Below, one piece after another: positions 1 through 64,000 of a stretch of DNA of 64,000 nucleotides. This stretch comes from Thalia democratica. Lineage: Eukaryota. The notes under the pieces are model-generated. The model ran no database searches. It saw only the letters and a program-made list of their open reading frames with translations, and was not told where the DNA came from. Position numbers and translations under genes: made by a program. The stretch covers positions 28,210,001 through 28,274,000 of the forward strand of contig OZ241828.1 in the NCBI GenBank assembly GCA_965202585.1, given 5' to 3'. The number at the start of each line of letters is the position of its first letter. The stretch's first letter is position 1.

Positions 1-78
1 ATTAGAGTTGTTAAGGAAACTGTAATCATTAAAAGGATGATTATGAATCGTAAAGTAACTATAAACATCAAGATTATT
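1..78 (+). repeat. Tail of a degenerate 39-bp minisatellite array (continues left of the window)
   Basis: gagttgttaaggaaactgtaatcattaaaaggatgatt... matches the 39-bp consensus. Confidence 0.7.
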
Positions 79-79
79 T

Positions 80-870
80 GATCACAAACAAAGTGTTTAT
101 ATATATCGTACTAAAAAGTTGTAGTAATTTTGAAATTACCTTTATTACATGAATGGTCTACGTTTAAAACTTTGCGCTGTATAAAAAATAATTTGTTTCA
201 GAACTTAACACTGTGCTTATCATGGATATAACATCCAAATTTTTACTTTAAATTTTTTTAAATTTACTAAGAAAATTTTTAAATGTTAGTTAACAATACC
301 ACTCAAAAAAGTTTTTATATATTTCGTACTAAAAAGTTATAGTATTTTTAAAGTTACCTTTCTTACATGGATGATCTACGTTTAAGACTTAGCGCTGTTT
401 TAAAAAGTATTTGTTTAAGAACTTAACACTGTTCTTACCATGGTCATAACTTCCACAGTTTTAATCTTTAAAAACTTTATAGGAACATTTTTCAATATCA
501 ACTAACAATACCACTCAAACGAAACGTTTAGATCTTTCGTACTAAAAAAGTTATAGTATTTTTAAAATTAACTTTGTTACACGATTTATCTACGTTGAAA
601 ACTTAGCGCAGTATAAAAAAGTAATTATTTAAGAACGTAACACTGTTCTTACCATGATCATAAATTCTACAATTTTACTCGAAATCTTTAAAATCTTTGT
701 AGGAACATTTTCAATGTCAACTTACAATATCACAAAAACAAAGTGTTTATATAATTTGTACTAACAAGTTATAGTCTCTTTTAAGTTACCTTTGTTACAT
801 GAATGATCTATGTTTGAAACTTAGCGCTGTATAAAAAAGTATTTGTTTAAGAACTTAACACTGTCCTAAC
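80..870. repeat. Tandem repeat, about 215-bp unit, nearly 4 diverged copies
   Basis: Anchor (c)gtactaaaaagtt recurs at about 107, 325, 538 and 757. The blocks ctacgtt..aacttagcgctgt and aagaacttaacactgt recur with the same period. Confidence 0.85.
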
Positions 871-1371
871 CAGTACTTCAATGTTTAATGTAAAACTAAG
901 ATATTAAAACAAAAAATTTGTAGAATATTCTCAAACTTAGCTATATTTAAAAATTTTTATTGAATTTTTAGATCAATTAAAAAAAAAATCAACTTTACAC
1001 ATTTATTTCAATAGGTTTACATCTCTCTATGTATAGGTATAAAAATAAAATTCAATTAGAAGTGCAATAACCAACAAAATAATAAAAAAAGCACGTGTGT
1101 CCATACTTATGTCTTTTGTTAAAATTAAAAAACTAATTTAACAGCAATAAGGTAATTTTGTTCTAAAATAAAAAACTAATATAACAATAATAAAGTAATT
1201 TTGTTGAAATTAAAAAACAGATATAAAAATAATAAGGCAATTTTTTCAAATTAAAGCTACTTATAATATTGAGTATAAGAAATTATCTTAAAGAAACTAG
1301 AAAAAGAAACTTGTAAAATGCATGCTTTAAAAAAAAAAACTTCTGCGTAATACAATTATTTCAAATAAGTG

Positions 1372-1696
1372 TTAACCAGTGTTGTTATAACCAAAAACAT
1401 AAAAGTCATCTTTGTAAATTTGTTGGATTTTTGAAAAAGTAGTCTTAGGAAGCTTGCTGAGCATGTTCAGCGCGGAAGTTTTAGCTACTCGCGCTTTTTG
1501 TCCGTCGATGAAAACTCTACTCTTTGCAGGCACTCTTCTTTGCAAATGGTTCAGCAAGTTGTTCGAGTCGCCTACCAGATTGTCGAAACTTATCACGTAA
1601 TCGTAGTTGGTTTGGCACGGCGAACACAAATCGACCATGTTTCTCCAATGGATGTCTGCCAACAAATAGCCTTTGCCGTATTGACCTAAAACCATC
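1372..1696 (-). CDS. Carbohydrate sulfotransferase (Sulfotransfer_2 / CHST8-14-like), last coding exon (exon 5)
   Basis: ORF contains DIHWRNMVDLCSPCQTNYDYV and C-terminal IYKDDFYVFGY, typical of the family. Acceptor ttcacAG at 1698-1697, phase 2; stop TAA at 1374-1372. Confidence 0.9.
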
Positions 1697-2102
1697 CTGT
1701 GAAAGTGTTTGAAAAATGTTCAATTGTCAAAGTTTTGAACATTGTAATAAAAAATATCACCTCTATCATATAGGTACGTGAAGTTATGTTTGAATACAGT
1801 AACAAAACTAGTTGAAATTTTGAACTACATCATTTTATTTATTTGATTAACAGTTACTTTTACAGCTGATTTATAGTTTTTTATAAAAATAAAACGTTGT
1901 ATTGTTTAAAACAATCTGTAAAAAAAAGCGTCTCCTTACATGTACATAAGTTGAGAACCTTATATTGTTAAAATTTAAGCAACTTTCAATAACAAAAAAA
2001 TTGTATAAATTAAAAAGTTCTATTTTATATTAATTGTGTGAAGTATAAGCTTGAAACGTTTTTAAAACGATCTACTTTTGTAACATAAACTATAGTAGTT
2101 AC

Positions 2103-2243
2103 TTTATAAATAGTTCAAAGGAAAGTTCTCCTTTTCTTAACATATTTACTGAATCCAAAACTTCTTTTTGCTGAATAGACTTCAAGTTTTGAAATGTTTT
2201 TGTTTCATTTAATTTGTTTTCAAAATTATCTTGATTGAAGTCT
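2103..2243 (-). CDS. Carbohydrate sulfotransferase exon 4 (not in the ORF track)
   Basis: Hand translation DFNQDNFENK...RKGELSFELFIK carries the xF-E-xF motif expected before the DxHW motif. Acceptor ctaacAG, donor GTAACT, 141 bp, phase 2/2; joins exons 3 and 5 in frame. Confidence 0.8.
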
Positions 2244-3673
2244 CTGTTAGAACATTAAATGCCCTTTAAAGAAATTTTACCCGCGTATTATGGTAACAAA
2301 ATTGCATAAAAAACTTATTATAACACATTAAGTGTTTTTAATAATATAAAAAACTGCATTCTTTAGAACTTACTAAACTTAAAGATTTACGTTTGCTAAT
2401 AAAAATATGTTTGAAATCAGAATCACTAAGTAATCTAATCACTAAGTCGTCGTTTTATTTATAGTGTGGTTATAAAAAATAATCTTATAGGCAGAGACTT
2501 TTAATCTTAAAACTTAGCTTGATTAAAAACTTAATAAAAGCACACTGAAATATAAGTATGTTTTGATTAAATATTATAAATCTTAATAAACTTTTACATA
2601 TAAAAGTCTAATTTCTTGAAATTTAACATGTTGCTTGTTAACCAAGCTCTATATTAGGGTTTCAAAAATTTCATAAGCCCCCATTTAAAAGTTTAAAAAT
2701 GCACGACAAGATTTTTATGAAAACTATCATTAGATGAACGTAAACCTTTTTTTTGCTTTTTATCATCAACTCAAAAATATTTAGTGCAGCAATTTATAAC
2801 CTGAGATAAATATACCCCTGGTGGTAATTTTTTTGTTCAAGGGGTAAACTTTCTTTATTACAAGTAATGTAAAATAATGTTTATGAGTTTTTATTAGTTA
2901 GTATTCAACTGATAATTTTTTTAAGTTAAGTAAAATCTTTAAATTTTACGACTTTTTGTGTTTCATGAGCATTTTAACGAAGTGTAGTTTTTTTTCTCAA
3001 AGTTAAACACTATTTTATGTATTGGGGGTGAATTCGGAAAATACCTTCCAAAAAAAGGGTGAAACGTGAAAAAAAAAGGTCAAGAACCGCTGATCTAGTG
3101 TAAGTTTCAATTTATGGCCTCATGGCCCTCTTCCGGCCCCTTTTACTAATAGCGACCCACTCCTAATAGCCTCTTTGCTGCTTATGGCCCCAAAATGGCT
3201 ACATGACCACAAAATGGCCACATGGCTTGAAAATCTTGATCTTTGTTATTAGAATTCGTAGATTAATTGAAAAGTTTTAGATTATTCATCTTATTTTGTT
3301 AACAAACCTTTATTTTGACTACAACAATTTTGTAACTCAGAAGGTTTCTTATAGCCATTGTTTTTTAGTATTTTAAACGACTTAAAAAATGGTCTGTATT
3401 GTTTACAAACTACTTTCAGAAAAAAAAAATATTTATTTTGTTTATAAAGTGTTTTAATATTTTTTGTTATTATAAATAAAAGTGCATTATAGTATGAATA
3501 TGAAAAGTATTGTTAAACGGTTTTCAAACAACTTATTGTTTAAGTTTAAATCATATGCACTGCACGGGTGTCTGATTAAGTTAAAATATTATTAGAAAAT
3601 AAATTTTAAGTTCATATACTCAAACATGTTCTTGGTCTAGAACAAAACTTTAATTATAAACTATTTCGTTCAC

Positions 3674-3996
3674 CTGATCCTAACTCCGTGGACTAGCTGC
3701 GGCAAGTACTTGTTGGCTGAAGGCTTGCCCAAACGGTTTTTGTAACCAACTTGGGTTGCTTTACTAGAGAATTTAGAATAATGAGCCGACACAAGCCTTT
3801 CAAGTGGATGTCGCTGGACAAAAAACTTTGTGTAATTTGCCAACCTTCGCTCCCTTTCTATTTTGCTTGAGGTCCTTAACAAGGACAAACGGAACTCCGT
3901 CTCACTACTAATTATAATATCATCCTCGCTAACCGTCTTGTAATCAGGTTTACCAGCAAAATGCCACAAAAACCTTCTCCAAGTCGTGCTTGCCGC
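3674..3996 (-). CDS. Carbohydrate sulfotransferase exon 3
   Basis: Starts AASTTWRRFLWHFAG (second half of the 5'-PSB loop) and contains FVQRHPLERLVSAHYSKF (3'-PB motif). Acceptor cattaAG at 3998-3997, donor GTGAAC at 3673. Confidence 0.9.
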
Positions 3997-5012
3997 CTTA
4001 ATGTTTTAAAAAATTACTTGTTTAATTTTCGGTCACACCAATGAGTGATTTTATTAGAGTTAGACTGTGTAAAAGAGCTTTGTAAAAGAAGTTAAGTTCA
4101 AGTATTAAAAATAATCACAAATTTATAACACAATGGGTAAATTAAAATACTTTTTTATGTTTTTATTTTTATAGAAACAACATTGAATTTAGTTTTTAAG
4201 TTTTTTTTTCAGCAGTTTAGCGTAAATTTATTAACACAAAGAAAAGAAGAACTAAGAAAATTATTTTAGTTTAGAGCTAAACAATTGATTCGTTAAAAGA
4301 AATTTTTCACAACTAACATATATTAGTTGAACTTTTTATAATAGTTGTTTATGGTGGTGATTTTAAACAGATCCCAATTAGAATTAAAATCTATAGTTTA
4401 CGAAGTCTCGAATGTAAAAAACGAAATGAAATCAGTTTAAGTTTTATGATTTAAACTATTAACTATATCAAAAACGTAACAAAACAACTGAGATTCATAA
4501 ATTAAAACATGGGTAGTTTACGTTTTGGTATAGAATACAACTTTAACTTAAACTTCGTTTTTTTTTATTTTTAAGAAAAGGTTGAAAAAAAAAAGGTAGG
4601 AATTATAATTTTACTTTTATGTTAGTTTATAGCTGCTTTAAAATGTTATCTGATTCCTTTGGTATAAAACTTGTACTATTCTTATAAATACTTAATTACT
4701 TTTTGTTTTGATATAATCTTTTAATTGTATTTCTAAAAGTTATATTTATGTTTTTGTATTGTTTTTTTGTAAAAACGCATATTAAATACGGAACGTTTTG
4801 AATAACCGGTTTCAGGTCTGCACGCAACATTTAATAATTTTTCAATCAAAAAATATTTTTCTTCTCAAGTTTTCTAGAACAACTAATTTTTTGTACTATC
4901 AGAAATCTATAAATTTAAGTCAAGTTGTTAAGCTATGGAAAAAAAAATATTTTAAGCTTAACATCTTTTAAGTGTAACTTTTACAACTTTTAGGTATAAA
5001 AAATTAACAAAC

Positions 5013-5205
5013 TTTTGGAACTTCGCAAAATATAAACTTGTATTTATCATTGTAAACCATTCTTGAATAAATATCAGGGTTATTTCTTGGTTTGTAAGTA
5101 CTACATCTATTTCTTATTTCTGATAATCTTTTTTTAACTGACGAGTCAATCCAATTGGTATCTGCATCAGCTGTTAAACCAGAATAGTTTTTTAACATCC
5201 TGATA
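5013..5205 (-). CDS. Carbohydrate sulfotransferase exon 2 (5' boundary uncertain)
   Basis: Ends YNDKYKFIFCEVPK followed by donor GTTTGT (5012), phase 0, which joins AASTTW to give the PAPS-binding loop CEVPKAASTTW. Best nearby acceptor is ttttacaatAG (exon start 5205), but its phase does not match exon 1. Confidence 0.75.
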
Positions 5206-6583
5206 CTATTGTAAAAGTTTAGTTTTATATTGTTGTTTAGCTTTCTTGAGTATTTTTAGTTGTAGTTTGTAAAAATCAGATTTTGTTAAAGAAAATTTTG
5301 ACATTAGATAAATAAATTGACTTATGTTTAACGCTATAAGCAATGTAATTTTTTGTAATTCAAAAAGTTCTACATAAAAATAAAAAAGACATTATGAGTT
5401 CGTATTGTAATTGGTACATGTATTCCACACATGGATTAGTAGAACATTAACAATTCTTTAAAATTTTCTTTACAACTTCTTTGTAAAAATTTTATACTTA
5501 ATACTTCAATACCACTAACACATGTAAAACTACATTGTACTTAACCAAATTACTCCAAATAACATCAACTAAAAACAAAATTTACTTATTTACCTTGACA
5601 AGTTAAGAAAAATTAAACTAAAATTAGTAATGAAAACAAGTCAAAATCTTGCTTTTTTAAAACAGTAAACTTTTTTATTTCTAAACAAACAAGTAGTTTT
5701 CTATAACATCTATAATAAAAACTATTGTAAATGAAAAATAAATACTCGAAAATGTGTTCTAAGGACTTGGTGTACAAAAAGACATTTTGGTCATTGAGTT
5801 ATACATCACACACTTTTGTTAAGTGTTTTGAGCTAAGAAACACTAAATTTTTAAAGATAAAAAACTCACGACAAAGACGAAAAAAAAACTATATTAAATA
5901 ATAAGCTTTATTCTTTATTTTTTTAGTAAAAAATTTGTATGAACAAAAGTGGTAATAAATAATATTGGTTTAGCTAATTGTTCTAAATTTCTATAACACT
6001 TGGTAAATAACTTAACGTGCGTAAACAGTATAATCTAAATAGATTTAAAGAAATAAAAAGTTGTAACAAACTTTTCGATTTAATCAAAGAAGAAGCAATT
6101 TTTATTTTAATAATAAAAACTTTCAATAACTAAGAATTTGACTTATGTTGCTTATAACTCTACAAACTAGTCTAATTGGTAAAACTTTCCAAAGATAGAC
6201 AAAATTTCATTTTAGTTTTTGAAAACTTACTGTAGCTTCCTATTTATGTATGTGAAACATAAGTCTTTCAGATAATTAACTAAACATAAAACTTTAATAG
6301 TTTGTTAAAACTTATTTATTACATTTCTTGAAGTCTTTATACAATAAAAAAATCAAAATAAGATCTAACAATAATATTACATTTAAAACTCAGATACTCA
6401 GTATATCAAAAAAAAATACTGTTATACATTAGCGACAATACTAGTTAAAGTTTAAAAAAAAGAGTTTATTTATACGTCTGCTACCTAAAATTTATCTAAA
6501 ACAAGATTTTTAGTAGTAAAAAAATAGTAGTCAAGTATGATAATCTGCAGTAAGTTTTGAGCAACATCAACAACTGAGCTTAC

Positions 6584-6779
6584 CCGTATGTTGTTTCAAC
6601 GGTGTTTCGTTTTTTATGCTTTGGTTGAAAGAATGAAATGATTTTGTTCCGTATAATGTCTCATCACGGGCGATAAACCAAATCGAACACACAGCAAAGC
6701 ACATGAAAATGAGAATTTCTTTCATCTTTGTAATATTCATTTTTAATGATAATCCTGCCATACAAATTAAAAACTTCAT
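6584..6779 (-). CDS. Probable first coding exon of the sulfotransferase (cytoplasmic tail plus type II membrane anchor)
   Basis: Hydrophobic stretch ILIFMCFAVCSIWFI after basic residues, then a strong donor G|GTAAGC at 6583. Start Met ambiguous (several in-frame ATGs). Confidence 0.6.
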
Positions 6780-8115
6780 AAAAAACTTAATTTCAGAGCT
6801 GACTAAAATAAAACTAAAGATTGCATGTTTTATTTTTATTAAGTTATATCAAAATAAATTAACATTTAGGAATGTCTTCGAAGTAAAATCAAAGTTTCGA
6901 ATTTAAGATTAATTATTCACTTCAATTAATTAAAACACATTGGCATTTTCGATTGAAAATGTAGTACAAATTAAGGTTTCCTTTTTAAAGTAAGCTCTGA
7001 TTAACTCTCAGCTTATTATATCACCAAAATGAATTTATGATTAACTAAATTTCATGTAGATAACTGAACACAATTGTGTAAAACAGTAAACTTAATAAAA
7101 CTGATAAAAATGTAAGATTATGCGTCATAATAGGTGAATAAAATTTTATGTAAATGTAATGCTATTATAAGGTAATTTTGAAACTTTAAAAAAAAAACTT
7201 TAAAGCACAAGACTAAACTATGAGATACTAAACAAATTATAAAGTTAGGACAATTTAAAAAAAATCCATAATAATTTTACGTTGATGCCAGCTTATTTTT
7301 TATATAAAACATTGAAGTACTAGGCTAACAAAATATGAATTTAATTTTTGTTTAGTATATATGTTGCTATGATTGATTATTAAGTTGTGCGTAAACTATT
7401 GAAGTTTAACTTAATTATGCTTGTTAATTAAATGCTGAACAAAAGTTAATTAATATTTGTTTTTTTAAAGACGTGTTCAAAATATATTAAATAGAAATTC
7501 AACAATCTTTTTTTTATACTCTACATTATTATTTTATAACTTTATCTACTTTTTTAGTAACTAAGTTAGGATAAAAAATAAAAATAACTAAAATTACTGT
7601 TTATCGCAACAAATATTTTGCTAATTAAAGTTTTACACAGACATTTAAAATAAAACAATCTAACACAAAAAATACTGAATTAATATTCATTCAGTTTTAT
7701 TTTTAAGTATATCTTGTTAATTATATAACTATGTTGTATTTAAAACCACTAGCAATGCAAAAGAACTATGTTTGTTGCAACTTAAAGCTGTTTAATTGAA
7801 AATAAAAGTTCACTTGGCGATAAAGTATGAACTACATATAGTCAGTTAAATAAAATATACATTATATAAGTTTAAAAATTCTATTAAAAATTAAATGTAT
7901 ATTAATTAACTCATTTTTAATCTAATTGCGTACTTTACGCAAGTGCGTACCTCTTAGTGTCCTTATCGATGCGTATAGTGCAGTTGGTAATTATATAAAG
8001 AGTATAGAACAAGTTGAGTGATATTGAAAACAAGTATATGTTATGAAAAAAAAAGTCTAACTTTCTTGAAATAGCCTGTATTTAAAAAGCAACATTTGAA
8101 CACCATACGCGTATA

Positions 8116-8665
8116 CTTAATAGTAAACTATTAAGAAAGGCACTTGAACGTGCAATAAAGCAAGCTGACGACCTAGTCAGCTTAGGGATTTTACAATGTA
8201 AAGCTTTTAATGAAGAAATCCCTAGACGTCTAAGCGGGTAGGCGTCTTGAAGGCGGGTTAACCATTTGTGTTTTTGCAGGCATTTAGCTCATAGCTTTAG
8301 TCGACATGGTCGTCGACTCGAGCCGACGTCGAAAAAGCGAAGCTAGTCGGTTAAAGGTCGTATAGCAGACCTCACTGATTGAGTAGCGAGGGAAGGTAAA
8401 GCGAGAGCACAGGCAGGTACCGTCCTAAGCAAGCCATTGAGCATAAAAGTCGCTCTCTCGCAAGGAGTGGCAGTATATGAACGAGCTCTGACATGATTCA
8501 GCCCAGTTAAAAGTGCGTTTTAGTGCAATGATGAATTGATTGCATTTCTAGAGGTGGAGCTTCGGCCGGAACGACTGAAGCAGAGTAGGTGAGATACTAG
8601 AAAATTCGAAGGCGAAGCACTCGAAATGTAACATGTAAAAAAGCGGCCTAATCTCATAGTCGTTT
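8116..8665 (+). ncRNA. Candidate structured RNA of unknown class (hairpin-dense, GC-richer island)
   Basis: Consecutive stems at 8116-8135, 8162-8183, 8183-8224, 8224-8247, 8299-8318, 8321-8352, 8355-8372 and 8523-8545; C(TTCG)G loop at 8560-8565; long-range AACGACT/AGTCGTT (8570/8658). G-T pairs favour the + strand. No family recognised. Confidence 0.35.
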
Positions 8666-8818
8666 TGAAAGTCAGAGGTCAGTAGAAGCGAAATGTTTTG
8701 TAAGGGAAGCAGAAGCTTTGAAAAAACATTTGAAAACATCGGGAGGACTGTTTTTTGAAAAATTGTTGAAAATGAATTTTTAGATTGTTGAAAGCGTCGA
8801 TAGAGTATAGAAAGAAAA

Positions 8819-9003
8819 AACGTCCCAGTGGAATTACAATCTCCCTCTGAAAAAACGACCAATCCGTACAAGGTTTACAATCTAATGCACATCGCGCTAA
8901 CAAGAGTGCTGGCGGCTAATCGCATTCTTATGTACTTGCGTGGTCGTCCCAATAAAGAGCGACCACCGGGACTCGAACTCGGGACGCAGTGCCAGCAGTC
9001 GCA
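8819..9003 (-). mobile_element. tRNA-derived SINE-like element, 5'-truncated copy 1
   Basis: B-box GAGTTCGAGTCC (minus strand, 8980-8969); about 185 bp homologous to 13281-13463 and 13721-13901. Confidence 0.6.
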
Positions 9004-9015
9004 AAAACAAACCAC

Positions 9016-9330
9016 AATTATTTTCAAGAATAGTAAAGTAACTATGATCATCAAGATGATTATCAGAGTAAGTTAGGTAACTATGATCCCAAAGACGATG
9101 GTCAATGTTGTTAAGAAAACTAAAATTATTAAGAGGACGACTAACATTGTTTACAAAGCTATAAACATCAAGAGAATAACCTGGGTTGGTAAGAAAATAT
9201 TAGCATCGCGAGGTATTCAGGGTTGTAAAGGTAACTATTAGGATGAAGAGGATGACCAAGGGTGGTAAAAACTATGAGCACTAAGATGATGATCATAGTT
9301 GGTATGAAAAATATGAGCACTTGAAGGATT
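9016..9330 (+). repeat. 39-bp minisatellite array 1 (degenerate)
   Basis: About 8 diverged units of GGGTTGTTAAGGTAACTATGATCACCAAGAGAATGATCA. Confidence 0.85.
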
Positions 9331-9529
9331 TTTTACTACACCACTTTTACAAGTGGTTTTAAAATTTGCAGATATTGCAGTCAAATTAAATTTAACTTAT
9401 ATATTTATATTAAAGATTATCTATATACAAACATAAATTATACACTTATTATGTTTGCAAATAGTTCTGCCTCTAAAGGCGTTTGATCACTATTCTTGAG
9501 CAGTTTTAGTTTTATTTTGTTAATAATGT

Positions 9530-9665
9530 AATGACAGTGCAAAATTCCTTGCATTGTCATTGTTTTGAAGAATATTTAGAGTTAGATACGCTTCAATGCA
9601 CAAGCCAATGAGAATCATCTGATGTAATGTTGAAAATAAAGTACTGATGCAACGGGGCGTCAAGG
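9530..9665. promoter_or_regulatory. Pol II promoter-like block (13-bp-stem hairpin, CCAAT box, GGGGCG box); copies near 19150-19300 and 41425-41555
   Basis: AATGACAGTGCAA/TTGCATTGTCATT at 9530-9561, AGCCAATGA at 9603-9611, GGGGCGT at 9654-9660, retained in three copies. Confidence 0.3.
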
Positions 9666-10158
9666 GTGATAGTCAGTTTCATGTAAGCAGTGAGTTTAGT
9701 TTTGGTGTGCAGCTAAAAGCAACAACAGATATCTTGAACTTTTTGTGAATGCTTATTATAATTATTTTTTTGTTTTAAAAGTGAATATTTCAACTGTGTT
9801 TAATTGTTTAAGTATTTAAGCCAGGTTTATAGTTTAAAAGTTTATAAAACCTTTTACAGTATCTTGTCTACTAAAAGTTTAATTTAATTTTTAGTTTATT
9901 GTTTTAAGTCTTTTGATTTAGATTTAAATAGCTTGTAGTTTCTTAAAAGTTTGTATTAGTAATTTATAGTTTTGTATATGCTAGTATTTCTTGTTGTGTT
10001 TTATATAAAAGATTAATCACTTAAAACTGTTATCTGTATAAGCAAGTTTACAATAACTGTTGTTTTATTAGTTATATTACTAATACTACAATTACTAATA
10101 AATTAACTTAAACATATTCAACTGTTAAGAATTTTACTAACTTGCTTATAGCGTAAAT

Positions 10159-10675
10159 CAGTGGTCGTAAAGGTGTACACTGGTGCACACTAAAGTATAC
10201 GAAACTTTTTTTGGGGTGCACGAAATTTTTAGGATACACAAAACTCATTTAGGGGTGCACAAAATTTTGAGATTACAAAAAAAAACATAGAGTTAGATTA
10301 AGTATATAGTTAATATTTAATAAAGTATTTAAAGAATACTGAACTGGGGATTTTGTAATAGTTGTTGATAGGTCTTCAATTAATAAGTATGTAAGACAAA
10401 GCCATATAACTAAAATATAATTGTGAAAATAAGGTATAACAAATAAAGAGGTCAATTAAAAAGAGGATCAAACAAAAAGTTTAAGCTTCAGTTGTTTAAT
10501 GGTTTGCATGTAAACACAAGCTGAGTTATGAATTTTAAAGAGAAATCCACTAATAAAAGTGTTTAGGTAGTCCAACCACTAGAGGCGCTTATAAAAATTA
10601 GATCTTGGGGTGCACAGATTTTATTTTTTTTTGCAGCTTGGTGTGCACAGAATTTGATTAGCTTGACGACCACTG
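10159..10675. mobile_element. hAT-like MITE, 517 bp
   Basis: TIRs CAGTGGTCGT/ACGACCACTG (13 of 15 on extension); degenerate 8-bp TSD gcgtaaat/gcctaaac; subterminal GGGGTGCAC-type motifs near both ends. Confidence 0.7.
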
Positions 10676-13280
10676 GCCTAAACACAATATACAATACGCA
10701 AACGGTTCAAACCAATTTTTTGAATGTTTTTGTACGTTATAAACTTCTGATAAATATTTTTGAAGGTGTTGGTTTCAATCAATACTACATGTTTATTTTT
10801 TTAAATTGTTGAAACTTTTACTATTGTAGCTAAATAGTTTTCTGTTTAATAAACCACTGTTACTAAGTTATTAAAACTAAAACTTCAAACTGTTTTATAA
10901 TTCCAATAAAACGTCTCTAGTGCCTGTAATTTCATACAATAAAATTGCCTAAAACTTTAGCTTTCATTCATAAATAGTAACATTTTACAAATCTAAATTG
11001 AAATATTTATGGTCACAGTACCTGTGCAATTTTGAAACCACTTGTAAAAGTGGTAAAAGTAGAAACTCATTTATTTAAAAAACAGAAAATGATAAAAAAC
11101 CTTTTTCTACTGAAAATAAATATATATATATCAGTGTAAAATATTCAATAGTTAGTCACTTTTCAACTAGTTATTGTTATTATGTTAAATGTTTGTATAA
11201 GAAGTTGTGTCTCCTTTTAACAAAAATATAATTTAAACATTTCCAAGCATCATTTTTTCTTAGTAGAAACTTAATTCTGTTTATACATAAGAAATATAAA
11301 CTTAGTTAGATGTTTAATTTTAAATTAAATATTCAATATATTGCTACTTAAAAGGCAACATAGTATTTAAAGCTTATTTCTCTTAAAATATTTATAATAA
11401 TTTGAACATTTTGTAAAACTGACAAAAAAAAAGCAACACAGTTTTTCTAGTATTTAAGAAAGCATTATTTATTAGTATTTTCCAAAACAAACTTACCCTT
11501 TAGCATTCATCAAAAATTGAAAAATTTTAAATTGCTATAAATTTTCTTTATGTTTTTTTTTTTAATTAGAAAAGTTTTATTGAAAACTAGATTTGAAAGT
11601 CTATTTATAAGAACTAGATTAGTAGTAGATAAATCTAAATAAATAATTTTTTTATCAGTTAAAAATTACTAATAAAGACTAAATGTTTTTTTATTTAATC
11701 AAAAGCTTTATTAATTTAAGGTTACAAAACTTTAGTTATAACAAAACAGTTATATTTTTTATTATATATTTTTTTGTAATTAATTTTTAATGCTTTATAA
11801 TAATATCATAAGATCATCACTTTATTCACTTTAAAACAAAAACTTTTAGTAATTCTCATAAATAACTGATATTAACTGACTTAAACTAATACTTAAGCAT
11901 TCTTAAGAGTTGAGTTAAAATGCCTCTAGTGTCACTAATTGCATAAAAGTAATTGAGTAAAATTTTAGTTTTTGTTAATATCTAGTCAGTAATTAAAATA
12001 TCTATTGTTGCATTATTCGAAATTTAACTTCTTACTAATTTTGAAACCACTTATAAAAGTGGTAAAATAAAATCTTATGTAATTATATATATAGAGAAAC
12101 GTTTTCAAAACACGTCTTTTACCGTTAATAATTAATGAGGCAAAATATATTAAACACTAGTTATTTTTAAATCCAAAAATAATATAACATAACTTTTCAA
12201 AATAAAAAAAGTGAATCTTTTCCTTACCATAGTTCAATAAATTAATAGACTAAAAATAATAAGTAAACACTAAACCGCAATCATTTTTTTTTTGTACACT
12301 TGTATCTGAATCAATTAAATCTTTCTTTTTTTTGTCAGTGTATTTGTCAAGAAATTTTAGAAACTTACTGATTTTTTGTCGGCATATTGTAGATTTTTAT
12401 ACTGACCAGCCTAATTAAATATGAATCAAAATATTATTGCTGGAGAAATCAAGTCTTATTGGTTACAATTATTTTTTTATGTCGACCAAACAGGATTGGC
12501 AGTACTCAGCCTAAACGAGTTACCACTCTCAGATACATGATTAAGTGTTATAACAAAGAGGACCAAAGTTGAAATGAAAAAATGTTTTTACTGCTATTTA
12601 CATGCCAGTTTAAATTCTCATATAAATATGAAAGGGCCTACATTTTGAAAACTTGTTCAAATCTTATAACGTTTTAAATACTCATGTCTAATCAGTAAGA
12701 CTATGATTGTGAAAAATACTCTAAATTATGTTTTAGTTAGATTACTTACAATAACACACAGCTACTTGAATTTTATTGCATCCGTTACTTATCAATAAAA
12801 GTTTTGCTAATCAGAATTTTTTGAAATTCAAAAAAGTCTCGGGATAAATCAGGATATTTTGAATTTTTTTTAAACTCGAAAAGCTTAGAAAAATCTCAGG
12901 ACTATTTCGAAACTTTGTTATTCTATATAGCCAATTTACTAAGAAATGCTTATATAAAAGTTTTTTTCACTTAACGTAGAAGTTACACTGTATTTTTTTA
13001 ATTTTTATTGAAAATTACTTTTATCATGGTTTAAGATTATATTAAACAGTATGTTTAACTATAATTCAAGTGAGTGCTTTATGTGGTAAGATTAAAGTTA
13101 GTCAAAAATAAAACTATTTTCTGTCATATATAATGTAAACTAACAGTTATCGACAATTTTTGTTTTTAAACCTCAATTAATCAAAACTTTTATCGTTTTA
13201 TCTTAGAAAAAGTACACCTCATAAGTTTAGTGAATGTTATACACCTGCAACCTTTCTTATATTTATTGAGAACAAAAATG

Positions 13281-13495
13281 AACGTCCTAGTGGATTTACA
13301 ATCTCCCTCTGAAAAAACGACCAATCCTTACAAGGTTTACAATCTAATGCACATCGCGCTAACAAGAGTGCTAGCGGCTAATCTCATTCTTATATACTTG
13401 CGTAGTCGTCTCCATAAACAGCGACCACCGGGACTCGGACTCTGGACGTAGGGCCAGCAGTCGCAGAGGCAGACCGCTGGGCCATACAGGCGCCC
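13281..13495 (-). mobile_element. tRNA-derived SINE-like element with intact head (copy 2)
   Basis: Minus strand reads GGGCGCCTGTA-TGGCCCAGCGG (A-box, 13484-13474), 31 nt, GAGTCCGAGTCC (B-box-like, 13442-13431). This is pol III type-2 promoter spacing. Confidence 0.65.
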
Positions 13496-13720
13496 GTCTG
13501 TCTACTCTAATTACAATACATAAACCATCAATTTTCAAGAATCACTGTAAAAAAGTTTCATTGCAATTAAAAACCACAAATAAAAAGCATAAGGTTTTAT
13601 ATAAATATTGTGTGAAAAAAAGGAATTACTATTTAGAAACAGATCTTCAAAGAACAAAAAAGTTGGCGCTGGACAGCCTGCCTGTTTGATTTCGGCTGCC
13701 GATCCTGCGTACCAAGTTCA

Positions 13721-13901
13721 CGTCCTAGTGGATTTACAATCTCCTTCTGAAAATCGACCAATCCTTACAAGGTTTACAATCTAATGAAGATCGCGCTAAC
13801 AAGAGTGCTGGCGGCTAGTTGCAATTTTATATACTTGCGTAGTCGTCCACATAAAGAGCGACCACCGGGACTCGGACTCTGGACGCAGGGCCAGCAGTCG
13901 C
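13721..13901 (-). mobile_element. tRNA-derived SINE-like element, 5'-truncated copy 3
   Basis: Homologous to copies 1 and 2; truncated at the same point as copy 1 (gcagtcgc|aaaaacaaaccacaat). Confidence 0.6.
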
Positions 13902-13914
13902 AAAAACAAACCAC

Positions 13915-16900
13915 AATGATGTTCAAGAATAGTAAAGTAACTATGATCATAAAGACGATTATCAGAGTAAGTTAGGTAACTATGATCCCAAAGACCAGTG
14001 TTGTTAAGAAAACTAAGAGTATTAAGAGGACGACTAAAATTGTTTACAAAACTATAAGCATCAAGAAAATGACCAAGGTTGTTAAGGTAATTATAAACAT
14101 CAAGAGAACAACCTGGGTTGGTAAGAAAATATTAGCATCACGAGGTATTTAGGGTTGTTAAGGTAACTATGAGTGCTTTGAGGATGACAAAAGATACTAA
14201 GATAACTATATACATCTAGAAGATGACCAGGGTCGCTAAGTAAACTATTAGAATCAAGAGGATGGTAAGGATTGGTAAGAAAACAATAAACATCAAGAGT
14301 ATAATTACGGTTTTTAATGAAACTTTGAATTGTCAATAAGATGACCAGGGTTGTAAAGGAAACTATGGTGATCAAAAGAAGTATGATCATCAAAAAATGA
14401 CAAGAGTTGTTATGGTAATTACGATCATCGAGAAGATAATCAGAGTTGTCAGGGAAACTATGATTATCAAGAGGATGACTAGGGTCGTTAATGTAACTAT
14501 GATCACCAAGAGGATGAACATAGTTGTTAAGGTAACTACGATTACTAAGTGAAAAACCGGGATGGTAAAAAAACTTTGATCACCGCGAGGATGATCAGTT
14601 TTAAAGAAACTATGGTTGTCAAGAAGATGAAAAAACCTTTTATTATCAACAGGGTGACAAAGAATGGTAAGGTAACTAACATCAACAAGAGTATGACCAA
14701 GGATGGTAAGGTAATTGTCATATTTTAGAGGATGATCAGGGTTGTCAAGGTAACTATGATCATCAAGACGAAGACCAGGGTTGTAAGGTAACAATGATAT
14801 CAAGATGATGACCAGGGTCGTCAATGTAACTATGATCTTTAAGCGGATTATCGGGTTGTTATTGTAACTAATATAATCAAAATGATGACCAACGTTGTTA
14901 AGGTAACTATGATTACCAAGATGATGACCATGGTTGTTCGGTAACTCTGAGTATTGTAAATATAATAAAGGTTGTTATGGTAACTATGATCATCAAGAGG
15001 ATGACCAAGGTTGTCAAAGTAACTATAAGCATTAAGAGGATAACCATGGTTGCTAAGGTAACTATGATCATCAAGAGTATGAAAGGGGTTATCAATGTAA
15101 TTATGAACACCAAGAGGATGAACATAGTTGTTAAGGTAACTAGATCACCGATCGAATGATCAGGGTTGTCAGATAACTATTATCAACAAGAGAATGATCA
15201 GGGCTGTTAAGATAAATAAGATTACCTAGAGAATGATCAGGAATGTTAGGGAAACAATGATAACCAAGAGAATCATCAGGTTGTTAAGGTAACTATGTCC
15301 GCCAAGATAATGATCAGGGTTGTTAAGGTAAATATGATAACCAAGATTATGATCAGGCTAGTAAAGATATGTATAATAACAAAGAGTATGATTGAGTTAT
15401 TAAAGTAACTATAATCAACATGAGAATGATCAGGGTATTTAATGTAATTAAGATCACAAAGAATGAGCAGGTTTGTTAAAGTAACCTTGATAACCAAGAG
15501 AATGATCAGGAATAATAAGATAACTATGATCACCAATAGCATGATCAGGGTTGTTAAGGAAACTATGATCACCAAGAGATGAAACTTGGTTGTTAAGGAA
15601 ACTATGATAACCAAGAGTGTGATCAGGGTTTTTAGTACACTATGATCAACAAAAAATGATTAGGGTTGTTTAGGTAAATATGACCACCAAGAGGATGATC
15701 ATGAATGTTAAGGAAACTGTGATCACCAAGAGAAGAATCAGGTTTGTAATTATGATAACCAATTCAATGATCAATGTTGTTAAGTCAACAATAATCATGC
15801 AGCGAAAGATCTGGATTGTAAAGGAATCTTTGATCAACAAGAAAATAATTAGGTTTATTAAGGAAATTATGATCACCAAAACAGTGATCAAGTTTACCAA
15901 GGGAACAACTATCATCTAGCAAATGATTAGATTTGCTAACATTACACATTTCCATAGCTAATTTCATAACACTGTGATCACCAAGATGATGACCATGGTT
16001 ATTTGGTAACTCTGAGTATTGTAATTATAATAAATGTTGTTAAAGTAATTAAGGTCACCAATAGAATGATCAGGTTAGTTAAGGTAACCTTGATAACAAA
16101 GAGAATTATCAGGTAAGATAAGGTAACTATGATCACCAAGAGTATGAACAGGGTTGTTAATGTAACAATCATCATCAAGCGTATGATAAGGGTTGTTAAG
16201 GTAACTATGATTACCAGGAGAATTATCAGGTTTGTTAAGGTTAATATGAAACCAGAGGATGATTAGATTTGTTAAGGTAACTATTATCACCAAGAGCTTG
16301 ATAAGAGTTGTTGAGGAAACTATGATCAGTGAGAGAATGATCAGGTTGTTAAGGTAAATATGATAACCAAGATTATGATCAGGCTAGTAAAGATATGTAT
16401 AATAACAAAGAGTATGATTGAGTTATTAAAGTAACTATAATCAACATGAGAATGATCAGGGTATTTAATGTAATTAAGATCACAAAGAATGAGCAGGTTT
16501 GTTAAAGTAACCTTGATAACCAAGAGAATGATCAGGAATAATAAGATAACTATGATCACCAATAGCATGATCAGGGTTGTTAAGGAAACTATGATCACCA
16601 AGAGATGAAACTTGGTTGTTAAGGAAACTATGATAACCAAGAGTGTGATCAGGGTTTTTAGTACACTATGATCAACAAAAAATGATTAGGGTTGTTTAGG
16701 TAAATATGACCACCAAGAGGATGATCATGAATGTTAAGGAAACTGTGATCACCAAGAGAAGAATCAGGTTTGTAATTATGATAACCAATTCAATGATCAA
16801 TGTTGTTAAGTCAACAATAATCATGCAGCGAAAGATCTGGATTGTAAAGGAATCTTTGATCAACAAGAAAATAATTAGGTTTATTAAGGAAATTATGATC

Positions 16901-18975
16901 ACCAAAACAGTGAACAAGTTTACCAAGGGAACAACTATCATCTAGCAAATGATTAGATTTGCTAACATTACACATTTCCATAGCTAATTTCATAACACTG
17001 TGATCACCAAGATGATGACCATGGTTATTTGGTAACTCTGAGTATTGTAATTATAATAAATGTTGTTAAAGTAATTAAGGTCACCAATAGAATGATCAGG
17101 TTAGTTAAGGTAACCTTGATAACAAAGAGAATTATCAGGTAAGATAAGGTAACTATGATCACCAAGAGTATGAACAGGGTTGTTAATGTAACAATCATCA
17201 TCAAGCGTATGATAAGGGTTGTTAAGGTAACTATGATTACCAGGAGAATTATCAGGTTTGTTAAGGTTAATATGAAACCAGAGGATGATTAGATTTGTTA
17301 AGGTAACTATTATCACCAAGAGCTTGATAAGAGTTGTTGAGGAAACTATGATCAGTGAGAGAATGATCAGGTTGTTAAGGTAACAATGATGATCAAACGA
17401 ATGATCAGGTTAGTTAAGGCAACATTGATAACCAAAAGAATGATCAAGTTTATTAAGGTAACAATGATGATCGAACAAATGATCAGGTTAGTTAAGGCAA
17501 CAATGATCATCGAGCGAATCATTAGCTTTGTAACATAACAATAATCACTAAGAGAATGATGAGATTTGTTATAGTAACTATAATCACCATGAGGATGATC
17601 CGGAATGTTAAGGAATCTATGTTTACCAAGAGGATGATCAGGGTATTTAATGTAATTAAGAACACAAAGAATGATTAGGTAGTTTATGAGTGTTAGGGAA
17701 ACTGTGATCACCAAGAGAAGAATCAGGTTTGAAATTATATTAACCAATATAATAATAAATGTTGTTAAGTCAACAATAATTATGCAGCGAAGGTCAGGAT
17801 TGTTAAGGAATCTATGATCACCAACAAAATTATGAGGTTTGTTAAGGAAACTATATCACCAAAAGAATGATCATGTTTGTCAAGGTAAAAATTATCATCG
17901 TGCGATTGATCAGGTTTGCTTATATAACAATGATAACCATGAGAATGTTTAGGGTTGTTAAGGTAACTGTTGTCACCAAGAGCGTGATAAGTGTTGTTAA
18001 GAAAACTATGATTACCAAGAAAATGATCAAAGTTGTTAAGGTTACTATGGTCAACATGAGAATGATCAGGTATGATAAAGTAACTATGATCTCCATTAGT
18101 ATGATCAGGATTACTAAGGTAACTATGATCACCAAGAAAATGGTCAGGGTTGTTAAGGTAAGAATCATCATCCATCATATGATAAGGATTGTTACGGTAA
18201 TTATGATCATCAAGAGAATAATCAGATTGTTAAGGTTAATGTGATCACTAAGAAATTTGTCAGGGTTGTTAAGGTTACTATTATCATCAAGGGGATGACC
18301 GAAGTTCGTAATATAAATATGTTCATTAAAAAGATGAACAGGGTCGGTAAGGAAACTATGATTAAAAAGAGAATAATCAGGGTTGTTAAGGAATCTATAA
18401 TTACCAAGAAAATAATCAGGGTTGTTAAGGTAACTATGATCTCCATTAGCATGATTAGGATTACTAAGGTAGTTATGATCACCAAGAGAATGATCAGGGT
18501 TGTTAAGGTAACTATGATCACCTAAAGGATGATAAGAGTTGTTAACGAAACTATGATCACCAAGAGAACGCTCACGGTTGTTAAAGTAAATATGATCATC
18601 AAGAGAATAATCAGATTGTTAAGGTTAATATGATCACTTAGAAGATTATCAGGGTTGTTAAGGTTACTATTATCATCAAGGGGATAACTAAGGTTGTTAA
18701 TATAACTATGATCATCAATAAAATAACCACATATTGTAAGGTAACTATATTAAAAAAAAGAGAATAATAAGGGTTGTTAAGGTAATTATGATCAACAAGA
18801 GGATGATCAGGGTTTTTAAGTTAACAAAGATCTTTAAAGGATGACCAAGGTTTTTAAGGAAAGCATGATTATTAAGAGGATTACCAAGGGTAATAAAAAA
18901 CTACGAGTACTTAGAGGATGATCAGGGTTGTTAAGGTAACTATTAGCATTAAAAAGATGACCAGTGATGTTAAGG
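13915..18975 (+). repeat. 39-bp minisatellite array 2, about 5 kb (roughly 130 units), with an internal 1026-bp near-perfect tandem duplication
   Basis: Consensus repeats throughout. 15318-16343 is repeated at 16344-17369; paired ORFs in the track are offset by exactly 1026. Confidence 0.95.
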
Positions 18976-19769
18976 AGTATTTATTATACCACTTTTACAA
19001 GTGGTTTTAAAATTTGCAGATATTGCAGTCAAATTAAATTTAACTTGTATGTTTATATTAAAGATTATCTATATACAAACATAAATTATACACTTATTAT
19101 GTTTGCAAATAGTTCTACCAGTTTGATCACTATTCTTGAGCAGTTTTAGGTTTATTTTGTTAATAGTGTAATGACAGTGCAAAATTCCTTGCATTGTCAT
19201 TGTTTTGAAGAATATTTAGAGTTAGATACGCTTCAATGCACAAGCCAATGAGAATCATCTGATGTAATGTTGAAAATAAAATACTGATGTAACGGGGCGT
19301 CAAGGGTGATAGGCAGTTTCATACAAGCAGTGAGTTTAGTTTTGATGTGCAGCTGGAAGCAACAACAGATATCTTGAACTTTTGTGAATGCTCATTGTAA
19401 GTATTGTTTTGTTTTAAAAGTGAATATTTTAACTGTGTTTAATTGTTTAAGTATTTAAGCCAGGTTTATAATTTAAAAGTTTGTTAACCTTTTAAAGTAT
19501 CTTGTCTACTAAATGTTTTATTTAATTTTTAGTTTATTGTTTTAAGTCTTTTGATTTAGATTTAAATAGCTTGTAGTTTTTAAAAAGTTTGTAATAGTAA
19601 TTTATAATTTTGTATATGCTAGTCTTTCTTGTTGTGTTTTATATAAAAGATTTATCACTTAAAACTGTCTGTCTACTTTATATAAAGTAGCCTAGAGTAG
19701 TATTTAGTGTTTTATATATGTTGTCCACTGATAATTACAAATTAGCACTTATAAATTAGTTATAGTACT

Positions 19770-19958
19770 ATGTCCAACTTAGATAATATTAATGATAAGT
19801 TGCCTGCAGCGGTTCCTGAAAATAAGCCTGTTAAAAGGTCACCCCGGTTGCAGGAAAAGTATGGACAAAAATGTCAGGTTGACAATCTGTCCACAAATGA
19901 GGCTTTAGAGGTTGGGCCACCAACATCGATAGCCCACAATAACATAAATCTTAACTAA
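19770..19958 (+). pseudogene. Short coding-like fragment (PVKRSPRLQEK), possibly a retroelement remnant; paralog at 42027-42248
   Basis: GC-richer, codon-like sequence; the two copies differ by indels. The RRSPRL-type motif resembles C-terminal tails of LTR-retrotransposon pol proteins (weak). Confidence 0.2.
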
Positions 19959-22900
19959 GTGTTAAAAAAATTCATTTTATTTACATATATATATTAAGAC
20001 CTGCTAAGTTGTTTTTTTTTTTTAGTATTGAATTAATTAAAGTCCCCGATATCCAAACATTTTCAAATGACTAGAACTAAAACTAGAGTACGATTATGAT
20101 TCGCCTTAAAAGTCAAATTAATTGTCTTAATAATCAATAAATAAATGAGTAATTAATTTTTGGTAATGATCACTAAGATTAATCATTAAACTTTCTTAGA
20201 TATATTATAATAGTCTTTTAAAGCAATTAGTAGTGGTCTCTAAGTAAAACGTGTGTTTAATATTTTTTCTATTAATTTAAGTTGCGATAATGCATATATA
20301 ACAAAGAAAAATCTTTTATAATATGTTCACTCACTTGTTATTTTGAGATTTTTTTTAGTTTATATTTTGTTTGATTTGAGGTGCAGTGTGATTTTTTAGT
20401 CACTGATTTTTGCTGTTTAATGATATGTAGAAAGATCAGCAGGGACCTTGTTGTTTGTACTGAATAAGAACCAACCCTTGTCATTTTTCATTTTCCTCAC
20501 CAACCCTTTTCATTCATTATATATTCAAAAATATATATCAAAGTTATTTGAATTTTGATTTAAATGTAAACTGACTTTTAATAGCATATAAAAAAATGTT
20601 TTAGTTCTTCAATTGAAACAATTTAAAGGTTTTACAATTTAATAAAATTTTAACAAGCATACAAAAAATAGTTAACATGTATTTGAATTTGTTTGTCAGG
20701 TAGCAGCTATTGATAGAAAAACTTATAACATACGTATAGAAGTAATATCATTTTATAATTTTTTTAAGTGAAGTTTTTTGAAGAAATGCTTTTTGTAGTA
20801 TTGCCTAGAAGGCATTACATCTGTTTAAAGTTTCATAAATCCTTTTTGTTTTATTAGTTTTTTAAATCTAACTAAAGCTTTTATTATTAACTAGAAATAA
20901 AACTGCAAAAATATTAAAATTGCATCCAAATGCCTCTAGTGGTAAAATTAGTTTTACACAAAATGAGTGTTTAACTTTCAGTTTGTATATATGCATATGA
21001 GAGCACTGGTGAAAGAAAGTAAGTCAAAAATTTTTTTGATTACAGTATCTAGCAAATTTTAAAACCACTTGAAAAGTGGTAAAGCAAAGATTATAAAGTT
21101 AGAAATTATAAATATAAAAAAAACATATTTTAAGCTTTTTCACAATAAATAATTATTAAGTTGAATAAAAAAATTATAAGTTTAATATTTACATAATATA
21201 AAGATTTTTTCAAAATGTTATATTTTATATTATCATTCGTTTCTAAAGTTTAGAAACAACAATTTTTTTATAATAAAAGTCGTTACAAAATTTTTTAAAA
21301 AGTTCTATTGATTTTTTTTAAGTTTTAAATTAAATAAGTATAGCTTTTATTTATTAAATTTTATGCATAGCACAAAATAACTGGTGGTTCACTACTTTTT
21401 GATATGATAATCTGAAATAATCATTTATAAGTGTGACGTGAGTTTTATTACAGTTTGCAGTGTTTTTTAAGGCTGATAGATTTAAAACTAATTGAGTCCT
21501 GTTTTTAAAAAAACTTCTTATTTAATAAAATTTTAATTGGTAGTTTGTTTTTACAATCATAGATAGAATAATCTAAGTTTGTACTTAATTAAACTTATTA
21601 AATTAAGCTTAAATGATGAGTTTTAGTTTTGATATGCTAAAGAATATAAATTACAAGTTTAACTACACGATAAAATAAATTTTAAGAAAAACGTTTATAT
21701 ATATAAATTTGCAGAGATTTCAAGTGTACAATATGTAGTGATTTAGCTTGATCAGATCAATATTAGTAATAAAACTATTATGATACACTTTTTTTATTAA
21801 TGTTGGCTTTAAGTGATCTCTATAATTATGCTTTGAATCAGCTTTAAAAACTTACTGCACTATTAACTAAATCACTTATACTAATCAGATTAACTAAAAT
21901 ATATTTAAACGACAGTTGGTAAGAATCGTACTAACTTAGTAATAGAGTACTAACTAAAACATTACTAGCATTTTTGGTTTAGATTTAAACATAACTAATC
22001 ATTTTGCTAAAGTTTTCTATAAAAGAGTTTGATAGAAAAAATTTGTTTAAGGTTTTTGGTCACAGTTTGTATTTATGTTAGCAATTAAGAATAACTAAAT
22101 ATAGTTAAACATTTTATAACGTTTTGTTAAACAAGCCACGACTGAAACTACAAATACTTATTCAATTTGTAAAAATATCAAAAAAGGATGGTAATAAACC
22201 ACTGATTTTTATAAGATCTTTTTTTTCTTTTGGTGCATTAATTTAGCATGAAAATTGTAATTAGTCTTTAACTTACTTTGTTAAAATTTCCTTAACTACT
22301 AATACTTTAAACAAATACGTTGTATTTAGATTCATTATATGAAACATTTAGAACGTTATACTGTATAGATAAAGTTTAAATTATTATGTTTATGTCAACT
22401 TTAAAAGTAAATAAAATTTTAAACACTCGTTTTAGTCAAATAGAGCTTAAATTCATCTCAAATAATTGCAACTAAATATTAAAATATAGTTTTTGTAAGA
22501 AACTACTAAGTTTTAAAGTTTCTCAAAAAAATTTTACTACTTAAAATTGTTGTTGTTAATTCTATTATCAGTAAAAATTACAAGTAACTGAAGTTGATTT
22601 TTTGTTGCTAATAGATAATTATATTCTAGGTGACTACTTATCTAGAGTAAAACTAAGTCCATTATTATTTGACTAAAAATAAAACTTTGGCATGGTTAAG
22701 AGCTGAAATGAAATGCCTCTAGTGGCTATAGTTGCGCAGAAAATAATTGATAAAGTTCTAGTTTATACTCATATTTAGTCAGTATTTACAAGTTTTAAGT
22801 TAAATTTGTCGAATAGACAGTATCTGTGAAATTTTAAAACCATTTATACCAGTGGTAAATTAGAAACTCATTTAATTAAACAAATTGAAAACTGATAATG

Positions 22901-23747
22901 ATAAAATTCCTTGTTCTAATAATAAAAAGTAAATCAATGTAAAACATTCAGTGGGTGAAAACGCCTCTAGTGTCAGTAGTTGCATACAAAATAATTGAGT
23001 AAAATTTATGTTTATATTATTTTAAGTAAGTATTTATAAATTATATTTTGATTATGTCAATTAAACCTGTGTAAATTTTAAAAGCACTTTAAAAAGTGGT
23101 AAAATAGAAAACCTTGAAATTAAATGATTAGAAAATTAAATAATTTTTCTAAAATAATATTTTATAAATAACAAAATATACATTTGGTGATTAAGTGCTA
23201 TAGCTAATTTTTTTATTGAAGTTTTTTCTTTTTTATTATAGCCTTTACTTTTATATTATTCTGATGTTTAACGCTTTCTACGTTCATTAATAGTTCATTA
23301 TATTCTAGCTGACTACTAATCTATTAAAAAAGTCCATTAAAAAAATTGAATAAAGCTAAAATTTTGGCATAGTTAAGAGCTGCAATGAAATGCCTCTAGT
23401 GTCTATGGTCGTGCAAAAAAAAAGTTTATTAAAGTTTTTGTATTCATTTATAATTAGTCACTACTTAAAAGATTAAACTAAAATTTTTATGGTCACAGTA
23501 CCTGTGTAATTTTGAAACCACTTGTAAAAGTGGTATAGTAGAATCTCATTTAATTAAATAAACGGAAAATGATGAAAATCCTTTTTCTACTGATAATCAA
23601 TAAAACAATATAAAACATTCAGAGAGTAGTTTCGTTTTTTAACTACTTTTTTGTTTTTTTAATTGAAGGTGGAAATATTCTTTGCTTTTGCATTTTGTTA
23701 ATGTAAAATAACAGTAACCTGCTGCTTTCATTTTATAACAGATTTGA

Positions 23748-24545
23748 CCAGGTAACTATGATCACCAAGAAGTCATATTATTTGTTTAGGTAAAAATTAT
23801 CATCGAGCGTATAATCAGATTGTTAACATAACAATGTTCACGAAGAGAATGATCAGATTTGTTAAGGTAACTATTATCACCAAGAGAATGAAACTGTTTT
23901 TTGAGGTAAAAATTATCATCGAGCGTATGATCAGAGTTGTTCAAGTAACTATGATCACCAAGAGAATTATATTGTTTGTTAAGGTAACAATGATCATCAA
24001 AAAACTGATCAGGTTTGTCAGATAACTATTATTACCAATAAGAGGATCAGGGTTAATAAGGTCACCTATGATTTTGTTTGTTCGGGTAACATTGGTAACT
24101 AAAAGTATGATATGGTTTGTTAAGGCAACAATGGTACCGCGGATATGGTAAGGGTTGTTAAGGTAACTATGATCACCAAAAAACTGATCAGGTTTGTTCA
24201 GATAACTATTATTACCAATAAGAGGATCAGGGTTAATAAGGTCACCTATGATTTTGTTTGTTCGGGTAACATTGGTAACTAAAAGTATGATATGGTTTGT
24301 TAAGGCAACAATGGTACCGCGGATATAACAAGGGTTGTTAAGGTAACTATAATCGCCAAGAGAGTGATCAGGGTTGTTAAGGTAACTATGATCACCAAGA
24401 TAATGATCTGGGTTGTTATGGTAACCATGATTACCAAGGGATGATCAGGATTTTTAATGGAAGTATGATCATTAAAAGGAATTCCAAGGGTAATAAAAAA
24501 CTATGAGTACTAAGAGGATGATCTGGGAACTATGAGCACTCAGAG
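23748..24545 (+). repeat. 39-bp minisatellite array 3
   Basis: Consensus units; internal ~180-bp duplication (about 24000 vs 24180). Confidence 0.9.
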
Positions 24546-27500
24546 AATTTTTTACTTTACCACATTTACAAGTGGTTTTAAAATTTGCAGATATTGCAGT
24601 TAAATTAAATTTAACTTAAGTCTTTATATTAAAGATCAATTAAATAAAAACGTAAATTTTACATTTATTTTATTTGCAATTTTTTCTGTCATTAGAGGCG
24701 TTTGATCACTACTCTTGAGCAGTTTTAGTTGAAATTTGTTATTATTTTAATATCAAGCAGTTTTAGATTTAGTTAAAAATATTAGCATAAGTAGTTTTAT
24801 TACGCTGTACCACTATGCTTCGCTTAGCGGTAGAGAGTTGCTTCCTTTTTTCTCATCTCTCAAATTATTAAATTTTATAAGCAGTTAATGCATTTGAAGG
24901 TGAGTTTTTGGGCTTTTTCTTTTGAGATTGCTATTGTAACTTTTACTTTAGTTTTGTGTTTTTTTTCTAAAGAGCAACCAATATACTTGTTAAATATCAT
25001 TACTAGCGTAACAAAGTCGATTGATTTTTTAACTTAGCCTGTTTAGCCGAAGTATTTTATTTTGTATTATTTAGCTAGTATAGTTTTGCGTGCTTTTACG
25101 CACACTAATCATTGTAAATATATTCTCAACTTACAGACTCGATTAAAGTTATATAAGTTATATAGGTTTTTTACGACCATATAAAACTACTTTTATTAAA
25201 CAGTAATATAAGTTCAATTAACACTTATAAACCTACTGTATTAATTAGCTAAGTCAGTCTAAACACTAGCTTAAGAATGAACTTCGTGTTTATTATATAC
25301 GAGCGCGTTATAGTCAGTAGACGGTTGAATGCTAGTAAAATAACTAGAAATTACGCAATTTTATTCTATCAATGGCTTCAAGTTAACACTAAAAAAACTA
25401 TTTTATTAACTTTTTTTTCGAAAATAAATTATATTGTGTTGATCCATATAGTTTAGTCAATATTATATGTATAACTAAATTTTTCATTTTAATGGTTAAC
25501 TATTATTTCTAACCCGATCATATCGAATCCAATTACTTTTATTCCGATCAGTAAAAATGCTACTATTTTTAGCCAAAACTAAAACTGCTTAAGACTTATA
25601 GTTAAACACCCATAGTGATACAACTAATTGCAAGCAAAATAGATTTTAGTTCGTATATTTTTATTATTTAATTTAACTAAAAAATCAATAACTTTTTAAG
25701 TTAAATTTAATTTAACTGCAATAGATTCAAATGTTATTAATCATCGTAATACTAAACAATAACATTAAACATCTTTATATTACAAAACTGCTAAGTTTTT
25801 TTTTATTAGTATTAAGGTTAATAAAAATCACTGTTAACTAAATACTGTAATATGAATAAAACTAAAACTAGAGTACGATTACGATTTGCCTTAAAAGTCA
25901 AACTAAGTGTCTTAAAATAAATTAAATAAATTATCAGCTTTTATTAATTGTCACTAAAACTAATCATTAAACTTTCTTAAAAATATTATGATAGTCTTTT
26001 AAAGCACTTAGTAGTGGTATCTAAGTAAAACGTGTGTTTTATATATTTTCTATTAATTTAAGTTGCGCTAATGTGTATATTACAAAGAAAAATCTTTTAT
26101 AATTTGTTCACTCACTTGTTATTTTGAGACATATTGTTAATTTATTTTTTGTTTGATTTGGCTGTGAGTTGCAGTGTGTTTTTGAGTCAATGATTTTTGC
26201 TGTTTAATCATATGAAAAAATATCATCAGGGACCCTAATCATTGTTGTTTGGGTATATTAGAATCACCCCGGGTCACTTTTTAGTGCACCAAGTTTCCTC
26301 ACCAACCCTTTTCATTCATCATGTATTCAAGATTATGAAGCAAAATTATTTTAATTTTGGTTTAAATGTAAACTGACCTTTCATAGCATATAAAAATTAA
26401 AAAGTTTTTTTAGTTCTACAATTAAAACACACCAGTAGACATTACTACTTAATAAATCTTAAACAAGTATAAAAAAAAATTTAATAAATTTGTCTTTGAA
26501 GTTTTTTGTCAGATAACAGCTGTTGATACATAAACTTATAATGTGTCGATTTTGAACGTGTCCCCTAGTAATATACGCACAATAGTAGTACCATTTGATA
26601 ATTTTTTCAATTAAAGTTTTCAGAAGAATGGTTTTGGTCGTACTACATTGAAGGCTTTCAATTTTTTTACACTTTATATTGCATAAGTATGGTTGTTATA
26701 TTAGTTTATTAAATCTAACTAAAGCCATTGTTATTATATTAGTACAAAACTGTAACATGATTAAAATTGCAATCAAATGCCTCTAGTGGTAAAAGTAGTT
26801 TGACACAAAATGAATGTTTAGATTTCTGTTTGTATATGAATATAAAAGTACTAATGATTAAAAGAAAGTCAAATATATTTTGATTACAGTGTCTAGTAAA
26901 TTTTAAAACCACTTGAAAAAGTGGTGAAATAAAAACTTATTAAGTCAAAATTACAGATAAAATTAAACTCATTTACAGATGTTTTTTAATTAATAGTTAT
27001 TAAATTAAAGATATAGTTAGTATATTTAGTATTTACATTATTTTTTTTTTTATTGTAATATATTTTATTAACAATTTTTGCTAATCTTAAAAAACAACAA
27101 TTTTCATAAAATGTAAGTCATTTAATTTTAATTAAAGTGTTTTTTGTAAGATTCCAAAATTATAAGTGTTAAACTTATTAAAAAAAAACTGTTTGAAATC
27201 ATGTTTCATTTAACATTCTGTAAACTCAAACTATATGTATAATTTTTAATGATATTATTTTTTTTAATAGTAAAGAACATGATGAAAAAGTTTTCATATC
27301 AAAAAATAATTGCCTGCAGACTTGTTAAAAAAATGTCTAACTAGGCCGAGTAAAATTGAAAACTTATTCCATTAATCGGTTTGAAAATTGTGTTATACAC
27401 ATATTGTTTTCCGTCCTGGACAAGACATTAAAAGTATCCAAGTGGTGTGCAACTTGATAACCGAAAGGTTTTTTCGTTCACCAGGTGCTAGGATCAAACA

Positions 27501-27939
27501 GTTTGAGCGCTTTTTTGGTCGTTCTATAACTTTAAAAATCCGAGAAATATTAGATAACAACTTTGGTAATTTTGGTAATTAGTGTTACATAAAACCATAC
27601 TACAAGTCCATGTTTTATAGGTAAGTATGGTTTTAGTTTTTATTTATACTTAGTCAGCAATTCTAAGAAGATATTGTCAACCTCATATAACGTGTTTAAT
27701 TTCAAAACGACTTACAAGAGTGGTAAACTAGAAAATTCTGTAATTAAATATTTTAAAAAATAAACGGAATAAAAAAGCCTTTTTCTACTAATAAAAATTT
27801 AGTCATAGTAAAGCATTCAGTGGGTGATTTAATATTTTAACTGTTTTTTTTATTTATTTAGGGTTTACTTTACTTTTATTTTATTCTGATTTTTAATGCT
27901 AACTATGTTAATATACATGATACTTACCGCGAGGTAGCA

Positions 27940-28260
27940 CTTTACTATCATTGTTACCCCTAACCTTTATACTCGGTCAGTAACTTTTTTTCTTTTTCGA
28001 TTTTTTTTTATTTATCCCTTAGTCTTTTTTTCTCTTTTACATATTTTTTTTCTGTATTTTTTTTACTCTCGTGCAAAAATGTAACTCTTGCAAAATTTTC
28101 CCTTGAAGTAAAATTGTCTTCGTGCAATTTTGTACCCTCGTGCAAATTTGTCTTCATGCAAAACTATCTTTGTGCAATTTTATCTTCGTGCAATTTAGTC
28201 CCATCTTACAGTTAAGTAAACTCGTGCAACTTTGTCGTCGTGCAATTTAGACCGGTTCCC
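27940..28260. mobile_element. Putative non-autonomous element with internal ~17-bp tandem repeats (CTTCGTGCAATTTTGT-like) and a CCCTAACC motif
   Basis: About 9 CGTGCAA-type units at 28069-28250, ending accggttccc. Layout resembles Helentron/DINE-like satellite-bearing elements; the superfamily assignment is inference. Confidence 0.4.
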
Positions 28261-28650
28261 ACCTTAACAACCATGATCATTCTCTTGATGATCATAGTTA
28301 CCGTAACAACTTTAGTGTTTTACAAAGTTTCCTTAGCAACCCTTGTTGTTCTCTGAGCGTTTAAACATGCCTTAGCAACCATGGTTAATTTCTTAATGAT
28401 CATAGTTACCTTAATAACTCTTCTCGTCTTCTTGATGATCATAGTTACTTTAACAACCTAGGTAAACCTCTTTTTTATCGTAGTAACCTTAGCAACCCTG
28501 ATCATACCCTTGATGATCATAGTTACCTTAGCAAACCTGGCCATTTTCTTGGTGCACATAGTTTCCATACCAACCTTGTTTAACTTTTGGTGCTCAAAAT
28601 TTACTTACAAACCATGGTCTTCCTTTTTGGTGCGAATATCTTTTTACCAA
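28261..28650 (-). repeat. 39-bp minisatellite array 4, inverted relative to the other arrays
   Basis: Reads tgatcatagttaccttaacaacc..., the reverse complement of the consensus. Confidence 0.9.
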
Positions 28651-31600
28651 ACTTATTAATCCATTATATATTGAAGATTATTAAAAAAAATTCTCAGATT
28701 TTGTTTAAAATGTAAACTAAGTTTCTACAGCACATAAAATAAAAAAGTTATTTTAGTTCTACAATTAAAACAACCTAAAGGTTTTAGATTTTAATAAAAT
28801 TTAAACAAGTATACAAAAAAATATTTAATATGTATTTGAAGTTGTTCGTCAGATAATAGCTGTTGATAGATAAACTTGTAATATACGCACAAAAGTAATA
28901 CCGTTTGATAATTTTTACGAGTAAAGTATTTTGAAGAAATACTTTTATAATGTTGCCCAAAAGGCATTCCATTTATTTACACTTAAAATTTGCACATAAT
29001 ATGTTCGTTTTATTAATTTATCAAGACTAACTAAAACCGTTATAAGTAAGTAAAATTAAAACTTCGATACAATTAGAATCGCAATCAAACACCTCTAGTG
29101 GTTAAAGTAGTTTCAAACAAAATGAGTTTTTAAATTTTAGTTTGTATATAACCGCCATTATGATAATAAAAACAAAATCAAACATGTATTGTTTACAAAA
29201 TCAGGTAAATTTAAATACCACTTATATAGTGGTGAAGCACTAACTCATTAAATTAAAAATTATAAATAAAATAAAACCTTTTATATAAAGTTAATGAAAA
29301 TATTTTATACACTTAACGTTTAAATGATAAAAAATAAAAAAATTTAATATATTTTATTAACATTATTTTCATTACTTTTTAATCTATCAAACAATAAATT
29401 TTATATAATGTTAGTCATGTAAAATTTTATATAACTTTAAGTTAAATGTTTCTTAAAATGCTTCCAAAACTAAAAGTTTGACATTTTTTATTGTTTTAAA
29501 AACAATCTTTCAGATACTATCACTTTAAACAAACATATTGTATTTAGATTTATTAGCAGAAATATTTAGATCTTTATTCTAATATTAATAAAGTTAAGAA
29601 AATTTGTTCATGCACACTTTAGAAATTCATAAGAAAATACAACACTGCTTTTAGTCAATCGAAGTTTAAATTCTTTACGAAGTGGTTTTAAAATAAAATA
29701 TATAAATAATAAAGTTGTTTTAGTTCTACAATTAAAACACATCAGTAGGTTTTACTATAAAAATATAGTTTTTGAAAGAAACTTCTTAAAATTTAACGTT
29801 TCTCAATATAAATTTACTATACAATTTTTTTTTAAGAATATTGCTATTTATAAGAAGTACATAAAAGTAATAAAAGTGTATTTTCAGTTGCTAATTGTTC
29901 ATTATATTCTAGCTAATCTATACACAAAGTCCATTATTAATAGACTAAAACTGAAACTTTTGTATGGTTTTGAGTTGCAATAAAATGTCCCTAGTGTCTA
30001 TAGTTGAGCAAAAAAAAATTAACTAGTTTTTAGTTCATATTCATATTTATTCAGTGTTGAAAAATCTAAATTGAAATTTTGTGGTCACAGTATCTGTGTA
30101 ATTTTATAAAGCACTGAATAAAACATTACTGAATAAAGCATTACTAGAATTTTTGGTTTAGATTTAAACATAACTAATCATTAAAGTTAAAGTTTTCTGT
30201 AAAATAGTTTGATTAAAAAATTATGTTTTTAAACTCTTTGATCACAATTTGTACTTATGTTAGCCATTAACAATAGCTAAATAAAGTTAAACATTTTATA
30301 ACCTTTTTTTAAACAAGCCACGACTGAAACTACAAATACTTATTCAATTTGTAAAACACTTAAAAATTGATGGTAATAAATCACTGATTTTTATAAGACC
30401 TTTTTTTTCTTTTGGTCCACTAATTTAGCATGAAAAATTTAATTAGTTCTAATTTACTTTCTTAAAAGTTTCTTAGCTACTAATACTTTAAACAAATATA
30501 CTGTATTTAGATTCATTAAGTGAAACATTTAGAACTTTGTTCTATATAAATAAAGTTAAAATGATTATGTTTTTGTCAACTTTAAACGTAAATAAAAAAA
30601 TTAAACATTGGTTTTAGTCAATTAGAACTTAAATTCTTCTCAAAGTAACTACAATAAAATATTAAAATAAAGTTTTTGTAAGAAACTACTGAATTTTTAA
30701 CGTGTCTTAACAAAAATTTACTACTTAAAATAGTTGTTTATAATTCTACTATCAGTAAGAATTACAAGTAACCAAAGTTGGTTTTTTGTTGCTAATAGTT
30801 AATTATATTTGAGCTGACTACTTATCTAGAGTAAAACTAAGTCCATTATTAGTTGACTAAAACTAAAACTTTGGCATGGTTAAGAGCTGAAATGAAATGC
30901 CTCTAGTGTTTATAGTTGCGCAGAAAAGAATTGACTAAAATTCTAGTTCATATTCATATTTATCAGTATTTACAAGTATTAAGTTAAATTTGTAGAGAAG
31001 ACAGTATCTGTGTAACTTTAAAACCACTTATAAAGTGGTAAACTAAAAACTCATTTAATTAAAAATTTCAAAACGGATAATGATAAAAAACGTGTTCTAA
31101 TAATAAAAAATATCAATGTAGAACATTCAGTGGGTGAAAACGCCTCTAGTGTCAGTAGTTGCATACAAAATATTTAAGTACAATTTTAGCTTATATTCAT
31201 ATTTAGATTATTTTTAGGAATTATTTACAAATTTAACTTTGATTATGTCATTTTCAACCTGTGTAAATTTTAAAACCTCTTGAAAAATTGATGAAATAGA
31301 AAACCATGAAATTTAATAATTAGAAAAAGAATGGAAATAAATAAGTCTTTTTCTATCAATAATAATTGTATACTAGAAAAAAGTTTTATTAGGTGATTTA
31401 GTGTTATAGCTATTTTTTATTGAAGTAAAACTAGTCATTACTTTTATTTCAATCTGATGTTTAACGTTGTCTACGTTAATATACTTACGGAGAGGTAACA
31501 CTAAGAAAACTAGTAAAAGTGTAGACTTTGGTTTTACACAATAGTAATATAGGTTTTAATAAAAGTCATTTAACAGATTAAAGTAACTATTGAACCATTT

Positions 31601-33459
31601 ACTTAACTTTTTATAACAAAGTTTGTTAAAAAGTATTACAAACTAATGTTTTCATTAGTTTTTACAAATAAGTTTTGCTTTTAATTTTTACACCTTGTGC
31701 AACAGATTTTATGGCAAACTAGTTCACAATTTATAACTATAAACCAATTACTTATAAAAGTCAAGCGTGCTTTCCAATACAGTGTTCGAACTTTTTAATT
31801 TCTGATTATTTTTAAACTAATTAAGTTCTGTTGTTAAAATACTTTATAGCACAAAATATTTTTTTAGTTAATTTTTACAGTTTTAAATAAAATATTTAAA
31901 GTTAATATTTAATTTGACTTATCTAGGTAAGCTTAAACATTGAGTTTTAGTTTTATTCTGCTAAAGAGTATAAATTACAAGTTTGATTGTATGATAAAAT
32001 AAAGTTTTATAAAAAAACGTTTGTATATATTAAATTTGCAGTGATTTTAGTGTGCTATATGTAGTGATTTAGCTTAAACAAAGCATTATTAGTAATAAAA
32101 CTATAATGATTTTCTTTTTATTATTAATGTTAATTTTAAGTGATATGTCTACCTATGCTTTGGAACAATTTTAAATATTTACTGTATTATTAACTATATC
32201 ACTTATACCAATTAAATTAACAAAAACAAGCTTTAATTATAATCGGTAAGAATTCTACTAACTTCACATTTATAGAATACTTATCAAAACATTACTAACA
32301 CCTTTTGTTTCGATTTAAACATAACTAATCATTTAAGTTAAAGTTTTCTATAAAAAACATTGTTATAAGTTTTTTTGTTTTATTTTTTTTATCACAATAT
32401 GTAGTTATGCTAGCCATTAAAAAAAAAGGACTAAATATCGTTAAAAATTTTACAGCGTATTGTTTTAAGAACCACAACTGGAACTGCAAATACTTATTCA
32501 ATTTGTATTTGCAGTTGTACAACTGTTCGCAGTTGTACAACATTCAGAAGTGAATGGTAATAAACCACAAATTTCGGTAAAATATTTTCTTTATTTTGGT
32601 GCATTGATCTTGTATGAAAAATATGATTGGTCTTTAACTTATTTTATTGATATTTCCTTAGATACTGTTACATTAAAAAATATATTTTATTTAGAATTAT
32701 TAACTGATATCTTTAGAATTTTATTCTATATAAATAAAATTAAAATGATTTGATTATGTACACTTTAAAATTACGTAAAAAATCAAACCACTGCTTTTAG
32801 TCAACCGGAGCTTAAACTCATCTTAAATTTATTACAATAAAATAAAGAAATATAGTTTTTGAAGGAAACTATAAAAATTTCAACGTTTCTCAAGAAAAAT
32901 ATACTGCTTAAAATTGTTATTGATAAATTTTATTATTAATAAAAACTACATAAAAAAAAACGAAGTTCATTTTTCTCGGTTAGTAGTTCAGGTTAGTAGT
33001 AGCTGACTACTAATCTATACAATAAGTCCATCAAAAAATTGACTAAAGCTAAAACTTTGGCATAGTTAAAAGCTGCAATGAAATGACTCTAGTGTCTGTA
33101 GTTGTGCAGAAAATAATTGACTAAAATTTTAGTTCAAGATCATTTTTAGTCAGCATTTACAAAATCAAAATTCAAATTTTCGTGGTCACAGTACCTGTGT
33201 AATTTTAAAACCACTTATAAAAGTGGTAAAATGGAAACTCATTTCATCAAATAAACAGAAAACTTAAAATGATAAAAATCTATTTTCTACTGATAATAAA
33301 TAAACCAACTAGATTAAACACTCAGTTAGTGATTTTGTTTTTTAGACTGCTATTTGTTTTTTTTTTAATTTGAAGGTGAAAATAGTCTTTGCTTTGGCAT
33401 TTTGTTGATGTTTGGTGAAATAACAGTAACCTGCTGCTTTCATTTTATAACACAGTTGA

Positions 33460-33950
33460 TCAGGTAACTACTATCACCAAGAAGTCATATTATTTGTTAA
33501 AGTAACAATTATCACCAAGAGAATGATCAAGCTTGTTATGGTAACTATGATCACCAAAAGAGTCATATTGTTCGTTAAGGTAAAAATGATCATCAAGCGT
33601 ATGATCAGGGTTGTTAACATAACAATGATCAACAAGAGAATGATAAGGGTTGTTAAGGTGACTATTATCACCAAGAGAATGATCAGGGTTGTTAAGGTAG
33701 CTATCATCATCAAGAGAATGATCATGGTCGTTAAGGTAACAATGATCATCGAGAGATTCTTCAGGTTTGTTAAGGTAACTATGATCATTAAGAGAATGAT
33801 AAGGTTGTTAAGGTAACTATAAACATCAAGAAGATTATCAGGATTTTTAAGTTAACTAAGATCTTCAAAAGGATGACCAATCTTGTTAAGGAAAGTATGA
33901 TCATTAAGAGGATTACCAAGGGTGGTAAAAAACTATGAGCACTCAGAGAA
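33460..33950 (+). repeat. 39-bp minisatellite array 5
   Basis: Consensus units. Confidence 0.9.
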
Positions 33951-36900
33951 TTTTCTATGTTACCACTTTTACAAGTGGTTTTAAACTTTGCAGATATTGC
34001 AGTCAAATTAAATTTAACTTAAGTCTTTATATTTAAGATCAATTATATAAATACATAAACTTTACACTTATTTTATTTGCAATTATTTATGTCGTTAGAG
34101 GCGTTTGATCACTACTCTTAAGCAGTTTTGGTAAAGTTAGAAATGTTAGCATAAGTTGTTTTTTTACGCTGTACCACTATGCTGCGGTTAACGGTAGAGA
34201 GTTGCTTCCTTTTGTTCTCTTCTCTCAAATTATTTTATTTTGTAACCAGTAAATGCATTTGAAGATGACTTTTTGGGCTTTTTCTGTCGAGGTTCCTTTT
34301 TGTTTTTGCTTTAGTTTTGGGTTTGTTTTTTATATGCAAGCATGTATTTTTTGTTAAACATCATTACTAGCGTAACGATAACAATCGTTTTTAACTTAAG
34401 TTGTTTAGCTCAAGTATTTTATTTAATATTATTGAGCTAGTATAGTTTGTTGTATTTTTTCGCACATTAATCATTGTAAATAATATAGGTTATTTACGGC
34501 CTTATAAAACTACTTTAATTAAACAATAGTCTAAGTTCAATTAACACTTATAAACCTATTATATTAATTAGCTAAGTCAGTCTAAACATTAGCTTAAGAA
34601 TGAACTTCGTATTTAATTACATACTAGTGCGTTATAGTCAGTAGCCGTCAGGCTAGCGTTACATATATAACTAAGCATTTATCTTAAGACGGTTTAACGC
34701 TAGTAAAATAACTAGAATTTACGCAATTCTATTCTATCAATGGCTTCACTTTACACTAAAAAAGCTATTTCATTAACTTTTTTATGAAAATAAGTTATAT
34801 TGTGTTGATCCATACAGTTTAGTTAATATTATATATTTAACTAAATATTTCATTTTACTGGTTTACATTTATATTTATCGTGATCATTTCCAACCCGATA
34901 ATATCGAATTCAATTATTTTTATCCCGATCAGTAAAAATTGCTATTATTTTTAGCCAAAACAAAAACTGTTTAAAACTTATAGTTAAACGCCCCTAGTGA
35001 TACAACTAGTTGCACACAAAATAAATTTTAATTTGTATATTTTTATTCATTAGTATAAGTTATTAAGTTCAATTCGATTTTACTGCAATATATTCAAATG
35101 CTATTAATCATCATATTATTAAACAATAACATTAAACATATTTATATTACTGCTAAGTTTTTTTTATTAGTAGTAAAATTAATAAAAACCACTGTTAACT
35201 AAACACTGTGTATGATTAAATTAAAACTAGAGTACGATTACTATTTCCTTAAAAGTCAAACTAAGTATCTTTAAATAAATTAAATAAATTAATAGCTTTT
35301 ATTAATTGTCACTAAAACTAATCATTAAACTTTCTTAAATATATTATGATAGTCTTTTAAAGCAGTTAGTAGTGATATCTAAGTCAAACGTGTGTTTAAT
35401 TTTTTTTTCAGTTTATTAAAGTTGCGCTAATGTGTATATTACAAAAAAATATATTTTATAATATGTTTACTCACTTGTTATTTTTTAACTTACTTTTTGT
35501 TTGATTTGGCTGTGAGATGCAGTGTGTTTTTGAGTCAATGAGTTGTTGCTGTTTAATGATATGTAGAAAGATCAGCAGGATCCTTGTTGTTTGTACTGCA
35601 TAACAACCAACCCAAGTCACTTTTTCAGTGCCCCAAGTTTCCTCACCCACCCTTTTCATTCATTATATATTCAAAGTTATGAAGTAAATCTATTTGAATT
35701 TGGTTAAATTGTAAACTGACTATTAATAGCATATAAAAAAATGTTTTAATTCTTCAATTGAAACAATCTAAAGGTTTTACAACTTAATAAAATTTAAACA
35801 AGTATACAAAATAATAGTTAACATGTATTTGAATTCGTTTGTCAGGTAACAGCTATTGATAGATAAACTTATAACATACGTATAGAAGTAATATCGTTTT
35901 ATAATTTTTTTAAGTAAGATTTTTGAAGAAATGCTTTTTGTAGTATTGCCTAGAAGGCATTACAATTATTCAAAGTTTCACAAATCCTGTTTGTTTTATT
36001 AGTTTATTAAATCTTATTAAAGCTGTTATTATCAACTAAAAACAAAACTGCAAAACTATTAAAATTGCAACCAAATGCCTCTAGTGGTAAAATTAGTTTG
36101 ACACAAAATGAGTGTTTAACTTTCAGTTTGTATATATGCATATGAGAGCACTAATGAAAGAAAGAAAGTTAAAAAATTTTTGATTACACTATCTAGCAAA
36201 TTTTAAAACCACTTGAAAAAGTGGTAAAGCAAAGATTATAAAGTTAGAAATTATAAATAAAAACAAATATATTTTAAGTTTTTCCACAATAATAAATTAT
36301 CAAGTTGAATAAAAAAAATATATGTTAAATATTTATATAATATAAAGATTTTTTCGAAATATTGTATTTTATATTATCAATCGTTTCTGAAGTTGAGAAA
36401 AAATAATTTTTTTATAATGTAAGTCGTTACAAAATATGTTAAAAAGTTTTATTAACTTTTTTTTAAAGTTTTAAATTAAATAAGTTTTGCTTTTTTTATT
36501 TATTAAATTTTATGCATAGCACAAAATAACTGGTGGTTCACTACTTTTGGATATAAGAATCTGAAATATTCGTTTATAAAAGTGACGTGAGTTTTATTAC
36601 AGTTTGCAGTGTTTTTTAAGACTGATAGTTTTAAAACTAATTGAGTCCTGTTGTTAAAAAAACTTCTTATTGAATAAGATTTTAGTTGGTAGTTTAATTT
36701 TACAGTCATAGATAGAATAATCTAAGTTTGTACTTAATTAAACTTATTAAATAAAGCTTAAATGTTGAGTTTTAGTTTTGATATGCTAAAGAATATAAAT
36801 TACAAGTTTAACTATACGATAAAACAAACTTTAAGAAAAACGTTTATATATATAAATTTGCAGTGATTTCTAGTGTACAATATGTAGTGGTTTAGCTTGA

Positions 36901-39900
36901 TCAGATCAATATTAGTAATAAAACTATTATGATACACTTTTTTTTATTAATGTTGGTTTTAAGTGATCTCTATACTTATGATTTGAATCAGCTTTAAAAA
37001 TTTACTGCACTATTAACTATATCACTTATACTAATGTGATTAACTAAAATATATTTAAACGACAGTTTGTAAGAATTGTACTAACTTGGTTATAGAGTAC
37101 TAACTTAAACATTACTAGCATTTTTGGTTTAGATTTAAACGTAACTAATCATTTTGCTAAAGTTTTCTATAAAAGAGTTTGATAAAAAAAATTTGTTTTA
37201 AGGTTTCTGGTCACAGTTTGTATTTATGCTAGCCATTAAGAATAACTAAATATATTTAAACATTTTATAACGTTTTGTTAAACAAACCACGACTGAAACT
37301 ACAAATACTTATTCAATTTGTAAAATACTCAAAAGTGGATGGTAATAAACCACTGACTTTTATAAGACCTTTTCTTTCTTTTGGTACACTAATTTAGCAT
37401 AAAAATTGTAGTTAGTCTTTAACTTACTTTGTTGAAATTTCCTTAACTACTAATAGTTTAAACAAATATGTTGTATTTAGATTCATTAAGAGAAACATTT
37501 AGAACGTTATTCTATATAGATAAAGTTTAAATTATTATGTTTATGTCAACTTTAAAAGTAAATAAAATTAAAAACACTGGTTATAGTCAATTAGAGCTTT
37601 AATTCTTCTCAAAATAATTGCAATTAAATAATAAAATATAGTTTTTGTAAGAAACAATTAAGTTTTAAAGTTTCTCAAAAAAACTTTACTACTTAAAATT
37701 GTTGTTTTCAATTCTACTATCAGCAAAAACTACAAGTAACCAAAGTTGATTTTTTGTTGCTAATAGATAATTATATTCTAGCTGACTACTTATTTAGAGT
37801 AAAACTAAGTCCATTATTAGTTGACTAAAACTAAAACTTTGGCATGGTTAAGAGCTGAAATGAAATGCCTCTAGTGGCTATACTTGCGCAGAAAATAATT
37901 GGCTAAAATTCTAGTTCATACTCATATTTAGTCAGTATTTACAAGTTTTAAGTTAAATTTGTCGAATAGACAGTATCTGTGAAATTTTAAAACCACTTAT
38001 AATAAAGGTATATTAGAAACTCATTTAATTAAATAAATTGAAAACTGAAAATGATAAAAAACCGTGTTCTAATAATAAAAAGTAAATCAATGTAAAACAT
38101 TTAGTTGGTGGTAACGCCTCTAGTGTCAGTAATTGCATACAAAATAATTGAGTAAAATTTATGTTTATATTATTTTTAGTAAGTATTTACAAATTATAAT
38201 TTGATTATGTCAATTTCAACTTGTGTAAATTTTAAAAGCACTTTAAAAAGTGGTAAAACAGAAAACCTTAAAATTAAATAATTAAAAAATTATGCAATAT
38301 AAAAAATATTTTTCTAAAACTATATTTTATACATAACAAAAATTTTGTTGGGTGATTAAGTTTTATAGCTAAATTTTTTACTGAAGTTTTTTATATTTTA
38401 TTATAGCCTTTATTTTTGTTTTATTCTGATGTTTAACGCTTTCTACGTTAATATACATCATACTTACAGAGAGGTAACACTAAAAAAATAGTAATAATGT
38501 AGATATTAGTTTCACATAATAGTAATATAGGTTTTAATAAAAGACATTTAACAGTTTAGAGTAACTTTTGAACAATGTACTTAATTTTTTTATAAAAATG
38601 TTAGTTACAAAGCATTACAAACTATTGATTTCAAAAGTTTTTAAAAATAAGTTTTGCTTTTAATTTTTACACCTTGTGCAGAACACCAACAGATTTATGG
38701 CAAACTAGTTCTGAATTTAGAACTATAAAACAATTATCTATAAAAGTCAAGCGTAGTTTTTATTATAGTGTTTAGACTTTTTAGGGCTGATTGTTTTTAA
38801 ACTAATTAAGTCCTGCGGTTGAAAAACATTTATCGCACAAATTTTTTTTTTTTAGTTTATTTTAATAGTCTAGAATAAACTGTTAAATTTTTTTATTTAA
38901 ATTAACTTATCTAGGTAAGCTTAAAGATTTAGTTTTAGTTTTGTTCTGCTAAACAGTATAAATTACAAGTCTGATCATTCGATAAAGTAAAATTAAAATT
39001 TGTATATATTAAATTTGCAGTGATTTTAGTGTGCTATATGTAGTGATTTAGCTCGATCAAAGCAATATTAGTAATAAAACTATTATGATTATCTTTTTTT
39101 TATTAATGTTGGCTTTAAGTGATCTCTATACCTATGCTTTGAATTAGCTTTAAATATTTACTGTACTATTAACTATATCACTTATACTAATGTGATTAAC
39201 TAAAATAAATTTAAGATACAATTGGTAGAATCTGTTTATAGAATACTTACCAAAACATTACTATCACTTTTGGTTTAGATTTAGACATAACTAATCATTT
39301 AAGTTAAAGTTTTATTTAAAAAAATATTGTTATGATTTTTTTCGTTTTAAATTTTTTGATCACAATTTTTACGTATGTTAGCCATTAAAAAAATAACTAA
39401 ATATAGTTAAAAACTTTATAACGTTTTGTTTTAAGAGCCATAACTGGAACTGCAAATACTTATTGCATTTGTAAAACACTCAGAAATGGATGGTAATAAA
39501 CCACAAGTTTCTGTAAAAAAACTTCTTTATTTTGTTTCATTAATATAGCATGAAAAATATAACTGGTCTTTAACTTATTTTATTGATATTTCCTTAGATA
39601 CTGTTACTTTAAAAATCATATTTTATTTAGATTTATTAAGATGGTTAAGTGATATATTTAGAACTTAATTCTATATAAATAATGATAAAATGGTTTGAAT
39701 ATGTATTTTTTAAAAGTACATAAGAAATCAAACCACTGCTTTTAGTCAATCGCAGCTTAAACTCATCTCAAATTTATTACAATAAAGTATTGAAATATAG
39801 TTTTTGAAAAAAACTATAAAAACCTCAACGTTTCTCAAAAAAAATATACTGATTAAAATTGTTTTTGATAATTCTATCATCAATAAGAGCTACATAAAAG

Positions 39901-40384
39901 TAACAGTAGTTTATTTTTATCTGTTAAGAGTTCATTATATTCTAGCTGACTACTAATCTATTAAAATAAGTCCATTAAAAAATTGACTAAAGCTAAAACG
40001 TTGGCATAGTTAATAGCTGCAATTAAATGCCTCTAGTGTCTATGGTCGCGCAAAAAAAAAATTTACTAAAGTTTATGTATTTATATATAATTAGTCACTA
40101 CTTGTCAGATTGAATTAAAATTTTTGTGGTCACAGTACCTGTGTAATTTTGAAACCACTTGTAAAAGTGGTAAAGTAGAAACTCATTTAATTAGATAAAC
40201 GGAAAATGATGAAAATCCTTTTTCTACTGATAATCAATAAAATAATATAAAAAATTCAGAGAGTAGTTTCGTTTTTTGGACTACTTTTTTGTTTTTTTTA
40301 ATTGAAGGTGGATATAGTCTTTGCTTTTGCATATTATTAATGTAAAATAACAGTAACCTGCTGCTTTCATTTTTTAACAGAGTT

Positions 40385-41225
40385 GATCAGGTAACTATGA
40401 TCACCACAAAGTCATATTATTTGTTAAGGTAAAAATTATCATCGAGCGTATGATCCAATTGTTAACATAACAATGATCACTAAGAGAATGATCAGGTTTG
40501 TTAAGATAACTGTTTGGACCAAGAGAATTATAAGGTTTGTTAAGGTAACAATGATCATCGAAAGAATTATCAGGTTTAAACGTATTTATGTATCCAACAG
40601 AAAGACCATGGTTTTTAAGGAAACTATAATCACTAAATGATCAGGGTTTTTAAGGTAACTAAAATCATCAAAAGAATGATCAGGGTTGTTAAGGAAACAA
40701 TGATCATCGAGAGAATGATCAGGTTTGTTAAGGTAACAATGATCACCAAAAGAATGATCTGCGTTGTTATGGTAACTAAGATCTTCAAGAGGATGATCAG
40801 GTTTTTAAGGAAAGCATGATCATTAAGAGGATTGCCAAGGGTGGTAAATAACTACGAGTACTAAGAGGATGATCAGGGTTGTTAAGGTAACTATTAGCAT
40901 CAAAAAGATGACCAGTGATGTTAAGGTGACTATGATCACCAAGAAGATGACCAGGATTACTAAGAAAACTATGAACATCAAGAGAATCACGATGATTATT
41001 AAGGCAACTATGATCATCAAGAGAATGATCGGAGTTTTTAAGGTAACTATTACAATCAAGAGTTGTAATAACCTGGGTTTTAATTGTATATACGATCGTC
41101 AAAAGGGTAACCGGGGCTGATTAGGTAACTATTAGGATGAAGAGGATGACCAAGGGTGGTAAAAAACTACGAGTACTAAGAGGATGATCATAGTTGGTAT
41201 GGAAACTATGACCACTTATTTGAGT
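40385..41225 (+). repeat. 39-bp minisatellite array 6
   Basis: Consensus units. Confidence 0.9.
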
Positions 41226-44200
41226 ATTTATTATACCACTTTTACAAGTGGTTTTAAAATTTGCAGATATTGCAGTCAAATTAAATTTAACTTGTATGTT
41301 TATATTAAAGATTATCTATATACAAACATAAATTATACACTTATTATGTTTGCAAATAGTTCTGCCACTAAAGGCGATTGATCACTATTCTTGAGCAGTT
41401 TTAGTTTTATTTTGTTAATAATGTAATGACAGTGCAAAATTCCTTGCATTGTCATTGTTTTGAAGAATATTTAGAGTTAGATACGCATTAATGCACAAGC
41501 CAATGAGAATCATCTGATGTAATGTTGAAAATAAAATACTGATGCAACGGGGCGTCAAGGGTGATAGGCAGTTTCATGTGAGCAGCTAGTTTAGTTTTGG
41601 TGTGCAACTGGAAGCAACAACAGATATCTTGAACTTTTTGTGAATGCTTATTGTAAGTATTGTTTTGTTTTAAAAAAGAATATTTCAACTGTGTTTAATT
41701 GTTTAAGTATTTAAGCCATGTTTATAGTTTAAAAGTTTATTAAACCTTTTACAGTATCTTGTCTACTAAAAGCTTAATGTAATTTTTAGTTTATTGTTTT
41801 AAGTCTTTGGATTTAGATTTAAATAGCTTGTAGTTTCTAAAAAGTTTGTAATAGTAATTTATAGTTTTGTATATGCTAGTATTTCTTGTTGTGTTTTATA
41901 TAAAAGATTCATCACTTAAAACTGTCTGTCTGATTTATATAAAGTAGCCTAGAGTAGCATTAAGTGTTTTATATATATTGTCCACTTATAATTACAAATT
42001 AGCACTTATAAATTAGTTATAGTACTATGTCCAACTTAGATAATATTAATATCTAATAATAACTAATGCCTGCAGCGGTTCCTGAAAATAAGCCTGTTAG
42101 AAGGTCACCCCGCTTGCAGGAAAAGTATGAACAAAAAGGTCAGGTTGACAATCTGCCCACAGAAAGTCAACCTGACCCAACTGAGGCTTTAGAGGTTGGG
42201 CCACCAACATCGATAGCCCACAATAACATAAATCTTAAGCAGTTTTAGTTTAAAATGTTTACATAAGTGAGTTTTATTACGCTGTACCACTATGCTGCGG
42301 TTAGCGATAGAGAATTGCCTTCTTTTGTTCTCTTCTCTCAAATTATTTCATCTTTTAAGCAGTAAATGCAGTTGAATGTTGTTTTTTGGGGCTTTTGCTT
42401 TTTAAATTGCTTTTTGTAACTTTAACTTTAGTTTTGTTTTTTTTTTTCTAAAGAGCAACCAGCATAATTGTTAAATATCATTAAATAGATGTCGATCTTT
42501 TTTAATTTAGGCTGTTAAGCCGAACTATTTTATTCCATAATATTTTGCTAGTATACCTTGTTGTATATTGTTGCACATTTGGTCATTGTAAACACAATCT
42601 TTTAATAAGTTACTTACAGACTCAATTTCAGTTGTATATAAGCTATCTACAGTTTTATAAATCTACTTTAGTTAAACAGTAGTTTAAGTTCAAATAATAC
42701 TTTTAAATCCACTATACTAATTAGCTAAGTCAGTCTTAATATTAGCTTTAGAATTAACCTTAACATTTCAATATGTTAGCGCGTTATAGTCAGTAAATGC
42801 CAGGCCCGCGTTACATATATAACTAATCACAAATCTTAGTTGGTTTAATAGTATTTAAATATAAATATTAAGCAGTTTTAGTTCTAGCTAAAAATATCAG
42901 CATAAAGAATTTTATCACGCTAGTAAAGCTATTAGAAATTACCCAACTTAATTATACCAATGGCTTTAAGTTGCCACTAACATAACTATTTTATCAAACT
43001 TTTTATAACACTAACTTGTTTTGATCGATATAGTTTAATTAATATTATATGTATAACTACATTGTTCATTTTAATTGTTTGCTATCATTTCTAACCCAAT
43101 CACTTTTAACTCTATCATTTCTAACTCAATCATACCTAACCCGATCAGTAAAAATGCTACTATTTTTAGCTAAAACTAAAACTGCTTAAAACTTATAGTT
43201 AAACGCATCTAGTGATACAACTATTTGAACACAAAATAAATTTAAAGTTTGTATATGTTTATTCATTAGTAAATTATTAAAATTGATTATAAATTTAACT
43301 GCAATATCTAAAAATTTTAACATCACTTAGATAAGTGGTAAAAAAAATTCATTTTATTAACATATATATATTAAGACCTGCTAAATTGTTTTTTTTTTAC
43401 TAGTATTGAATTAATTAAAACCCCCGATATCCAAACATTTTCAAATGACTAGAACTAAAACTAGAGTACGAATATGATTCGCCTTGAAAGTCAAATTAAT
43501 TGTCTTAAAACAAAATAAATAAGTAATTAATTTTTGGTAATGATCACTAATACTAATCATTAAACTTTAGAAAATGTATTATGATAGTTTTTTAAAGCAG
43601 TTAGTAGTAATATTTCAAAGTCAAACGTGTGTTTAATAGTTTTTTCAGTTTATTAAAGTTGCGCTAATGTGTATATTACAAAAAATATTATTTTATAATA
43701 TGTTCACTCACTTGTTATTTTGAGATTTTTTTAACTTATTTTTTTTTTTGATTTGGCTGTGAGGTGCAATGTGTTTTTGAGTCACTGAGTTGTTGCTGTT
43801 TAATGATATGAAGAAAGATCAGCAGGGTCCCTAACCATTGTTATATAAGAAGCAACCCCAGACACTTTTTAGTGCCCCAAGTTTCCTCACCAACCCTTTT
43901 CATTCATTATAGATTCAAAATTATGAAGCAAAATTATTTGAATTAGTTAAATTGTAAACTGACTTTTAATAGCATACAAAAAAAATTTTTATTCTTCAAT
44001 TGAAACAATCTAAAGGTTTTACGATTTAATAAAATTTATACAAAATAGTAGTTAACATGTGTTTGAATTTGTTTGTCAGGTAACAGCTACTGATAGATAA
44101 ACTTATAACATACGCATAGAAGTAATATCATTTTATAATCATTTTTTAATGAAAGTTTTTTGAGAAATGCTTTTTGTAGTATTGCCTAGAAGGCATTGCA

Positions 44201-47106
44201 TTTGTTTAAAGTTTCATAAAAAATTTTTTTATTGTTTGTTAGATCTAACTAAAACTATTATTATTAAGTAGAAATAAAACTGTAACATGATTAAAATTGC
44301 AATCAAATGCCTCTAGTGGTAAAATTAGTTTTACACAAAATGAGTGTTTAGATTTCAGTTTGTATATATGCATATGAGAGCACTAGTGAAAGAAAGAAAG
44401 TCAAAATTATTTTGATTACAGTATCTAGCAAATTTTAAAACCACTTGAAAAAGTGGTAAAGCAAAGATTATAAAGTTAGAAATTATAAATAAAAACAAAC
44501 ATATTTTAAGTTTTTCCACAATAAATATTTATTAAGTTGAATAAAAAATTTATATGTTTAATATTTACATAATATAAAGATTTTTTCGAAATATTATATT
44601 TTATATTATCAATCGTTTCTAAAGTTTAGAAACAATAATTTTTTTATAATGTAAGTCGTTACAAAATTTGTTAAAAAGTTTTTAAGTTTTAAATTAAATA
44701 AGTATAGCTTTTATTTATTAAATTTTATGCATAGCACAAAATAACTGGTGGCTCACTACTTTTGGATATAAGAATCTAATTATTTACTTATAAGTGTGAC
44801 GTGAGTTTTATTACAGTTTGCAGTGTTTTTTAAGGCTGATAGTTTTAAAACTAATTGAGTCCTGTTTTTAAAAAACTTCTTATTGAATAAAAATTTTAAT
44901 TGGTAGTTTGTTTTTACAATCATAGATAGAATAATCTAAGTTTGTACTTATTAAATTAAGCTTAAATGTTGAGTTTTAGTTTTGTTCTGCTAAAGAATAT
45001 AAATTACAAGTTTAATTATTCGATAAAATAAGTTTTAAGAAAAACGTTTATATATATATATATATACCTTTGCAGTGATTTCAAATGTACAATATGTAGT
45101 GATTTAGCTTGATCAGATCAATATTAGTAATAAAACTATTATGATTTATTTTTTTTATTAATGTTGGCTTTAAGTGATCTCTATACTTATGCTTTTAATC
45201 AGCTTTAAGTATTTACTGTACTATTAACTATATCACTTATACTAATGTGATTAACTAAAATATATTTAAACGACAGTAGGTAAGAATTGTACTAACTTGG
45301 TTATAGAGTACTAACTAAAACATTACTAGCATTTTTGGTTAAGATTTAAACATAACTAATCATTTTGCTAAAGTTTTCTACAAAAGAGTTTAATAAAAAA
45401 AATTGTTTTAAGGTTTTTGGTCACATTTTGTATTTATGTTAGCTATTAAGAATAACTAAATGTAGTTAAACATTTTATAACGTTTTGTTAAACAAGCCAC
45501 GACAGAAACTACAAATACTTATTCAATTTGTAAAATACTCAAAAGTTGATGGTGTATTAAACCACTGATTTTTATAAGACCTTTTCTTTTTTTTAGTGCA
45601 TTAATTTAGCATGAAATTTGTAATTAGTCTTTAACTTACTTTGTAAAAATTTCCTTAATTACTAATGTTTAATATGTTGTATTTAGATTCATTAAGTGAA
45701 ACATTTAGAACGTTATTCTATATAGATAAAGTTTAAATTAATATGTTTATGTCAACTTTAAAAGTAAATAAAATTTTAAAAACTGGTTTTAGTCAATTAG
45801 AGCTTAAATTCTTTTCAAAATAATTGCAATTAAATGTTAAAATATAGGTTTTGTAAGAAACTACTAAGTTTTAAAGTTTCTCAAAAAAACTTTACTACTT
45901 AAAATTGTTGTTAATTCTACTATCAGTAAAAATTACAAGTAACCGAAGTTGATTTTTTGTTGCTAATAAAAAATTATATTCTAGCTGACTACTTATCTAG
46001 AGTAAAACTAAGTCAATTATTAGTTGAATAAAACTAAAACTTTGGCATGGTTAAGAGCTGAAATGAAATGCCTCTAGTGGCTATAGTTGCGCAGAAAATA
46101 ATTGACTAAAATTCTAGTTCATACTCATATTTAGTCAGTATTTACAAGTTTTAAGTTTAATTTGTCGAATAGACAGTATCTGTGAAATTTTAAAACCATT
46201 TATAATAGTGGTAAATTAGAAATTCATTAAATTAAATAAATTGAAAACTGATAATGGTAAAAACCGTGTTCTAATAATAAAAAGTAAATCAATATAAAGC
46301 ATTCAGTGGGTGAAAACGCCTCTAGTGTCAGTAGTTGCATACAAAATAATTGAGTAAAATTTTAGTTTATACTCATTTTTAGTAAGTATTTACAAATTAT
46401 ATTTTGGTTATGTCAATTTCAACCTGTGTAAATTTTAAAGGCATTTTAAAAAGTGGTAAAATAGAAAACCTTGAAATTAAATGATTAAAAAATTAGATAA
46501 TTTTTCTAAAATAATATTTTATACATAACAAAAAATACATTTGGTGATTAAGTGCTATAGCTAATTTTTTTATTGAATTTTTTATTTTTATTATAGCCTT
46601 TACTTTTATATTATTCTGATGTTTAACGCTTTCTACGTTCATTAATAGTTCATTATATTCTAGCTGACTACTAATCTATTAAAATAAGTCCATTAAAAAA
46701 ATTGACTAAAGCTAAAATTTTGGCATAGTTAAGAGCTGCAATGAAATGCCTCTAGTGTCTATGGTCGCGCAAAAAGAAAGTTTACTAAAGTTTTTGTATT
46801 CATTTATAATTAGTCACTACTTAAAAGATTAAAGTAAAATTTTTATGGTCACAGTACCTGTGTAATTTTGAAACCACTTGTAAAAGTGGTAAAGTAGAAT
46901 CTCATTTAATTAGATAAACGGAAAATGATGAAAATCCTTTTTCTACTGATAATCAATAAAACAATATAAAACATTCAGAGAGTAGTTTCGTTTTTTAAAC
47001 TACTTTTTTGTTTTTTCTTAATTGAAGGTGGAAATATTCTTTGCTTTTGCAATTTGTTAATGTAAAATAACAGTAACCTGCTGCTTTCATTTTATAACAG
47101 ATTTGA

Positions 47107-47840
47107 CCAGGTAACTATGATCACCAAGAATTCATGTTATTTGTTTAGGTAAAAATTATCATCGAGCGTATGATCAGATTGTTAACATAACAATGTTCAC
47201 GAAGAGAATGATCAGGTTTTTTAAGGTAACTATTATCACAAAGAGAATGAAATTTTTTTTTGAGGTAAAAATTATCATCGAGCGCATGATCAGGGTTGTT
47301 AATAACTATGATCACCAAGAGAATTATATTGTTTGTTAAGGTAACTATGATCACCAAAAAACTGATCAGGTTTGTTCAGATAACTACTATTACCAAGAAG
47401 AGGATCAGGGTTAATAAGGTCACCTATGAATTGTTTGTTCGGGTAACATTGGTAACTAAAAGTATGATATGGTTTGTTAAGGCAACAATGGTACCGCTGA
47501 TATAACAAGGGTTGTTAAGGAAACTATGATCACCAAGAGAATGATCAGGGTTGTTAAGGTAACAATGATTATCGAGAGAATGATCAGGGTTGTTAAGGTA
47601 ACTATGATCACCAAGAGAATGATCAGGGTTGTTAAGGTAACAATGATTATCGAGAGAATGATCAGGATTTTAAAGTTAACTATGATCACCAAGATAATGA
47701 TCTGGGTTGTTATGGTAACTATGATTACCAAGGGATGATCAGGGTTTTTAATGGCAGTATGATCATCAAGAGGAATTCCAAGAGTAATAAAAAACTATGA
47801 GTACTAAGAGGATGATCTGGGAACTATGAGCACTCAGAGA
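47107..47840 (+). repeat. 39-bp minisatellite array 7 (duplicate of array 3)
   Basis: Same diagnostic variant units as array 3 (e.g. aatggtaccgc). Confidence 0.9.
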
Positions 47841-49309
47841 ATTTTTTACTTTACCACTTTTACAAGTGGTTTTAAAATTTGCAGATATTGCAGTCAAATT
47901 AAATTTAACTTAAGTCTTTATATTAAAGATCAATTAAATAAAAACGTAAATTTTACATTTATTTTATTTGCAATTTTTCTGTCATTAGAGGCGTTTGATC
48001 ACTACTCTTGAGCAGTTTTAGTTGTAATTTGTTGTTGTATTAATATCAAGCAGTTTTAGATTTAGTTAAATATAACAGCATAAGTAGTTTTATCACGCTG
48101 TACCACTATGCTTCGCTTAGCGGTAGAGAGTTGCTTTCTTTCATTCTCTTCTCTCAAATTATTTCATTTTATAAGCAGTTAATGCATTTGAAGGTTAGTT
48201 TTTGGGCTTTTTCTTTTGAGATTGCTATTGTAACTTTTACTTTAGTTTTGTGTTTTTTTTTTTTCTAAAGAGCAACCAATAAACTTTTTAAATATCATTA
48301 CTAGCGTAACAAAGTCGATTGATTTTTTAACTTAGCCTGTTTAGCCGAAGTATTTTATTTTGTATTATTTAGCTAGTATAGTTTGTCGTATTTTTACGCA
48401 CACTAATCATTGTAAATATATTCTCAACTTACAGACTCGATTTCAGTTATATAAGTTATATAGGTTTTTTACGACCGTATAAAACTACTTTAATTAAACA
48501 GTAATATAAGTTCAATTAACACTTATAAACCTACTATATTAATTAGCTAAGTCAGTCTAAACACTAGCTTAAGAATGAACTTCGTGTTTATTATATACGA
48601 GCGCGTTATAGTCAGTAGACGGTTGAATGCTAGTAAAATAACTAGAAATTACGCAATTTTATTCTATCAATGGCTTCAAGTTAACACTAAAAAAACTATT
48701 TTATTAACTTTTTTTTCGAAAATAAATTATATTGTGTTGATCCATATAGTTTAGTCAATATTATATGTATAACTAAATTTTTCATTTTAATGGTTAACTA
48801 TTATTTCTAACCCGATCATTTCCAACCCGATCATATCGAATTCAATTATTTTTATCCCGATCAGTAAAAATGCTACTATTTTTAGCCAAAACTAAAACTG
48901 CTTAAGACTTATAGTTAAACACCCATAGTGATACAACTAATTGCAAGCAAAATAGATTTTAGTTCGTATATTTTTATCAATTAATTTAACTAAAAAATCA
49001 ATAACTTTTTAAGTTAAATTTAATTTAACTGCAATAGATTAAAATGTTATTAATCATCATATTACTAAACAATAACATTAAACATCTTTATATTACAAAA
49101 CTGCTAAGTTTTTTTTTATTAGTATTAAACTTAATAAAAATCACTGTTAACTAAATACTGTAATATGAATAAAACTAAAACTAGAGTACGATTACGATTT
49201 GCCTTAAAAGTCAAACTAAGTGTCTTAAAATAAATTAAATAAATTATCAGCTTTTATTAATTGTCACTAAAACTAATCATTAAACTTTCTGAAATATACT
49301 AATAATAAT

Positions 49310-49951
49310 ATATATACTATAAAAATATTTTTACTAAGCTACAAGATGCTTTTTACTGATTTAAAAAATTTAAAATAACTTTTTAGATATAGCCGGTCAA
49401 AATCGGCGGCAACAACATGATCCTTATAGGAGGCGCAAACTAAAACCGCAAATAACTAGAAATCACTAAAAATCTATCTCCTCCTACGTTTTTTGAGATA
49501 ACTACCTCAAATTTTTAGAAAATGTTCCTTGATATATTTTAAAATTCTATCGTAACAGAATTTAAAAAAATTACAAAATAAAAATTTTATAATAAAAAAA
49601 CTAAAAAAATCTGTGTTTTTTGTTTCTTTTTTATAGAAAATTTTTATTTTTTTATTTTAAAAAAAATCCTTCCAACAGAATTTTCTAAATACATCAAGGA
49701 ACACTTCCTAAAAATTTGAGGTAGTTATCTCAAAAAACGTAGGAGAAGATAGATTTTAGTAAAATAGTCTATTTTTGCCGTTTTAGTTTGTGCCTCTCAT
49801 AAGGAACCTATTGTTGCCTTCGACTTTGATATGCTATATCGCAAAAGTTATTTTGAATTTTTTAAATCTGTAAAAAGCATTTTGTAGCTTAGTAAAAACT
49901 ATATAGAATAAGATCAAAAACCAAAAAAGGGTGTTTACCTCCCCTATGCCC
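49310..49951. mobile_element. Foldback non-autonomous DNA element, Kolobok-like right end at TTAA; left end missing
   Basis: Arms of about 270 bp are imperfect reverse complements (ttactaagctacaagatgctttttactg at ~49332 vs ctgtaaaaagcattttgtagcttagtaa at ~49868; ctacgttttttgagataactacctcaaattttta vs its complement at ~49710). Ends ...cctatgccc|TTAA, i.e. a GG terminus at a TTAA site. Confidence 0.55.
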
Positions 49952-51224
49952 TTAATTTAATAACTATTAATTAAAAAACATCTTGAAATGAGTTTAATTT
50001 TATCTGTAATTTTTAACTTAATAAGTTTTTATTTCACCACTTTTTCAAGTGGTTTTAAAATTTACTAGACACTGTAATCAAAATATATTTGACTTTCTTT
50101 TTATCATTGGTACTCGTATATATATATACAAACTGAAATCTAAACACTCATTTTGTGTCAAAATACTTTTACCACTAGAGGTATTTGATTGCAATTTTAA
50201 TCATGTTACAGTTTTATACTAATATAATAACAATGGCTGTAGTTAGATTTAATAAACTAATATAACAACCATACTTATTCAATATAAAGTGTAAAAAAAT
50301 GGAAAGCCTTCAAGGTAGTACGACCAAAACCATTCTTCTGAAAACTTTAATTGAAAAAATTATCAAATGGTACTACTATTGTGCGTATATTACTAGGGGA
50401 CACGTTCAAAATCGACACATTATAAGTTTATCTATCAACAGCTGTTATCTGACGAAAAACTTCAAAGACATATTTATTAAAATTTTTTTATACTTGTTTA
50501 AGATTTATTAAGTAGTATTGTCTACTGATGTCTTTTAATTATAGAACTAAAACAACTTTTTCATTTTTATATGCTATGAAAGGTCAGTCTACATTTAAAC
50601 CAAAATTCAAATAATTTTACTTCATAATCTTGAATACATGATGAATGAAAAGGGTTGGTGAGGAAACTTGGGGCACTAAAAAGTGACCCGGGGTGATTCT
50701 AATATAACCCAAACAACAATGATTAGGGTCCCTGCTGATCTTGTTTCATACCATTAAACAGCAAAAATCATTGACTCAAAAACACACTGAAACTCACAGC
50801 CAAATCAAACAAAATATAAATTAACAATATCTCAAAATAACAAGTGAGTGAACATATTATAAAATATTTTTTTTTGTAATATACACATTATCGCAACTTT
50901 AATTAACAGAAACACACGTTTTACTTAGAGACCACTACTAATTGCTTTAAAAGACTATCATAATATATTTAAGAAAGTTTAATGATTAGTTTTAGTGACA
51001 ATTAATAAAAGCTGATAATTTATTTGATTTATTTTAAGACACTTAGTTTGACTTTTAAGGCAAATCGTAATCGTACTCTAGTTTTAGTTTTATTCATATT
51101 ACAGTATTTAGTTAACAGTGATTTTTATTAACTTTAATACTAATAAAAAAAAACTTAGCAGTTTTGTAATATAAAGATGTTTAATGTTGTTGTTTAGTAA
51201 TATGATGATTAATAACATTTTAAT
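49952..51224 (-). repeat. Inverted duplicate of the ~25740-27005 module
   Basis: Reverse complement of 25740-27005, including an inverted A-B unit at 50036-50186. Confidence 0.9.
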
Positions 51225-52914
51225 TTAACTGCAATAGATTAAAATGTTATTAATCAAGTGCCCCAAGTTTCCTCGCCAACCCTTTTCATTCATCATGTAT
51301 TCAAGATTATGATGCAAAATTATTTGAATTTTGGTTTAAATGTAAACTGACTTTTAATAGCACATAAAAATGAAAAAGTTGTTTTAGTTCTACAATTAAA
51401 ACACACCAGTAGACATTACTACTTAATAAATCTTAAACATGTATAAAAAAAATTTAATAAATATGTCTTTGAAGTTTTTCGTCAGATAACAGCTGTTGAT
51501 ACATAAACTTTTAATGTGTCGATTTTGAACGTGTCCGCTAGTAATATACGCACAATAGTAGCATTTGATAATTTTTTCAATTAAAGTTTTCAGAAGAATG
51601 GTTTTGGTCGTACTACCTTGAAGGCTTTCCATTTTTTTACACTTTATATTGCATAAGTATGGTTGTTATATTATTTTATTAAATCTAACTAAAGCCATTG
51701 TTATTATATTAGTATAAAACTGTAACATGATTAAAATTGCAACCAAATGCCTCTAATGGTAAAAGTATTTTGACACAAAATGAGTGTTTAGATTTCAGTT
51801 TGTATATATATAAGAGTACTAATGATAAAAAGAAAGTCAAATATATTTTGATTACAGTGTCTAGTAAATTTTAAAACCACTTGAAAAAGTAAAATTAAAA
51901 CTCATTTCCAGATGTTTTATAATTAATAGTTATTAAATTAAAGATAATATTTAGTATATTTAGTATTTACATTATTTTATTTTTTTTAAATGTAATATAA
52001 TTTTTTAACAATTTTTGCTAATCTTTAAAAACAATAATTTTTATAAAATGTAAGTCATATAACTTTAATTAAAATGTTTTTCAAAAGATTCCAAAATTAA
52101 AAGTTTTAAACTTATTTAAAAAAAAACAGTTTGAAATCATATTTACTCATTTAACATTCTGTAAACTCAAAATATATGTAAAATTTTTATTGATATTATG
52201 AAACATTTTTTTTTTTTCTAATAGTAAAGAACATGATGAAAAAGTTTTCAAATCAAAAAAAAAATTGCCTGCAGACTTGTTAAAAAATGTCTAACTAGGC
52301 CAAGTAACATTGAAAACTTATTCCATTAATCGGTATGAAAATTGTGTTATACACATATTCATTTCCGTCCTGGACAAGACATTAAAAGTATCCAAGTGGT
52401 GTGCAACTCGATAACCGAAAGGTTTTTTCGTTCACCAGGTGCTAGGACCAAATAGTTTGAGCGCTTTTTTGGTCGTTCTATAACTTTAAGAATCCGAGAA
52501 ATATTATATAACGACTTTGGTAAACGTAAATTTATCGAAAATTTTTGTTTTATTAGTGTTACATAAAACCATACTGCAAGTTCATGTTTTATAGGTAAGT
52601 ATGGTTTTAGTTTTTATTTATACTTAGTCAGCAATTCTAAGAAAAAATCGTCAACCTCATATAACTTAAGACGATTTCAAAACGACTTACAAGAGTGGTA
52701 AACTAGAAAATTCTGTAATTTATATTTTAAAAACAAAACGGAATAAAAAAGCCTTTTTCTACTGATAAAAATTTAGTTATGGTAAAACATTCAGTGGGTG
52801 ATTTAAAATTTAAACTGTTTTTTTTTTATTTATTGAGGGTTTACTTTACTTTTATTTTATTCTGATTTTTAATGCTAACTAATTTAATATACATGATACT
52901 TACCGCGAGGTAGC

Positions 52915-53402
52915 ACTTTACTATCATTGTTACCCCTAACCTTTACCCTCGGTCGGTAACTTTTTTTTTTCGTTTTTAATTATCTTTTTATTTTTATATC
53001 ACTGTTACCCCTAACCCTTACCCTCCGTGATTATTTTTTTGATTTTTTAATTAAAATGCATTTTTATTTATTTATTTTATTTTACTATTACTGTTACTTT
53101 TTACCCTTACCCTCGGTCAGTAACTTTTTTTCTTTTTTGATTTTTTTTTATTTATCCCTTAGTCTTTTTTCCTGTTTTACAAATACTTTTATTCTTATTT
53201 TTTTTTACTCTCGTGCAAAAATGTAATACTTGCAAAATTTTCCCTTGGTGTATAATTGTCTTCGTGCAATTTTGTGCCCTCGTGCAAATTTTTCTTCATG
53301 CAAAACTATCTTTGAGCAATTTTATCTTCGTGCAATTTAGTCCCATCGTACAGTTTAGTAACCTCGTGCAACTTTGTCGTCGTGCAATTTTGACCGGTTC
53401 CC
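52915..53402. mobile_element. Second copy of the CGTGCAA-repeat element, with an expanded ttacccctaacc-taccctcgg block
   Basis: Homologous to 27940-28260; the taccctc(g/c)g block occurs three times here versus once in the first copy. Confidence 0.4.
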
Positions 53403-53880
53403 ACCTTAACAACCATGATAATCCTCTTGATGATCGTAGTTTCCTTACCATTCTTGGTCATTCTCTTGACACTAATAATTTCCTTACCAACCCTTAACAT
53501 CCTCTTGATGATCACAGTTACCTTAACAACTTTGGTCATTTAGTTGTTTTACAGAGTTTCCATAGCAGCCCTGGTTATTCTCTGAGCGTTCATACATTCC
53601 ATATCAACCATGGTTGTCTTCTTGATTTTCATAGTTACCTTAACAACTTTTCTCGTCTTCTTGATTATCGTAGTTACTTTAACAACCTAGGTAATCCTCT
53701 TTGTCATCATAGTTACCTTAGTAACCCTGATCATACCCTGATGATCATAGTTACCTTAGCAAACCTGACCATTCTCTTGGTGCACATAGTTTTTATATTA
53801 ACCTTGTTCAACTTTTGGTGCACAAAATTTACTTACAAACCCTGGTCTTCCTTTTTGGTGCGAATATCTTTTTACCAACC
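53403..53880 (-). repeat. 39-bp minisatellite array 8, inverted (duplicate of array 4)
   Basis: Reverse-complement consensus; same flanks as array 4. Confidence 0.9.
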
Positions 53881-56800
53881 GTATTAATCCATTATATATT
53901 GAAGATTAAAAAAATCTCAGATTTTGTTTAAAATGTAAACTAAGTTTCTATAGCACATAAATAAAAAAGTTATTTTAGTTCTACAATTAAAACAACCTAA
54001 AGGTTTTAGAATTTAATAAAATTTAAACAAGTATACAAAAAAATATTTAATATGTATTTGAAGTTGTTCGTGAGGTAATAGCTGTTGATAGATAAATATA
54101 CACACAAAAGTAATACCGTTTGATAATTTTTACGAGTAAAGTATTTTGAAGAAATACTTTTATAATGTTGCCGGAAAGGCATTCCATTTATTTACACTTA
54201 AAATTTGCACAAAATATATTCGTTTTATTAATTTAACAAGACTAACTAAAACCGTTATAAGTAAGTAAAATTAAAACTTCGACACGATTAGAATCGCAAT
54301 CAAACACCTATAGTGGTTAAAGTAGTTTCAAACAAAATAAGTTTTTAAATTTTAGTTTGTATATAACCGCTATTATGATAATAAAAACAAAATCAAACAT
54401 GTATTGTTTACAAAATCTAGTGAATTTAAATACCACTTAAATAGTGGTGAAGCACTAACTCATTAAATCAAAAATTATAAATAAAATAAAACCTTTTATA
54501 TAAAGTTAATGAAACTATTTTATACACTTAACGTTTAAATGATAAAATATAAAGTAATTTAATATATTTTATTAACATTATTTTCATTACTTTTTAATCT
54601 ATCAAACAATAAATTTTATATAATGTTAGTCATGTAAAATTTTATATAACTTTAAGTTAAATGTTTCTTAAAATGCTTCCAAAACTAAAAGTTTGACATT
54701 TTTATTGTTTTAAAAACAATCTTTTCGATACTATCACTTTAAACAAACATATTGTATTTAGATTTATTAGCAGAAATATTTAGATCTTTATTCTAATATT
54801 AATAAAGTTAAGATAATTTGTTCATGCACACTTTAGAAATACATAAGAAAATACAACACTGCTTTTAGTCAATCGAAGTTTAAATTCTTTACGAAGTGGT
54901 TTTAAAATAAAATATATAAATAATAAAGTTGTATTAGTTCTACAATTAAAACACATCAGTAGGTTTTACTGTAAAAATATAGTTTTTGAAAGAAACTACT
55001 TAAAATTTAACGTTTCTCAATATAAATTTACTATACAATTTTTTCTTAAGAATATTACTATTTATAAGAAGTACATAAAAGTAATAAAAGTGTATTTTCA
55101 GTTGCTAATTATTCATTATATTCTAGCTAATCTATACACTAAGTCCATTATTAATAGACTAAAACTGAAACTTTTGTATAGTTTGGAGTTGCAATAAAAT
55201 GTCCCTAGTGTCTATAGTTGAGCAAAAAAAAATTAACTAGTTTTTAGTTCATATTTATATTTATTCAGTGTTGAAAAATCTTAATTGAAATTTTGTGGTC
55301 ACAGTACCTGTGTAATTTTATAAGGCACTGAATAAAACATTACTGAATAAAGCATTACTAGAATTTTCGGTTTAGATTTAAACATAACTAATCATTAAAG
55401 TTAAAGTTTTCTATAAAATATTTTGATAAAAAAATTATGTTTTTAAACTTTTTGATCACAATTTGTACTTATGTTAGCCATTAACAATAGCTAAATAAAG
55501 TTAAACATTTTATAAAGTTTTTTTAAACAAGCCACGACTGAAACTACAAATACTTATTCAATTTGTAAAACACTTAAAAGTTGATGGTAATAAATCACTG
55601 ATTTTTATAAGACCTTTTCTTTCTTTTGGTCCACTAATTTAGCATGAAAAATTTAATTAGTTCTAACTTACTTTCTTAAAAGTTTCTTAGCTACTAATAC
55701 TATAAACAAATATACTGCATTTAGATTCATTAAGTGAAACATTTAGAACTTTGTTCTATATAAATAAAGTTAAAATGATTATGTTTATGTCAACTTTAAA
55801 AGTAAATAAAAAAATAAAACATTGGTTTTAGTCAATTAGAGCTTAAATTCTTCTCAAAGTAACTACAATAGAATATTAAAACAAAGTTTTTGTAAGAAAC
55901 TACTGAATTTTTAACGTTTCTCAACAAAAATTTACTACTTAAAATAGTTGTTTATAATTCTACTATCAGTAAGAATTACAAGTAACCAAAGTTGGTTTTT
56001 CTTGCTAATAGTTAATTGTATTTGAGCTGACTACTAATCTAGAATAAAACTAAGTCCATTCATAAGTGACTAAAACAAAATTTTTGGCATAGTTAAGAGC
56101 TGAAATGAAATGCCTCTAGTGTCTATAGTTGCACAGAAAATATTTGACTATAATTCTAGTTCATATTCATATTTATCAGTATTTACAAGTTTTTAGTTAA
56201 ATGTGTAGAGAAGACAGTATCTGTGTAATTTTAAAACCACTTATAAAGTGGTAAACTAAAAATTCATTTAATTAAAAATTTCGAAACTGACAATTATAAA
56301 AAAAAACGTGCTCTAATAATAAAAAATATCAATATAAAACATTCAGTGGGTGAAAACGCCTCTAGTGTCAGTAGTTGCATACAAAATAATTAAGTACAAT
56401 TTTAGTTTATATTCATATTTAGTAAGTATTTACAGATTTAACTTTGATTATGTCATTTTCAACCTGTGTAATTTTTGAAAGCACTTGAAAAATTGATGAA
56501 ATAGAAAACCATGAAATTCAATAATTAGAAAAAGAATGGAAATAAATAAGTCTTTTTCTATCAATGATAATTGTATACTAGTAAAATGTTTTATTAGGTG
56601 ATTTAGTGTTATAGCTATTTTTTTATTGAAGTAAAACTAGTCATTACTTTTATTTCAATCTGATGTTTAACGTTGTCTACGTTAATATATATGATACTTA
56701 CGGAGAGGTAACACTAAGAAAAATAGTAAAAGTTTAGACTTTGGTTTTACACAATAGTAATATAGGTTTTAATAAAAGTCATTTAACAGTTTAAAGTAAC

Positions 56801-58669
56801 TATTGAACCATTTACTTAACTTTTTATAACAAAGTTTGTTAAAAAGTATTACAAACTAATGTTTTCATAGTTTTTGCAAATAAGTTTTGCTTTTAAATTT
56901 TACACCTTGTGCAACAGATTTTATGGCAAACTAGTTCACAATTTATAACTATAAACCAATTACTTATAAAAGTCAAGCGTGGTTTCCAATACAGTGTTCG
57001 AACTTTTTAATTTCTGATTATTTTTAAACTAATTAAGTTCTGTTGTTAAAATACTTTTTATAGCACAAAATGTTTTTTTAGTTAATTTTTACAGTTTTAA
57101 ATAAAATATTTAAAGTTAGTACTTAATTTGACTTATCTAGGTAAGCTTAAATATTGAGTTTTATTTTTGTTCTGCTAAAGAGTACAAATTACAAGTTTGA
57201 TTATATGATAAAATAAAATTTTATAAAAAAACGTTTGTATATATTAAATTTGCAGTGATTTTAGTGTGCTATATGTAGTGATTTAGCTTAAACAAAGCAT
57301 TATTAGTAATAAAATTATTATGATTATCTTTTTATTATAATGTTAATTTTAAGTGATATGTCTAATTATGTTTTGGAACAATTTTAAATACTTACTGTAT
57401 TATCAACTATATCACTTATACCAATCAAATTAACAGAAACAAGCTTTAATTAAAATCGGTAAGAATTCTACTAACTTCAGTTTTATAGAATACTTACCAA
57501 AACATTACCAACACCTTTTGTTTAGATTTAAACATAACTAATCATTTAAGTTAAAGTTTTCTATAAAAAACATTGTTATAAGTTTTTTTGTTTTAAATTT
57601 GTTGATCACAATTTGTACTTATGTTAGCCATTAAAAAAGGACTAAATATAGTTAAAAATTTTAAAGCGTATTGTTTTAAGAGCCACAACTGGAACTGCAA
57701 ATACTTATTCAATATTTTTTTGCAGTTGTACAACTGTTCGCAGTTGTAAAGCATTCAGAAGTGGATGGTAATAAACCACAAATTTCTGTAAAATATTTTC
57801 TTTATTTTGGTGCATTGATCTAGCATGAAAAATATGATTGGTCTTTAACTTATTTTACTGATATTTCCTTAGATACTGTTACATTAAAAATTATATTTTA
57901 TTTAGAATTATTAAGTGATATCTTTAGAATTTTATTCTATATAAACAAAATTAAAATGATTTGATTATGTACACTTTAAAATTACGTAAGAAATCAAACC
58001 ACTGCTTTTAGTCAACCGGAGCTTAAACTCATCTTAAATTTATTATAATAAAATATAGAAATATAGTTTTTGAAGGAAACTATAAAAATTTCAACGTTTT
58101 TCAAGAAAAACATACTGCTTAAAATTGTTATTCATAAATTTTATTATTAATAAAAACTTCATAAAAAAAAAACCGAAGTTTATTTTTATCGGTTAGTAGT
58201 TCAGGTTAGTAGTAGCTGACTACTAATCTATACAATAAGTCCATCAAAAAATTTACTAAAGCTAAAACTTTGGCATAGTTAAAAGCTGCAATGAAATGTC
58301 TCTAGTGTCTGCAGTTGTGCAGAAAATAATTGACTAAAATTTTAGTTCAAGATCATTTTTAGTCAGCATTTACAAAATCAAAATTCAAATTTTCGTGGTC
58401 ACAGTACCTGTGTAATTTTAATACCACTTATAAAAGTGGTAAAATGGAAACTCATTTCATCAAATAAACAGAAAACTGAAAATGATAAAAATCTATTTTT
58501 TACTGATTATAAATAAACCAACTAGATTAAACACTCAGTTAGTGATTTTGTTTTTTAGACTGCTATTTGTTTTTTTTTTAATTTGAAGGTGAAAATAGTC
58601 TTTGCTTTTGCATTTTGTTGATGTTTGGTGAAATAACAGTAACCTGCTGCTTTCATTTTATAACACAGT

Positions 58670-59285
58670 TGATCAGGTAACTATAATCACCAAGAAGTCA
58701 TATTATTTGTTAAAGTAACAATTATCACCAAGAGAATGATCAAGCTTGTTATGGTAACTATGATCACCAAGAGAATGGTCAGTTTGTTAAGGTAACTATG
58801 ATCATCAAAAGAGGAGTCATATTGTTTGTTAAGGTAACTATGATCATCAGAAGAGTCATATTGTTTGTTAAGGTAAAAATGATCATCGAGCGTATGATCA
58901 GGGTTGTTAACATAACAATGATCAACAAGAGAATGATAAGGGTTGTTAAGGTGACTATTATCACCAAGAGAATGATCAGGGTTGTTAAGGTAGCTATCAT
59001 CATCAAGAGAATGATCATGGTCGTTAAGGTAACAATGATCATCGAGAGATTCTTTAGGTTTGTTGAGGTAACTATGATCTTTAAGAGAATGATAAGTTTG
59101 TTAAGGTAACTATATATCCAACAGAAGGACCAGGGTTGTTAAGGTAACTATAAACATCAAGAAGATTATCAGGAATTTTAAGTTAACTAAGATCTTCAAA
59201 AGGATGACCAATCTTGTTAAGGAAAGTATGATCATTAAGAGGATTACCAAGGGTGGTAAAAAACTATGAGCACTCAGAGAATTTT
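58670..59285 (+). repeat. 39-bp minisatellite array 9 (duplicate of array 5)
   Basis: Same variant units as array 5 plus extra units. Confidence 0.9.
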
Positions 59286-62200
59286 CTATTTTACCACTTT
59301 TACAAGTGGTTTTAAAGTTTGCAGAAATTGCAGTCAAATTAAATCTAACTTAAGTCTTTATATTTAAGATCAATTATATAAATACATAAACTTTACACTT
59401 ATTTTATTTGCAATTATTTATGTCGTTAGAGGCGTTTGATCACTACTCTTAAGCAGTTTTTGTAAAGTTAGAAATGTTAGCATAAGTAGTTTTTTTTACG
59501 CTGTACCACTATGCTGCGGTTAACGGTAGAGAGTTGATTCCTTTTGTTCTCTTCTCTCAAATTATTTTATTTTGTAACCAGTAAATGCATTTGAAGATGA
59601 CTTTTTTGGCTTTTTCTGTCGAGGTTCCTTTTTGTTTTTGCTTTAGTTTTGGGTTTTTTTTTTATATGCAAGCATGAATTTTTTGTTAAACATCATTACT
59701 AGCGTAACGATAACAATCGTTTTTAAATTAAGTTGTTTAGCTCAAGTATTATATTTTATATTATTGAGCTAGTATAGTTTGTTGTATTTTTTTGCACATT
59801 AATCATTGTAAATAATATAGGTTATTTACGGCCTTATAAAGCTACTTTAATTAAACAATAGTATAAGTTCAATTAACTCTTATAAACCTACTATATTAAT
59901 TAGCTAAGTCAGTCTAAACATTAGCTTAAGAATGAACTTCGTATTTAATTATATACTAGCGCGTTATAGTCAGTAGCCGTCAGGCTAGCGTTACATATAT
60001 AACTAAGCATTTATCTTAAGACGGTTTAACGCTAGTAAAATAACTAGAAGTTACGCAATTCTATTCTATCAATGGCTTCAAGTTTACACTAAAAAAGCTA
60101 TTTCATTAACTTTTTTTATGAAAATAAGTTATATTGTGTTGATCCATACAGTTTAGTTAATATTATATGGTTAACTAAATTTTTCATTTTACTGGTTTAC
60201 TACTATATCTATCGTGATTATTTCCAACCCGATCATATCGAATTCAATTGTTTTTATCCCGATCAGTAAAAATGCTATTATTTTTAGCCAAAACAAAAAC
60301 TGCTTAAGACTTATAGTTAAACGCCCCTAGTGATACAACTAATTGCACACAAAATAAATTTTAATTTGTATATTTTTATTCATTAGTATAAATTATTAAG
60401 TTCAATTCGATTTAACTGCAATATATTCAAATGCTATTATCATCATATTATTAAACAATAACATTAAACATATTTATATTACTGCTAAGTTTTTTTTTAT
60501 TAGTAGTAAAATTAATATGTTTAATGTTAACTAAACACTGTGTATGATAAAATTAAAACTAGAGTACGATTGCTATTTCCTTAAAAGTCTAACTAAGTAT
60601 TTTTAAATAAATTAAATACATTATCTGCTTTTATTAATTGTCACTAAAAGTTATCATTAAACTTTCTTAAATATATTATGATAGTCTTTTAAAGCAGTTA
60701 GTAGTGGTATCTAAGTCAAACGTGTGATTATTTTTTTTTCAGTTTATTAAAGTTGCGCTAATGTGTTTATTACAAAAAATATATTTTATAGTATGTTCAC
60801 TCACTTGTTATTTTGATATTTTTTAACTTATTTTTTGTTTGATTTGGCTGTAAGGTGTGTTTTTGAGTCAATGAGTTGTTGCTGTTTAATGATATGAAGA
60901 AAGATCAGTCCTTGTTGTTTGTAACTATATAAGAAACAACCCCAGTCAATTTTCAGTGCCCCAAGTTTCCTCATCGAACCTTTTCATTCATTATATATTC
61001 AAAATTATGAAGCAAAATTATTTGAATTAGTTAAATTGTATACTGACTTTTAATAGCATATAAAAAAATGTTTTAGTTCTTCAATTGAAACAATCTAAAG
61101 GTTTTACAATTTAATAAAATTTAAACAAGCATACAAAAAAATAGTTAACATGTATTTGAATTTTTTTGTCAGGTAACAGCTATTGATAGATAAACTTATA
61201 ACATACGTATAGAAGTAAAATCATTTTATTATTTTTTTAAGTGAAGTTTTTTGAAGAAATGCTTTTTGTAGTATTGCCTAGAAGGCATTACATTTATTTA
61301 AAGTTTCATAAATCCTGTTTGTTTTATTATTTTATCAAATCTAACTAAAGCTTTTATTATTAACTAGAAATAAAACTGCAAAACTATTAAAATTGCAACC
61401 AAATGCCTCTAGTGGTAAAATTAGTTTGACACAAAATAAGATGTTTGTATATGTACAAATGAGAGCACTAGTGAAAGAAAGAAAGTCAAAATTTTTTTTG
61501 ATTACAGTATCTAGCAAATTTTAAAACCACTTGAAAAGTGGTAAAGCAAAGATTAGACTAAGAATGTATAAATAAAAAAAAAACATATTTTAAACTTTTT
61601 CACAATAAATAATTATTAAGTTGAATAAAAAAAATTATATCTTTAATATTTACATAATATAAAGATTTTTTTGAAATACTATATTTTATATTATCAATCG
61701 TATCTAAAGTTTAGAAACAATAAATTTTTTATAATTTAAGTCGTTACAAAATTCGTAAAAATTTTTATTAACTTTGTTTTTTAATTTTAAATTAAAAAAG
61801 TTTTCCTTTTATTTATTAAATTTTATGCATAGCACAAAATAACTGGTTGTTCACTACTTTTGGATATAAGAATCTGAAATATTTATTTATAAGTGTGACG
61901 TGAGTTTTATTACAGTTTGCAGTGTTTTTTAAGGCTGCTAGTTTTAAAACTAATTGAGTCCTGTTGTTAAAAAAACTTCTTATTTTTTATTATTTTATTG
62001 GTAGTTTTTTTTTACAGTCATAGATAGAATAATCTAAGTTAGTTCTTAATTAAACTTATCAAGTTAAACTTAAATGTTGAGTTTTAGTTTTGATATGCTA
62101 AAGAATATAAATTACAAGTTTAACTACACGATAAAATAAATTTTAAGAAAAACGTTTATATATATAAATTTGCAGTGAATTCAAATGTACAATATGTAGT

Positions 62201-64000
62201 GATTTAGCTTGATCAGATCAATATTAGTAATAAAACTTTTATGATACACTTTTTTTATTAATGTTGGCTTTAAGTGATCTCTATACTCATGCTTTGTATC
62301 AGCTTTAAAAATTTACTGCACCTTTAACTAAATCACTTATACTAATGTGATTAACTAAAATATATTTAAACGACAGTTGGTAAGAATTGTACTAACTTAG
62401 TTATAGAGTACTAACTAAAACATTACTAGCATTTTTGGTTTAGATTTAAACATAACTAATCATTTTGCTAAAGTTTTCTATAAAAGAGTTTGATAAAAAA
62501 AATTTGTTTTAAGGTTTTTTTCACAGTTTGTATTTATGTTAGCCATTAAGAATAACTAAATATAGTTAAACATTTTATAACGTTTTGTTAAACAAGCCAC
62601 GACTGAAACTACAAATACTTATTCAATTTGTAAAAAAATCAAAAAAGAATGGTAGTAAACCACTGATTTTTATAAGACCTTTTGTTTCTTTTGGTGCATT
62701 ATTTTATCATGAAAATTTTAATTAATCTTCAATTTACTTTGTTAAAATTTTCTTAACTACTAATACTTTAAACAAATATGTTGTATTTAGATTCATTATA
62801 TGAAACATTTAGAACGTTATTCTGTATTGTTAAAGTTTAAATTATTATGTTTATGTCAACTTAAAAAGTAAATAAAATTTTAAACACTCGTTTTAGTCAA
62901 AAAGAGCTTAAATTCTTCTCAAATAATTTCAACGAAATATTAAAATATAGTTTTTGTAAGAAACTACTAAGTTTTAAAGTTTCTCAAAAAAACTTTACAA
63001 CTTAAAATTGTTGTTGTTAATTCTATTATCAGTAAAAATTACAAGTGACTGAAGTTGATTTTTTGTTGCTAATAGATAATTATATTTGAGCTGACTACTT
63101 ATCTAGATTAAAACTAAGTCCATTATTAGTTGACTAAAACTAAAACTTTGGCATGGTTAAGAGCTGAAATGAAATGCCTCTAGTGGCTATAGTTGCGCAG
63201 CAAATAATTGACTAAAATTCTAGTTCATACTCATATCTAGTCAGTATTTACAAGTTTTAAGTTTAATTTGTCGAATAGACAGTATCTGTGAAATTTTAAA
63301 ACCATTTCTACCAGTGGTAAATTAGAAACTCATTTAATTAAATAAATTGAAAACTGATAATGATAAATAACCGTGTTCTAATAATAAAAAATATCAATTG
63401 TAAAGCATTCAGTGGGTGAAAACGCCTCTAGTGTCAGTTGTTGCATACAAAATAATTGAGTAAAATTTATGTTTATAAAATTTTAAGTAAGTATTTACAG
63501 ATTATATTTTGATTATGTAAGTTTCAACCTGTGTAAATTTTGAAAGCACTTTAAAAAGTGGTAAAATAGATAACCTTGAAATTAAACAATTAAAAAAGTA
63601 TGCTATATAAAAATACTTTTCTAAAATAATATTTTATACATAACAAAAAAAACATTGGGTGATTAAGTGTTATAGCTAATTTTTTTATTGAAATTTTTTA
63701 TATTTTATTATAGCCTTTACTTTTGTTTTATTCTGATGTTTAACTAAACCAAAAATATATAAATTTAAGATACAATTGGTTGAATCTGTACTAACTTGTT
63801 TATAGAATACTTACCAAGCATTACTAGCACTTTTGGTTTAGATTTAGACATAACTAATCATTTAAGTTAAAGTTTTATATAAAAAAATATTGTTATGTTT
63901 TTTTTGTTTTAAATTTTTTGATCACAATTTGTACGTATGTTAGCCATTAAAAAAATGAACTAAATATAGTTAAAAACTTTATAACGTTTTGTTTCAAGAG

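Follow-up and report, generated by a model that had tools for sequence, protein, structure and literature searches.

The window, a stretch of 64,000 nucleotides of Thalia democratica DNA, contains an ancient non-coding repeat with a unit length of about 250 bp. We show here that this repeat was originally a head-to-tail tandem monomer and that it owes most of its copies to a macrosatellite unit of ~7-8 kb, which carries it six to seven times and was itself duplicated. Two blocks of the repeat exceed the neutral conservation level of its flanks; the ~60 bp that separate them drift freely. The two-box repeat may represent either a very small RNA gene or a site bound by protein. Of the functions listed in the first-pass annotation, the best match to the conservation profile is a candidate promoter of non-coding transcripts. 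A search with nhmmer and a 213-column core profile recovers 44 homologous copies of the ~210-bp core between positions 9322 and 63580, and none in positions 1-9300. The core reaches from ~45 bp upstream of the first box (box A) to ~165 bp downstream of it, hence homology extends beyond the boxes; the repeat comprises about 210-250 bases, and ~250-300 bp when a tail of ~100 bp is included. The first alignment had been seeded on box A, and re-collection with the whole-core profile added copies in which this box is degenerate. No open reading frame of at least 150 amino acids occurs anywhere in the window.

The two-box signal itself is real. Box A (AAAYGCCTCTAGTG) has 40 matches in the window with up to two mismatches, compared to 0.41 expected from shuffled sequences, and the exact hairpin B (ACCACTT-N3/4-AAGTGGT) has 21 against 0 expected; an extended hairpin, AATTTTRAAACCACTT-N3/4-AAGTGGTAAA, is matched exactly 11 times, likewise with 0 expected. 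With one mismatch permitted per hairpin arm, a hairpin B starts 121-136 bp downstream of box A at 30 of the 40 sites. The earlier count of about 30 copies is correct in that 30 units carry both boxes, but as evidence it was overstated, since only 7-9 lineages are independent. The motif AGTG(G) is indeed common to all three half-sites, as noticed before. The earlier reading of a near-fixed, nucleosome-sized span is not supported, and we see no sign of a nucleosome. From the start of A to the end of B we measure 139-153 bp, most commonly 145-147. The spacing differs by up to 15 bp between lineages, and gaps are equally frequent within the core (1.5%) and outside (1.5%). The near-constant span is hence explained by shared ancestry, and the spacing looks inherited. 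Nor is an obligatory pairing of A and B supported, because they were lost separately in some lineages: S6 has lost B in four of five copies and retains A with 1-3 mismatches, while S5 keeps B intact and has a box A with 1-2 mismatches or, in the copy at 18970-19160, an 8-bp deletion.

Self-comparison reveals about six copies of the macro-repeat that are 84-94% identical, and a ~25-kb duplication of the array (19.9-38.4 kb against 43.3-63.7 kb). The element order within the macro-repeat is fixed as S1-S2-S3-S4-(39-bp array)-inverted S5-S6, with units 0.25-2.3 kb apart; an example of 8.2 kb (34886-43101, forward strand) consists of S6, S1a, S2, S3, S4a, the 39-bp array and inverted S5c. The copies fall into 13 clusters at 86% identity, with 7-9 deep, old lineages. 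Homology between lineages mostly ends ~40-75 bp before A on the 5' side, and related lineages have 0.6-1.2 kb of flank in common. Box A of S1 starts at 20928, 29087, 36073, 44305, 54302 and 61401. The S1 copies have ~900 bp of upstream flank in common and comprise the core copy at 20884-21091 (forward strand, delimited by the core profile), S1a (36029-36236, 44261-44468, 61357-61552), S1b (26742-26943, 50018-50221 on the minus strand, 51709-51905) and S1c (29043-29252, 54258-54466). S2 is found at 22666-22875 (forward strand; box A at 22711-22724, A-rich box at ~22738-22749) and at 30850-31058, 37818-38028, 46021-46231, 56063-56271 and 63127-63337. Head-to-tail behind it follows S3, at 22926-23118 (forward strand), 31099-31311, 38080-38271, 46290-46475, 56315-56516 and 63388-63580, with an A-to-A distance of 243-249 bp. 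The tail of S2 doubles as the head of S3, an arrangement indicative of an ancestral tandem monomer of ~250 bp. S4 has a core copy at 23344-23553 (forward strand), further S4a copies at 39981-40190 and 46700-46909, S4b copies at 33037-33245 and 58250-58457, and degenerate copies without B at 29938-30122 and 55152-55336. Each 39-bp array borders at its right end on the inverted S5, which has a core copy at 24541-24738 (minus strand) and further copies of the types S5a (47836-48031), S5b (33945-34132, 59276-59462) and S5c (9322-9521, 18970-19160, 41221-41416). About 880 bp beyond S5 lies S6 (25567-25737, forward strand; others at 34950-35103, 48880-49047 and 60283-60438), with an S6b copy at 43164-43347. 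The 39-bp minisatellite itself occupies 23739-24520 (forward strand) between the convergent S4 (plus) and S5 (minus); other arrays are located at 14000-18960, 33494-33910, 40421-41062, 47109-47772 and 58707-59241, and reversed arrays at 28370-28586 and 53404-53792. Beside a reversed array sits a partial copy with only the 3' half (27619-27742, forward strand; twin at 52593-52717). Two solitary forward-strand copies lie outside the macro-repeat, one of S2/S4 type (10864-11073, core profile) and one with a perfect A and a perfect B (11873-12081).

With relatedness controlled, the boxes are more conserved than spacer and flanks, as the first-pass annotation had proposed, with box A in the top 2% in two lineage comparisons and box B in the top 3-5%. 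For box A this retention is seen on old branches as well as in the youngest duplicate, for box B only on old branches. Tree-aware counts for box A are 0.86 changes per site on deep and 0.71 on recent branches, compared to 2.22 and 1.46 elsewhere in the core (P 8e-5 and 0.009). In the youngest duplicate, whose copies are 94% identical and were aligned in pairs without gaps, box A has 4 mismatches in 238 sites (1.7%) against a background of 5.7%, with ~13 expected (permutation P 0.009, GC-matched P 0.016). Between S2 and S4 its identity is 0.95, within the top 2% of 14-mers from the 1.1 kb of shared flank, and in the comparison of S1a, S1b and S1c it ranks in the top 1.9% of flank windows. Box B has 1.23 compared to 2.22 changes per site on old branches (P 1.6e-4) and reaches the top 3.4% and top 5% of flank windows in the two old lineage comparisons. 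In the youngest duplicate neither box B nor, by permutation, the whole A-to-B domain has a significant deficit of changes. Spacer, head and tail are no better conserved than the flanks (0.70-0.72 compared to 0.74, S2 against S4). In each of the two lineage comparisons the fine profile resolves into a pair of conserved blocks with a variable segment between them, and the A-rich box is conserved at 0.94 in S1 and 0.89 in S2/S4.

Block 1 spans -40 to +45 bp relative to the start of A and holds TAAAACT, box A and the A-rich box (GCA.A.AAAATAA, 27-38 bp after the start of A). Box A, exemplified by the S4a copy (AAATGCCTCTAGTG, 23388-23401, forward strand), is the slowest-evolving 14-mer of the unit. 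The variable stretch of ~60 bp that follows can be aligned between lineages and has consequently drifted rather than being unique to each copy. Block 2 (110-165 bp after the start of A) contains a small stem, AATTTTRAAA, the 7-bp hairpin B and AAANTAGAA. In S4-type units an Sm-like AATTTTGA (23508-23515, forward strand; AATTTTAA in most copies) sits between two small hairpins. The first, CACAG-TAC-CTGTG (23494-23506, forward strand), directly precedes this U-rich site in S2/S4; S5 has a different small stem, TGCA-ATATC-TGCA, and RNAalifold does not recover the small stem across all lineages. The second is hairpin B (ACCACTT-GTAA-AAGTGGT, 23517-23534, forward strand), the sole helix predicted across lineages, with its arms kept as sequence. 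Directly behind it lies AAANTAGAA (23535-23543, forward strand), which diverges by 2.7% in the youngest duplicate (P 0.06) and agrees at 8 of 9 positions with the core of the vertebrate snRNA 3' box.

The best fit for this layout, which we favour only tentatively, is a small snRNA-type transcription unit. Each unit would be, or would once have been, self-contained, with box A serving as an upstream promoter element (~60 to 48 bp upstream of the start site) and the A-rich box as a TATA-like element (~32 to 24 bp upstream); transcription would begin ~60 bp past the first position of box A. The predicted RNA of ~90-100 nt would combine a 5' part that is free to vary with a constant 3' tail of stem, U-rich Sm-like site and terminal hairpin, and AAANTAGAA would act as 3'-end signal; many copies have probably decayed. 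Genes for Sm-class snRNAs, SL RNAs and U7-type RNAs have an upstream PSE, in some lineages a TATA-like box, an Sm site between stem-loops and a 3' box. Similarly, the repeat is small (~160 bp), a conserved upstream box and an A/T-rich box precede the beginning of the variable stretch at roughly the expected distances, and a U-rich AAUUUUGA/AAUUUUAA lies just before the terminal 7-bp hairpin, with the conserved AAANTAGAA immediately behind. Both distances would agree with the PSE and TATA positions established for snRNA genes in general. Several observations speak against an snRNA-type unit. Unlike the known genes, the repeat matches no Rfam snRNA, SL or U7 model, nor any other Rfam family even at a permissive E-value, and it has neither a CRE octamer nor a Ciona-type spliced leader; a tRNA is likewise absent from it. 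Most copies read AATTTTAA and lack the G of the canonical Sm site, and RNAalifold reveals no compensatory changes in hairpin B and no other helix shared across lineages. Further points are the missing deficit in box B and the A-to-B domain in the youngest duplicate, the independent decay of A and B in S6 and S5, and T runs inside the predicted RNA that would stop RNA polymerase III. Three sequencing runs (type unknown, same samples or study) contained nothing from the repeat region.

Somewhat doubtful, in our opinion, is a DNA-level cis-element without its own RNA product, in which the palindromic B is bound by a dimeric sequence-specific protein and A by the same or another protein. Such sites could be architectural, boundary or enhancer-type elements, comparable to the CENP-B box in alpha satellite or the CTCF sites in DXZ4. 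The arm centres of ACCACTT/AAGTGGT are ~11 bp apart and the half-site AGTGG recurs in box A. In line with protein binding, both B arms are kept as sequence without compensatory change, A and B are retained around a neutral spacer, and each persists without the other in some lineages. A 13/14 match to box A at 10577-10590, within an unrelated MITE-like element (chance estimated at ~0.014), suggests that the motif is a recognition target by itself. Satellites with a protein-binding box (alpha satellite, DXZ4, D4Z4) also have diverged monomers inside a much more uniform higher-order repeat and retain a short box while the monomer drifts; the units described here, in contrast, are not contiguous. 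However, no known binding motif is matched, and a full NK2-type TCAAGTGG was seen, by reading, only in the S1 loop variant. Arms spaced by either 3 or 4 nt, as in B, would be uncommon at a fixed dimer site; B also lacks recent constraint, and two half-site motifs alone leave the conservation of the A-rich box and AATTTTRAAA unexplained. Box A as a CTCF site, as in DXZ4 and D4Z4, is ruled out, with no copy within 3 mismatches of the consensus.

It seems improbable that the unit is what remains of a non-autonomous mobile element of the MITE, SINE or Helitron-like kind, with A and B as copying signals. The boxes would then look conserved because only intact copies founded lineages, which now multiply passively with the macrosatellite. 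Such a founder filter predicts that B is conserved on deep branches and not in the youngest duplicate, as observed, but the box A deficit persists in this duplicate, which is non-transpositional. The 5' limit of homology also speaks for a relic. No terminal inverted repeats or target-site duplications were seen, and there is no tRNA-like head. As in foldback or DINE-1/Helentron-derived elements, a minisatellite is enclosed by inverted units of ~200 bp, which resemble long terminal inverted repeats, and a short hairpin lies near the array. Unlike in those elements, dispersed copies were not seen and the inverted pair always has the same macro-repeat context. A single array context is common to all 44 copies, related lineages share long flanks, and the S2-S3 pairs are plain head-to-tail monomers. 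In run X1, DNA contigs are spread evenly over the whole 4 kb and are not enriched at the A-B units. We also regard it as unlikely that the repeat is a decaying satellite monomer without function, whose G+C-richest segments appear falsely conserved through alignment anchoring, seeding on box A or biased gene conversion. The excess conservation is indeed modest (a factor of 2-3 for A, less for B), the whole domain fails the permutation test, spacing is unconstrained, the three sequencing runs contained nothing from the region, and the first alignment was seeded on the box in question. Against this, the whole-core profile added degenerate-A copies, and box A passes the GC-matched permutation in gap-free duplicates where alignment error is negligible. 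In an AT-rich genome G/C sites are expected to change faster, and outside the boxes they do (3.34 deep changes per site against 1.95 for A/T); moreover, two separate lineage comparisons agree.

The two retained blocks of the unit, one around box A and one around hairpin B, are statistically supported, and the feature is real and non-coding. Box A, AAAYGCCTCTAGTG, has 40 matches in the window at up to 2 mismatches, where 0.41 are expected, and the hairpin ACCACTT-N3/4-AAGTGGT is found exactly 21 times against an expectation of 0. Its extended form, with AATTTTRAAA before and AAA after, still gives 11 exact matches in the window, again with 0 expected. A B hairpin starts 121-136 bp downstream in 30 of the 40 box A sites (1 mismatch per arm allowed), so that the pairing of both boxes was accurately described in the first-pass annotation. 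When the units are aligned together with their flanks, homology is seen to run through the whole unit, beyond the boxes, and a 213-column profile recovers 44 copies of the core of about 210 bp, every one within 9.3-64 kb of the window. The copies follow a constant order, namely the unit lineages S1, S2, S3 and S4, a 39-bp minisatellite, inverted S5, and S6, in a macro-unit of about 7-8 kb that occurs about six times at 84-94% identity. Inside the macro-unit the different lineages have only the core in common, found as weak local alignments; related lineages have 0.6-1.2 kb of flank in common. Local alignments between lineages start mostly about 40-75 bp before A and end just after B or about 250 bp past the A start. 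S2 and S3 stand head to tail at an A-to-A distance of 243-249 bp, the tail of one being the head of the next, which makes a tandem monomer of about 250 bp the probable ancestor. The higher-order repeat is more homogeneous than its monomers, as defines a satellite or macrosatellite. The youngest duplicate of the array, about 25 kb long, relates 19.9-38.4 kb to 43.3-63.7 kb at about 94% identity. Clustering at 86% identity yields 13 clusters, and the deep lineages number 7-9. Given these few lineages and their common flanks, the effective sample is about eight sequences: the earlier count of about thirty copies holds for A-B pairs (30, within 44 core copies), but not as thirty independent cases. 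The span from A start to B end is 139-153 bp, most commonly 145-147 bp, and had been taken as a near-fixed, nucleosome-sized spacing. This we do not uphold, since the A-to-B offset differs by up to 15 bp among lineages, through an indel of 3 bp directly behind A and, in S1, an insertion of 8-10 bp, and gaps in the youngest duplicate are equally frequent inside and outside the core (1.5% each). The near-constant span is therefore accounted for by common descent, and nothing ties it to a nucleosome.

The proposal that the boxes are kept better than their spacers withstands modelling of copy relatedness, moderately for A and, for B, more weakly and as an old effect. Tree-aware parsimony on 42 long copies, with deep and recent changes counted per site, gives 0.86 deep (P 8e-5) and 0.71 recent changes (P 0.009) for box A, 1.23 deep (P 1.6e-4) and 1.31 recent changes (not different) for box B, and 2.22 and 1.46 for the rest of the core. 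Beyond the boxes, changes are more frequent at G/C than at A/T positions (3.34 vs 1.95 deep changes per site), and hence the keeping of the G+C-richest segments opposes the mutational trend. The youngest duplicate is a comparison with unambiguous alignment. Here 4 of the 238 box A sites compared are mismatched, that is 1.7% against a background of 5.7% (gap-free-window permutation P 0.009; P 0.016 against windows with at least 5 G/C), and box B lies at background, with no deficit. Constraint over the whole domain from A to 10 bp past B seems significant in this duplicate by a simple binomial estimate, but not by window permutation (P 0.29), and is not claimed. The best-controlled test uses lineages with long common flanks. 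Between S2 and S4, which have 1.1 kb of flank at 74% identity in common, box A reaches an identity of 0.95 (top 2% of flank 14-mers) and the 30-bp B block 0.88 (top 3.4%), while spacer, head and tail stay at flank level (0.70-0.72). In the comparison of the sublineages S1a, S1b and S1c, A belongs to the best-kept 1.9% and B to the best-kept 5% of flank windows. When both lineage comparisons are combined by Fisher's method, in our own arithmetic, A reaches P ~0.003 and B 0.013. Thus, retention of a box above the rest of the monomer is clear for A; for B it is seen only on old branches.

A conservation profile in 10-bp steps, computed for S2-S4 on matched copies and leaving out S4 copies that lack the long common flank, divides the unit into three parts in both controlled comparisons. 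The first block begins about 40 bp ahead of A, ends about 45 bp past the A start and contains TAAAACT, box A and an A-rich box, GCA.A.AAAATAA, at 27-38 bp after the A start (identity 0.94 in S1 and 0.89 in S2/S4). It is followed by a variable stretch at about 50-110 bp, and by a second block at about 110-165 bp that comprises AATTTTRAAA, hairpin B and AAANTAGAA, preceded in S2/S4/S5 by a small stem. The constant tail of the unit is AATTTTRAAACCACTT...AAGTGGT. Hairpin B, whose loops are mostly GTAA or GAAA, is the sole helix that every lineage shares. The arms retain their sequence, and among lineages they show no compensatory change; RNAalifold returned hairpin B alone and no covariation, so that a conserved RNA of several helices is rejected. 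About 30 copies have the 3' hairpin, and the 5' stem is restricted to S2/S4/S5. A and B can decay independently: S6 has kept A with 1-3 mismatches and lost B, S5 has a perfect B and an A with 1-2 mismatches or an 8-bp deletion, and S3 has kept A with a damaged left arm of B. No consensus structure was found for the tail after B. Downstream of B we also observed an inverted repeat, AGTAGAA(A)...(T)TTCTACT, with its arms about 45 nt apart (23535-23590, 11055-11112 and 22857-22920). It pairs over 7-8 bp in the S2, S3 and S4 lineages, is not above chance in S1, and has one compensatory pair, G-C in S4 and T-A in S2.

The succession of a promoter-like block, a free stretch and a constant tail can tentatively be read as the layout of a small snRNA-type gene, the likeliest of the interpretations considered, though possible rather than probable. 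The A-rich box would serve as the TATA-like element, some 30 bp ahead of the start site, and the variable stretch would begin at this predicted start. The proximal sequence element usually lies about 60 to 48 bp before the start, and an A-rich box acting at about 30 bp upstream would put box A just there, in the role of that element. The distance of box A from the beginning of the variable stretch is compatible with a proximal sequence element about 55 bp upstream. A U-rich Sm-like site followed by a terminal hairpin might then close the RNA, with the AAANTAGAA block past the RNA end as a 3' box-like element. This block agrees in 8 of 9 positions with the core of the vertebrate snRNA 3' box, a consensus that may not be the one of this species. 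Among the 11 exact matches to extended B, 4 read AATTTTGA and 7 read AATTTTAA, the latter being the form of most copies overall. Compared with the Sm-class snRNA site, RAU4-6GR, most copies lack the G of the consensus. This missing G, the lack of recent constraint on B, the partial uncoupling of A and B, the absence of covariation and the negative outcomes for Rfam, CRE octamer and spliced leader given below are evidence against the snRNA-type reading. The unit would work most like an snRNA-type mini-gene or a satellite box and is a proven member of neither. It is rather unlikely, in our estimation, that the units are individually promoted genes for Sm-like RNAs of about 90-100 nt, whose 5' part drifts and whose tail is constant, and that they form one more branch, with a promoter box of its own, of a very large salp-specific population of snRNA-type mini-genes, an undescribed class of abundant tunicate small nuclear RNAs. 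If the units are transcribed, they would be a new family with a different promoter box in a perhaps very large set of pelagic-tunicate small-RNA mini-genes; to our knowledge, no such set has been described. Known RNA classes gave no assignment. Rfam at gathering thresholds had 0 matches in the whole window, which contains no bona fide snRNA gene, and a permissive search of 20.8-24.8 kb and 8-14 kb returned only a chance-level match to mir-1175. The latter is dismissed, as its two weak matches lie on the tail just after B, which folds no better than shuffled sequence. The CRE octamer TKACGTCA is absent from the whole window, so a CRE-driven snRNA promoter is rejected. So is a Ciona-type SL RNA gene: the 16-nt spliced leader with GT donor has only matches with 3 mismatches, 7 against 5.4 expected, none in a unit. 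Contigs of X5-X7, runs of unknown type, have only chance 40-base matches to the region.

An explanation by two predicted protein-bound DNA sites, A and the palindromic B, is likewise unlikely, although several observations fit it. The arms of B are retained as sequence, both boxes persist independently, and a 13/14 copy of box A lies inside an unrelated MITE-like element at 10159-10675, for which our own chance estimate is about 0.014. However, no known motif fits. A CTCF-type insulator is rejected, since every box A copy differs from the CTCF consensus CCASYAGRKGGCRSY at more than 3 positions; the reverse of box A, CCACTAGAGGCATTT, follows it for 10 positions and is then one G short. If A and B are protein-binding sites, the hunt for the factor in a macrosatellite-rich genome could start from a defined 14-mer and a palindrome. 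Somewhat less credible still is a transposon relic, in which propagation signals look conserved through founder effects. The keeping of B only on old branches would suit such a relic, as would a genome of mostly unclassified repeats, as reported for Salpa in a paper that does not describe the unit (PMC10686999). However, terminal repeats or target duplications were not noticed at the homology limits, all copies in the window are in one array and none is dispersed, and box A is still constrained in a duplicate that did not arise by transposition. The contigs of the public run X1, which are DNA-like, cover the 4-kb test region uniformly over its whole length, and the A-B units attract no surplus of them. 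This speaks against the existence of a separate dispersed element in high copy number at 80% identity or above. To neutral decay combined with artefact we assign the same low probability; the effects, modest as they are, survive the controls for relatedness, G+C and flank. Should the unit be neither an RNA gene nor a binding site, it would be an example of how 30-44 copies come down to 7-9 independent lineages with inherited spacing.

Several further identities were tried. A tRNA-derived SINE or an RNA polymerase III type 2 unit is rejected: ARAGORN found 0 tRNA genes in the window and Rfam gave no tRNA match; by reading, only AGTGG of box A fits the A box TRGCNNAGTGG, and no B box GGTTCGANNCC follows. 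A coding exon is unlikely, as the window has no ORF of at least 150 aa and the unit has stops in all three frames. In a candidate internal exon, with CTCTAG as 3' splice site and GTG/GTAAA as 5' splice site, the stretch upstream of CTAG is A-rich on reading, without a pyrimidine tract, and conservation extends 30-35 bp inward from both ends. The A...B pattern had three unrelated chance matches in public metagenomes, and the literature has the strings of the box motifs as primers alone.

The window, AT-rich with a G+C content of about 25%, contains further elements. The 39-bp minisatellite forms its largest array at 14000-18960 and others at 23739-24520, 33494-33910, 40421-41062, 47109-47772 and 58707-59241, and in reversed orientation at 28370-28586 and 53404-53792. 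The arrays have up to about 125 units, matching at about 65-75%, and no long ORF, although the consensus unit is open in three frames; it contains AAG/GTAAC, a good 5' splice-site match. Each array of the macro-repeat lies between a forward S4 and an inverted S5, both pointing inward. The MITE-like element (517 bp) has terminal inverted repeats of 14 bp, CAGTGGTCGTAAAG, with a complementarity of 93%, and the motif GGGGTGCAC recurs in it; its box A copy, AAGCGCCTCTAGTGG, is on the minus strand at 10577-10590 in unrelated surroundings. A G+C-rich element has three minus-strand copies (8800-9010, 13270-13500 and 13720-13910), two of them immediately left of a 39-bp array. Two tRNA-like motifs, an A-box TGGCCCAGCGG that is complete in the 13.3-13.5 kb copy alone and a B-box GAGTTCGAGTCCC, make it probably a tRNA-derived SINE; neither ARAGORN nor Rfam called a tRNA in the three copies. 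Just left of the first copy lies a G+C-rich island at 8116-8665 (35% against 25% for the window), in which Rfam found nothing at E up to 1. Two ORF fragments on the minus strand, 1372-1695 and 3670-3969, show a motif like that of carbohydrate sulfotransferases, RHPLERLVSAHYSKF, and probably represent exons of the one protein-coding gene that can be seen in the window. A further, unrelated tandem repeat of 218 bp occupies 85-872 (3.6 copies, 80% matching), and an 89-bp tandem repeat at 52973-53137 (1.9 copies) contains a telomere-like stretch, CCCCTAACCCTTACCCT, far from the chromosome ends.
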